The notes: generated by a model not told the origin, from the letters alone. A stretch of 64,000 nt of DNA from Octopus sinensis (GCF_006345805.1 NC_043003.1:10416001-10480000), one strand, 5' to 3'; shown: positions 1 through 64,000, counted from the stretch's first letter. Made by a program: numbers and translations.

Positions 1-1325
1 AAACTCCTGTAGACCTGGTTCTCTCGGGATGCCACTCAACCTTCGCTGTAAAGGCTCGAGAGCCATCACGTACAAAAGTGGTGAGAGCGGACATCCTTGA
101 CGAACCGAGCATCTGATGCAGAATGGCTTCGAAAGCAAACCGTTCACCCGAACTATCGAGTCAATGTTGTGGTACAAAGCGATAAACACCTGAGGAAGCC
201 AAGGCCCAGGCCAAACCGCGCAAGCACAGTCGTCAGGTATCGATGGTCAATCCTATCAAAGGCTTCAGACTGTTCCAAATGTACCAATGCCCCAGTTTTG
301 CCAGATTTATTACCAACCCTCTCTATGGTATAGTGAATAAGATGGAGGGTATCTTGAATGGTTCTGCCTGAGATGGCACATGTCTGTGCCTCCCTGACTA
401 TACTATTCGCGACACGCCCCAACCTTTTTGCTAAGACCTTGGCCAAAATCTTCACTTCTGCGTGATGGGCCTGAAATTCTCTATAACGTCCCCCTTGTCC
501 GGGTCCTTTCTGACCAACGTCACTACTCCCCGGCGCACAGATATGGGGATAAACCCATTCTGTTGCCAGTTCGCGTACACGTCAGCCAGTAGTTGTCCGA
601 ACAAATCTGGCATTTATTTATACAGCTCGTACGGAAGACCAAGTCCCGGCGACTTACCCACTTTACAGTCGGCCAAAGCCTCCATCACTTTCCAGGCGTG
701 ATTGGATCTTCGCAAGACTCCGCATTCGACCCCGAGAGGCACGGCAGCCCAGCAAGAAAGTCTTCGAGGGCTCTCCCACCAACAGGACAGCCGTCACCAC
801 CGAACAGCTGGGCGAAGTACTCTCGAAAGGCCTCACATATTTTCTAGGGTTCGTTTACCAAGACACCATTTTGATTCGTCAAAGACCGAATAGAGGAACT
901 ATTTCCTTGCCGAGCTTCCACCACTCGGGCCCATCCAGCGGCCTTGATTCCTTCACTTCCCATTGCACGTAACTTAGCTCTGGCAATACTCCCCATGTTT
1001 TGGGCTTCGAGATGCTGGTTTAACTCCAGTCCTTTCACCCTCGCTTGGTCCGTATTACCAGTCCTCCAGGCTTCTTCTAGTTTCCTAACTAGACCATCTC
1101 ATATTCTACGTCCCGTCTTAGCTAAACTTATGCTAAACCTAATAGGCTCATATTTGATGGCTCTTTTTAGGGCGTACCACCATTTGTTATTAATGATGGT
1201 ACCTGTTAATGCCCGCTGTATTAACATCTTGATCTGCTTTCTGTACTCCTCAATCGCCAAAAGGGACGTGTTGTTTCCAGTAGCCAGATCCCTGACTATG
1301 CAACTTATCTACCAGTATACGAAGT
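1..1325 (-). pseudogene. U1: Tx1/L1-clade LINE ORF2 fragment (end of endonuclease, linker, RT N-terminal half), disrupted, runs off the left edge
   Basis: Minus-strand translations give KILAKVLAKRL, EQSEAFDRIDHRYL, RSVRQGCPLS, KWWYALKRAIK and a frameshifted GSGYWK; colinear with ORF2 at 51828-53621 and 61798-63555. Confidence 0.9.
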
Positions 1326-1391
1326 TTTAAAGTGTTTAGTTAACTAGAAATTGTGTTGAAAACTGCCGTTCAAAAGGAAAAGATCCTCTAA

Positions 1392-2875
1392 TTCTTTATT
1401 ATCCATTAAGGACTATACATAGATGGGGACGGTACAATCAGGGAACATAAAATAACAAAAGAGGATGAATAAAGACGAAGAAATTTAAAAAAGAATGAAT
1501 TATGATAAGATATTAAAATGAGTCGCAATGCCCACTCGATCCCCGAAATGGAGTGGTTACATTTTGTCAGTTTTTCCCTTAATTGATTTTCTCAAAGATT
1601 ATCAATTTCACAATTACAACTGAAGTTCGCAAAAATTACAAAAAAATAAATTTCACAAACCTAGTTTTTCGGTACTTTTTCATAAATTTCGTAGATAGTC
1701 TATTTTTCTTTTCAACTCCTCGTCCATTACGAGAGGTGGGTGATCCATCAACCGACACCTCTTGTCTTCTATTATATTCTTTTTGGCGACCTCGATGAAA
1801 TTGGCGTAACTATCCTCGTGGACTAAAGCACCAATATCATCTTCGTCATACTTGGTTCCCAACCTAATCCATGTTACTCCCTTCATTCTCCATACTTTTA
1901 TCTTTATTTCATAGGAGCTCCTGAAAATTACAAATGCTCCATAAAATTTAAACATAAAATTTGAACCTGTGTTTTCCACTGAGTGTTCCCTTTTCTTCGA
2001 TGTTTTCCTACTTTTGGGACTAGTTGCTCCTTTATTTTCCTCTTTTGGCTTTTCCCTTTGTTTTCTTTTTCTTTCAGTGTACTGCTTTTTCCTAACTTTT
2101 TTTCCTTCTTTCTCTTGTCTCTGTTCTTTCTTTTGCTCTTTTTCTGTTGTTTCTTTGCTTTGTGTAAATTCATATAATGGACACTCCGTCCTTATATGTC
2201 CTCTTGTTCCACACAGGTAACAATTGGGTCTCATTCCTTCAACAATGTTTATTGTCGGTTCGTTTTCCACTTCAATCTGGTAGGGGATTCTCTCTATGCC
2301 TTCTGTTGTGGCCATAAGCCACATCTCGACACCGAATCCCCTCCAGTTCACTGTATTAGTTTCGGTAACTGAACCCAGTTCGGATTCGTCTTTTGTAGAC
2401 TCTAGAATCGCTGTCACCAGCCATTCTGTTTTTATTTCCGGCGGTATGCTCGGAATCTTAATCTTTATACCTCTTCTTCCCTTATAAGCGGGTAACATTG
2501 TAAACCTTTCTGTTCTTAAGATAGCGGTGGATAGCGAGGCCGCCTCTTCACTTGTGGCAAACCTCACCTCCACCATACCGAACTTTTCCCTCTGCTGACG
2601 TATTTTGCTCTTTCCATTACGTCTCGGAGACACTTTTCTATTTCTTCTCCTGGTATCCATACTATTTTCTTTGAGTTCATATCTTGTCTTGTATACAATT
2701 GTTTTACTGCACTTCTCTTCTGTTGTTTCTGCTGGAGGGATCAGCTTGATGCTTTCACCCTCCCTTTTTACATACTGTTCACATCTCTGTATTTCATCTA
2801 TCTCAATTGTTACATTTCTTTTTACTAGTGGCGCGCCACTTTTTGCGGCAACCCTCGCATAGGGCTCCATGCCGT
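1392..2875 (-). mobile_element. U2: ORF1-only non-LTR element; ORF1 is followed directly by a 3' UTR ending in AATAAA
   Basis: ORF ends at 1680; the tail 1392-1680 is homologous to the tail at 55095-55380; no ORF2 in between. Confidence 0.8.
1680..2870 (-). CDS. Tx1-type ORF1/gag-like protein (RRM-like region, CCHC knuckle, Lys/Glu linker, C-terminal module)
   Basis: 404-aa ORF with CYLCGTRGHIRTEC (CX2CX4HX4C) and the GMVEVRF..LPAYKGRR..IPSIPPEI pattern shared with all ORF1s here; the predicted first codons lie in the neighbouring tail. Confidence 0.8.
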   Translation of the reverse strand: MEPYARVAAKSGAPLVKRNVTIEIDEIQRCEQYVKREGESIKLIPPAETTEEKCSKTIVYKTRYELKENSMDTRRRNRKVSPRRNGKSKIRQQREKFGMVEVRFATSEEAASLSTAILRTERFTMLPAYKGRRGIKIKIPSIPPEIKTEWLVTAILESTKDESELGSVTETNTVNWRGFGVEMWLMATTEGIERIPYQIEVENEPTINIVEGMRPNCYLCGTRGHIRTECPLYEFTQSKETTEKEQKKEQRQEKEGKKVRKKQYTERKRKQREKPKEENKGATSPKSRKTSKKREHSVENTGSNFMFKFYGAFVIFRSSYEIKIKVWRMKGVTWIRLGTKYDEDDIGALVHEDSYANFIEVAKKNIIEDKRCRLMDHPPLVMDEELKRKIDYLRNL

Positions 2876-5005
2876 ATTTCTTTATTGCCCACAAGGGGCC
2901 AACATAGAGGGGGACAGCACAACATGATTTGGGGTCATTTTAAAAACAATGATGAACAACATTAAAATGCTAATGAAAATACGATAAAAATTTACAAAAA
3001 ATCGAATGTTACACTTTTTACACAACAAACACCAAAAGAGACATGAAGTGGGGAAAAAACAGGATTGCCGACCCCGCGAGCCCTGTTTTTCCCACTGAAA
3101 CTTGGCAGCTGACTTACGGCGTGTTCATGTAACTTTCACCCTCAGCAATCGTGCGACACGCTTCCATCTTTTTTGGAACTAGCATACTGACAGACACCTT
3201 TTCTCTAGCTCCGCCTTTCTTTTTAGGTGGAACCTAAAAAAGTTCACCAAGGCGGGGCCAGAGATCATGATGTCTGTCTTTATACCTTTCGTTCTGGTTT
3301 TCCATATACTCTCTTTCGCTACTGCCACTATGATGAGAAAGAATGCTTACCTTCGTTTGTCAAAAAACTAGGCGAGTCAATTTTTAGAATTGTCTCAGCC
3401 GATAGCTGTACTCTTCTTCCGTCTGACAGCAGGTGTTCTGCATAAACCCACACGTCTGAAATTTCCGGACACTGAACAATAGCGTGCAGGACTGTTTCCA
3501 CATCCTGCCCGCATCTTGGACAGTCCGATGGTCCAACGTGACCATGTCTTGTAAGCTTATCCCGAACGGGTAAGGCTCCTCTGTAACATTGCCAGGCCAA
3601 AGACTTCTGAAAGTTATCCAGCGTCCTCGGCCCGAATGTCCTTTGGAACAGGCTGTCTAACTGATTGTCGAGACCCAAGGTCCTTCCTAGGGCATCGTCA
3701 TTTCCGGCCTCTACCAACCTACTATAAAAAGCTGCAGTGGTACCAAAGCCGCTAAAAACACATTGGCCACCTCCGCCCTCTCTTTCAAGGATAGCCACCG
3801 CCAAGACCAAGTCCTGACCGCGTGAGCCACCTTGCTCGTCACCTCAGACCAGTTCTTTTCTATCTGGAGATCTGGACCAAACCAGATCCCTAGCAGTTTA
3901 ACCGGGCCCTCCGTCCAGCATCCCACGATGCTATTCGAAGGCATCGACTTGCCCCTCCAGGTGCCGAGTTGCAAGCCGACTGACTTTTCCCGATTAATCT
4001 TTGCTCCTGTCCCCGTCTCGTAAGCCTTGATGGTATCTCCCACATTCTGTAGGAGTTCCACCTTGGTCACGATGATGATGTCGTCCGCATACGATGTCAC
4101 AGATCCTCCACCTCCTGGATTCGTCGGGATGGCGCTCAGCTTTCGCAGTAATGGCTCGAGAGCCATCACATATAAAAGCGGGGAGAGCGGACACCCTTGA
4201 CGAACCGACCGTTTGATGCGGAACTGCTTCGAGAGGAAGCCATTCACCCGAATGATCGAGTCGATGTAGTCGTACAACTGTATGATCCACCTGAGAAAAC
4301 CAATGCCCAGACCGAACTGTGCCAGCACAGAAAACCAGGTACCGATGGTTCACCCTATCGAAAGCTTTACTCTGGTATAAATGGACCAGTGCCGAACCCT
4401 TCTACGGTGTAACATATAAGGTGAAGATTATCCTGAATAGTTCTTCCGGGGACTGCGCAAGTTTGTGCCTCCCCGATCAGACTATCTGCGACACGCGTCA
4501 ACCTTTTCGCTAACACCTTGGCCAAAATCTTCACCTCTGCGTTCAGTAGGGTGATGGGCCTAAAGTTATCTATTCTGTCCCCCTTGTCCGGGTCCTTCCT
4601 GATCAGCGTCACCACTCCCCGGCGTACAGATCTTGATTCCAGTTCGCGAAAACGCTGGCCAGTACAGGCCCGAACAAGTCTGGCATACTTTTATATAGTT
4701 CGTAGGGTAAACCATCAATTCCCGGAGCCTTACCTCTGCCACAGTCGGTTATGGCGTCAGGCGTGATTGACCCTTCACAGCTCTCCGCATCCTGTCCCGA
4801 GAGGCGCGGCAGCCCGGCGAGGAGGTCCGTAAGGCCCACCCTCTCCTCCGGTCCACCATCAACCCCGAAAAGCTGGGCGAAGTGCTCCTGAAAAGTCCAA
4901 CACATCTCCTCGGGTTCGTTTACCAAATCGCCCTTTTCGTTCGTCACAGACTTAATTGTGGAATCTTTTCCACGTTGAGCTTCTACAACTCGTGCCCATC
5001 CGGCA
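2876..5005 (-). mobile_element. U3: 5'-truncated Tx1 LINE (RT, C-terminal zinc finger, 3' tail) with an internal deletion near 3755
   Basis: NFRPITLLNAEVKIL, SVRQGCPLSPLLY, SYADDII, WQCYRGALPVRDKL..CPRC..HAIVQC; EVANVF is joined to GFGTTAAFY, about 390 bp shorter than 50880-51290. Confidence 0.9.
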
Positions 5006-5008
5006 GTG

Positions 5009-5175
5009 AAATTTCGCCCGCCTTTACGTTCTGAGTTCAAATTCCACCGAGGTCGACCGAACCTTTCATTCTTTCTGGATCGATAGAATAAGTACCAACT
5101 AAATACTTGGGTTGATGTAATCGACTTACCTCTCCTTCGAACTTACTGGCCTTCTGCCAAAATTTGAAGCCAATA
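5009..5175 (+). mobile_element. tRNA-derived SINE, 5'-truncated (cephalopod-type family A)
   Basis: ttacgttctgagttcaaattccaccgaggtcgac...gatgtaatcgac...ccaaaatttgaa; homologous to copies at 5192, 13895, 17076 and 17296. Confidence 0.75.
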
Positions 5176-5191
5176 TTCAGGGGATGATTAA

Positions 5192-5401
5192 GGCGGTGGG
5201 CAGACAGAATCGTTAGAACTCAGGCAAAAATGCTTAGCGGTATTTTGTCCATCTTTTCGTTCTGAGTTCAAATACCCCCGAGGTCAACCGAACACTTCAT
5301 CTTTTCGGAGTCGATTAAACGTGTATCAGTTGAACACTGGGGTCGATGTAATCGACAAGAATCCGCCCCGAAATTTCTGGCCTCGTGCCAAAATATGAAA
5401 T
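5192..5401 (+). mobile_element. tRNA-derived SINE (family A)
   Basis: aaggcgg..cagaatcgttag..atgcttagcggtattt head, B-box-like gagttcaaatac, same body as the other copies. Confidence 0.75.
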
Positions 5402-6016
5402 CAGGGCATTCCTTCGATTTGACTCGACGAGATCAAAACAAAACCTCGGTTGTTTCCGTGACAACTCGACAATTCACTTCGGATATCTTCGTGACTTCCG
5501 TGATAGCTGCTAAAATGGGTGGAGAAGAAAGCTAATTGGTTGTCTGCGCGTGCTTGTTCTTGTATGTGCGTAAGAACACGCACACATATACCCACACAGT
5601 TTTTGTCTCGTCGAGTTAAATCGAAGGAATGCCGAAACCAGTATCAAGATGAACATTTAAAACTATTTGAAGGGTTGAACTATATATTTCTTTCATCTCC
5701 TGCTTCCGTGTTTATGAATATTGCATTATTGCGCAAGTAATGTATTCTATCTTTGAAGCCCATAAACTAGTATTTCATAAACAGAAAATTGCAATACACA
5801 CCTATGTTGCTTCATAGAAACTAAACTTACGTGCAAAGCTAGTAATCGCACATACAATAATTGACACCTTTTTAAATAATACTTCCAACACCTGAGAAAA
5901 CAACCTCCTGGTCATACAATACTACTTAAACCTTTCAAATATTATCATCAACAAATATAAGAAGCCTAACTCTAACACGTGTATATGTTTATTACTTTGG
6001 AAGCACACAGAGGACA

Positions 6017-6063
6017 CGTTAATATTACGTTAATATTACGTTAATATTACGTTAATATTACGT
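6017..6063. repeat. 11-bp tandem repeat (CGTTAATATTA)x4
   Basis: Four exact copies read directly. Confidence 0.9.
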
Positions 6064-6511
6064 GAGCCTTATATTACTTGAAAGATCATAAAGCATCTTT
6101 CATGCCAATACTAAATACATATTAATAAATCCAGTCAAAATTGGAAAATTTATATATATATATATATATGTATGTATTCATACATATTTTACATATGCAT
6201 GAATATAGCAAAAATTAATATATTCAAATATATTTTACACTCCGTTATTTCAATATGATTTCTTCAGTTAATACTGTTATTCCATTCTGTTGGGGGGATA
6301 AATGTCGAGCTTTTGAAGTAGTTCAGGGCAAGACTTCCGCCCGTCCCCCCGCCCCATAAAAGAATCCCACCCATTTTAAAAACTTTTTTTCGACACAATC
6401 CTTCCCCCCCCCCCACCTTTTCGGCTACGGGGAATACGAATCTGCAAAAAAATTGGCAAAAATCGACATTTCAAAATAACTACCCCCAACCCCATTTCCT
6501 TCATTTTAAAC

Positions 6512-6783
6512 TGTGGTGTGGTGTTGAAGGAGTGTGACGGAGCGGGAGGGAGCGGAAGTGGGGCTTGCAGGTCTTGCAGGGCGCATGCGCCGGCGGAAGC
6601 GGAAGTGACAGACAGAACGCACGTGCGGCATTGACCAGGCGAGAGAGACTTGAGAACGACGCGAAGACAAGACGCTAGCAAGTTGGCTGAAGGCGAATCC
6701 GACTTCATCTCCGCAGGTAAGACCAAATTACACTTCTAATTCTTTCCTTGTTCTGTTACGCTCCTTTCACCACACATATTACA
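6512..6783 (+). repeat. 5' LTR (272 bp)
   Basis: Identical to 9967-10241 except one 3-bp GAC indel. Confidence 0.97.
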
Positions 6784-6830
6784 AGCTATTTCGGCAAAAT
6801 AATCACTCGGTTTCGTAAAAATAAAAAATT

Positions 6831-7586
6831 ATGCAGACTGCTATGATTTCACGCGACCCTATAACACCGTTTTGCGGCGACACCGACGTGGTCGCTTGGT
6901 TGAGGAGGGTAAAATTGGTGGCGAAGCTACACGGCATAGCTGACCTGGCTAGTTTTATGCCGTTGTATTTGGATGGCCCGGCGTTGGCGTTATATCTGGA
7001 GATGGAGGAGACGGACCAACTCAGCGAGGACAAGGTGGAGATCCGACTTATGGAGGCCTTCGCGGAAGGAATGTTTGAAGCGTACACTCGACTGGGTAGA
7101 ATGAGGTGGACAGGACAACAGGTGGACGTGTTCGCCGGCGAGCTTAGAAGGTTGGCTAAACTTGCGGGATATGAGGGAGAGTCGCTAGAACGCACGGTCA
7201 GGTTAGCGTTCGTGACCGGCTTTCCCGACATTATGTCGGTCGAGCTACAGAAGCTCCCGAACGTGCGTTCGATGCCGATGGCCGAGATCATATCGCGGGC
7301 ACGTGTACTGGTGTCGTGCAGCAGGTTGACGTCGGTAGCAGCGACTGTAACGTCGAAAAGTGGCCCAGCTAGGAGCAACGGAGAGGGGCTGGGGAAAGAA
7401 CGCGTGCGATCGTTCAAGGGACAGTGTTCCCGGTGCCAGGGCCCACACATGGTCTGTGACTGCGCGTCGCCCAAGCCTGAGGTGATTTGCTACCGGTGTC
7501 GAGAGCCGGGGCATGTGGCCAGCGAGTGTCTGCGGGGAAACGGACCGCGGGAGACTACTGTGCCGGTAGTTGTCCCTTTGGATTAG
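6831..7586 (+). CDS. gag: Gypsy gag
   Basis: 251 aa; WLRRVKLVA..YLDGPALALY capsid-like region; knuckles CSRCQGPHMVCDC and CYRCREPGHVASEC. Confidence 0.9.
   Translation: MQTAMISRDPITPFCGDTDVVAWLRRVKLVAKLHGIADLASFMPLYLDGPALALYLEMEETDQLSEDKVEIRLMEAFAEGMFEAYTRLGRMRWTGQQVDVFAGELRRLAKLAGYEGESLERTVRLAFVTGFPDIMSVELQKLPNVRSMPMAEIISRARVLVSCSRLTSVAATVTSKSGPARSNGEGLGKERVRSFKGQCSRCQGPHMVCDCASPKPEVICYRCREPGHVASECLRGNGPRETTVPVVVPLD
7535..7541 (+). promoter_or_regulatory. -1 ribosomal frameshift slippery site G GGA AAC
   Basis: XXXYYYZ heptamer in the correct gag frame; a -1 shift enters the pol frame (GKRTAGDYC). Confidence 0.7.
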
Positions 7587-9001
7587 TAGCGGCGCGTTTC
7601 TCATCGTTACCTGTGGTCGACATTCTGGTGAAGGGGAAGATGTCGCGAGCCCTGGTGGACACGGGCTGTACGACGACCCTGATGATCACAGAAGTGGCAG
7701 AGACGTGGAGTGGAGGAAGCAGTGTTAGGGCAGTCGACGGAAGAGAAGTGCACTGCGAAGGGGTTACGGATGCGCAGATTGTGGTGCATGGACTGCAGCT
7801 GACGTTGCGAGCGATTGTGGTCGGTCACTTGGTGGACGAGATCGACGTGATGATGGGGATGGATGCGATCACCCGTCTGGGAGGTGTTACCGTCAACGAG
7901 GCTGGCGTAACGTTTGGGCTAGCAGGGAAGCCGTGTAGGGCGAGACCACGCACCGACGACAACCGTGAGGAAATGGATGCGGCGCACACCATTGAAGACC
8001 AGGATTTTCGGGCTGTCTTTGATGGCGAGAGGTGGACAGTGGAGTGGCACTGGAAGGGAGAGCCCCCGATGTTAAAGAATAAAGTGGGCTGCTATCAGCA
8101 TACTCTAAAAGGAGATGCCAGAAGTGAGTTCGAGGGGGAGGTGGAGCGGTGGATTAAGGAGGGCATACTGATCCCCTGGGAAAAAGAAGAGAGCGGAGTC
8201 CTGCCACTGATGGCGGTGATACAGCCCACAAAGCGTAAGGTCAGGCCAGTGCTCGACTTCCGAGAGCTGAATGACCACGTGTCGTGTCATACAGGCGGCG
8301 AGGCCACGGATGTCTGCGGAGACACCTTGCGAGAGTGGAGGCAGACGGCGGGGGCCTCCACGATTGTCGATTTAAAGTCGGCATACCTTCAGGTGCATGT
8401 GGCTGAGAAACTATGGAGGTACCAGCTCGTCAGGTATAGGGGCCGGACGTACTGTCTGACCAGGTTGGGATTCTGGCTGAATTCAGCTCCGAAGATTATG
8501 GCAACAATTCTCAAGGCCATCCTGGGGAAGGTGGACAGAGTAAAAAGGGCCACCAATTCATACATCGACGACATTCTGGTGGATGAAACCGTGATGCCAG
8601 CAACGGAGGTCATAGGCCACCTGAAGAGTTTGGGACTGATCGCCAAGCCGCCAGAGGTTATGGAGGGAGGTGCTGCACTGGGCCTCAAGCTATGGAGAGA
8701 CAAAGCCGGCGCCTTGGTGTTCCGGCGAGGGAATGAGATCCCTGAACTGGGCGCCAGCATGAGTAGACGGGAACTGTTCTCTGTGTGTGGGAAACTGGTG
8801 GGACACTACCCGATTGCAGGCTGGCTCCGGACAGCATGTAGCTTCATCAAGAGACGAGCCGAAGGAGTGAAGTGGAATGATAAAGTGGGGGAGAGGACGA
8901 TCGACATGATGCAGGAAGTCCTGGTCAGAGTAGGAGCAGAGGACCCGGTGAGGGGCAGCTGGTATGTTCCCCAAATCAAAGAGCGGGATCGTATGGTGTG
9001 A
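7535..9001 (+). CDS. pol: Gypsy pol: protease + RT, frame broken before RNase H
   Basis: ALVDTG (aspartic protease), RPVLDFRELN, VDLKSAYLQ, SYIDDIL. Confidence 0.9.
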   Translation, partial: GKRTAGDYCAGSCPFGLVAARFSSLPVVDILVKGKMSRALVDTGCTTTLMITEVAETWSGGSSVRAVDGREVHCEGVTDAQIVVHGLQLTLRAIVVGHLVDEIDVMMGMDAITRLGGVTVNEAGVTFGLAGKPCRARPRTDDNREEMDAAHTIEDQDFRAVFDGERWTVEWHWKGEPPMLKNKVGCYQHTLKGDARSEFEGEVERWIKEGILIPWEKEESGVLPLMAVIQPTKRKVRPVLDFRELNDHVSCHTGGEATDVCGDTLREWRQTAGASTIVDLKSAYLQVHVAEKLWRYQLVRYRGRTYCLTRLGFWLNSAPKIMATILKAILGKVDRVKRATNSYIDDILVDETVMPATEVIGHLKSLGLIAKPPEVMEGGAALGLKLWRDKAGALVFRRGNEIPELGASMSRRELFSVCGKLVGHYPIAGWLRTACSFIKRRAEGVKWNDKVGERTIDMMQEVLVRVGAEDPVRGSWYVPQIKERDRMV

Positions 9002-9800
9002 CGCCAGTAGCATCGCAATAGGGGTCGTCTTGGAAGTGGGAGGTGTCACGGTGGAAGATGCAGCCTGGTTCAGGAAGATGGATGACTGCAGTCACATCAA
9101 CGTGGCGGAGTTGGAAGCCGTGCTGAAGGGGGTGAACCTAGCCTTGAAGTGGGGGTTGCACACCATAGAAATCAGGACTGATTCAGCCACTGTACTTGAT
9201 TGGGCGATGGCAGTCATCACCGATGAGCGGAGGGTGCGGACCAAAGGGGCTGAACGAGATATTCCTGGAACGAGGCCCCGTGGATGAACTGCTTCTGGAC
9301 AACGGCACTGCATTTCGCTCGGAGGCGCTGAGAGAAATGCTTGATGAGTGGAAGGTCAACCGCTTCTTCAGGGCGGCATACCGGCCAAGTGGAAACGGGG
9401 TGGTGGAAAGGCATCATCGTACCATCAAGGCCATGGCAGAGAGGGGTCACATTTCACCAGTCGAGGCCGTGTTTTGGTACATGTCGCCCAGATCAGGACA
9501 GGCTGAGGAGTCGGTGCCACACAGGGCAATATTCAGGTACGAGTGGAGGCATCCGTGTACTACATCAATGCGACCCGGGGCAGAGGAAGAGCGCGCCTTC
9601 GTGCAGGTCGGGGAGGAAGTCTGGGTAAATCCCCCAAACGCACGGTGTACATCGCAATGAGGAAAGGGGACAATAACCTCCGTAAATTCAAAGAATAACA
9701 TCTCGGTCGATGGTATGCCACGCCACGTTTTGGACATACGGAGGATTGTCCATGCCCCGGAGGGTGGGACAAGCAACAGTGGGCAAGACGATAACAACAG
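8990..9800 (+). pseudogene. pol: Gypsy RNase H + partial integrase (frameshifted; zinc finger and first part of the core deleted; premature stop)
   Basis: WCDASSIAIG..INVAELEA..TDSA (RNase H), then directly LLLDNGTAF..SGNGVVERHHRTIK; stop at 9658-9660 in Q*GKG. Confidence 0.8.
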
Positions 9801-9953
9801 ACAGGATGACGAGGTCGGCAGCAACACGCCAGAAACGAGTCCTAGGGTCGCACTGCGACCACAGAGGGAGCGGCACCCTCCTCCCTGGTTGGCTGACTAT
9901 GAAACCAGTTTCAGGTGCGGGAGCGAGTGAGGAAGCCGGTTCAGTGATCTATA

Positions 9954-9966
9954 GATCAGGGGGGCG
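9954..9966 (+). promoter_or_regulatory. Polypurine tract
   Basis: gatcaggggggcg immediately before the 3' LTR. Confidence 0.75.
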
Positions 9967-10241
9967 TGTGGTGTGGTGTTGAAGGAGTGTGACGGAGCGG
10001 GAGGGAGCGGAAGTGGGGCTTGCAGGTCTTGCAGGGCGCATGCGCCGGCGGAAGCGGAAGTGACAGACAGAACGCACGTGCGGCATTGACCAGGCGAGAG
10101 AGACTTGAGAACGACGCGAAGACGACAAGACGCTAGCAAGTTGGCTGAAGGCGAATCCGACTTCATCTCCGCAGGTAAGACCAAATTACACTTCTAATTC
10201 TTTCCTTGTTCTGTTACGCTCCTTTCACCACACATATTACA
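9967..10241 (+). repeat. 3' LTR (275 bp)
   Basis: Matches the 5' LTR; followed by TSD TAAAC. Confidence 0.97.
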
Positions 10242-10267
10242 TAAACTTTTATCAGAATTTCGTTTTC

Positions 10268-11880
10268 TCAAAATATGCGGAAAATACGGAGATTATGATT
10301 CTGAAAAATTTTCCAAAAATCTTGGTTCAACCGTCGGGTTATTTTTTGGATTGACCCAAGCTGCGTGATGTCATTGGGATTTACTTTTTTCATATCGTTG
10401 AAAAGAGTTCTGGTTATTTTCCTATAAGTTATTACTCCTCCTTTATCACCATCGCCTTGGAAAATCCTTGATTGGTGGTTGGGCATAATCACCCCCACCA
10501 AATATTTATTAGTGTTTTTGAACACCAGTGTCGCATTTCTGGCCACCCTTGCGGTTCTCTTTTCCCTTTTTTGAGGTTTTTTTTCAGGGGTTACAGCTTT
10601 AGGTCTTTTCCTAGAGACCATCTGGAATTCTTTCTCTTGGGCCACCGCTCCTTTAATGCTGGTGGTAGCTATCTGGGTAATGGCCTCCTTGGCCGGGGCT
10701 ACCACCTTCTCACTGCTTATTTCTTCCTTACTGGTGGTAGCCTTCTGTGTAAGGGCCTCTTTGGCCGAAGCTACCACCTTCTCATTTTTATTCTCTGTGG
10801 TCTTTCTGGCCACCTTTACAGTTTTTCTTTCCCTTTTTGGGAGGGGTCTATTTTTTTCCGGTGTTGTGATTTTTGGTCTTTTCCTTGAAACCAACTTAGT
10901 TTGCATCTTCCTTGCTGGTGGCAGCCCTCTGGTTAATGGCCTCCATGGCCGGAGCTACCACCACACTGGTTTCTTTTCCACTGGTGGTAGCCCTCTGGGT
11001 AATGGCCTCCATGGCCGGAGCTACCCCCTCACTAGTTTCTTTTTCGCTAGTGGCAGCCCCTTGGCCGGGGTTACCACCTTCTTGTTCTTGTTGTTCATGC
11101 CGGTGGTAGCCTTGTGGGAACTGGCCTCCTTGGCCGAGGCTACCGCCTTCTCTTTTCCGTTTTCAGTGTTGGTGGTAGCCCCCTGGGTACTGGCCTCCTC
11201 GGCCGAGGCTACCACTTCCTCATTGGTTTTCGTCTTATTTCCGCATTCTAACCTCTGGTGCCCCTTCCTTCCGCACTGGTAGCACCGAGGTCGTCTTCCT
11301 TCAACCTGGATGATTAAGGCTGCGTCCTCTGCTATCTGCAACCTATCGGGCAGTTCCTCTAAATCTGTAGGGGAACCTTGAGCTAGGACCTCTAGCGATT
11401 GTCCCCTCCAATTCTGAGAGGGCTGTCTTTTTACTTGTATCACCTCCAGCTTGTCCTCTCTATTGAAGAGGAGCATGGTAATAACCCATGCTACCTCAAC
11501 ATCAGGAGGAACGTTTGCAATATTTATTCGGGACGTTCTACGTCCCGAATATAATGGCAACAATGCCATTTTCTCATTCTGCAAGGTTTGAGCCGAATAT
11601 TCTTTTGCCTTTTCAGCCGACTCAAACCTTCCTTCCACCGTTGCATATCCCTTTCCTCGGGTCAGGAAGGCAATATCCTTCATTACTGACCCGAGGCTCT
11701 CCTCTATATCTTTCTCCTCGAATCTTGCAAATTTTTTTTTTATCTTTTAGGCAAAAAGTTTTGTATATTAGCGATTTTTCCTTCTTGTTAGTTATAATCT
11801 CAAGCGGAGGGGAAAATTTACTTTCCCCATTTTCTTCTGTAATTTTAGGTGTTTTTTCCTTTTTTTTTTCATTAATTATC
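10268..11880 (-). pseudogene. U4: Tx1-type ORF1 with coding minisatellite; Gypsy inserted 26 bp after its stop codon
   Basis: RGKGYATVEGRF..LPLYSGRRTSRI..EGRRPRCYQCGRKGHQRLEC; repeated VVASAKEA..ATT units at 10650-11225; no ORF2 downstream. Confidence 0.8.
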
Positions 11881-11899
11881 TCTTTTTTTCTTCAAAAAT

Positions 11900-12510
11900 A
11901 CTTTATCCTTTCTCTTTTTTTATTTTTTTTCCCTTTTTTTTAACGCTTCATATACTGCTCAAGTTCTATCAGATCAATTACAGGTGGCAGTTCATCGATC
12001 TCCACTATCGTTCCGCCCGCATCAATTCTATCCCCGTACTTGTCTTTAAGTTTTTCGTAGGCTACCTTATCTGCCACCAAGCCCTTCACTCTCTCAGAGT
12101 ACGTGTCTCTGGGCATTTTTATCCTTATGATGTTTTTTGCATAAGTAAAAGAATTCCACTGTTTCTTCCCGCCTCTAGGCTTTCTCCTTTCTTCCTTTCC
12201 CAATATAGGTTCCTCTATACACTTCTCTGAGGCTGGAACTTTCTTCTTCTTCATCTCACCCTCTTGTAGCTGAGTTCCTGAAACTTCTGCCAAATCACAT
12301 GTCGTCCTCATCCTTGCCTCCTCCTTCTCTGGCTCATTGTCACACACCTTAATTATTTTTTTACTTCCCTTCTCCGCCTTAGTTTTGTCATCTTCCTTTC
12401 TCGTTACATCTTCCCTTTCCACCTCTTCTTTTTCTGGTTATTCGGTGGCGGGCTTACCCTACCGCTCTTCCTCCTTTTTCTTTCCACTCTCGTGAAACCG
12501 TTTTCCGCTG
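11900..12510 (-). pseudogene. U5: probable ORF1 C-terminal fragment (Lys/Glu linker + C-terminal module)
   Basis: ORF 11940-12422 has the same charged-linker-then-globular layout as the ORF1 ends; no direct sequence match found. Confidence 0.45.
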
Positions 12511-12644
12511 TTTTTTCGCTACTCTCGACCAGCACTGCCTGTTCGACATTTTCTTGAATTTCTCTCTGTTAATTGTAACAACGGTGAAAAAAATCTCAAT
12601 GTTAATTTATTGATGCATTTGGGCAAATCTATGTCTATATTGTA

Positions 12645-13258
12645 TTGGCATCCTTTCTGTCTCGGGAGACAATGGAGTTGCGCATGAAGTAGTCTAGTCC
12701 GGCTTTTATATTTCATGTCCTGATACATTTCCTGCTGTGGCTGTGTAGTCCTATCCTGGACAAACACTCCCTCTGGCAGGTACCGCAAATGTAGCGAAGA
12801 CTGTTCCTGGCTGGTTGTAGTGCCATAGTCTCTTGTTTACGTCTCTTCCTTCCTTTGTTTCCATTTCTCCTCTCTCTCTCTCTGTCACTCCTTTGTATTC
12901 CCTCTTTTACGGTACGTCGCCATTCTCCACGGTTGCCGGCGACTGCCTCCCAACCGCTAATATTGATGTTGCAGGCCTTCATGTCCCTTTTGCTAACATC
13001 CTTGTAACGTAAGATCGGTCTACCCACAGACCTAGTACCCCTAGCAAGCTCTCCGTAGAGTATGTCCTTGGGGATTCTGCCATCTTTCATACGGCTAACA
13101 TGCCCAAGCCATCTCATACGTCTTTGTATGAGGAGTGCAAACATGCTTGGTATTTCTGCTTGCCTGAGGACATCTTTGTTGGGGATATGATTCTGCCATT
13201 TGATGCGGAGGATTTTTCGGAGGCAGCGCAGGTGAAATATGTCTATATTATCAGACAA
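12645..13258 (-). mobile_element. RTE-clade LINE 3' fragment
   Basis: CLRKILRIKWQ..RRMRWLGHV.RM.DGR.PK.ILYGEL, terminal CGTCQRECLSRIGLHSHSRKC, RTE-like tail tctcccgagacagaaaggatgcc. Confidence 0.9.
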
Positions 13259-13894
13259 TTAAAAAAAACGTTTAAAAAAATTCTAAACTCGGCAAAAATC
13301 CAGTACAAATTCTTCATGGTTCAAAACGTTGCTTACTTTTTATTCCACCTGATAGAGTTCTACCCATTTACAAACAAAATCCTTTATCCAGAAAGCTTTA
13401 AAATTATATGAAGGTTTTATTCCAATGCAACTAGAAGACCATAGGATGGGACAGAGGTTTGAGAATTAAAAGAACTGTGAATTTCGTTTTAACTTCGAAA
13501 GTGATATCGCTCTACCGTGGTCAGTTTTTACCGAGATGATGGACTCTTCACTGCTGCATTTTGTTAAAAGGTAACGCATCGATATATTCAAAGTTAGATT
13601 TAAAAGTTGGAGATGATGCAAATATAGTGAGTTTTTGAATACAATTTTAGATTCATGTGCCGACTAATACTTCCATTATGTAGTGAAGCAAACATAATGA
13701 GACGTTGCTGCATATTAATTTTAGTTGCAACCTCTGCGGAAAATCCTAAAATAATTACTTAGCAACAACGACAAGCACATGTCCAGGTTTATTCTCAGCT
13801 AAAACATCCTCAAATCCCGATGCTCGTTATTACGATAATACATTAAAACCAGATACAACAAAGACAGAATGCAATAAACGCAGACCAAAACTAA

Positions 13895-14040
13895 TATTTA
13901 TAAACCCAATTCCACCGAGGTCAACTTTGCCTTTCATCATTTCGGAGTACCAGTTGAGCACTGGGGTCGATGTAAACGACTTACCCCCTCGCCCGACATT
14001 GCTGGCTTTGCGCCAAAATTTGAAACCAATATTTGTAAAA
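13895..14040 (+). mobile_element. SINE family A fragment
   Basis: aattccaccgaggtcaactttgcctttcatc..actggggtcgatgtaa..ccaaaatttgaaaccaatatt. Confidence 0.7.
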
Positions 14041-14280
14041 ACAAATACCAAATATATAATTCTCCCAATATTTTAAATATAATAATGCGGGGATTTTACT
14101 AAGCCTTATAATAAGCTTTGCCTCATTAATTCTGTGGACATATATAAATATATGTAGGTGTAGAGAGAGGGGGAGGGAGGGAATAATATATGTATGTATC
14201 ATAAACGGATCAAAGATCCTACATGAGCCATAGGCTCATAGTGCTGATATCCTGAAATTCTGTGGCGTATATACTCCATT

Positions 14281-14316
<36 letters not shown>

Positions 14317-14409
14317 ATTTCCAGCTGCAAGCAAGTTATTGAATTTTTCTGACATAATATTTAAGCTATACCCTGAAAAATGTCCCCATACTTCAAAAAC
14401 ATTCAATGT

Positions 14410-14675
14410 GGAGACACATGGCCTAGTGGTTAGAGCAGCGGTCGATGGATCGTGGGTTCGAATCTCAGACCGGGCGATGTGTGCGTTTATGAGCGAAACA
14501 CCCAAGCTCCAGCAGAAGGTAATAGCGAACTTCTTGCTGACTCTTTCGCCACTACTTTCCCTCTCTCTTTCCTGCGATGGACCGGCATCCCGTCCAGGTG
14601 GGGAACCTATACGTCAAAGAAACCGGGAAACCGGCCCTATGAGCCAGGCATGGCTCGAGAAGAAACAAAAAAAAA
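14410..14675 (+). mobile_element. tRNA-derived SINE with A/B boxes, V-SINE-like central block and A-rich end
   Basis: A box TGGCCTAGTGG 14419-14429, B box GGTTCGAATC 14455-14464, ctgcgatggaccggcatcccgtccagg core, A tail. Confidence 0.7.
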
Positions 14676-15249
14676 GCATTCAATAAGACAAAAGTCGTTT
14701 ATCCATCTCATAGTATTTCCTCTTGTGCTGAAGAAAAGTTGAAAATACCACGTGATTTTTTACCTGTGAGCCGATTATAGCATCGTGTGTTTCTGTGCAT
14801 AAACATTAACGGATAAAAATGCAACTCGCCGTCTCACATTCCTTTTGGTGGCAATCAAATCTCGATGTACTGTTGGCTCTTCCTTATCTCGATGTGTTTT
14901 GGAATATTTTGCTGATACATATTCAGTCAGGTTACTTCAACAGAACAATCGTTTGAATAATCCGTATAGTGAAACTAAGTTATGATACGGGAAAATTAAG
15001 TTCATAACACACACACACACACACACACATTCACTTACACACGCATAATATATATATGTGTGTATATACGTATATACAATATACTAATATGCACACAACA
15101 TTAATTTATAGAGACACATAAATACTCACATGTTCATGTGTTGGTGTATACGTGAGTGAATCTGTTAATGAATTTCTGTAGTATTGTCGTCTGCCAGATT
15201 TTACTCACAATGTATTTACAACCTGAGGCGATAGCAACCAGACAGCCAT

Positions 15250-15250
15250 A

Positions 15251-15305
<55 letters not shown>

Positions 15306-15374
15306 ATATATGTGTGTGTGTGTGTGTGTATATATGTGTGTGTGTGTGTATATATGTGTGTGTGTGTGTATATA

Positions 15375-15417
<43 letters not shown>

Positions 15418-15960
15418 ATATGTGTGTGTGTGGTATATGTGTGCGTGTGTATATGTGTGCGTGTGTATATATGTGTGCGTGTGTATATATGTGTGCGTGT
15501 GTATATATGTGTGTGTATATATGTGTGTGTATATATGTGTGTGTGTATATATATGTGTGTGTATATATATATGTGTGTGTATATATATATGTGTGTGTGT
15601 ATATGTGTGTGTATATGTGTGTGTGTATATGTGTGTGTGTATATGTATGTGTGTATATGTATGTGTGTATATGTATGTGTGTATATGTATGTATGTGTGT
15701 ATATGTATGTGTGTATATGTATGTGTGTATATGTATATGTGTGTATATGTATATATGTGTGTATATGTATGTGTGTATGTGTATATGTATGTGTGTATGT
15801 GTATATGTATGTGTGTATGTGTATATGTGTGTATGTATATGTGTGTGTGTGTATATGTGTGTGTGTATATGTATATATATGTGTGTGTGTATATATGTGC
15901 ATGTATATTTGTATGTTCGTGCTTTTGTATCTTCAATAAGATGTATTATATTATATATGT
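15250..15960. repeat. Compound (TA)n/(TG)n/(TATG)n microsatellite, ~700 bp
   Basis: Read directly; explains the spurious YTH/CVY ORFs. Confidence 0.97.
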
Positions 15961-16399
15961 ATGTGTCTATCTCCAACAATACGACATAATATATTCATGT
16001 GTAGATTTGTATGTTTTTCTTTGTACTTCTAATAAGATACATTATATATATATACACACATACATGTATATGTGTGTATATTTGTATATTTGTATTATCT
16101 CTAATAAGATATAATGATCACTACGCCCAAGGGAAAAGTCTTTTATTCGTCCTTCATCTCTACAGCGCACGTGACCTCCAGTCACCTTCTTGACCTCTAA
16201 ATGACAACTGAGACGACGCGAAGATTGTCAATGACATCAGCTGTAATTATTCCATTAAGTAAGGAATAAATTCTTAATTAGATTTTTAATTGCCTTTTAT
16301 ACTATTCTTATTTCGTGGTAATCTTCACTTTCTCATTTTCACTCTTTCTCCCTCTCTTTTTCGCTTTCTATCTATCTATCTATCTGTCGATCTATCTGT

Positions 16400-16467
16400 C
16401 TGTCTCACTTTGTCTTTAGCTCATTCTCTCTTTCCCTCCCCCTCTCCTCTCTCTTCTCTCTCTCTCT

Positions 16468-16505
<38 letters not shown>

Positions 16506-16545
16506 CATTTGCCATATCTCTCTCTCTCTCTCTCTCTCTCTCTCC
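16400..16545. repeat. (TC)n-(TA)n-(TC)n microsatellite
   Basis: Read directly. Confidence 0.9.
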
Positions 16546-17075
16546 TTTAGTCCTATCTGCAATTTATCTCTTTCGGCAAAAACAAACACTACAGCTTTCT
16601 TAAGCAAAACGTCCATCTAAACGTATGGAAATGAATTAAGCATCAATTTCCACACAACTTTTGCACACGTACTTACAATAATGAAATCTTCAAATTTGAT
16701 AAAAAGAAATATTACTTTAAGTCGCTTCCAGCTCATAGCTCTTACCTACGAGGAAGCCGCGACAAGATCATTCAATATACTAAAAATAGCTGGTACGTTT
16801 TTGATCGCATGTCTGCTTGATCATTATCATTACTGGCCTGGGGCTAAATAACAGCAATCTATATTGTATCTACAACTAAAGATTCCTTTTATCTCTACAA
16901 GGCTACAAATCTCTAACGAAGGTTAGAATCAATTGGATCGACGTAAACCTGCGCCGAGCGGTTGTTTTTATGTCTTGCTAAGATTTGAACCTAAAACGTA
17001 AAAAGGCGGAACTAAATCACTTAGCAAGTACGTAAGCAAACATGTCACCTCATATATCATATGTGAATAGATTCG

Positions 17076-17283
17076 TTTCTACTCTAGGAACAAGGCCCAA
17101 AATTTTGGGGGAGGGGAGTCGATTAGATCGACCCCAGTACGTAACTGGTGCTTATTTAATCGACTCCGAAAGGATGAAAAGCAAAGTTGACCTCGGAGGA
17201 ATTTGAACTCAGAACGTAAAGACAAACGAATAACGCTAAGCATTACGCCCGGCGTGCTAACGTTTCTGCCGGCTCGCCGCCTT
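17076..17283 (-). mobile_element. SINE family A, apparently full length
   Basis: Reverse complement starts aaggcggcgagccggcagaaacgttagcacgccgg, contains gagttcaaattcc, ends tagagtagaaa. Confidence 0.8.
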
Positions 17284-17295
17284 TCAAATATTCTT

Positions 17296-17471
17296 TTTCT
17301 ACTCTAGGCACAAGGCCCGAATTTTTTTGGCTGGGGGCAGTCCATTAAATCGATCCCAGTAGGCAACTGGTACTTAATTTATCGACCCCGAAAGGATGAA
17401 AAGCAAAGTCGACCTCGGAGGAATTTGAACTCAGAACGTAACGGCAGACGAAATACCGCTAAGCATTTCGC
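17296..17471 (-). mobile_element. SINE family A whose head is cut off by the 3' end of U6
   Basis: Matches 17076-17250 up to ctaagcatttcgc, then switches to ttttttatttcccacaagggg. Confidence 0.8.
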
Positions 17472-18480
17472 AAATTTTTTATTTCCCACAAGGGGACAAC
17501 AAAAAGGGAACAGTACAACCTGATATGGGTCAGATTTCACGCATGAATTAACACAGAGGAATTTTAAAATTTTACATATATATGAATCGTTCGATTTTAG
17601 TGTTTCAAGGTTTATATTGTCTATTTGTATTATCATATTTCCTTCAGGAAGTTTTGTATAATGTCCTGTGAAGATTTCTGATGTAGGAATATCTTAAATT
17701 CTAGATGTTAATTGTTCGTTCGTAGCGTTTATTGCCACTCATAGTAATTTGTTTTGCCATATTTTTTTTCCGGCACTGGAGGGTAGGAATGATTTTACTG
17801 GGCTGAACGGAGGGGATTACGTGGGGATGGATATCGGAACTGGAGATTGGAGGGGTGAAATATCAGGGCTGAGTGGGAGGTTATCAGGGTTGGAAGGAGG
17901 GGATATTGATGTTTTGCGGGGTGGGGAGGGGTAGTTTGAGTTTCGTGTGAGTCTGTTGAGGGAGCTCTTTTCTTGTTCGAGCTGGATGCTGAGGGGTGGG
18001 ATTTGGCTTCTTCCTTTTGGTTAATTTCTTCCTTTTTACCGTAGACCATCCGTCTTCACTCCCAGCTGGTTGAGTGTTTTCATTGCTGGGAGCCTACTGA
18101 TCGGTCTTCTGTGTCTGTCTCTTCTGCGCCCTTTTTTGGGGGAGCCGTCTCCGCCTTACGTGTAGAACAGTTTGCCCGAATGTGGCCTTTCTCTCCACAT
18201 CCACATTCGAAGCACCAGGGTCTTCTCCCCTCCACCATTACGCGTAAGGTGGTTTCTTCTCCGAGGTGTATGTTTTCTACGATCATTTCCAGGGCCTGTG
18301 GCGCCACTTGGATAATGACGTCGAGGCCTTCCCTTTCCAGTTCTGCTGGTGTATTTTGAGGCCTCTAATATCGTTATTTATTCTATTCACATTAGTAGGG
18401 CTTAGAGTAGCCATAATACGTTTATTTCTGGCAGGATCTCCAATAACATATGATAAACATTAAACTTTATACATTATAAC
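17472..18480 (-). mobile_element. U6: ORF1-only derivative (degenerate ORF1 + autonomous-type Tx1 tail)
   Basis: EGRRPWCFECGCGEKGHIRANC; C-terminal module resembles 58024-58299; tail cccacaagggg..ctgatatgggtcaga resembles 48980 and 59930. Confidence 0.7.
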
Positions 18481-18499
18481 ACTGAGGATTTCCAACCTC

Positions 18500-20060
18500 T
18501 TGTCACTATTCCTCCTCAACATTGCTTGTGCCCGTATACTCGGCCATCACCCACGCCTCATTCAAGACCAAGACGGCCACAAGCAATATTCCTCATTGAG
18601 TCCCTGCAGCCTGTGCATCACGGGCAGCGTTATGACCTCCACAGCTATCTGTGGAGCCCATTCGGGATCCCGTCTGAAGGTTAAAAGTACTCCCTTGTGG
18701 TACTTTTCCACCACCTTTTCTACTTCTCCAACTCTGTAGAAGGCCAATAATTCGTCTTCCTCCGGGGTCGAGGTAGTCAATTCTACCATTGGCGGCACAA
18801 TTCTTTCCAACGGTGTCTCTTCCCCTGCCGGTGGCACAACCCCTACAGGCGAGGTTCCGGGAAACTCCGGTGCTCTATCAGCGACTGCCGACAATGTCCC
18901 GTTTCTCTTCCTCTTTTTCTTAACTGAGGGAGGGTGCGTCTCCTCCATGACCGGGAGATTCGCCTCCCCTCCCTCATTCCTAGGATCCTTCGGTGGGCAC
19001 CCATTGTTACTCACCTTCTTCCTCTTACTTCTTTGAGGAGTCCTCCGTCTCCTCAGCTCCAGGACTTTGCTTTGTTCCTGAGAACAGTTTTTTTTTATGG
19101 CCAGGCTCCAATGACACCTGGAGGAGGGGCGACCCTCAAGAATCACCGGGTATCTGCACCTGGTCATTTTCAAAAAACCTGGCATAACCAAATTCATGGC
19201 TGATTGTTTCCATAGGATCAAAACAGCTTTTGACCCAGCCCAATTAGCCACAGGAAATATCTTCACATTGAGGAGCCTGGCTCCGCTTCCACTCAGACCC
19301 CGACGGATAGTATCCCCTATCCACTCAGGTTCAATTCCGGGTGGCAAACCACAGACCCAAGCCCTCGTCAACTTTTCCCACCGTAAGTGGGAAGAAACAA
19401 AATTTCTCTACCCTCAAAGGGCTGGCTGGCAAAAGTGCGAGCCTCCTCTGGGGTGTCAAATAGCAACCACACGGTTGCATATTTGACACCCCTAGAGATA
19501 TACTTAATGGTTGGCAGATGTTCCGCCAACTCCTGCTCAATCAGCTGACTGGAGAAGCCGGCAATGGAGTCGAGAACCTTCGAATACGTTCTCAACACCA
19601 CCGTCCTCTCCTCTTGCTGTCTGAGCCACTCCGTAGGTGGGACAATCTCCCACTCTACAATCTTATCCGTATTGTTTGCCATGTTTTAAATTAAAAAGTA
19701 AAAAAGCCCGAAACAATAGTTCACAAATTTCAAAAAGAAAAGAGAGAAATCAAACGGAAACAAAAGGGAAGAAGAGAAAAGCAAACAGTTCAATAAAAAA
19801 AAAGTGACAAAAGAAGTAAACAACAGTTCAACAAAACACAGCAAAAAAATCTTCTGGGCATTCGGGTACTCCAAGCCGTGTGGTACTCCGATTAGAACTT
19901 GGACTGCTCCACTTGAAATGCAGCTTTCCAATTATTGGTAAACGTTGTTGTAAAAACACTATTCACAAAAAGTGAACAACTTTTGGGGGCGGGATATGCC
20001 TTCTAACTATACATCTCACAGTGAGAAAAAAATTGTTACTTAATGTGAACAATATTGCTG
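18500..20060 (-). mobile_element. U7: divergent class-B ORF1 unit (ORF 18562-19682, broken) with 5' UTR
   Basis: WEIVPP..VVLRTYSK..ISRGVKYATVWLLF, RAWVCGLPPG.E.EW, DPEWAPQIAVEV. Confidence 0.75.
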
Positions 20061-20161
20061 AACTGCAAGCAGACTAATGTCCTGAATCCAGAGAGGACTC
20101 CTGGTTTGTAAAAAAATATTACCACAGACACAACCCCCACTGGACCCAAGAAACAAAGGCC

Positions 20162-20720
20162 TTACCTTGCAGCAGCTACATTTTCGCCGGCTAAACACCA
20201 CCGGCCACATTTAAAACAACGTGGTACTCTGCCCTCTACCCACACCCTCAGCAATATTTCCCCCAACGTCACAGTCTCAGCCAAGTTCTCGAGTTGACCC
20301 TCCTCCGTCTGAATAATTAAATCAAGCGTCCTTCCTTTCCACCCTCCTTCTTCTGCTTCTGTGGCATCTTCTCCTCGCTTCCAACAAGGATAGCTGCCGC
20401 TACCCAATCTACTTCTATATCCGATGGAATTGCTTCTACCCTCACCTTGGAAGTTTTTCTTGTTTTCACCGCCACATTCGCCAGCCTCATCGCCTCCTCT
20501 ACTGTCCTAAATTGGGCGACCATTGTCCCATATCTTTTTCCTTTGGTGATATATATTATATCTTTTGACTTCTCTCTTACCGCCTTTTCTGTTTCCGCTT
20601 CCAACTGCTCAGCCTTTTTTCCTTTTAAAGAGAACACCTTATAGGTGATCGTTTTCCTTTCCATCTTACATTTCGTTGGAGAGGTTGAGGCCGACCTCAC
20701 CACACACTTGTGGGCTCCCT
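20162..20720 (-). pseudogene. U8: class-A ORF1 fragment, close relative of U12
   Basis: ERKTITYK..TKGKRYGTM..KVRVEAIP..EGRVPRCFKCG. Confidence 0.75.
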
Positions 20721-22447
20721 CTTTCTCCTCCCTCCTCAGGTAGCCCGGCAAGGTCGCGATACGCCGGATGGCCTTTGGGTGTCTCTTTTATTTGTCTGTA
20801 CACTTTTTCCGCAATCCACGCACATCTTTCGTCTAGATCTTTGTTTTTGTCGTACAATCTTGCTGTGTGGTGCGGGACGACAATATCATCTGTATATTTG
20901 TCTCGAGTATCATACTCAATTAACACAAGTTCATCTCTTTCGTCTTTTTTTTCTGGGCCAGTTAAGCGGGATTTTTTTTTTTTGGTGGGGGTATCTGTGG
21001 TGTGTCATCATTTTTATTTTTTGTAGGGGATGTGGACAGGGATGATGCATGAGTTATTTTACGAACAATCGTAAATTCCCTCTCTGATACCTCCATGGTA
21101 TCGTCTGGGGTAGTTATATTTTGTTCAGTAGGCACTGCAATTTTTAAGGGGGTGGGAGGTTTTAATAATGTAGGGGCTTGTGTGTGCAAGGGCTGGGTTT
21201 TTTGTCAGTTTGTTTTGAGGTTGGCACCGTAACAGCAGGAGTGGGACATTTTGTTTTTGTACGGGTAGGTGAGTTTGCAAGGGTAGGGATTTTTTTATCT
21301 GAGGGGCCTGTTGTCTGCGGTTTCTTTTGATTGCCAGGACAGTCCACACGAATGTGGCCCTTTTTGCCGCAGGCGTAGCAGGTGGGTTTTCGGCCCTCGA
21401 CCAGTACCCCGAGGGCCACATTCTCGCCCACGAGTACCCTCTCAGGAAGGACCTGCAGGTCCTCCTGTGTCCCTTGGATTATTACATTAATGCTCCGCCC
21501 AAGCCAACTTTGAGGAGCATAGCATATTACCTGCAATATTTTGTACGCCCTCTTATATAACAGGGCGGCCACCACCTCTACTTCTGGCGGCACTTCTGTA
21601 ATCTTGACCCGGGACGTCCTACGCCCCATATGTCGGCAGAAGTACTACCTCCTTAGTGTTTAGGGGACTCACGGAATGCCCGCGGGCCACCTCTTCCCCC
21701 GAGAAGCGGACCTCCACATTGCCGTGTGCCCGTCCCCGGCGACGTACACTATGTCCCTCCAAATCGGCGACAGGCATTTTTGATAATATTCTTTTCAAAG
21801 TGTTTGAACATTCTGCTTTGTGGGCAGAAGGTTTTAAACACTACGGTCCGCTTCTCTGTCTCCACGATACTAGAGGATGGTGATATTTTAACATCACCAC
21901 CCTCTTCTTTCATTCTTTTAAATAGCTAGACGAGCTGATTAACATTAATGTCAATGTTCTAGGTTGCCACTGCGGCAACCGCCGAAAATTTTTTATGTGT
22001 TGGCACATCTATCAACGTTGCTCTCCTCAAGAGCACATTTTTCATGAATAATCTCTGTTGAACTTAATTATACACAACACAAAAATTACAAATACAAATA
22101 TTGGTTTCCCACAAAACTGGGAACCCTATAAAAAGTATTCCTCCCAAAGCAGTTCAAAAGCAGTTCAAAAATTAAGTCCAATTCCCACCCCCATTCGGGG
22201 AAGGGGCACAAAAATAGTCTAGCAAGACTATATACAGTCACGAAGATGTTATAAATTAAAAAAGGCCACAATGGCTAACAGTTCAACAATAGCAAATTAT
22301 CAAATTATTCCCCGGTAAAACCGGGGATCAAGACAGTTCAACAACAAATCTTCAGTAATAAAATCCAACAAGTAATCCAAATGCTACGAATAGTAACAAC
22401 AGAGCAAAACTCTTACCGAGAAGAAAAACACGTCCAAACCGTAGTAA
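20721..22447 (-). mobile_element. U9: class-A ORF1 unit with 5' UTR, 3' tail lost; paralog of U16
   Basis: GRRTSRVKITEVPP..EGRKPTCYACGKKGHIRVDC, Pro/Thr/Lys linker, C-terminal module 20720-20926. Confidence 0.75.
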
Positions 22448-22492
22448 GGTAAGCAAAGCTACTCTTCAGTCAGTGAGGTAAGCAAGCTACTT

Positions 22493-24639
22493 TATTTCAT
22501 AAAATTTATCATATAGACAGTACAAAGATTGTGTAGCTTTGCGGGCTGGACAAACATATTAATGAATGAAAATGAAATATAATGAATGAGAGGCGAAACC
22601 CAACACCCGCCGATTGGATTTTTCTCGAAAATATTTTTTTTTTTTAATCAATATGAGGTTTCAAACCTCTTACAAGAAGGAAGCACTAAAACCTCTTGCA
22701 AGCCACCTTATTTCATTCAACCTGCCACAAGAGCTGCACATAGATTTACAACAATTCTCCTTATCAGATCCCTCAAGCAATGTGACTTGCCGCCTGCAGA
22801 CAACTCTGCAGCGACAAGTCGGGGCCTGCAAAGAGGAAAGCGAATTCTTTCTTGTCAAAGGTCGCTGTGACCTTTGACAAAAGGTTCTCCGTTACTACCT
22901 CCGCAGCCATCTGCGGAGGCCATATCGGACTACTTGGGCAGAACGAGTATACACGTTCTCGGTCACCCAAGCCGTCCAAAAATTTATTCACCGTCCTTTC
23001 CTTGTGGTAAAGGAGGAGAAACCCCTCCTCTTCACACTGCTCCGTCAGTGACACTTCCCACTGACAGAGCCCTATCCGCAGGTGGCACACATCCCACCTG
23101 CGGCTCCATCGGCGGCCTAGGAGCATCTGCCGACCGCCTTCTGATCCTCTTTTTCCTCTTTCTTTTTGAGGCTGCGGGAGCAGGGGGCTGCGTCGACAGA
23201 CGCGGGTGGTCGCTACCTTCCTCCGCCGCCTGTACATTCTTTGGTGAGCAACCATTGTTGCTCACCTTTTTCTTTTCGTGGAGGCAACTTCTTCCACGAC
23301 TTCCGCCATCTCCCCCTCCAATGAGGGGGCGGCGGGCACCTTCTCTTTCTCATGCTCCAGGGCCCCACCACGGCCTTCTGGAAGTTCCTTTTGATATGGC
23401 CAGGCTCCAGGCACAGATGACACTTGGGGGGTCGTCCCTCAAGTATCACCGGGTACCTGTGCACGGCCATTTTTAGGAAGTCTGGGAATTTCATCTCTCC
23501 CACGGCCACCGAGGTCCACAGGATCAAAGTTGCCTTTGACCCCTCCCAGGCGACCGCGGGAGTCATTTTTACACTCAGTAGCCTAGGCCCGCTATTCCCC
23601 AGGCCTCGCTGGATGGTCTCTCGATCCATTCCGCCTCCGTGCCCGGGGGCATCCCGCAAACCCAGGCTCTTTTTATTTTCCTGCCACAATACGAGGGGAG
23701 GAACAAAATTTCCTCTCCCTCAAGGGGCTCGCTAGCAAATCTGCTAGCTTCCTCGAGGGTACCAAACAGCAACCACACCGTTGCAAATTTAGTCCCCCGA
23801 GAAATAAACTTTATAGTTGGCAGGTGGTCTGCCAACTCTTTTTCTATTGTGCTCCTGTCGAAGAGGGCGATGGCCCCATGCGACCTAGAATAGGTTCGTA
23901 GGACCACCGTCCTCTTCTCAAGATCTTCAATCCACTCCAAAGCAGTGGCTTCATTTTTTTTTGCCATGTGACAGAAAGTTCAGAGTTCAAATAAAGTTCG
24001 ATAGTTTTGAAAAAAGTAATGAAGGTACAGAAAGGAGGAGCACAACAGAAGGGAAGAAATCAACAGAAAATCACAAACAAAAAAACAAAAAGAGAAGTTA
24101 AATAAAGTTCAAAATAAAGTCAATAAACAGCAAAACACGGCAAAAATCTTCTGGCCTTACGGTACTCCGGCCTGAGTTAAACCTGGAACGCCGCAACACA
24201 ACCTCTACAAAAATTGGTCCAAAAGGTAAATCCAAAAGTGGCTTATTCTTTTCTTGCGAGATACTCCGACAAAGGAATCAATTTTTCGGTCGAAAAGGTC
24301 TGGCCGTCCAATGGTAAAATAAATTCAATAAAACCAACCACAGCACTGGCCACCGCAACAGTAACTTTATTGGGTTCTGAGGATACGCCCCTCCACTGTT
24401 TTTTTTTTTTTCAATAAACACAAAAACAGCAGCCGACGAGAGCAGGTGAAATTGTCCCGGAGCTGGACACAACTTACTGAAAAAATAATTAGCACGCAAT
24501 AAATTATGCCCAACTCACAACAAACAAAATCACTCACCTCGACAACTGTTTTTGGTCTTTTTTTCTGTAATTGGACGGAGCTAGCTATCTCACGTCCACT
24601 TTGGTTCAACAGGAAGCAACTGACTAACAGCGCATGTGC
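22493..24639 (-). mobile_element. U10: class-B ORF1-only element (MAKKNEAT type), ORF 22773-23967 frameshifted
   Basis: VVLRTYS..ISRGTKFATVWLLF, LEGRPPKCHLCLEPGHIK, WPPQMAAEV; conserved tail and 5' UTR. Confidence 0.85.
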
Positions 24640-24654
24640 GTTAGCGAGCTACTT

Positions 24655-26652
24655 TTATTCATTAAATTTGCCATAAAGGCAGTACATAGATGTAGCTTTT
24701 GCGGGCTGGACGTAGACATTGATGGTATGAATGATGATGGAACGAAGATATTGATGGGAGAAGACGAAAGCACCCGCCGACTTCCGCTTCTCTAAGACAA
24801 TGTTCTTTTTTCCAAAAAATTTTACAGTCACAAAATTTTACAAAGGTCAAGAGACAATGAACCTCTTTCTCAATATGATACAAAAACATTAAACAGGTTC
24901 CAGTTACCTGGCCGACCAGCGCTCTTGCTTCATTGAGGCAATCATTCTTTGTCAGGCCGTACCATAAATTGAAAGGAGTCCTCCGGGAAGGAATTAGCGA
25001 TCCTGCATAGTTCGTTATCCAATATGACCTCCGCAGCCAGCTGCGAAGGCCACTCAGGGTCCTCTGTGCAGGACCGAAGTCTTTCCCATTGGCCTCTCTT
25101 TCTCATTTTACCTATTTCATTTTCCAGCGTTCCTCCTTTGTAGAAGACCACATATTGTTTCTCCGGCGGCACACCCGCCTGAGGAGACTTGGGAGACGCC
25201 GTCTGCGTGTTACAATCCGCCGGCGGCGTCCCGTTTCTCTTTTTCCTTTTTTCTTTTTCCTTGGGCCGCGGGAGGGTGAGGTTCCTGTGTTGCACACAAC
25301 GGGTCCTCTTTTTCTCCGGCTGTTCCCGAGTCTTTCGGTGGGTCACCATTGTTGCCCACCTTTCTTTTTCTCGTTGAGGATATAGTAACTTCCTCGTTCT
25401 GTTTCTCTCCCTCCATTGAGGGAGCAGGGAGAGGTTCCGATATCAGCTTCTCCAGGATCCTGCTTTGGTTCCTGGGGCAGTTCTTCTTAATGTGGCCGGT
25501 CTCCAGGCACAGATGACACTTGGGGAGCGTCCCTCAAGCATCACTGGATACTTGGACCCGGCCATCCTCAAGAAATCCGGAAAAACCAGACTTTTGGCTG
25601 ATTGGGTCCATAGGGTCAAAACAGCTTTCGACCCCTCCCAATCAGCCGCAGGCAACACTTTTACATTTAGCAGCTTGGCACTGCTATCACACAGACCCGG
25701 GCGGATAGAGTCCTCTATCCACTCGGGCTCAACGCCGGGTGGTAAGCCGCAGATCCAAGCCCTCAATAGTTTGTCTCCCATATAATTGGGGAGAAACAAT
25801 ATTTCTTTGCCCTCAACGGGCTGGCTTGCAAAGTCTCAAGCTTCTTTTGGGGAGTCAAATAGCAACCAAACCGTTGCGTATTTCACTCGCCGTGAGATAA
25901 ATTTAACAGCTGACATGTATTCCGCCAGCTCGTTCAGTATGGTGGCCTTCGGGAAGACGGCTATGGTGTCGAGCGACTTCGAGTATGTTCTCAACACCAC
26001 GGTCTTCCTTTCCAGTTCTTTTAAATATTTTTTGGGAGGTGTTAGGTCCCACACAATAAATTCCTTTGCCATTTCAAAACGGAATCCAATAAAAGTTCAA
26101 AGATGTAATAAAATAAATACGATAGAAAGAGGGAGAAGAGAAAACATAACCGAAGAGAAGAATTACAATAAAATAACAGTTCAAAAGAGTTCTTTTTAAA
26201 ATAAATGATAGCTGGAAAAAGAGAGTTCAAATTCAGCAAAGAAATTTTTTTTTTTTTTTTTTTTGGCCGAAAAGGTACTCCTGGCCAAACGTCCAAAACA
26301 GTCCTTGGTTATCCTTGGTGCCTCTTGGTAAATCCAACAAAACAGTCCTTGGTTATCCTTGGTAAATCCAACACAAAGGCGATTAATTTTTAGGAGGGGC
26401 TACGCCTCCTCAAAAAACACAATTATCACTGCAAAGTGAGTCTTTACGCTCGACCACAGGCAGGAAAAATGACCGGAGCAAAGTGGAGTCTACTACTCTC
26501 CAAAAAATAATAAATACAGAGCAATAAACTTCACTAAGCCCCCCAAAAAATTCAACAAATGCCTACCTGTAGTCGAGTCTCAAAATTCAATAATTCACGT
26601 CGAAAAACGCGACATCCGGCAGCAGCCAAAAAACACGTCCGTACACGTCGAA
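24655..26652 (-). mobile_element. U11: class-B ORF1-only element (MAKEFIVW type), ORF ~24905-26072 broken
   Basis: Same domain series; DPEWPSQLAAEV. Confidence 0.85.
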
Positions 26653-26668
26653 GGTTAGCAAGCTACTT

Positions 26669-28062
26669 TATTTTATCAGATTTGCCATAAAGGCAGTACA
26701 CAGATGGGACACTACAACACATGTGGGGACATATAACAATTAAAAAATAAAATATGATATAATGAATGAACATGAAAATGCACATGAAGAACAAATTAAT
26801 ATATGATAATATGAATATCTGAAAATGATATTATGAAGAGTCTGCTACTCACCCCACACTGAGTAACACAACTCGCTGTCTCTGGGTCCTGAGTTCTTTT
26901 TCTCTTTTCGTTCAATCCTGTTGCTTGATGGTAACCTTCTCTCCGTCATGCATTCATAACCATTTTTTTTTTGCCTGGAGGGGGGGTCTTCTAAATTTTG
27001 TGGTGTCTGTTCTTTTTTTCTTGAGGGGAAATGGGGGGGTCTGAGTGGTCTTGGGTGGGATGGGGTTGGACTGGGGTGCCAATTCATACTCAGTGTCTTT
27101 TCTTTTTTCTCTTTCTTCTTGTGCGCTCTGAAACTTTCCATTCCTCCTTTTCATCGCTTCCTTCGCCTATTTTTTCTTTTTCCTCTTTTTTCTCTTCTGT
27201 CTCTGCAACCACATCCGCGGCCGTAGTCTTTCGTAGGGGGCAGTATGCTCTAATGTGGCCCTTTTGGCCACATTTAAAGCAACGTGGTACTCTGCCCTCT
27301 ACCCACACCCTCAGCACGATTTCCCCCAGCGTCACAGTTTCTGCCAAGTTCTCAAGCTGTTCCTCCTCTGTCTGAATGATTAATTCGAGCGTCCTTCCTT
27401 TGCACCCTCCTTCTTCTGTTTCTGTGGCTTGGAGGACAGCCACCTTCTCCTCGCTTCCAACAAGGACAGCTGCCGCTATCCAAGCCCCTTCTACGTCCGG
27501 CGGAATTGCTTCTACCCTCACTTTAGAAGTTTTTCTTCCAAGGTATTTGGGTAGAAGCACTACCTCCTCCGTTTTCACCACCACACTTGCCAGCCTCATT
27601 GCCTCTTCAGCTGTCCTAAATTGGACAATCATTGTTCCGTATCTTTTTCCTTTTGTGATGTATGTGATTTCTTTTGACCTCTCTCTTAGCGCTCTTTCTG
27701 TATCCGCTTCCACCTGTTCAGCCCTTTTTCCTTATAGGTGATAGTCTTTCTTTCTATCTTCTCCATAATTCTTTTGGGGGGCGACAGTCTTACGTCCCCT
27801 CCCACCTTCTGTAGCATCTTGCCATGGTTTTTCTCGCCAGCCAAGTCCAGCTCCTTTCGTATCTTCTCCGTGACCTCTGCAAAACTCCTGGTCTTTTCAA
27901 GCATACCGGCCATTGCTATGACCGCCCTCACGAGCTCCTCCTCTGAAGACAACTCAGACCCGGTAAGGTCTGAGTACATTGTCTCACCGCAGCAACAACA
28001 CCGACGTCCGACTCGCACACAAACGACAAACCAAATGCACTATGGGTAACCGGAAGCAAGCT
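26669..28062 (-). mobile_element. U12: class-A ORF1-only element, ORF ~26845-27990 frameshifted
   Basis: MYSDLTGSELSSEEEL, EGRVPRCFKCGQKGHIRAYC; tail ttgccataaaggcagtacacagatgggac. Confidence 0.85.
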
Positions 28063-28078
28063 GGTTAGCGAGCTACTT

Positions 28079-30152
28079 TATTTCATTAGAATTTGCCACG
28101 AGGTCAGTACATAGAGTAGCTGCGGGCTGGACAAAAACATTGAGATGAGGATGATAATGATGAACAAAAATGGGAGGGGCACTGGCACCCGCCGACCAAT
28201 AACCCCTCGAATACAAAGTTTCTTTACAAAAATTTTTTACAAAATATTTTACACCAAAAATTTTACAACAAAATTTTTACAGCAAAAATTTTCTTACAAT
28301 TTTCCTTGTCAGGTCCCCCGAACTAATTGACCTTCCCCCTGCAGAAAACTCTGCATCGACAGGTCGGGGCCTGAAAACAGAAAAGCGAATTCTTTGTTGT
28401 CAAAGGTCGCTGCGACCTTTGACAAAGTTTTTTCCGTAACCGCCTCCGCAGCCACCTGCGGAGGCCAATTCGGACAGCTTCTGTCGAACGAGTACATTCG
28501 TCCTAGTTCGCCCAAGCCGTCCAGAAATTAATTAACCTTCCCTCCCTCGCAATAAAGGAGGACAATCGTTCCTTCTTCAGCGGAAGGTACTTCATGCTGC
28601 TCCATCAGTGGCACACATCCCACTGACAGAGCCCTCTCCGCAGGTGGCACACATCCCACCTGCGGCTCCGTCTGCGACCCATGGACATCAGCCGCCCGAC
28701 CTCTATTTCTCTTTCTCCTCCTTTTTTGGGGGGAGACTGCTGGCTCAGGGGGCTCCGTCAGCAGACATGGGGGGTCGCTATCCCCCTCCACCACCTGAAC
28801 ATTCTTTGGTGGGCAACCATTGTTGCTCACCTGTCTTTTTCTTTTCGTGGAGGCAACTTCCTCCAATACTTCCACCGTCTCCCCCTCCAATGAGGGGGCA
28901 GCGGGCACCTTTTCCCTTTCATGCTCCGGGGCACCGCCACGGCCCCCGGGACAGTTCCTCTTGATATGTCCAGGCTCCAGGCAACGGTGACACTTGGGGG
29001 GGGCGTCCCTCGAGTATCACCGGGTACCTGTGCCCGGCCATTCTCAGGAAGTCTGGGAATCTCATCTCTCCCACGGCCACCGGGGTCCACAGGATCAAAG
29101 TTGCCTTTGACCCTTCCAAGGCGACCGCGGGAGTCATTTTTACAATCAGTAGCCTGGGCCCGCTGTCCCCCAGGCCTCGCCGGATGGTCTCCTCGATCCA
29201 TCCCGCCTCATTGCCCGGGGGAAGCCCGCAAACCCAGGCTCTTTTTATTTTCCTGCCACAATACGAGGGGAGGAACAAAATTTCCTCTCCCTCGAGGGGC
29301 TCGCTAGCAAATCTGCTAGCTTCCTCGAGGGTACCAAACAGCAACCACACCGTTGCAAATTTAGTCCCCCGAGAATTAAACTTTATAGTTGGCAGATGTT
29401 CTGCCAATTCTTTTTCTATTGTGCTCCTGTCGAAAAGGGCGATAGCCCAACGCGACCTAGAATAGGTTCGTAGGACCACCGTCCTCTTCTCAAGATCTTT
29501 AATCCACTGCTTGGGTGGGACAACCTCCCACTCCAAAGCAGTGGCTTCATTTTTTTTTGCCATGTGACAGAAAGTTCAAATAAAGTTCGATAGTTTTGAA
29601 AAAAGTAAGGAAGGTACAGAAAGGAGCACAACAGAAGGGAAGAAATCAACAGAAAATCACAAACAAAAAAAAACAAAAAGTTAAATAAAGTTCAAAATAA
29701 AGTCAATAAACAGCAAAACACGGCAAAAATCTTCTGGCCTTACGGTTCTCCCGGCCTAAGTTGAACTCAGGAACACCGCGACTGGAACAGCTTTCACCAA
29801 ATTGGTATAATTGGTATCGAACCGCAGCACAATTAGTCCCTTCTACCTTGGTACTCTTTGGTAAATCCAGTGGGAGAACACAAAGACAATTTTTGCAGAG
29901 AGGCTACGCCTCCTCAAAAAACACAATTCTCACTGCAAAGTGAGTCTTTATGCTCGTCCACAGGCAGGAAAAATGTCCGAGCAAAGTGGAGTCTATTACT
30001 CTCCAAAAAATAAGTACAGAGCAATAAACTTCACTAAGCCCCCAAAAAAATTCAACAAATGCCTACCTGTAGTCGAGTCTCAAAATTCAATAATTCACAT
30101 CGAAAAACGCGACATCCGGCAGCAGCCAAAAAACACGTCCGAACACGTCGAA
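28079..30152 (-). mobile_element. U13: class-B ORF1-only element (MAKKNEAT type), ORF 28309-29563 frameshifted
   Basis: Near copy of U10; WPPQVAAEA. Confidence 0.85.
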
Positions 30153-30168
30153 GGTTAGCGAGCTACTT

Positions 30169-31475
30169 TTATTCATCGAATTTGCCATAAAGACAGTTCA
30201 CAGATGTAGCTTTTGCGGGCTGGACGTAGACATTAATGGTATGAATGATGGGGATGGAATGAAAATGGTGATGGGAGAAGACGAAAGCGCCCGCCGACTT
30301 CCGCTTCTCTAAGACAATGTTTTTTTTTTTCAAAAATTTCAAAAAAATTTCAAAATTTTACAAATGTCACATGAGGCAATGAACCTCTTTCTCAATATGA
30401 TACAAAAACATTCAACAGGTTCAAGTTACCTGGCCGGCCAGCGCTCTTGCTTCTTTGAAGCACTCACTCGCTTCCAGGCCGGACCACACAAGCACAAATG
30501 TACAGATCACTTTCCCATAGGACCTCCGCAGCCGTCTGCTAAGGCCACTTAGGGTCCTCCGAGCAGGACCGAAGTCCCTCCCATTGGCCTCTCCCTTTCA
30601 CCTTCCCTATCTCGCTCTCAATGGTCCCTCCCTTGTGGAAGAGGACCACATAAGTGACCTCCGGCGGCACATCCGCCTGAGGAGGCTCGGGAGACGCCGT
30701 CCGCGTCTCACAATCCGCCGGCGGCGTTCCGCTTTTCTTCCTTTTCTTTTTTCCTTGGGCCGCGGGAGGCTGAGGTTCCAGTGTTGCACACAACGGGTCC
30801 TCTTTCTCTCTCGCAGCTTCCGGGTCTTTTGGTGGGTCACCATTGTTGCGCACATTTCCTTTTCTCGTTGAGGAAGTTACTGTTTCCTCGTTCTGTTTCT
30901 CTCCCCCCATTGGGGGACCAGGGAGAGGTTCCAACATTAACTGCTCCAGGATCCTACTTTGGTCCCTGGGGTAGTTCTCCAGGCACAGGTGACACTTGGT
31001 GGGGGGGCGTCCCTCAAGCATCACCGGATACTTGGACCCGGCCATCCTCAAGAAGTCCGGAAAAACCAGACTTTTGGCTGATTGGGTCCACAGGGTCAAT
31101 ACAGCTTTCGACCCCTCCCAATCAGCCGCAGGCAGTACTTTTACATTCAGCAGCTTGGAACTGCTACCATCCAGACCCCGGCGGATAGAATCCTCTATCC
31201 ACTCGGGCTCAACGCCGGGTGGTAAGCCGCAGATCCAGGCTCTCAATTTTTCTCCCTTGTAATTTGGGAGAAACAATATTTCTTTGCCCTCAATGAGCTG
31301 GCTTGGAAAATCGCAAGCTTCTTTTGGGGAGTCAAATAGCAACCAAACCGTTGCGTATTTCACTCCCCGTGCGATAAATTTAACGGCTGGCATGTAGTCC
31401 GCCAGCTCGTTCAGTATGGTGGCCTTCGGGAAGACGGCTAGGGTGTCGAGCGACTTCGAGTAAGTCCTCAACACC
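30169..31475 (-). mobile_element. U14: class-B ORF1-only element, 5' end cut by the U15 tail
   Basis: ORF 30539-31474 with GRPPTKCHLC; junction aacacc|tttttctttattaccc. Confidence 0.85.
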
Positions 31476-32985
31476 TTTTTCTTTATTACCCACGAGGGGC
31501 GACATAGAGGGGAAACTACAAGACATTGGGGACATAGAACATTATAAAAATAAAAGTATGCAAGATGAAATTTTGAAAATGATAATATGAAAGTGATGCT
31601 AACGGCCCCATTCCGCTAGCATCACTTACCTGTCCTTCGTAACCTATCATCATCTGTCATCTCCAATCAGAAGCCCTACATTCTCTATCATTCTCTTAGC
31701 TCTCTCTTCAAACTCCTTCACCGTCTCATCCGTAAATTTTACCTTAGTCACTTTCACACCTTCATTTAAACAATTCACCATAATTCCATCCGTCCGTTCC
31801 TCTGGCACTACTGCATAACTACCATCTACCTTCTCATACCATGAATAATCACTTATCATGTCTATTGAGTCTTTTGTGTCCTCTTTTTTTCACAAAACAA
31901 AGAATATGGGGCCTGGGATCTTGGTTAATTTCTTGTGTGTCTGTATTTTTTTGTTTTCTTGTAGGCGGGGAGTGGGTGGAATCACTGTTTGCAGGGAAAG
32001 GATGGGACTCAGAGGGTGCGGGTGGGTTGGGGTTCAGTACAGTTCATTTTTCTCCTCCTTCTTTTCTTCCTTGCTTCTTCCCATTCAATCTGGGCTTCCT
32101 CCTCCTCATTTTCTTCCTCTACTTGTTTCTGTTTTACTTCCTCCTCTTCCTGGTTCTTCACCACAGTTTCCTTTTGTGGGGGAGGGCAGTAAGCTCTTAG
32201 GTGGCCCCTCAGGCCACACTTGTAGCAACGTGGAGCTCTGCCCTCCACCCACACTCTCATAATAACATCGCCCATCTTATTTTCGGTTAGTCTTTCCAAC
32301 GTATCTACCTTCGCTTGAACATTCATATCCAGTATTGCTCCCTTCCATCCTTCATCCTTTACGGTGGCATGCAAGATGTCCACCTCTTCTTCACAATCTT
32401 TTATCACAGCTGCTGCTATCCATTCTGCTTCAATGTGGTGGGGTATTCCCTCCACCCGGATTCTCGTTGTCCTTCTATTTAAATACGTTGGTAGCATGAA
32501 AATTTTCTCCGTCTTTACAGCTTTCGCCGCCATTCTTCTCGCTACTCGTTCACTTTTGTATTGCACTACTACCGTGCCAAACTCGTTTCCTCTTGCAACA
32601 AATATATCTTCACCTGTCCTTTTTACCGCCTCCTCGATTACTTCCATTTTGATAATTTCGACATTTTTGCTATTGATTTCGTAGGTTCGGTACTTTATAG
32701 TCCTTTTGTTGAACCACTCGCCACGCTTTGGTGGTGGTGTCAATTCTACATCGCTTCCAACTTTCTCCATATACTCTTGAAAGTCTGGTAATTTGACTAA
32801 ATCTATGTCTTTCTCTTCCGTTTTCCTCGCTGCGCCCGCGTATGTCTTTCCAACTTTGACGTCCATTTTATTCACGGCGTTTATCAATTCCTCTTCGGCG
32901 GTTGATAGCTCCCATAGACTTTCGAACAAAGTACTTTCTGCCATCTCTCCCGTTAGGGAGGGGCGGTTCATTACTTCTTGTCTGT
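31476..32985 (-). mobile_element. U15: class-A ORF1-only element (ORF 32009-32945 plus C-terminal module 31650-31860)
   Basis: EGRAPRCYKCGLRGHLRAYC; tail cccacgaggggcgacatagagggg; paralog of U24. Confidence 0.85.
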
Positions 32986-34492
32986 CTTGTTTATGTAGGG
33001 ACTTGTGCGTGCTGGGGCTGGGTTTTTCTGTGCTTTGTTTGGGGACTAGCACCTCAACAACGGTGGTGGGAGTTTTTGTGTTTGTGGGGGTTGGTGTGTT
33101 TGCGGGGGTGGGTTTTTTTTGTGTTATTTGAGGGGCCTGGTGTTTACAATTTTTTTTCTTCAGTCAGCTCGAATGTGGCCCTTTTTTCCGCATTGGTAAC
33201 AGGTGGGCTTACGGCCTTCCACCTGTACCCTAAGGGCCACATTCTCCCCAACGAGTACTCTCTCTAGTAGAGCCTGAATGTCCTCCTGTTTGCCTTGTAT
33301 TAAAACCGTTGTTTCGCCCTAACCATATCTGTGGGGCGGAACTTGTGGTCTGTAATATGTTAATCCGGTCCGTCCTGTTAAACAACAGGCCGGCCACCAC
33401 TTCTTTCGGGTCTACTGTGGATGGGATTTCGTTAATCCTTACACGGGATGTTCGTCGCCCCCTGTGCGTTGGCAAAAGTACCACTTCCTTGGTCTTCAGG
33501 GGGCACACGTGGTGCCCGCGAGCCACCTTTTCCTCTGAGAATTGAAACAACGGATCCGTATGCCCGTCCCCTCGAAATATACATTATATCCCTCCATATC
33601 GGGGCCAGGCATTTTTCAATGGTTTCTTTCCCGAAGTGCTTAAACCTTTTGTCTTGTGGGCAGAAGGTTTTAAACACCACGGTCCTCTTTTCCGTTTCTA
33701 GCACGGTGGAGGAGGGCGATATCACAACATCACCTCCCTCCTCCATTCTTTTAAAATATCCCTGCAGCATGTCTGCAGAGATATCTATGTTTTCGGTTGC
33801 TACTTCTGCAACTGCGGAAAACTTTTTTACAGCGTTGGCGCAATTGCCAACATCAACATTGATCTCTTCAAGAGTAGATTTTTCATGTATTATTTCAACC
33901 GACATGGTTGAAAAGTAATTGGTTTCCCACAAAACTGGGAGTCCTTTCGAAAAAAGAAATTTTCCTCTCACAGAGGACAAAAGTAATTAATTTTTTAAAT
34001 GCTCGCAGTCCCAGGTTCAAATCCCACCCCCGCTGGGGGGGGGGTGAGACGTAGCAACAAAGTCTACGACGATTTGAAATTATTTTCCACCACAACGAAA
34101 TCCCCAAAAAGGGAAACCTATATTTTTCCAAAACAGTTCAAATCTCGCCCGTGCTACGAGTGGATGTCACAATAGAGCCTACAATGGCTAAAATTAAATT
34201 TTTCTACAATAACAATTTGCTATCCCAAAAACGGGAAGCCTATAATATTTTTTTTCCTCTTAATAAGGATAACAGTTCAATTGCCACCCCCGCCGGGGTG
34301 GGGCACAACAATAAAGCCTACAACGGCTTTAACAAGTTCAACAATATTAATATTTCAATATTAATTTTTTTTTTCTTACAAGAATTACTTTTTCCCGTCA
34401 CCGGGAAGAAAGTACAAAAGTTCACAAAAATATTCAACAATAAACAGCAGAAAAATTATCTGTGTGACTCACCGCAAAAAAACACGTCGGAT
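32986..34492 (-). mobile_element. U16: class-A ORF1 unit (U9 paralog), 3' part lost, fused to U15
   Basis: ETEKRTVVFKTFCPQDKRFKHF, GRRTSRVRINEIP; 5' UTR shares ggtttcccacaaaactggga with U9. Confidence 0.75.
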
Positions 34493-34507
34493 GTTAGGGA
34501 GCTACTT

Positions 34508-36257
34508 TATTTCATATAGTTTGCCACTAGGGCAGTACACAGAGTAGCTGCGGGCTGGACAAAAGACATTAATGAATGATGGTGATGGACGAAGATGGTG
34601 ATGGGAGAAGACGAAAGCGCCCGCCGACTTCCGCTTCCCTAAGACATTGTTTCTTTTTCAATATTTTCACAAATTCCAAATTTCACAAAATTTCAAATTT
34701 TACATATTACAAATTCAAAAATTTTACAAGAGGCAATAAATCTCCTTCTCAATATAACACAAAAACAGGTTCACGTTACCCGGCCGATGAGCGCTCTTGC
34801 CTCATTGAGGCAATCGTTCTTCGTCAGGCCCCATAGAGGCATAACTCGAAAGGAGTCCTCCGGGAAAGAATTCGTGATCCTGCACAGATCTTTATTCAGT
34901 AGGACCTCCGCAGCCAGCTGCGAAGGCCACTCGGGATCCTCCGTGCAGGACCGAAGTCCCTCCCATTGGCCTCTCTTCTCCATTTTACCTATTTCATTTT
35001 CTAATATTCCTTCTTTGTAGAAGAATACCACAGATTGTTTCTCCGGCCACACAATCGCCGGAGGAGACATGGGAGACGCCGTCTGCGTGTTACAATCCGC
35101 CGGCGTCCCGTTTCTTTTCTTTTTCTTTTTACCTTGGGCCTCGGGAGGTTGAGGCTCCGACGTTGCACACACCGGGTCCTCTTTTTCTCCCGCAGCTTCC
35201 GGGTCTTTTGGTGGGTCACCGTTGCTCCCCACTTATCTTTTTCTTTTTGTTGAGGAAGTCACCGCTTCCTCGGTTTGTTTCTCTCCCTCCATTGGGGAGG
35301 CAGGGAGTGGCTCCAACATCAACTGCTCCAGGATCCTGCTTTGGTTCTTGGGGCAGTTCTTCTTAATATGGCCGGTCTCCAGGCACAGGTGACACTTGGG
35401 GGGGGGGCGTCCCTCAAGCATCACCGGATACTTGTACCCAGCCATCCTAAAAAAGTCCGGTAAAACCAGACTTTTGGCTGACTGGGTCCATAGGGTCAAA
35501 ACAGCTTTTGACCCATCCCAGTTAGCCGCAGGCTGCACTTTTACGTTCAGTAGCTTGGAACTGCTACCATCCAAACCCCGGCGGATAGTCCTCTATCCAC
35601 TCGGGCTCAATGCCTGGTGGTAATCCGCAGATCCAAGCTCTCGGTTTTTCTCCCATATAATTGGGGAGAAACAATATTTCTTCGCCCTCGATAGGCTTGC
35701 TTGCAAATTCGCAAGCTGCTTTGGGGGAGTCAAATAGCAACCAAACCGTTGCGTATTTAACTCCCCGAGCGATGTATTTAACGGCTGGCATGTAGTCTGC
35801 CAGCTCGTTTAAAATAGCCTTTGGGAAGACTGCTATGGTGTCGAGCGACTTCGAATATGTCCTCAACACCACGGTCTTCCTTTCCAGCTCTTTTACATAC
35901 TTTTTTGGAGGTGCTAGGTCCCACACAATAAGTTCCTTTGCCATAACGTAAAGTTCAAAAACAGTCCTTGGTTATCTCCTCGAAAGCAAATAATATTTGA
36001 GGAGGGACTACGCCTCCTCAAAAAATACAATTCTCACTGCAAAGTGAGTCTTTACACTCGACCACAGACAGGAATAATGTCCGGAGCAAAGTGGAGTCTA
36101 TTACTTTCTAAAAAATATTAAATGCAAAGCAATAAACTTCACTAAGCCCCTAAAAAATACAAAACGCCTACCTGTAGTCGAGTCTCAAAAATTCAACATT
36201 TCACGTTGAAACACGTGACAACTGGAGCAGCCAAAAAACACGTCTGAACACTTCAGA
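34508..36257 (-). mobile_element. U17: class-B ORF1-only element, ORF 34771-35944 frameshifted
   Basis: MAKELIVWDLAPPKKY, GRPPPKCHLCLETGHIKKNC, WPSQLAAEV. Confidence 0.85.
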
Positions 36258-36273
36258 GGTTAGCGAGCTACTT

Positions 36274-37971
36274 TATTTCATATGATTTGCCACTAGGGCA
36301 GTACAAAGAGTAGCTGCGGGCTGGACAAAAAACATTAATGAATGATGGTGATGGATGAAGATGGTGATGGGAGAAGACGAAAGCGCCCGCTGACTTTCGC
36401 TTCTCTAAGACATTGTTCAAAATTTGACAAATTCAATAATTTACAAATTTTAAAAGAGGCAATAAACCTCTTTTTCAGTATGATACGAAATGTTCAATAG
36501 GCCTATGTAACCCGGCCGACCATCGCTCTTGCCTCACCGAGGCAATAATCGCCTTGGGCCACGGGAGGTTGAGGTTCCGGAGTTGCACACACCGGGTTCT
36601 CTTCTCCCGCAGTTTCCAGGTCTTTTGGTGGGTCGCCATTGCTCCCCACCTTTCTTTTTCTTTTGGAGGAAGTCTTTGCTTCCTCATTCTGTTTCTCTCC
36701 CTCCATTGGGGAGGCAGGGAGAGGCTCCGATATCAACTGCTCCAGGATCCTACTCTGGTCCCTGGGGCAGTTCTTCTTAATGTGGCCGGTTTCCAGACAC
36801 AGGTGACAGTTGGGGGGCGTCCCTCAAGCAACACCGGATACCTGTACCCGGCCATCCTCAGAAAGTCCGGCAATCCCAGACTTTTGGCTGATTGGGTCCA
36901 TAGGGTCAAAGTGGCCTTTGGCCCCTCCCAATCAGCCGCAGGCTGTATTCTAACATTTATGATCTTAGTGCTACTATCACCCAGACCCCGGCGGATAGTC
37001 TTCTATCCACTCGGGTTCAATGCCGGGTGGCAGACCGCAGATCCATAATCTTATTAATTTTTCTCCCTTGTAACTAGGGAGAAACAAAATCTCTTTGCCC
37101 TCAATGGGCTTGCTTGCGAAATCGCAAGCTGCTTTGGGGGAGTCAAACAGCAACCAAACCGTTGCGTATTTGGCTCCCCGTGCAATGTATTTCCCGGCTG
37201 GCATGTAGTCTGCCAGCTCATCAATAATTGTTGCCTTCGGAAAGACAGCGATGGTGCTGAGCGACTTTGAATAAGTCCTCAGCACCATGGTCTTATCCTC
37301 CAGCTGTTTTAAATACTTTTGGGGAGTTTCCAGCTCCCACACAATTAGTTATTTTGCCATTTTTAACAAAATGCAATACCAGTTAAAAAACAAAATGCAA
37401 TACCAGTTAAAATACAAATGCGACAGGAAGTAAGAGAAAACAAAATGGAAGCGAAGAATTACAGTAAAAATACAGTTCAGAGAGTTCAAATAAAAGATAG
37501 CTAGAAGGAAGAGAGTTCAAATTGGCAAAGAATTAATATTTTTTTTGGCCGAAAAGGTAGTCCTGGCCAAGCGTCAACAGCAATCCCTGGTTATTCTTGG
37601 TGCCTCCTAGTAATTCCAAAAAACGGTCCTCGAATATCACTGGTGCCTCCTGGTATATCCAATTGAATCAATATTTTTGAAGAGGGGCTACGCCTCCTCA
37701 AAAACCACAATTCTCACTAAAATGTGAGACTTTAAACTCGACAACAGGCAGAAAGATTATATCTGGAGCAAAGTGGAGTGTATTACCCGCTAAAAAAATA
37801 TTAAATGCTAAATAACATTAACTGCTAAATAACATTATAAGCAAGCAATAAACCTCAGTAAGCCCCTAAAAATATAAAACGTCCTACCTGTCGTCGTCAA
37901 AAAGTTCAATATTTCACGTGGCAACACGTGACATTCGGAGCAGCAATGAAAACACGTCCGACCAAGTCAGA
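36274..37971 (-). mobile_element. U18: class-B ORF1-only element with internal deletion near 36550
   Basis: Near copy of U19 lacking about 330 bp (aataatcgc joined to cttgggccacggg). Confidence 0.85.
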
Positions 37972-37987
37972 GGTTAGCGAGCTACTT

Positions 37988-40024
37988 TATTTCAAAAAAT
38001 TTTGCCACTAGGGCAGCACACAGAGTAGCTACGGGCTGGACAAGGACATTAATGAATGATGGTGATGGAGGAAGATGGTGATGGGAGAAGACAAAAGCGC
38101 CCGCCGACTTTCGCTTCTCTAAAACATTGTTCAAAATTAACATTTAGTACAATTTACAAATTTTAGAGGAGGCAATGAACCTCCTCTTTAATATGTTACA
38201 GAAAATGTTCAAAAAGCCTATGTAACCCGGCCGACCATCGCTCTTGCCTCATCGAGGCAATAATCGCTGGTCAGGTCGGGGTCCATAGGTATAATCTTGT
38301 ACGAGTCCACCGAGAAGGAACCCACGATCCTGCCTAGATTACCCCTTTCTACGACCTCCGCAGTCAACTGCGAAGGCCACTTGGGGTCCTCCGTACAAGA
38401 CCGGAGTCCCTCCCAATGTCCTCTTTTTCTCATGTGTACGGTGTTCTCCACCGTTTCTCCTTTAAAAAAGAGGAGCACACAGTCTTCTACAAATTGTCCC
38501 TCAGGCGGCACACCCGCCTGAGAGGACCCGGGATACTCGGGAAACGCCGTCTGCGTGTTACACTCCGCCGGCGGCGTTCCGTTTCTCCTTTCTTTTTTTT
38601 TGCCTTGGGCCACGGGAGGTTGAGGTTCCGGAGCTGCACGCACCGGGTTCTCCTCTCCCGCAGCTTTTAGGTACTTTGGTGGGTCGCCATTGCTCCCCAC
38701 CTTTCTCTTTCTTTTGGAGGAGGTTTTTTCCCCCTCCTCATTTTGTTTCTCTCCCTCCATTGAGGAGGCAGGGAGAGGCTCCGATATCAGCCGCTCCAGG
38801 ATCCTACTCTGGTCCCTGGGGCAGTTCTTTTTGATGTGGCCAGTCTCCAAACACAGGTGACACTTGGGGGGCGTCCCTCAAGCATCACCGGATACTTGGA
38901 CCCGGCCATTCTCAAAAAGTCCGGCAAAACCAGACTCTTGGCTGACTGGGTCCATAGGGTCAAAGTAGCCTTTGACCCCTCCCAATCAGCCGCAGGTTGT
39001 ATCCTAACATTTAGGATGTTTGCGTTACTACCACCGAGACCCCGGCGGATAGTCTTCTATCCACTCGGGTTCAATGCCGGGTGGCAGGCCACAGACCCAT
39101 AGTCTTGTTAATTTTTCTCCCTTGTAACTCGGGAGAAACAAGATCTCTTTGCCCTCAATGGGCTTGCTTGCGAAATCGCAAGCAGCTTTTGGGGAGTCAA
39201 ACAGCAACCAAACTGTTGCGTATTTGGCTCCCCGTGTAATGTATTTCACGGCTGGCATATAATCTGCCAGCTCGTCAATTATTTTTGCCTTCGGAAAGAC
39301 CGTGATGGTGTTGAGCGACTTTGAATAAGTCCTCAGTACCACGGTCTTGTCCTCCAGCTGTTTTACATACTTTTTGGGAGTTTCCAGCTCCCACACAATA
39401 AGTTCTTTGCCATTTTTAAAACCAAATGCAAAAACAGTTCAAATAGGAGCAAACAAAAGTGACAGAAAGTAGGAAGAGAAAACAAAACGGAAACGAAGAA
39501 TTACGGTAAAATTACAGTTCAGAGTTCAAATAAAGGATAGCTAGAAGAAAGAGAGTTCAAATATGGCAAAGAATTATTTTTTTTTGGCCGAAAAGGTAGT
39601 CCAGGCCAAGCGTCAACGGCAATCCTTGGTTATTCTGGTACTTGCAAAAACAGTCCACGAATGTCCCTGGTGCCTCCTGGTAATCCAAAAGTGATTCAAT
39701 AGGTAATCCAAAAATGAATCAAAATATTTTTGAGGAGGGGCTACGCCTCCTCAAAAAACACAATACTCACTAAAAAGTGAGTCTTTAAATTCGACAACAG
39801 ACAGAAAGATTACATCTGGAGCAAAGTGGAGTTTATTACCCGCAAAAAAAATATTAATGCTAAATAACATTAACTGTTAAATAACATTAAAAGCAAGCAA
39901 TTATACCTCACTAAGCCCCTAAAAATATAAAACGTCCTACCTGTCGTCGTCAAAAAGTTCAATATTTCACGTGGCAACACGTGACATTCGAAGCAGCAAT
40001 GAAAACACGTCCGACCAAGTCGAT
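37988..40024 (-). mobile_element. U19: class-B ORF1-only element, ORF 38218-39412 frameshifted
   Basis: WELETPKKY, ETGHIKKNC, DPKWPSQLTAEV. Confidence 0.85.
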
Positions 40025-40040
40025 GGTTAGCGAGCTACTT

Positions 40041-41515
40041 TATTTCAATTATTTTGCCATAAAGGCATTACACAGAGGGGACACTACAAAAACATGTGGA
40101 AACATATAACAATTAAGAATATGTAAAAATAAAATGATACTGTGAGTGACATGAAAACGAACGTGATAAAATAAATTAAGTTTATGATAACATGCTTGAT
40201 ATCTGAAAATGAAAATATGAAGAGTGTGCTACTCACCCCACTCTTAGCAACACCACTCGCTGCCTTTGAGTCTGAATTCTTCTCTAATCTCTGGTCTAGT
40301 CCTTCTTTTTCCACTCTCACTATCGCTTAATAACATTCTTTCGCAACCTTTTTCACCGGGGGAGGGGTTTTCTAAATTCTGTGGTGTCTGCTCTTTTTTC
40401 TTTTTCTTTTTTTCTTGTGGGGAAAGGGAGTGGGTGGGTCTGGTGTCTGTATGGGGCGGGTGGGTCTGAGTGGTCTTGGGTGGGATGGAGTTGGACTGGG
40501 GTACCATTTCACACCGTGTTCTTTCTTTTCCTCTTCTTACTTCTACTCTCTGCTACTATCCATTCTTCCTCCTTTCGTCCGTCTTTCTTTTCATCCTCTT
40601 TTTTCTCCTTCGTCTCCGCAACTGGTTCATCTATTTTTTCCTCTATCTTTTTCTTCTGTAGGGGGCAGTGTGCTCTAATGTGGCCTTTTTGGCCACATTT
40701 AAAGCACCGCGTGGTTCTGCCTTCTACCCATACTCTCAATACTATTTCTCCCATCGTCACCGTTTCCGCCAAATTTTCCAGCTCCTTCGCCTCCACTTGT
40801 ATGATCATTTCCAGTAATTTTCCTTTGTAGCTTCCTTCCTCTGTCTCTGTGACTTGGAGGACAGTCACCTCCTCAATTCCAACGAGGACGGCTGCCGAAA
40901 CCCAAGCCACTTTTATGTCAGGTGGAATTCCTTCTACCCTCACCTTAGAATTCTTTCTTCCAAGATAGGAGGGTAGAAGTACTAGTTCCTCAGTTTTTAC
41001 GGTTGTACTTGCCAGCTTCTTCGCCTCCTCTTCTGTTTTAAACTGGACAACAACCGTCCCATATCCGCTTCCTTTTGCTATATATGTTACTTCCTTCGAA
41101 AGCCCCTTGAGAGCTTTTTTTACTTTTTCCATCTTCATCTGCTCCACCTTCCTACTCTCCACTGAGTGCACCTTGTAGGTAATTTTCTTTTCCATATTTG
41201 CCATAACCGTTTTCGGGGGTAATAACTTTACGTCACTTCCCACCTTCTGTGTCATCTTATACAGCTCCTTCAGTTCTGTTAGGTCTACTTCCTTTTTCTT
41301 TACCTCTGCCGCATCAGCAAAACTTTTTGTTCTTTCCAAATGTTCGTCCATTCTGTTTACCGCCTTAACGAGCTCCTCCTCTGATGTGGATAGTTCGTAC
41401 TCGCTAAGGTCTGAATACATTCTTTTCCACTCGCCAACAAACCGCTGGCGAGCAGCTCAAAGGATTCTGTCCGCCTAGTCAAAACTCAACACAGCAAATA
41501 ACTCGACGCATGCGC
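40041..41515 (-). mobile_element. U20: class-A ORF1-only element (U12 relative)
   Basis: ORF 40509-41420 plus tail ttgccataaaggcattacacagaggggac. Confidence 0.85.
40509..41420 (-). CDS. Class-A ORF1, 303 aa
   Basis: ATG start, MYSDLSEYELSTSEEEL, RRM-like region, CFKCGQKGHIRAHC. Confidence 0.75.
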   Translation of the reverse strand: MYSDLSEYELSTSEEELVKAVNRMDEHLERTKSFADAAEVKKKEVDLTELKELYKMTQKVGSDVKLLPPKTVMANMEKKITYKVHSVESRKVEQMKMEKVKKALKGLSKEVTYIAKGSGYGTVVVQFKTEEEAKKLASTTVKTEELVLLPSYLGRKNSKVRVEGIPPDIKVAWVSAAVLVGIEEVTVLQVTETEEGSYKGKLLEMIIQVEAKELENLAETVTMGEIVLRVWVEGRTTRCFKCGQKGHIRAHCPLQKKKIEEKIDEPVAETKEKKEDEKKDGRKEEEWIVAESRSKKRKRKNTV

Positions 41516-41530
41516 GTTAGCGAGCTACTT

Positions 41531-43607
41531 TATTTCAACAATTTTGCCACTAGGGCAGTACACAGAGTAGCTACGGGCTGGACAAAGACATTAATGGATG
41601 AAGATGGTGATGGGAGAAGTCAAAAAGCGCCCGCCGACTTCCGCTTCTCTAAGACATTGTTTTTGTTTTTTTTCAATAAGTTCAATTTTCTTTTTTTCCT
41701 TAGTTTCAATAAATCGACATGAGGTTGCAAACCTCTTACACGAAGGAGGCACTAAAACCTCTTACAAAAGTCTTTTTTTCATTTCTTTTGCCACAAGGGC
41801 AGTGTATGAATTCACAAAAATTCTCCCTGTCAGGTCCCCGAAGCAAATTGTCTTGCCGCCTGCAGACAACTCTGCGACGACAAGTCGAGGCCTGCAAAGA
41901 GAAAAGTAAAATGTTTCCTCTCAAAGGTCTTTGTGACCCTTGACAAAATGTTTTCCGTTACTACCTCCGCAGCTACCCGCGGAGGCCATAACGGACTCCT
42001 TGAGCTGACCGTGTCCTTGCGTTCTCGGTCACCCAAGCCATCCAAAAACTTTTCCACCTTCCCTCCCTTGTGGTAAAGGAGGAGAAACAACTCCTCTTCA
42101 CAGGAAGGGACCTCACACTGATCCGTCAGTGGCACACTTTCCACTGACGGAGCACTGTCCGCGGGTGGCGCACGTCCCACCTGCGGCTCCGTCGGCGGCA
42201 CAGAAACGTCAGCCGCCCGACCTCCCTTTCTTTTTCTCCTCCTTCTTTTGGGGGAGACTGCTGACCCAGGGGACTCCGTCACCAGACACGAGGGATCGCT
42301 ATCCCCCTCCGCCACCTGAGCGTTCTTTGGCGAGCAACCACTGTTGCTCGCCTGTCTCTTTCTTTTCGTGGAGGCAACCTCCTCCACGACTTCCACCGTC
42401 TCCCCCTCCAATGAGGGTACGGCGGGCGCCTTTTCCCCTTCATGCTCCGGGGCACCACCACGGCCCCCGGGACAATTCCTCTTGATATGTCCGGGCTTCA
42501 GGCACAGGTGACACTTGGGGGGGGGGCGTCCCTCGAGTATCACCGGGTACCTGTGCCCAGCCATTCTCAGGAAGTCCGGGAATTTCATTTCTCCCACGGC
42601 CACCGGTGTCCACAGGGTTTAAGTTGCCTTTGACCCCTCCCAGGCGACCGCGGGAGCCATTTTCACACTCAGTAGCCTGGGCCCGCTATCCCCCAGGCCT
42701 CGCCGGATGGTCTTCTCGATCCATTCCGCCTCCATGCCCGGGGGCAGCCTACAAACCCAGGCTCTTTTTACTTTTCTGCCACAATACGAGGGGAGGAACA
42801 AAATTTCCTCTCCCTCCAGTGGCTCGCTCGCAAAGCTGCTAGCTTCCTCGGGGGTACCAAACAGCAACCACACCGTTGCAAATTTAGTCCCCCGAGAAAT
42901 AAACGTTATCGTTGGTAGGTGGTCCCCCAACTCTTTCTCTATGGTGCTCCTGTCGAAGAGGGCGATAGCTCCACGCGACCTAGAATAGGTTCGTAGGACC
43001 ACCGTCCTCTTCTCAAGACTTTCAATCCACTGCTTGGGTGGGACAACCTCCCATTCCAAAGCAGTGGTTTCTTTTGTTGCCATGATTTTGAAAAAAAGTT
43101 CAACTAAAAGTTCAAAGTCCAATAAGAAAAAAACACAATGACAGAACAGAAAGACAGAGCAGAGAAAAGGACGAAGGAAGACAGTTCAAATAATGGCAAC
43201 ACAGTTCTGCAACTGGTAATCCTCACGAAACAGGGTACTCCAGTTGCAGCACACTTGGTTCTCCGTGGTAAATCCAAGCACAATTGGTTCTCCCTGGTAA
43301 ATCCAAGCGAACAAATTAATTTTTGAGGAGGGGCTATGCCTCTCAAAACACACAATTCTCACTAAAAGGTGAGACAATAAATATGCCAACAGGCAGAACA
43401 AATACATCCGAAGCAAAGTGAAGCTTATTACGCGCAGAAAAGTGTTAACACTAATTAACATTAATGCCAAAAAAGTATTAACGGCAAGCAATAAACCTCA
43501 CTATGCTTCCAAAAATATCCAAAATGTCCTACCTGTTGCCGTAAAATGTTCAATATTTCACGTTAACACGTGACATTTGCCGGAGCAGCAAAAAAACACG
43601 TCTGTCT
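41531..43607 (-). mobile_element. U21: class-B ORF1-only element (MATKETT type), ORF 41830-43083 frameshifted
   Basis: GRPPPKCHLCLKPGHIKRNC, WPPRVAAEV. Confidence 0.85.
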
Positions 43608-43622
43608 GGTAAGAAGCTACTT

Positions 43623-45880
43623 TATTTCAACAATTTTGCCACTAGGGCAGTACACAGAGTAGCTACGGGCTGGACAAAGACATTAATGGATGATGGTGGT
43701 TGTGGATGAAGATGGTGATGGGAGAAGTCAAAAAGCGCCCGCCGACTTCCGCTTCTCTAAGACATTGTTCTTTTTTTTTTCAATAAGTTCAATTTTCTTT
43801 TTTTCCTTAGTTTCAATAAATCGACATGAGGTTGCAAACCTTTTACACGAAGGAGGCACTAAAACCTCTTACAAAGTTATTTTTTTCATTTCTCTTGCCA
43901 CAAGGGCAGTGTATGAATTCACAAAAATTCTCCCTGTCAGGTCCCCGAAGCAAATTGTCTTGCCGCCTGCAGACAACTCTGCGACGACAAGTCGAGGCCT
44001 GCAAAGAGAAAAGTAAAATGTTTCCTCTCAAAGGTTTTTGTGACCCTTGACAAAATGTTTTCCGTTACTACCTCCGCAGCTACCCGCGGAGGCCATAACG
44101 GACTCCTTGAGCTGACCGTGTCCTTGCGTTGTCGGTCACCCAAGCCATCCAAAAACTTTTCCACCTTCCCTCCCTTGTGGTAAAGGAGGAGAAACGACTC
44201 CTCTTCACAGGAAGGGACCTCACACTGATCCGTCAGTAGCACACTTTCCACTGACGGAGTCCTGTCCGCGGGTGGCACACATCCCACCCGCGGCTCCGTC
44301 GGCGACACAGAAACGTCAGACGTCCGACCTCTCCTTTTTCTCCTTCTTTTGGGGGAGACTGCTGACCCAGGGGACTCCGTCACCAGACACGGGGGAATGC
44401 TATCCCCCTTCGCCCCCTGAGCGTTCTTTGGTGGGCAACCGTTGTTGCTCGCCAGCCTCTTTCTTTTCGTGGAGGCAACCTCCTCCACGACTTCCACCGT
44501 CTCCCCCTCCAATGAGGGGACGGCGGGCACCTTTTCCTTTTCATGTTCCGGGGCGGCACCACGGCCCCCGGGACACTTCTTCTTAATATGTCCAGGCTCC
44601 GAGCACCGGTGACACTTGGGGGCGCGTCCCTCAAGCATCACCGGATACTTGGATCCGGCCATCTTCAAGAAGTCTGGCAAAACCAGACTCTTGGCCGACT
44701 GGGTCCACAGAGTCAAAGTAGCCTTTCCTCCTTCCCAGTTAGCCGCAGGCTGCATTTTCACATTCAGGATCTTGGCGCTACCACCGCTCAGACCCCGGCG
44801 GATGGAATCTTCCACCCACTCGGGCTCAAAGCCGGGCGGCAGGCCACAGACCCATAAACGTAACAATGTTTCCCCCTTGTAACTGGGGAGAAACAGAATC
44901 TCATCGCCCTCAATGGGCTGGCATGCAAATTTGCAAGCTGCTTCAGCGGAGTCAAATAGCAACCATACCGTTGCGTATTTGACTCCCCGTTGAATATGTT
45001 TAACGGCTGGCATATAATCTGCCAGCTCGTTCACAATGGTATCTCTCGGAAAAACCATTATGGTGTCGAGTGACTTTGAAAATGTTCTTTCCTCGAGTTC
45101 GTGTAAATATTTTTTGGGAGGTGTTAACTCCCACACAGTAAAATTCTTTGCCTTTGCCATAACGTAAAATACAATAGTTCAAAATGATAAACTAAAATTA
45201 GCCACAGAAAGGAGAATGAAAAATGCAACAGAAGGGAAGAAAATAAAAATGGCAGTTCAAAAAAGTTTTTACAAATAAATAATAGAGAGAGTTCAAATCA
45301 GGCAAAGGAATTCAGTTTTCTTTTTTTTTTTTTTTTTCACACTTCTTCGGCCAAAATATAATCCAGGCCAAATGCACTTGGTAAGACCCTTGGTAAATAA
45401 TCCTTGGTAATCCGTGGACACACAATGACAATTTCAAATAATTTTTTCAGACGGACTAAGCCGCTTCAAAAATACAATTTCTTTTCGCTCGACACAGGCA
45501 GAAAAACTATATCCGGAGCAAAGTGGCGCTCTATTACTTGCTAAAAAATATTAAATGCTAATAAAACTTCGCTTCGCTCGCAAAAATACAAAATTCCTAC
45601 CTTTAGTCGAGACGAAAGTTCAATATTTCACGTTGAAACAACGCGACATCAATACAATTTTCTTTCCACTCGACACAGGCAGAAAAATTATATCTGGAGC
45701 AGAGTGATGCCTTATTATCTGCTAAAAAACTATTTAATGCTAAAAAACATTAATGCAAGCAATAAAACTTCACTAAACTCCCAAAAATACAAAGTTCCTA
45801 CCTTTAGTCGAGACGAAAGTTCAACAATTCACGTTGAAACAACGCGACATTTGCCGGAGCAAAAAACAACACGTCTGTAT
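43623..45880 (-). mobile_element. U22: class-B ORF1-only element, mosaic, with duplicated 5' UTR monomer
   Basis: Open ORF 43937-45160; 3' half near-identical to U21, 5' half like U23. Confidence 0.85.
43937..45160 (-). CDS. Class-B ORF1, open 407-aa frame (RRM-like x2, CCHC, C-terminal module)
   Basis: ATG to stop without breaks; CHRCSEPGHIKKKC. Confidence 0.8.
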   Translation of the reverse strand: MAKAKNFTVWELTPPKKYLHELEERTFSKSLDTIMVFPRDTIVNELADYMPAVKHIQRGVKYATVWLLFDSAEAACKFACQPIEGDEILFLPSYKGETLLRLWVCGLPPGFEPEWVEDSIRRGLSGGSAKILNVKMQPAANWEGGKATLTLWTQSAKSLVLPDFLKMAGSKYPVMLEGRAPKCHRCSEPGHIKKKCPGGRGAAPEHEKEKVPAVPSLEGETVEVVEEVASTKRKRLASNNGCPPKNAQGAKGDSIPPCLVTESPGSAVSPKRRRKRRGRTSDVSVSPTEPRVGCVPPADRTPSVESVLLTDQCEVPSCEEESFLLLYHKGGKVEKFLDGLGDRQRKDTVSSRSPLWPPRVAAEVVTENILSRVTKTFERKHFTFLFAGLDLSSQSCLQAARQFASGT

Positions 45881-45895
45881 GGTAAGAAGCTACTT

Positions 45896-47376
45896 TATTT
45901 TATTTTATTTGCCACTTAGGGCATCACACAGAGGTAGCGGTAGCTTCGGGCTGGACAGGGACATTAATGGATTATGGTAATGATTGATGAAAATGGTGAT
46001 GGGAGAAGTCAGAAGCGCCCGTCGACCTCTGCCTCTCTAATACAATGTTCGTTTTACAATGTTTTTAAATTTTACAAAATTCAAAATTCAAAAATTTCAG
46101 AAAATAACAGTGTTCAATGAATACATTTAGTAAAATGTTCAAAAATGTTCAAAAATGTTCAAAAAGTGTTTAACAATTCTCCCCGTCAGGTCCCCGAAGC
46201 AAATTGTCTTGCTGCCTGCAGACAACTCTGCGACGACAAGTCGGGGCCTGCGAAGAGAAAGGTAAAGTGCCTTCTTTCAAAGGTCTCTGCGACCCTTGAT
46301 AAGATAGCCTCCGTTACCCTTTCCGCAGCTACCCACGGAAAAACCAGACTCTTGGCCGACTGGGTCCACAGAGTCAAAGTGGCCTTTGACCCTTCCCAGT
46401 TAGCCGCAGGCTGTATTTTAACGTTGAGGATCTTGGCGTCCCTGTCACCCAGCCCCCGGCGGATAGTCTTCTATCCACTCGGGTTCAAAGCCGGGCGGCA
46501 GGCCACATACCCACAAACGTAACAGTTTTTCCCCCCTGTAACTGGGGAGAAACAGAATTTCATTGCCCTCAATGGGCTGGCTTGCACATTTGCAAGCTTC
46601 TTCGGCGGAGTCAAATAGCAACCAGACCGTTGCGTACTTGACCCCGCGTTGTATATGTTTAACGGCTGGCATATAATCTGCCAGCTCGTTCTCAATGGTA
46701 TCTCTCGGAAAGACCATTATGGTGTCGAGTACCTTTGAAAATGTTCTCAGCACCACTGTTCTTTCCTCAAGATCATGTAAATATTTTTTGGGAGGTGCCA
46801 ACTCCCACACAGTAAAATTCCTTGCCTTCGCCATAACGTAAAATACAATAGTTCAATAATAACTAAATTTAGCCACAGAAAGGAGAATAAAAATGTAACA
46901 GAAGGGAAGAAAAAATAAAAATGGCAGTTCAAAAAAGTTTTTAACAAATAAATGATAGAAGAGAAAGAGAGTTCAAATTAGGCAAAGGAATTCAGTTTTC
47001 TTTTTTTTCTCACTTCTTCGGCCAGAATGTAATCCGTGCCAAATGCATTGGTAAGACCCTTGGTAAACAATCCTTGGTAATCCCGTGGACACACAATGAC
47101 GATTTCACAATAATCTCTTCAGTCGGACCAAGCCGCTTCAAAAATACAATTTCTTTCGCTCGACACCGGCAGAAAAATTACATTCGGAGAAAAGTGGAGC
47201 CTTATTACTTTCTAAAAAATATTAAATGTTAAAAAACATTCATGCAAGCAATAAAGCTTCACTAAACTCACAAAAACACAAAATTCCTACCTTTAGTCGA
47301 GACGAAAGTTCAATATTTCGCGTTGAAACAACACGACATCTGGAGCAGCAAAAAAAACACGTCTAACTCAGACGAA
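45896..47376 (-). mobile_element. U23: class-B ORF1-only element with a large internal deletion near 46335
   Basis: TQSAKSLVF joined directly to PWVAAERV; knuckle and linker missing. Confidence 0.8.
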
Positions 47377-47413
47377 GGTAAGAAGCTACTTAGCACACAG
47401 CCACTCCTGCGCC

Positions 47414-47414
<1 letters not shown>
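47377..47414 (-). mobile_element. 5' head of a tRNA-derived SINE (family B), interrupted by the array
   Basis: Minus strand AGGCGCAGGAGTGGCTGTGTGCTAAGTAGCTTCTTACC after (TA)n; matches my recollection of an abundant Octopus SINE head GGCGCAGGAGTGGCTGTGTGGTAAGTAGCTTGCTTACC (not verified by search). Confidence 0.65.

Positions 47415-47470
<56 letters not shown>
47414..47470. repeat. (TA)n microsatellite
   Basis: Read directly. Confidence 0.9.
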
Positions 47471-47603
47471 AGCATTAAAGACCCGTCGTTGCCGGGTCAT
47501 AGTGCTAGTGCATGTATATATGTGTACATATTACATGTACATCTATATATATATATATATCTACACATAAAATGCAAAATACAAAGTTATATCTTGATAT
47601 CTG

Positions 47604-48960
47604 ATTCTTTATTACCCACGAGGGGCGACGCAGATGGGACATTACAAAACATTGGGGACATAGAACATAATAATTAAATTTATGAAGAATGAATTTTTAA
47701 ATGAAAAATATGAAAGTGATGCTTGTGAATTTTCTTCTTCTATTGTCTCCTTCTCCTCTGGTTTCTGCTCTTTTTCCGCCTCTCTTTGTGGCTCGGCATC
47801 CATTTCTTTCTCTGGCGGAGGGCGGTCAGCTCTTATGTGGCCCCTCAGGCCACACTTGTAACAACGTGGAGCTCTGCCCTCCACCCACACTCTCATGATT
47901 ACGTCTCCCAATCTGATGTTTTCTGCTAGGTCCACCAGTACATCATCCTCTGCCTGCACATTTAGTTCCAGTGTCACGCCTCTCCAGCCCTCGGTCTTAA
48001 CCGAGGCATGGAGGATGTCCACTTCATCCTCGTGGCCGCTGATTATAGCCGCCACAATCCACTCGGCTTCGACGTTTGGGGGTATTCCCTCGACCCTTAT
48101 TCTGGTAATTTTTCTATTTAAATATGTGGGCAAAAGGAATACCCTCTCGGATTTCACCGCCTTCGCCGCCATCTTCCTTGCTGTATTCTCACTTTTGAAC
48201 TGTACTACCACAGTACCATACTTTAAACCTCTAGTCAGAAAATTAATTTCCTCTTCCGTTCTTCTTAGCGCCTCCTCTATCCACTCCATATTCACCACTT
48301 CTATCTTTCTCTTTCCGCTTGCGTATACCCTGTATGTGATGGTCCTTTTCTCGTACCATTCTTTTCTGTTTGGTGGCGGTGCCAGTTCCACGTCACCGCT
48401 GTCCTTCTTAATATACTTCTGGAAACATGGCAGCTTGGCCAAGTTCACCCCTCTCTCCTCCGCCTTCTTAGTCACTCCGGCATAGGTATAACCCAGTTTC
48501 TGGTCCATTTTCCTCACTGCTTCTTCTAGTTCCTCCTCAGACAGTTCAATATTCCACGTGTGGTAGTCCAAGTGTGAAAATTGGTACTCTAATGAGTCAA
48601 AACTATTTCTGAGGAGAGGCTACGCCTTCCTCAAAAAAACACAATTTCTCACTAAAGGGTGAGACTTTTAAATACGCCAACAGGTAGAAAAATATATTCG
48701 AAGTAAAGTGAAGCATATTACAAGTCTGATAGACTCAAAAACTCTAGCCGTCTCTCCCAACAGGGAGGGGTCGTCCATATCCTTTTGTCTGACAGACCGA
48801 AAACGGCCCCCCGAACAGAAACAGTGTAACGCGAAACCGTATCAACAAACGTACAAAATTCCACAACAACAATTTTCCCACTTTTTGTTCTTTTTAACAC
48901 AATTTCACGAGCGTTCAAAAACACAACCGATGTCAACGTTATAATACTCAAAATATATAA
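47604..48960 (-). mobile_element. U24: class-A ORF1-only element (U15 paralog), ORF ~47700-48571, C-terminal module deleted
   Basis: EGRAPRCYKCGLRGHIRAD; tail like U15; 5' UTR hairpin at ~48607. Confidence 0.8.
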
Positions 48961-48974
48961 CAGACTGGAATTAA

Positions 48975-49998
48975 TTTTTTATTACCCACAAGGGGCGAAC
49001 ATAGAGGGGACAAAACAATCTGATGTGGGGTCAGATTTACGAATGAAATTACGCAAAATGATGAGCTTTAAAAATTTACATAAATTAAAAAGAAATCGAA
49101 TGGTAGAACAGACCGGAAGACATTACGGATGGAGTGGGGGCGGGTTTAGCTCGGACCCCACGAGCCCCGCCTCCCCACTGATACTTTGGTTTTCGTCTTG
49201 TTATACATTTATGTGGTATCTTTCACTCGCAACTTTCGTGCTACATCCTTCCATCGATCTTCATAGACTTTCTTAGTCAGGCATTTTCTCTCCAGCCCTA
49301 TTTTCCTTTTCAGGTGGAAGATGAAGTAATTCATCAGTCCAGGGCCGGAGATGAGATTGTCTGACTAAACTTTTCAGCCAAGTCTTCCAAATCACCTCTT
49401 TCGCAATTGCAACTACAACGAGAAAACAATTCTTACCTTCTTTCGCGAGGAAATCCGGTGGGTCAATTTTTATAATAGACTCAGTCGACAGCTGTACCCT
49501 TCGTGTGCTTGACAACAGCTGTTCGGCATAAACCCACACCTCAGACACGACCGAACATTGAACAATAGCATGCGGGACGGTTTCCCTATCCCGCTCGCAT
49601 CTTGGACATGTCGGACTGTCTTGGCCACCATGCCTTGCGAGTTTGTCCCAAACAGGTAAAGCTCCTCTGTAACACTGCCATGCCAGAGATCTCTGAAAGT
49701 TGTCCAGGGTCTTCGGCCCGAATGTACGTTGGAACAGACTAGCCAGCTGATTATCGTCGAGACCCAGGGTTTCCCCTAAGGTATCTTCACATTCCGCCTC
49801 TACCAACCCTCTATAGAAGAATGTGGTGGAACCCCCACCGCAGGCGTTGCCCGAGCGACGGAATAGCAGGAGAGCCTTGCGACACTCCATGTACCATGTT
49901 CCCAGTTTCGATCTTCGATTCAGCCAGGTTTCCCATCCACCGAAACTAGTGAACTTGGGAAACATCAGTTTTGCCAGCGGAGACCACACCCGTTCACC
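48975..49998 (-). mobile_element. U25: Tx1 LINE 3' fragment (C-terminal zinc finger + tail), near copy of the U28 3' end
   Basis: WQCYRGALPVWDKL..CPRC..HAIVQC; tail matches 59918-60160. Confidence 0.9.
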
Positions 49999-52900
49999 TA
50001 TTTCTTTATTACTCACAAGGGGCCAACGAAGAAGGGGACAACACATCATGATTTGGGGTCACGAGATACAGATGAAATTTACATAAAAATGAGCTTTAAA
50101 AATGTTTACACAAAATCGAAGAAATCGAATGATACACAATGTTTTTAACAACAGCACGACATAAAAGGAACACATGAAGTGGGAACACCAGGATTGCCGA
50201 CCCCACGAGCCCTGTTTTTCCCACCGAAACTCGGCAGCCAACTTACAGCATGTTCACGTGGCCCCTTTCACTCGCAGCAATCGTGCCACACGTTTCCATA
50301 TTTTGTCGAACTGACACGCAGACAGACACCTTTTCTCTAACTCCACCTTTCTTTTTAGGTGGAACCTGAAAAAGGTCACCAAGGCGGAGCCAGAGATCAC
50401 GGTGCCTGTCATTACCGCTTTCATTCTAGTCTTCCATATACACTCTTTCACTACTGCTACTGTACTGAGAAAGCAATGCTTACCTTCACTTGTCAAAAAG
50501 CTAGGCGAGTCAATTTTTATAATTGTCTCAGCCGATAGCTGTACTCTTCTTCCGTCCGACAACAGGTGTTCCGCATATACCCACACGTCCGAGACTTCCG
50601 GACACTGAACAATAGCGTGCGAGACTGTTTCCAGATCCCGCTCGCATCTTGGGCAGTTCGATGGTCCACTCCAACCATGCCTTGTGAGTTTATCCCGAAC
50701 GGGTAAAGCCCCTCTGAAACATTGCCAGGTCAAAGACTTCTGGAAGTTATCCAATGTCTTCGGCCCGAACGTCCTTCGGAACAGGCTGTCTAACTGATTT
50801 CGATCGAGGCCCAAGGTCCTTCCTAAGGCATCGTCATTTCCGGCCTCTACCAACCTGCTATAGAAAGCTGCGGTGGTACCAAAGCCGCCGGCATTGCCCG
50901 ACTTGCGGAAGTGGCAGAGTGCCTTATGGCACTCCGAATACCACATGCTCGATCTAAGTCTACGACGAAACCAGGTTTCTCTGCCACCGAAACTGACAAA
51001 GCTGGGGAACATCTGCCTCGCAAGCGGGGACCACACCCGTTCACCATCCAGGTAGAGCCACAGATGTCTTAACCTCAGCGCATGTCTGCGCATCAACAGC
51101 CAAGGCATCCCTAGCCCACCCTTTAACGGTTGTTGACAGCAAGTAGAGCGTTTCATAAGCGGTTTCCCGCCCTTCCACAAGAAGCGGAAGAGCTGTCTTT
51201 CCAGCTTGATCAACCACGAATCAGGGCAAGGAACGACGGAAAGGCGGTAGGTGATAACCGATGCGATGAACACATTGCTACCTCCGCCCTTCCTTTCACG
51301 GATAGACACCGCCAAGACCAGGTCTTGACTACTGCAGCCACCCTGCTCGATACCTCGCCCCAGTTCTTCTCTGTTTGGAGGTCTGGTCCGAACCAAACCC
51401 CTAGCAACTTAATCGGACCCTGCGTCCAACGTCCCACGACGCTGTCAGGAGGTATCGACTTGCCTCTCCAGGTGCTGAGTTGCAAGCCGACTGACTTTTC
51501 ACGATTAACTTTTGCTCCTGTCACAGTCTCGTAAACCTCTATGGCCTTGCCTACCCTCTGTAGGTGATCCATTTCGGTTAATATGGTGATGTCATCCGCG
51601 TACGCTGACACCGATTTTCCACTACCTGACTGTCTCGGTATGCCGCTCAGTTTTCGCAGTAATGGCTCGAGAGCCACCACGTAAAGAAGCGGGGAGAATG
51701 AACACCCTTGACGAACCGAGCGCTTGATGTTGAACGGCTTCGACAAGAAGCCGTTCACCCGAACTACCGAGTCGATGTTATCATAAATCTGAATAATTCA
51801 CCTGGGGAAGCCAGGGCCCAGGCCGAACTATACCAGAACGGACACCAGGTAGCGATGGTCGACCCTGTCGAAAGCTTTAGATTGGTCTAAATGGACCAGT
51901 GCCCTACCCTTGCCAGAGTCACTATTAAACACCTCTAGAGTGTACCGCATAAGATGGAGGTTATCCTGAATGGTTCTGCCGGGAACGGCACATGTCTGTG
52001 CCTCCCCGATCAGACCATCCGCGACACGCGCCAATCTTTTCGATAACACTTTGGCCAAAATCTTCAACTCTGTGTTTAGCAGAGTGATGGGCCTGAAATT
52101 ATCAATGCACTCCCCCTTGCTCGGGTCCTTTCTGACAAGTGTCACTACTCCACGGCGCACAGATCTGGGAATGTACCCGTTCTGCTGCCAGTTCGCATAG
52201 ACCTCTGCCAGTAGGTGCCCGAATAAGTCTGGCATACTCTTATATAACTTATAGGGTAGATTATCCAAACCCGGCGCCTTGCCCGCGCTGCAGTCCGCCA
52301 TCGCCTCAGGCGTGATTGGCCCTTCACAGCCCTCCACATCACGCCCCGATAGGTGCGGCAGCCCGTCGAGGAGGTCTGTAAAGTCCCTTCTTCTATCCAG
52401 TCCGCCGCCCCCACTGAAAAGCTGAGCGAAGTGCTCCTGAAAGGCCTCACACATCTCCTCGGGTTCGTCTATCAACTTACCCTGTTGGTTCGTCACAGAT
52501 CGAATTGTGCCATCATTACCACGTTGGGCTTCCTCCACTCGGGCCCATCTCACGGCGTTGATTCCCTCACAACCCACTGCGCGGATCCTAGCCCTGACAA
52601 TGCAGCCCATGTGTTTGGCCACGAGGTGCTGGTTTAACACCAGTCTCTTGGCCGTCACCTGATCCGCAGAGCCAGTTCTCATGGCTTCCTCTAATTCCTT
52701 AACTAGAGTTGATTCCCTCCTAGCCTCTCTAGCCACTAATCCTATGCTATATCTAATAGACTCGAATTTGATGGCTCGCTTGAGGGCATACCACCATTTG
52801 TTATTAATGATGGCACCAGATAGCGCCCTCTGAATCATAGTCCTAATCCGGTCTCTGCACTCCTTAATCGCCAAAAGGGACGTATTATGTTTCCAATAAC

Positions 52901-55080
52901 CGGAGCCTCTATTAACCTTATCTATGTCAAGCTTACAGGTGACCATTTTATGATCACTGTAGCTGACCAGGTGAAACTGGACTATTTCTCTGTCTACTTT
53001 TCTAAGTAGTATTCTATCTATGTATGACCTGGAAGATCCGTCGCTGCTTGACCATGACCACAATGGAGCGTTCGGAAATTCCAACCTATAAGGATCTGCT
53101 AGCTCAAAGCGACTTAGCAGTTCCAGGAAGCCAATGTTACCTTTTCTATCTGGACGCAAGCCAACGCAAACCACATCGGCTTTGCAAATTGTGTTAAAGT
53201 CTCCTAGCACAACTAATGAATGTGAAGTACCAAGAAACTTCTCCAGCTCTCGAAAATAATTACTTTGCCCCTTTTGGTTGGGTGCGTAAATTGCAACAAG
53301 TCTGATAACTTTACCGTTACTGAACGTCAAATCCATGACGACCAGCCTACCTTCTGGATCTGAAAAAATTAACTTTTTCTCAAAAACCCGGTTTCTTTTT
53401 AATAGGACCAACACCCTACCCCCGCCGGTAGGACTGGCCGGAGAGAAAAAACTCTCGTAGCCGTCGAACAGCGAGAGCAGACCTCTTGGCCCCTCTAAAC
53501 GGGTTTCTGTAGCAACAATGACATCCAAATTACGCGACCTGATATCATTACGGAAGCGACCTTGCTTCCCGCTTGATCCCAGGTCGCGCACATTTAAACT
53601 ATCAACATAAATGTAATCCATGACTTACCTTATATCAGTGGTTCGACTTGTTCTCCTTCTTCTTCACTTTTGTCTTTTTCCCGGACTCGTGGGGGAGTCT
53701 GACACAGGCCCTCGTATATATATGGTGAAGATATGTCCATTCTTAGAGGGCCCACGCCATGATAGAATTCGGACTTTATCCGGCCTATTCTGTACAAAAT
53801 AAAATCTTTTGTTTTTTTAATTTTCTCTACTTTTGCCATAGCTGCCAAAACGTTGGTCAGTCTATTATTAGATGCCTCAATAGCCATAAATGAGTTTGTG
53901 GTTTCCTTTCTTTTTTTTTTTTGGCTCACTTTCTGAGGGGTGGTTTCTGTTTTTCGTTTTTCCTTGATGATTTTCGACCACCCCTCCTCATTTTCCTTTT
54001 CCTCGCTGATTGTTGATTCTGTTGCTTCTGCTGCCTCTTCTTTCTGTTGTTTTTTCTGGGTTATCTGGTGTTGCCTCTGGTGGTGCTTCTTGTCTTTTTT
54101 TTCCGGCTGAGCTGCTTCCTGCGGTTTAGGTTGGCACTCTGCCCTCACTTGCCCCTTTTTACCGCAGCCGAAGCACCTCGGCCTTTTGCCTTCTACGAAG
54201 ACTCCTCGCTGATCCTCAACGTCTCTCGGATTTCCTCTAGGGTTTGCACCTCTGCCTGAATTGCCATTGATATGCATTGGCCTTTCCAATGCTCCTCCTC
54301 CTTTACTGTGGCCTGGAGGATGTTGATTTTTCCTCTAGGCCTACCATAACTACGTCACCAGGCATGTGGTGTCTGCCTCTGGGGGAATTTTCTTTATTAT
54401 TATTTTCGAGGTCCTTCTGCCTCTGTACAGGGGAAGGAGGACAATATTCTCCGCTTTCAACGGTTCAGTTGATAGCTTCTTAGCTATCTCTTCCGTTCTG
54501 AACCTAACTTCTACTGACTTCAAGCAGTTTTCAATTTTTTTCTTCTATTCTTTGGATGGTTTTACTTGTGTTGTACGTCTTGTATATAATTCTTTTTTTC
54601 TCTACTTCCTCAATTTTGCTCACGTCTGGTGTTATGGTCACTTCTGTACCTTCTTTTTTTCAACACTGCTGTGTATTTTTCCAGGTTTTCTGTATCAATT
54701 TTCCTGTTTTCCCCGCAACTTCAGCGAACTTCTTTGCTGGGGCTTCTGCTGCTTTTGGTGACACCGCCGGTGAACTTTCTTCACCTGACACTGGTGAATA
54801 GGAGATAGAGGTGTCCATCTCCGAATCTGGCTTTAACAAGCCTTTCAATTGAAAACAAAAGGTTCTGGCTTCGCAAGCCTCTTGTGTGTTTTCACAATAA
54901 ATGTATAACAATAATAATTCCCCCACGGAGGGGGGAACTCCAATACGTAGCCTTCGCGCAAAGGCTAATAACAAAATTTGTACAAAAAGACAAATCAAAA
55001 CAGCAGTAATCAAACGTAACAGTAATTAATTAGATAAACAAACCGATATTCACTAACGCATCAGCAATTAACAGACTGGA
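49999..55080 (-). mobile_element. U26: full-length Tx1 LINE with disrupted ORF1 (~53630-54810) and ORF2 (50254-53621)
   Basis: APE motifs ATETRL, LGDFN, SYIDRI, SDH; RT DQSKAFDRVDH, QGCSFSPLLY, YADD; zinc finger; stop at 51828 plus frameshifts; ORF1 EGKRPRCFGCGKKGQVRAEC. Confidence 0.92.
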
Positions 55081-55094
55081 ATTGGTAGCTCTGA

Positions 55095-58000
55095 TTTTTT
55101 TATTCTCCATAAAGGACGAACACATAGGGGGACAGAACAACCGGGGAACTTAAAATAACAAAATCGATTGACAAAAAACAAGGAAAAATAAAATAACAGT
55201 GAATTACGAAAAGATGATTAAATCGATTGACAAAATGAAGAAACATAAAATAACAATGAATTATGAAAAGATGATTATAATGAGGTGCAAATGTCCACGC
55301 GATCCCCGGAATCGAGAGGTTACATTTTCGTCAGTTTTTTTTTTCACATATATTTCACTTTTTTTTTCTCTTTCCTCACAATCTTACCCATATTCTACGA
55401 TTTCTTCCAAATCTCTGAAGTCTCTCACTGAATCCGCAGGTAGCCGCTTTCTCACTCTACACTTCGTGGAAAATATTACTCTTTCCCCGGCAGCTTCGAA
55501 GAACTCAACGGCTCCTTCCTCAGGGATCAGAGCAGTCTCCTCCCACCGGTCGGTTATCCTTCTGACCCATACATGTCCCTCCGTTTCAGTTGTTACATCG
55601 GTCATTACAGGGCAGAAATGGTAGGTTACTAATCTATAAAAGTAGCAATCCTGATTCCGTCCTGCACTTTCCTTCATCTCCTTTTCGAAATTATTTCCTC
55701 TTTATTTTCCCCTTTTTGTTTCTCTCTTTCTCTTTTCTTTCTCCTTCCTTCTCTTGTCTTTTTGGCTCTTCTTTCTGTTTTCTCTTTCTCTCGTACTTTG
55801 TTCCTTTCCTGTAGTTTCTTTTTCCTTTTGAGTACCGTCTGCCTCTCCAGGTGCCGAGCTGCAAGCCGACTGACTTTTCGCGATTAACCTTTGCTCCTGT
55901 CACCGTCTCGTAAACCTCTATGGCCTTGCCTACTTTACGTAGGAGGTCCACATCAGTCACGATGATAGTGATGTCATCCGCGTACGCCGAAACCGACATT
56001 CCACGACCTGGCTGCCTCGGGATGCCACTCAGTTTTCGCAGCTGCGGCTCGAGAGCCACTACATACTAAAGCGGGGAGAGTGGGCATCCTTGACGAACCG
56101 AGCATTTGACTCTGAACGGCTTAGAAATAAAGCCGTTCACCCGAACTACCGAGTCGACGTTATCGTACATTTCGATGATCCACCTGAGGAAGCCAAGACC
56201 TAGGCCGAACTGAGCCAGAACAGACACCAGGTAATGATGGTCGACACTGTCGAAAGCTTTTGATTGGTCTAAATGGACCACTGCCCCTTCTTTGCCGGGA
56301 TCGCTATTAATTCCCTCTATAGTGTATCTAATTAGATGGAGATTATCCTGAATGGACCTGCCAGGTACGGCACACGTTTGTGCCTTCCCTATTAGTCCAT
56401 CCGCGACACGCGCCAATCTGTTTGATAACACTTTGGCCAAAATCTTCAGCTCTGCGTTAAGCAGAGTGATGGGCCTAAGATTATCAATGACATCCCCCTT
56501 GTCCGAGTCCTTCCTGATTAGTGTCACCACTCCCCGGCGCACAGATCTGGGAATAAACCCATTCTGCTGCCAGTTCGCGTAGACGTTCGCCAGTAAGTCC
56601 CCGAACAAGTCCGGCATACTTTTGTAAAGCTCGTAGGGTAGACCATCCAGTCCTGGCGCCTTACCCGCGCCGCAGTCAGCCATGGCCTCTATTACTTCCC
56701 CAGGCGTGATCGGCTCCTCACTACACTTCGCGTCCTGCTCCGAGAGGCGCGGCAGCCCGTCGAGGAGGTCCGTTAGGCCCCTCCTCCTATCCGGTCCGCC
56801 GCTCCCCCCAAAGAGCTGGGCGAAGTGGTCCTGAAAAGCTTCACACATCTCCTCGGGCTCGTCTATCAACTTACCTTGTTGGTTCGTCAAAGATCGAATT
56901 GTGGCATCGTTGCCACGTTGGGCTTCCACCACTCGGGCCCATCTCGCGGCATTAATTCCTTCGCTCCCCATTGCACGTTGTCTAGCCCTGACAATGCAAC
57001 CCATGTGTTTGGCTTCGAGGTTCTGGTTCAAAACCAGTCTCTTGACCTTCACCTGGGCTGCCGTGCCAGTTCGCATTGCTTCCTCTAAGTCCTTAACTAG
57101 TGCTGATTCCCTTCTAACCTCTCTAGCTACTAGATCTATACTATATCTAATGGACTCATATATGATGGCTCGCTTGAGGGCATACCACCATTTGTTGTTA
57201 ATTATGGTTCCGGTCAAAGCCCTCTGAATCATTAACCTTATCCTGTTAATGTACTCCTTAATCGCCAAAAGGGACGTATTAAGTTTCCAGTAACCAGGAC
57301 CTCTATTCGTCTTATCTATGTCTAGCCTACAGGTGACCATCTTGTGGTCACTGTAGCTGACCATGTGGAGCTGTGGACTCCTAGCTAGTTTCTTATCTAC
57401 TTTTCTAATTAATATCCTGTCTATGTACGACTTGATAGATCCGTCGCTTTTTGACCATGTCCACAATGGAGCGTTCGGATGTTCCAGTCTATATGGATCT
57501 ACCAGCTCGAAACGTCTTAGTAGATCCTGGAAGCAAGCATTTACCTTCCTATCTGTTCGCGAGCCCTCACAGTCTACCCGCACATCGTAGACTGTGTTGA
57601 AGTCTCCTAAAACAACTAAAGGATGCGATGTACTCAGAAACTTTCCAAGGTTCCGAAAATAATCACTTTGTTCCCCTTGACTGTGGGGTGCGTAAACCGC
57701 AACCAGCCTGATTGTCTTACGACTACTGAACGTCAAATCAACGACGACCAGTCTACCTTCTGGATCTGAAAAAATCAACTTTTTCTCAGAAACCCGGTTC
57801 TTTTTACACAGGACCAACACCCCGCTTCCGCCGGACAGACGGCTCGGAGAGATAATTCTCTCGTAACCGCTGAACAGCGGGAGCGGATCTCTTGGCCCCT
57901 TTAACCAGGTTTCTGTGGCAACAACATCTAAATCCCGTGACCTGATGTCATTTAGGAGGCGCCCTTGCTTCCAGTTCGTCACCAGGCCACGCACATTTAT

Positions 58001-59692
58001 GCACCCTACATGAATACGAGCCATCACCTACCTTTTAGTTGGTTTTTTTTCGTTTGTCGTGGGGGGAAGTCCGCATTATACAATGACTCGTGCAAGTCAA
58101 GACGCGGACCTCTAATGTCTTCTGGGTATTCCCCATGCACAATGTTGTAATTTAATCTGTCGATTTTGTATACTTCCACATTCTTGGGCAACACCCTGTA
58201 AGTTTGTATTTTTTCTGCTGTTGGGACTTCATTAATAAGTTTCACCAACCTATCGTTATCATTGTTTATTGAGATGTACACCATCTCTAATCCTTCCATT
58301 TTTTTCTTTGGGCTTTGTGGGGGTGATGGGGGGGACGGCGGGGAGTAGTTTGGGAGGGGAGGGAATTGTTCGACACTGGGAGGTGGGGGTGGGGGTGGTT
58401 GTTCGGGTTGGGTTGGGGGGTCTCTTTTTTTTCCTTTTGTGGGGAACCGTGGTTGGGTGGGGTGAATTTTCCCCCCTGTGTGTTATTTTTCTTTTTGCTT
58501 GTGCATGGGGTGGGTGGGTTCAAGTCTTCATTTTTTCTTTTTGGTGTTTTTTTTCTGCCTCACCAGTGTGAAGGCATTTTCTTCTTCTGTTGCTTTCTTT
58601 TCCACCGTCTCTTTTTTCCTCTTCTCCTCTGCTTCCGTCCTTTTTCTCTCTTCTTCTTTCTTGCGGGTGGGGCAGTCTATACGGATGTGACCTTTCTCAC
58701 CACATCCGTAGCATCGAGGCTTTCGCCCCTCCACCACCACCCGCAAATTTATTTCATCGCTGAAATTGATATTTTCTGCCACCTCCTCCAACGTCTCTGG
58801 GGCCGCCTGTACTGTCACTTGAAGAGATTGACCTCTCCAATTCTCCATCCTGACCTTTGTTATCGCTATCACACTTATTTTTTCTTCCAGCCCCATTAGT
58901 AAGGCTGGAAGCAACCACTCCGCCTCGATTTCTGGCGGTATGTCCTCGACCCTTATTTTGGCGGACCTCCGCCCCAAATAGGAAGGCAAAAGAACAATGT
59001 CACTCGCCTTAATTGGGGTTATCGAGTGCTTTCTTGCCATTTGTTCGCTCTTGAAATATACCACTATTGTGGCGTACTTTTTGCCCCATGTCACACAGTC
59101 TATGTCTTGCCATATTGGTTGCAGACACTTCTCTGCTTGTTCCTTTGTTACTCTTTGGATTTTTTTCTCTTTTATTAAAAAGGATTTGTAAATCACAATC
59201 CTTCTGTGTTTCATTTTTAATTTCTTCTGGGAGGGTGGCTTTTATATTATTCCCCTCCCTTACAAACATAGTTTTGTGTTTTTCATATTCTAGTCCTCCA
59301 TCTTTATCTCTTCCGTCTTCCGTCCGGCGGCGGCTGCGAAGTTGTATGTTTTAGCTTTCGAAGGCGAACCTTCAATAATTTTAGCTGCAGACACAGCTAC
59401 ACTTGAAGGCGTACCTTCGATAGCTTTAGCTGCGGACACAGCTACACTTGAAGGCGAACCTTCGATAACTTTAGCTGCAAACACAGCTTCACTTGAAGGC
59501 GAACCTTCAATAATTTTAGCTGCAGACACAGCTACACTTGAAGGCGAACCTTCGATGACTTTAACTGCAGGCAAACCTGCTTCACTTGAAGGCGAATCTT
59601 CGTCACTTGAAGCGGACAGTGTTTCCACATCAAACAACATTTTTTTTTTTGACTTCATGTCTTTTTTGTTCATTTTTTCCACAAATGTGGTG

Positions 59693-59727
<35 letters not shown>

Positions 59728-59900
59728 GTATGCAACGTGTAGCACTTTTCCCCTCCTTACGGAGGGGAATAACAATATCTTTTGTTATTACACCAGACGT
59801 TCAAAAGTTCAAACAAAACAACAGTTTCTGTAACAAACACTAAGCAGTTACTTACAAATTACTGAAAAAAACCACGCTTCAAATACGGGAAAAAATCAGA
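55095..59900 (-). mobile_element. U27: chimeric Tx1 (ORF1 58024-59775, ORF2 55840-58027 truncated after YADD, fused to a foreign ORF1 C-terminus and U2-type tail)
   Basis: EN and RT motifs in 56066-58027; stop at 56066; GLQLGTWRG joined to a Lys-rich segment at 55839/55840. Confidence 0.85.
59355..59610 (-). repeat. 45-bp coding minisatellite (about 5 units, IEGSPSSVAVSAAKx) in the ORF1 N-terminus
   Basis: ttagctgcagacacagctacacttgaaggcgaaccttc repeated; visible in ORF 59290-59775. Confidence 0.9.
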
Positions 59901-59917
59901 CATCAATCAAATTGAAT

Positions 59918-62900
59918 TATTTTATTACTACCCACAAGGGGCGAACATAGAGGGGACAATACAATCTGATGTGGGGTCAGACACGAATGGGTTTTTACAA
60001 TAAAGCGAATTAAAAAATTAACATGAAATTACAAAATAGACACAAAATCGAATGATGTAACAGACCGGAAGACATTACAGGTGGAGTGGGTGCGGGTTTA
60101 GCTCGGACCCCACGAGCCCCGCCTCCCCACTGATACTTTTGGTTGCGCTTGTTATTACATTTATGTTGTATCTTTCACTCGCAACTTTCGTGCTACATCT
60201 TTCCATCGTTCTTCATACACTCTCCTAGTCAGGCATATTCTCTCCAGCCCTATCTTCCTTTTCAGGTGAAAGATGAAATAATTCATCAAACCAGGGCCGG
60301 AGATGAACTTGCCTGACTGTAAACCTTTCATTCTCGTCTTCCATATCACCTCTTTCGCAATTGCTACTACAACGAGAAAACGAAACTTACCTTCATTCAC
60401 GAGGAAATCCGGTGGGTCAATTTTTGTAATCGACTCAGTCGACAGCTGTACTCTTCGTGTACCTGACAACAGCTGTTCGGCATAAACCCACACCTCAGAC
60501 ACGTCCGGACAATGAACAATAGCGTGCGGGACGGTTTCCCTATCCCGCCCGCATCTTGGACATATCGGACTGCCTTGGCCACCGTGCCTTGCGAGTTTAT
60601 CCCGAACAGGTAGAGCTCCTCTGTAGCATTGCCATGCCAGAGACTTCTGGAAGTTGTCCAGTGTCCTCGGCTTGAACGTACGTCGGAACAGACTGGCCAG
60701 CTGATTATCGTCGAGACCCAGGGTTTCCCCCAAGGCATCTTCACATTCCGCCTCTACCAACCCTCTATAGAAGAATGTGGTGGAACCCCCACCGCAGGCG
60801 TTGCCCGAGCGACGGAACAGCAGGAGAGCCTTGCGACACTCCGTGTACCAAGTACCAAGTTTCGATCTACGATTCAGCCAGGTTTCCCATCCACCGAAAC
60901 TAGTGAACTTGGGAAACATCAGTTTTGCTAACGAAGACCACACCCGTTCACCATCCAGGTAGAGCCACAGATGTCTTAACCTCAGCGCATGTCTGCGCAT
61001 CATCAGCCAAGGCATCCCTAGCCCACCCTTTAACGGTTGTTGACAGCAAGTAGAGCGTTTCACTAGTGGTTTCCCGCCCTTCCACAAGAAGTAGAAGAGC
61101 TGTCTTTCCAACTTGATCAACCACGAATCAGGGCAAGGAACGACGGAAAGGCGGTAGGTGATAACCGATGCGATAAACACATTGCCTACCTCCGCCCTCC
61201 CTTTCAGGGATAGACACCGCCAAGACCAGGTCTTGGCTACTGCAGCCACCATGCTCGTTATCTCGCCCCAATTCTTCTCTATTTGGAGGTCTGGACCGAA
61301 CCAGACCCCTAGCAGTTTAATCGGACCCTCCGTCCAACGTCCCACGACGCTGTGAGGAGGCATCGACTTGCCTCTCCAGGTGCCGAGTTGGAAGCCGACC
61401 GACTTTTCGCGATTAACTTTTGCTCCTGTCACCGTCTCGTAAACCTCTATGGCCTTGCCTACTTTACATAGGTGGTCCATTTCGGTTACGATGATGGTGA
61501 TGTCATCCGCGTACGCTGACACTGATTTTCCATTACCTGGCTGTCTCGGGATGCCGCTCAGTTTTCGCAGTAATGGCTCAAGAGCCATCACGTACAAAAG
61601 CGGGGAGGGCGGACACCCTTGACGAACCGAGCGTTTGATTTTGAACGGCTTCGACAAGAAGCCGTTCACCCGAACTACCGAGTCGATGTTATCATAAATT
61701 TGGATAATCCACCTGAGGAAGCCAAGGCTCAGCCCGAACTGTGCCAGGGCAGATACCAGGTAACGATGGTCGACCCTATCAAAAGCTTTAGATTGGTCTA
61801 AATGGACCAGTGCCCCACCCTTGCCAGAATCACTATTAACCCCTCTATAGTGTACCGCATTAGATGGAGATTATCCTGAATGGATCTGCCCGGAACGGCA
61901 CATGTCTGTGCCTCTCCGATCAGACCATCCGCGACACGCGCCAATCTTTTCGATAACACTTTGGCCAAAATCTTCAACTCTGTGTTTAGCAGAGTGATGG
62001 GCCTTAAATTATCAATGCACTCCCCCTTGCTCGGGTCCTTTCTGACGAGAGTCACCACTCCCCGGCGCACAGATCTGGGTATAAGCCCGTTCTGCTGCCA
62101 GTTCGCATAGACCTCCGCCAGTAAGTGCCCGAACAAGTCTGGCATACTCTTATATAACTCATAGGGTAGACCATCCAAACCCGGCGCCTTGCCCGCGCCG
62201 CAGTCCGCCATTGCCTCAACCACCTCCCCAGGCGTGATTGGCCCTTCACAGCCCTCCGCATCTCGCCCCGATAAGCGCGGCAGCCCGTCGAGTAGGTCCG
62301 TAAAGGCCCTCCTCCTATCCAGTCCGCCGCACTCACCGAAAAGCTGAGCGAAGTGCTCCTGAAAGGCCTCACACATCTCCTCGGGTTCGTTTATCAACTC
62401 ACCTTGTTGGTTCGTCAAAGGTCGAATCGTGGCATCGTTACCATGCTGAGCTTCCACCACTCGGGCCCATCTCACGGTGTTGATTCCTTCACATCCCATA
62501 TGGCGGATTCTAGCCCTGACAATGCAGCCCATGTGTTTGGCCTCGAGGTGCTGGTTTAACACCAGTCTCTTGGACGCCACCTGAGCCGCAGAGCCAGTTT
62601 TCATGGCTTCCTCTAATTCCTTAACTAGAGTATTTTCCCTTCTAGCCTCTCTAGCCACTACTCCTATGCTATATCTAATAGACTCAAACTTGATGGCTCG
62701 TTTGAGGGCGTACCACCATTTGTTATTAATGATGGTACCAGATAGTGCCCTCTGAATTATATTCCTAATCCGGTCTTTGTACTCCTTAATCGCCAAAACG
62801 GACGTATTAAGTTTCCAGTAACCGGATCCTCTATTTTTAACCTTATCTATGTCAAGCTTACAAGTGACCATTTTATGATCACTGTAGCTGATCGGGTAAA

Positions 62901-64000
62901 ACTGTGGACACTTAGCTATTTTACTGTCTACTTTTCTAATTAGTATTCTATCTAAATATGACCTGGAAGATCCGTCGCTGTTTGACCATGTCCACAATGG
63001 AGCTTTCGGAAATTCCAGCCTATAAGGATCTGCTAGCTCAAAGCGGCTTAGCAGTTCCATGAAGCCACTGTTACCTTTCCTATCTGGACGCGAGCCAACA
63101 TAATCTACATCCGCTTTGCAAATTGTGTTAAAGTCTCCTAGCACCACTAATGAATGCGAAGTACCAAGAAAGTTTTCTAGTTCACGAAAATAATCACTTT
63201 GCCTTGTACTGTTGGGTGCGTAAATTGCAACCAGTCTGATAACTTTACCGTTACTGAACGTCAAATCCATGACGACCAGCCTACCTTCTGGATCTGCAAA
63301 AATTAACTTTTTCTCAGAAACCCGGTTTCTTTTTAATAGGACCAACACCCCACTCCCGCCGGTAGGACTGGCCGGAGAGAAAAAACTCTCGTAGCCGTCA
63401 AACAGCGGGAGTAGACCTCTTGGCCCCTCTAACCGGGTTTCTGTAGCAACAATAACATCTAAATTACGCGACCTGATATCATGCAGGAAGCGACCTTGCT
63501 TCCCGCTTGAACCCCGGCCGCGCACATTCAAACAACCAACATAAATGTAATCCATTACTTACCCCTATATCAGTGGTTCGACTTGTTCGACTTGTTTTTC
63601 GTCGTCTTCACTTTTATTTTTTTCCTTGGCTCGTGGGGGAGTCCGACGCAGGCCCTCGTATAGATATGGAGACATGTCCAATCTCAGAGGGCCCACGTCG
63701 TGGAAGAATTCGGATTTTATCCGTCTGTAATCCTTCCGGCCTATTTTATAAACAATGCAGTCTTTTGTTTTTCTCACTCTTTCCACTTTGGCCATGGCTG
63801 CCAAAACATTACCTAGTCTGTTATTGGTGGCCTTAATGGCCATAAATGAATTAGTTGCTTCCTTTCTCTTCTTCTGGTTCTCTTCCTGAGGGGTGGTTTC
63901 TGTTTTCCGTTTTTTTTTGGTAACTTTTGACCACCCCTCCTCTTTTTCCTTTTCTACGCCACTTGTTGTTTCTACTACCTCTTTGGTTTCATGTGTTTTT
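59918..64000 (-). mobile_element. U28: Tx1 LINE with nearly intact ORF2 (60161-63555); ORF1 C-terminus 63565-64000 runs off the right edge
   Basis: 585-aa EN-RT frame and 502-aa RT-zinc finger frame joined by one apparent 1-bp deletion near 61840. Confidence 0.92.

What the first reader, a model, noticed from the sequence alone, without database searches (positions are those of the whole stretch)
22448..47414. ~25 kb head-to-tail array of ORF1-only (gag-only) Tx1-like elements
Seen: 14 consecutive co-oriented units (U10-U23) of 1.3-2.3 kb. Most have 5' UTR + ORF1 (two RRM-like domains, CCHC knuckle, C-terminal module) + conserved 3' tail ending in AATAAA, and none has ORF2. Two distinct ORF1 classes are interleaved without periodicity. 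Known: Drosophila HeT-A is a gag-only partner of RT-encoding TART/TAHRE in head-to-tail arrays, and Tx1-clade LINEs are often target-specific. Inference: a non-autonomous, protein-coding Tx1 family that piles up at one site and borrows RT/EN in trans. I know of no description of this in cephalopods.
Basis: partly seen in the sequence, partly recalled or inferred. Interest (0 to 1): 0.92.

Follow-up and report, generated by a model that had tools for sequence, protein, structure and literature searches.

The report
SINE-targeted gag-only LINE array
A 25-kb stretch of an octopus chromosome is a one-way pile-up of 14 retrotransposons that encode only a gag-like protein and no reverse transcriptase. 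All of them landed at the same 14-base site inside a single copy of a very abundant SINE, which is a new twist on a known kind of site-specific jumping gene, not a new kind of system.

Summary
Window 22491-47413 (minus strand) holds 14 co-oriented ORF1-only LINE-like units with no trace of ORF2. The array starts at the 5' half of one tRNA-like SINE copy (47390-47413). Twelve of the thirteen unit-to-unit joins are a tail ending AATAAA (two carry one extra A) abutting a 13-14-nt motif, GTAGCT[C/T]GCT[A/T]ACC.

That motif is the insertion site. Eight of eight single copies on other chromosomes sit at exactly this position in the SINE. The genome has at least 387 exact tail-plus-site junctions (0 in the control) and at least 59,378 empty sites.

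The units are not local duplicates. They interleave with copies from other chromosomes in a tree, and ORF1 evolves under purifying selection (median dN/dS 0.36). The array therefore most likely grew by repeated site-specific insertion, helped by each element carrying a copy of the site at its own 5' end.

The RT/EN donor was not identified. A young autonomous family next door has a homologous 3' end but does not use this site. Tx1-clade membership was not tested phylogenetically. The SINE's 3' half is missing at the array's downstream end.

Verdict: a new variant of a known kind, of moderate interest.

The parts
47390..47413 (-). 5' half of one SINE copy (the box-A side of its tRNA-like head), the upstream boundary of the array. 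It is preceded by a (TA)n run at 47414-47471.
   Evidence: The 24-nt SINE start matches once in the window with 1 mismatch and 0 expected. BLAST of the SINE head matches 47416-47377. Sequence read.
45894..47389 (-). Unit 1, class A. Starts with the motif variant GTAGCTTCTTACC. ORF1 has internal deletions (longest ORF 129 aa).
43621..45893 (-). Unit 2, class A, 2273 bp, with an intact 407-aa ORF1 (43937-45160). ORF1 is 94% identical in protein to a copy on contig C2.
41529..43620 (-). Unit 3, class A, with ORF1 split into 154-aa and 252-aa pieces.
40039..41528 (-). Unit 4, class B, 1490 bp, with an intact 303-aa ORF1 (40509-41420). It has a CCHC knuckle and no C-terminal module.
37986..40038 (-). 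Unit 5, class A, degraded (longest ORF 180 aa).
36272..37985 (-). Unit 6, class A, degraded and shortened. It is sister to unit 5 in the tree.
34506..36271 (-). Unit 7, class A, degraded.
30167..34505 (-). Composite block holding units 8-10. It consists of a class F 5' part (about 32990-34505, no tail), then class B2 (31482 to about 32990, intact 320-aa ORF1 at 32009-32971), then a 5'-truncated class A (30167-31481). B2 carries the tail type of the autonomous family (...CCCCTCGTGGGTAATAAA). The two internal joins lack the site motif.
28077..30166 (-). Unit 11, class A, with a frameshifted ORF1 (214-aa N-terminal piece).
26667..28076 (-). Unit 12, class B, degraded (180-aa ORF).
24653..26666 (-). 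Unit 13, class A, degraded.
22491..24652 (-). Unit 14, class A ORF1 with a B-like start to its 5' UTR, degraded.
22461..22490 (-). Two copies of the site motif separated by 14 nt, at the untidy downstream end of the clean array.
17478..22460 (-). Chimeric continuation: fragments of F, B-like, A-like and C-like ORF1 joined without the site motif. It ends in the autonomous family's tail type at 17478, followed by a 5'-truncated copy of a second SINE. The expected 3' half of the target SINE is absent.
47608..64000 (-). Adjacent upstream array of the ORF2-bearing family, which I call T2 (ORF1 + EN/RT/zf-RVT ORF2). It also contains one ORF1-only B2 unit (47608-48977). It is not inserted at the SINE site and continues beyond the window into L019.

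Best explanation
The region is a head-to-tail array of ORF1-only (gag-only) non-LTR retrotransposons. They belong to several related lineages (classes A, B and F) that integrate at one precise position in the tRNA-like head of an abundant octopus SINE: between ...GTGGTAA and GTAGCTTGCTAACC.

SHOWN. The elements are a dispersed family and always sit at this position. The array begins at the SINE's 5' half, and its units come from different subfamilies.

INFERRED, HOW INSERTION WORKS. [quoted passage not shown] INFERRED, WHY ARRAYS FORM. Each element carries a 13-14-nt copy of the site at its own 5' end. So every insertion leaves a usable site on both sides, and later insertions land at any junction in the same orientation. 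The element-borne version (GTAGCTCGCTAACC) differs at one base from the SINE's version. It is probably the better substrate, which would explain why occupied sites are re-used although about 60,000 empty sites exist.

INFERRED, THE ENZYME SOURCE. The elements make no RT or EN, so those must come in trans. The best candidate is a relative of the young autonomous family in the same window (T2), whose last ~40 nt of 3' tail are homologous. T2 itself does not use this site. Either an unseen site-specific relative supplies the enzyme, or the ORF1-only RNA or protein supplies the targeting.
For: - Site specificity, 5' side. 8 of 8 singleton copies on seven other contigs and at a distant site on C7 have the SINE's 5' half immediately upstream of the motif.
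- Site specificity, 3' side. In the 12 fetched loci where the 3' end of a singleton or array is recognisable, the last tail is followed by the motif and the SINE's 3' remainder.
- Site specificity, all tails. All 26 A/B-type tails in 264 kb of fetched DNA are followed by the motif, allowing one extra A, a duplicated tail end or one mismatch.
- Genome-wide counts. The exact tail-plus-site pattern occurs 387 times against 0 in the control.
- Empty sites. An uninterrupted SINE copy shows the site is contiguous. There are at least 59,378 exact empty sites.
- Array boundary. The window has exactly one SINE 5' half, at 47390-47413, directly followed by the motif and a class A 5' UTR.
- Independent insertions. 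The 407-aa ORF1 is 94%, 87% and 81% identical to copies on C2, C11/C8 and C1, but only 73% to its neighbour. In a DNA tree, window units interleave with copies from other contigs, with only one sister pair inside the array. Unit decay ranges from intact to heavily broken.
- Stable ORF1-only lineage. 12 intact ORF1s from different subfamilies give dN/dS of 0.20-0.55 (median 0.36) over 64 pairs, with dS up to 1.7.
- The motif is carried by the element. The variant GTAGCTTCTTACCA[G/T]ACAGACG recurs at the 5' end of one subfamily at independent loci (window 45893 and 43620; L008, L014, L015), while the downstream SINE copy keeps GTAGCTTGCT. The C variant is at 8 of 13 junctions here but in only 244 of 59,378 empty SINE sites, or 0.4%.
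- Tail homology. The tails of classes A and B, T2 and a T2-tailed SINE share a homologous 3' core.
- Precedent. Tx1-mobilised SINEU-3 inserts at one site of a DNA transposon, and its tandem copies sandwiching a TSD are attributed to sequential insertion (PMC4494074).
Against: - The SINE's 3' half is not found downstream of the array. It is absent from the window and from 20 kb further on that strand. The downstream end is a chimeric block ending in a different tail type.
- Two joins inside block 30167-34505 lack the motif and join truncated elements. Simple sequential insertion does not explain them.
- No ORF2-bearing element with this tail or at this site was found. T2 tail plus site is essentially absent: 6 hits at up to 2 mismatches against 1 in the control.
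- Only 122 of 292 exact tails (control 15) are followed by exactly GTAGCT. In the fetched sample the misses are one-base variants.
- The high share of the C variant here could instead reflect seeding in a rare C-variant SINE followed by true target-site duplication.
- Preference for occupied sites is an inference from counts, not a measurement.
Confidence: 0.77

Rival explanations
1. Concatemer model. Much of the array was made in one or a few integration events. The reverse transcriptase jumped from the 5' end of one template RNA to the 3' end of another, guided by the shared 14-nt motif that the RNAs carry at their 5' end and, as read-through, at their 3' end.
For: - Several joins fuse 5'- or 3'-truncated elements of different classes with no site motif. 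These are 31481/31482, about 32990, the 17478-22460 block, and the T2 unit cut at 55838.
- The motif behaves as part of the element, which would give microhomology for precise jumps.
- The tail ends in AATAAA, so polyadenylation should fall in the downstream motif (inference).
Against: - Units differ widely in decay, from two intact ORF1s at the SINE-site units to many-stop copies. They also differ in distance to their nearest relatives. This argues for different ages.
- Most copies in the genome list are singletons.
- No transcripts were examined.
Confidence: 0.12
2. Local amplification. The array arose by tandem duplication or unequal crossing-over of one or two founder units. It would then be a gene cluster or satellite-like array, not a set of repeated insertions.
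For: - All units are co-oriented and adjacent.
- Units 5 and 6 are sister copies in the tree.
Against: - Neighbouring units are 72-88% identical and belong to different classes and subfamilies.
- Their closest relatives are on other contigs.
- There is no periodicity.
- The same architecture occurs as singletons flanked by SINE halves.
Confidence: 0.03
3. Host-used locus. The roughly 85-kb block of co-oriented LINE-like elements is maintained for a host function. One option is a uni-strand piRNA cluster. Another is a HeT-A-like structural array. In either case the ORF1-only units would be trapped or selected there.
For: Every LINE-type unit from L017 through the window into L019 is on the same strand, including two T2 arrays and the ORF1-only array. 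The only opposite-strand element noticed is a young LTR element at 6512-10241.
Against: - Co-orientation inside the ORF1-only array is fully explained by the oriented target site.
- The locus is interstitial, not terminal.
- No small-RNA or expression data are available.
- Most units are decaying.
Confidence: 0.05
4. Assembly artefact. The array is a mis-join or over-expansion of dispersed repeats.
For: Repeat-rich region. No read data were available to me.
Against: - Units differ by 12-28% and have unit-specific lesions, so they cannot be collapsed or expanded copies of one another.
- Junctions follow a consistent biological rule.
- Similar arrays occur at other loci.
- The window contains no N.
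Confidence: 0.03

Closest known systems
Tx1L LINEs inserted at a fixed site in the Tx1D DNA transposon of Xenopus laevis, and other target-specific Tx1-group families such as Keno, Kibi, Koshi, Dewa and Mutsu. This is from my own knowledge. The target-specific nature of the Tx group is also stated in PMC3747384.
   Same: - APE-type LINE relatives with an ORF1 that has a CCHC knuckle.
- Precise, oriented insertion into one sequence of another repeated element.
- No poly(A) tail.
   Different: - The target here is the tRNA-like head of a SINE.
- The inserted elements have no ORF2 at all.
- They carry a copy of the target at their 5' end.
- Clade membership was not tested by RT phylogeny, and the units have no RT to test.
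SINEU-3 of crocodilians, mobilised by Tx1 and inserted in Mariner-N4_AMi (PMC4494074)
   Same: - A non-autonomous element with strong preference for one site in another transposon.
- Tandem copies that sandwich the duplicated site, interpreted as sequential insertions.
   Different: - SINEU-3 is a short non-coding SINE with an snRNA head.
- The elements here are 1.4-2.3 kb and encode a selected ORF1 protein.
- Arrays here reach 14 units.
HeT-A with TART/TAHRE at Drosophila telomeres (for example PMC5537684)
   Same: - A gag-only element that must use another element's reverse transcriptase.
- Head-to-tail, one-orientation arrays mixed with RT-encoding relatives nearby.
   Different: - HeT-A belongs to the jockey clade and adds to chromosome ends without a sequence-specific nick.
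- It ends in oligo(A) and serves the host.
- The array here is interstitial, sequence-targeted, AATAAA-ended and mostly decaying.
HAL1 ('half-L1') of mammals, from Bao and Jurka 2010 as cited in PMC4494074
   Same: A long-lived non-autonomous LINE derivative that keeps ORF1 and lacks ORF2.
   Different: - HAL1 is a dispersed L1 derivative with a poly(A) tail.
- It has no site specificity and forms no arrays.
R1/R2 and other rDNA- or repeat-specific LINEs
   Same: - A precise target in a multicopy sequence.
- A proposed role of target-homologous RNA ends in defining the junctions (PMC4494074 discusses co-transcription and target specificity).
   Different: Those elements are autonomous, and their targets are host RNA genes, not another retroposon.

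Membership tests
L1/Tx1-group LINE | ORF2 with an APE-type endonuclease, a reverse transcriptase and a C-terminal zinc-binding motif | tested here: not met
   The 14 units have no ORF2 (best tblastn E=0.74). The feature is present in the neighbouring T2 elements: Exo_endo_phos, RVT_1 and zf-RVT.
L1/Tx1-group LINE | ORF1 of the RRM + CCHC type | tested here: inconclusive
   - The CCHC motif is present; zf-CCHC scores 17-21 bits against a 20.8 cut-off.
- RRM support is only a sub-threshold RRM_3 hit in class B (19.3 bits against 22.9).
- The N-terminal fold model is poor (pLDDT 42), and Foldseek gives nothing below E=0.1.
- ORF1 classes A, B and F are homologous to the ORF1 of ORF2-bearing units (23-40% identity, E 1e-13 to 1e-52).
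L1/Tx1-group LINE | RT phylogeny placing the element in the Tx1 branch | not testable with these tools
   - The units have no RT.
- For T2, no named Tx1 reference sequences were available.
- The database hits of T2 ORF2 carry no informative names.
- RepeatMasker-style 'L1-Tx1' families are reported as active in Octopus vulgaris (PMC13282606).
Target-specific non-LTR retrotransposon | Independent copies at the same nucleotide position of a defined target, in one orientation, with empty sites available for comparison | tested here: met
   Eight of 8 singletons are at the site. There are 387 exact junctions against 0 in the control, and at least 59,378 empty sites.
Non-autonomous ORF1-only LINE (HAL1-like) | ORF1 retained and selected, ORF2 absent, amplified as such | tested here: met
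   - No ORF2 lies within 4-5 kb downstream in 16 loci.
- There are more than 100 scored copies and 12,160 first-look candidates.
- Median dN/dS is 0.36.
Non-autonomous ORF1-only LINE (HAL1-like) | 3' end shared with an identified autonomous partner | tested here: inconclusive
   - The last ~40 nt are homologous to the T2 tail but not identical.
- A/B tails have an extra ...GAAATAAA extension.
- No ORF2-bearing element with the A/B tail was found.
HeT-A-like telomeric retrotransposon | Addition to chromosome ends, with arrays at termini | tested here: not met
   The window is C7:10,416,001-10,480,000 of a 117,540,060-bp contig. Other copies are scattered along all large contigs.
HeT-A-like telomeric retrotransposon | Gag-only coding capacity with RT supplied by a partner element | tested here: inconclusive
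   Gag-only is met. The partner is not identified.
HeT-A-like telomeric retrotransposon | Promoter in the 3' end of the upstream unit driving the downstream unit | not tested
   No transcript data. The only promoter tool available is for bacterial sigma-70 sites.

The most novel reading that the evidence does not exclude
Division of labour outside telomeres. The ORF1-only lineages provide their own targeting and borrow catalysis from a non-site-specific, highly active autonomous family (T2). Targeting could come from RNA ends that mimic the SINE site. It could also come from the class A ORF1 protein's extra C-terminal ferredoxin-like domain. If so, LINE integration specificity can be set by the template RNP and not by the ORF2 endonuclease.
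Probability: 0.2. Interest if true: 0.8.

Novelty: new variant of a known kind. Interest (0 to 1): 0.55.

Why it matters
Site-specific LINEs, gag-only LINEs and tandem re-insertion are each known. Their combination is not described in the papers I could search. Here, several ORF1-only lineages have been kept under selection over deep divergence. They parasitise an unidentified RT source, home to the pol III head of a SINE, and carry a copy of their own target.

This gives a natural system for asking what sets integration specificity in APE-type LINEs: the endonuclease, the RNA ends or the ORF1 protein. It also lets one ask why ORF1 is kept by a non-autonomous element.

In practice it shows that some long co-oriented 'arrays' in cephalopod assemblies are single-SINE insertion hotspots. 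Repeat annotators will fragment or mislabel them.

Tried and rejected
- TANDEM DUPLICATION. Rejected by identities to other contigs and by the tree.
- COMPOSITE SINE CARRYING THE ELEMENT. I considered a SINE-plus-insert unit that moves as a whole. It is rejected because the flanking SINE copies have different 5' truncations, different outer flanks and private substitutions.
- T2 AS A DIRECT PARTNER AT THE SAME SITE. The T2 tail plus site pattern is essentially absent. None of the listed T2 ORF2 hits on C1-C3 lies near a listed junction (compared by eye).
- SINE HEAD AS A tRNA. ARAGORN and Rfam do not call the 5'-truncated copy I tested. The tRNA origin rests on visible box A/B-like motifs and on my recollection of the octopus SINE literature.
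- FOLD AND SEQUENCE SEARCHES FOR ORF1. Full-length class A gave pLDDT 42 and no Foldseek hit below E=0.1. A PDB profile search found only zinc-knuckle proteins at E of about 0.5. The C-terminal module modelled well (pLDDT 79.5, pTM 0.71). It has only non-significant ferredoxin-like neighbours such as PII-like, RRM and E2 DNA-binding domains, with E of 0.14 or more.
- PROTEIN DATABASES. ORF1 class A has a single hit, an uncharacterised Octopus sinensis protein. T2 ORF2 hits are unnamed.
- MORE GENOMIC COPIES. I did not try to read flanks by other means.
- 3' HALF OF THE SINE. Searched for with up to 3 mismatches and not found.

Full report
WHAT IS THERE.
The window is G000:C7:10,416,001-10,480,000 of a 2.72-Gb, 13,516-contig genome. 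The only database relative of the main protein is from Octopus sinensis, so this is an octopus. Every self-similarity of 300 bp or more is direct, and every LINE-type coding similarity is on the minus strand.

ORF2-type similarity occurs only at 76-5007 and 49212-63555. This is an APE endonuclease, a reverse transcriptase and zf-RVT (Pfam). ORF1-type similarity runs through almost the whole window. Inside 22448-47414 the best ORF2 match has E=0.74. The 'no ORF2' observation therefore holds.

UNIT STRUCTURE.
Aligning the joins showed a fixed rule. A conserved tail ends ...GGCAAA(6-9 nt)GAAATAAA (two tails read GAATAAA plus one extra A), with no poly(A). It is followed at once by GTAGCT[C/T]GCT[A/T]ACC and then by a 5' UTR. 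The motif occurs 10 times at up to 2 mismatches, all on the minus strand and all in 22-42 kb, against 0.93 expected. Three more junctions carry the variant GTAGCTTCTTACC.

This yields 12 motif-bounded blocks. Eleven are single units of 1410-2273 bp. One, at 30167-34505, is a composite of three elements whose internal joins lack the motif. That makes 14 units.

Only three ORF1s are intact: 407, 303 and 320 aa. By ORF1 the units fall into class A (ten units), class B (two), class F (one) and class B2 (one).
- Class A is about 400 aa, with a CCHC knuckle, a basic linker and a conserved C-terminal module of about 90 aa.
- Class B is about 300 aa and has no C-terminal module.
- Class B2 carries the tail type of the ORF2-bearing family.

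All classes are homologous to the ORF1 of the ORF2-bearing units, at 23-40% identity.

THE KEY FINDING: THE MOTIF IS A TARGET SITE IN A SINE.
A whole-genome search with the 407-aa ORF1 gave more than 100 scored matches on many contigs, many with open frames, out of 12,160 first-look candidates. I fetched 16 of these loci. None has an ORF2 downstream. Eight are singletons and eight are head-to-tail arrays of 2-4 units.

All eight singletons are flanked in the same way. Upstream lies ...GGCGCAGGAGTGGCTGTGTGGTAA. Downstream lies GTAGCTTGCTAACCAACCACATGGTTCCGGGTTCAGTCCC... These are the two parts of one abundant SINE with box A/B-like motifs. An uninterrupted copy in L019 shows they are contiguous in the empty state. 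The flanking SINE copies differ in their 5' truncation and outer flanks, so these are independent insertions into pre-existing SINE copies.

Further counts:
- All 26 A/B-type tails in the fetched DNA are followed by the motif.
- In the 12 fetched loci where the 3' end of a singleton or array is recognisable, it runs into the SINE's 3' remainder.
- The exact tail-plus-site pattern occurs 387 times in the genome against 0 in the control.
- The empty site occurs at least 59,378 times.

In the window, the only SINE 5' half lies at 47390-47413. It is directly followed by the motif and a class A 5' UTR. The array sits inside one SINE copy.

NOT A LOCAL DUPLICATION.
The intact class A ORF1 is 94% identical to a copy on C2. 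It is 87% identical to copies on C11 and C8, and 81% to one on C1. It is only 73% identical to its neighbour in the array. In a maximum-likelihood tree of 40 class A copies, window units are scattered among copies from other contigs. Only units 5 and 6 are sisters. Units range from intact to badly decayed, which suggests different ages.

A STABLE, SELECTED ORF1-ONLY LINEAGE.
Twelve intact ORF1s from several subfamilies, all ORF1-only and all at the SINE site, give dN/dS of 0.20-0.55. The median is 0.36 over 64 pairs, and dS reaches 1.7. The ORF1-only design is therefore old, and the protein matters for propagation.

Class A is also mosaic. The 5' UTR and N-terminal half of the window's intact copy are about 90% identical in DNA to one subfamily. 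Its C-terminal module belongs to another. This points to recombination or template switching between lineages.

THE ELEMENT CARRIES ITS OWN TARGET.
The 5' motif is not a simple target-site duplication, for three reasons.
- One subfamily has the same deviant version (GTAGCTTCTTACCA[G/T]ACAGACG) at independent loci, while the downstream SINE copy keeps the normal version.
- The version with C at position 7 is at 8 of 13 junctions here and at 2 of 3 in L003.
- In singletons L011 and L013 the C version is upstream while T is downstream. The C version makes up only 244 of 59,378 empty SINE sites, or 0.4%.

Each insertion therefore brings a site copy with it. The nick falls just 5' of the motif, so new copies land immediately upstream of an existing element, in the same orientation.

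With about 60,000 empty sites, 14 hits in one SINE cannot be random re-use. Occupied sites must be strongly preferred, or several units must enter at once. Both readings are inferences. A rare C-variant founder SINE with true duplication is an alternative for this particular array.

WHO SUPPLIES RT AND EN?
The flanking ORF2-bearing family, T2, is young and abundant. Ninety listed ORF2 matches are 91-100% identical to the query, with open frames up to about 1,135 aa, out of 37,351 first-look candidates. T2 also forms arrays elsewhere.

Its tail (...GTCCCCTCTATGTT.GCCCCTTGTGGGTAATAAA) is homologous over about 40 nt to the class B and class A tails. It is shared by a very abundant SINE. But T2 tails are not found joined to the SINE site, and T2 flanks show no common target.

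Two ORF1-only B2 units with T2-type tails (31482-32990 and 47608-48977) show that ORF2 loss has happened repeatedly in these families.

I could not look further for a site-specific ORF2-bearing relative. The donor is therefore unknown.

LOOSE ENDS.
- The SINE's 3' half is missing downstream.
- After the last clean unit there are two motif copies 14 nt apart (22461-22490). A 5-kb chain of truncated F, B-like, A-like and C-like fragments follows. It ends in a T2-type tail at 17478 next to a second SINE.
- This chain, the composite block and a T2 unit cut at 55838 look like template-switch chimeras. Alternatively they reflect an insertion-associated deletion. This is an inference.

PROTEIN FOLD.
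The full class A model is poor (pLDDT 42), with no significant structural match. The C-terminal module models well (pLDDT 79.5, pTM 0.71) as a beta-alpha-beta-beta-alpha-beta-alpha domain. It has only non-significant ferredoxin-like neighbours. 'Two RRMs' remains unconfirmed. The CCHC knuckle is confirmed.

COMPARISON WITH KNOWN SYSTEMS.
Mechanistically the array works like target-specific Tx1-group elements. It is closest to Tx1-mobilised SINEU-3, whose tandem copies sandwiching the site are attributed to sequential insertion (PMC4494074). In coding capacity it resembles HAL1 and HeT-A. It is not telomeric and has no oligo(A).

'L1-Tx1' families are listed as active in Octopus vulgaris (PMC13282606). 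Searches of the held literature found no description of ORF1-only, SINE-targeted elements. Repbase and Dfam could not be consulted.

VERDICT.
This is a new variant of a known kind, with moderate interest (0.55).

Noticed in passing
window 6512-10241 (+): A short LTR retrotransposon on the opposite strand. Its 272-275-bp LTRs (6512-6783 and 9967-10241) are 98.9% identical. It has a gag-like ORF with a CCHC knuckle (6831-7586) and an ORF with weak RT and DUF7047 hits (7640-9001). It looks like a recent insertion into the LINE-rich block.
   Followed up: partly
window 47608-64000, L019:1-5200, and other contigs listed: The ORF2-bearing family T2 is very young and abundant. Ninety listed ORF2 matches are 91-100% identical to the query, with open frames up to about 1,135 aa. 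It also forms regular head-to-tail arrays elsewhere, for example five copies at C9:76.606-76.624 Mb. Its own insertion preference is unclear.
   Followed up: partly
L017, L018, L020, L001, L006, L012 and L015 (positions): A very abundant SINE ends in the same tail as T2 (...GTCCCCTCTATGTTTAGCCCCTTGTGGGTAATAAAGAAA), so T2 is probably its mobiliser. Several T2-type tails are directly followed by 5'-truncated copies of another tRNA-like SINE (...GGTATTTCGTCTGCCGTTACG...), at window 17478 and at L017/L018.
   Followed up: no
window 30167-34505, 17478-22460 and 55838: These joins fuse truncated elements of different classes without the site motif. In each, a 3'-truncated unit runs into the 5' end or the interior of another. 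They suggest template switching during reverse transcription or insertion-associated deletion.
   Followed up: partly
window 43621-45893 compared with L010-L012 and L014: Class A elements are mosaics. The 5' UTR plus the N-terminal half of ORF1 is about 90% identical in DNA to one subfamily. The C-terminal module and linker come from a lineage only about 30% identical in protein over that part. The 5' UTR also contains an internal direct duplication of about 200 bp.
   Followed up: partly
window 59360-59602 (-): A 45-bp tandem repeat with 5.3 copies, upstream of the 228-aa ORF1 of one T2 unit (in its 5' UTR or an N-terminal extension).
   Followed up: no
window 10915-11215: Tandem repeats of 66-69 bp lie inside overlapping ORFs on both strands, next to an ORF1-like remnant (11093-11737). 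The meaning is unclear.
   Followed up: no
window 15251-15916: A 650-bp degenerate (TG)n/(TA)n microsatellite interrupts the LINE-rich block.
   Followed up: no
L018 through the window to L019 (about C7:10.40-10.49 Mb): All LINE-type units across roughly 85 kb are on the same strand: two T2 arrays, the ORF1-only array and scattered remnants. The oriented SINE site explains only the middle 25 kb of this.
   Followed up: no
genome-wide: Tails of the ...GGCAAATTTAATGAAATAAA type are rarely followed by exactly GTAGCT (1 of 16 listed). In the window the related tails carry one extra A before the motif. So this is probably a junction variant and not a second target, but I did not check.
   Followed up: no
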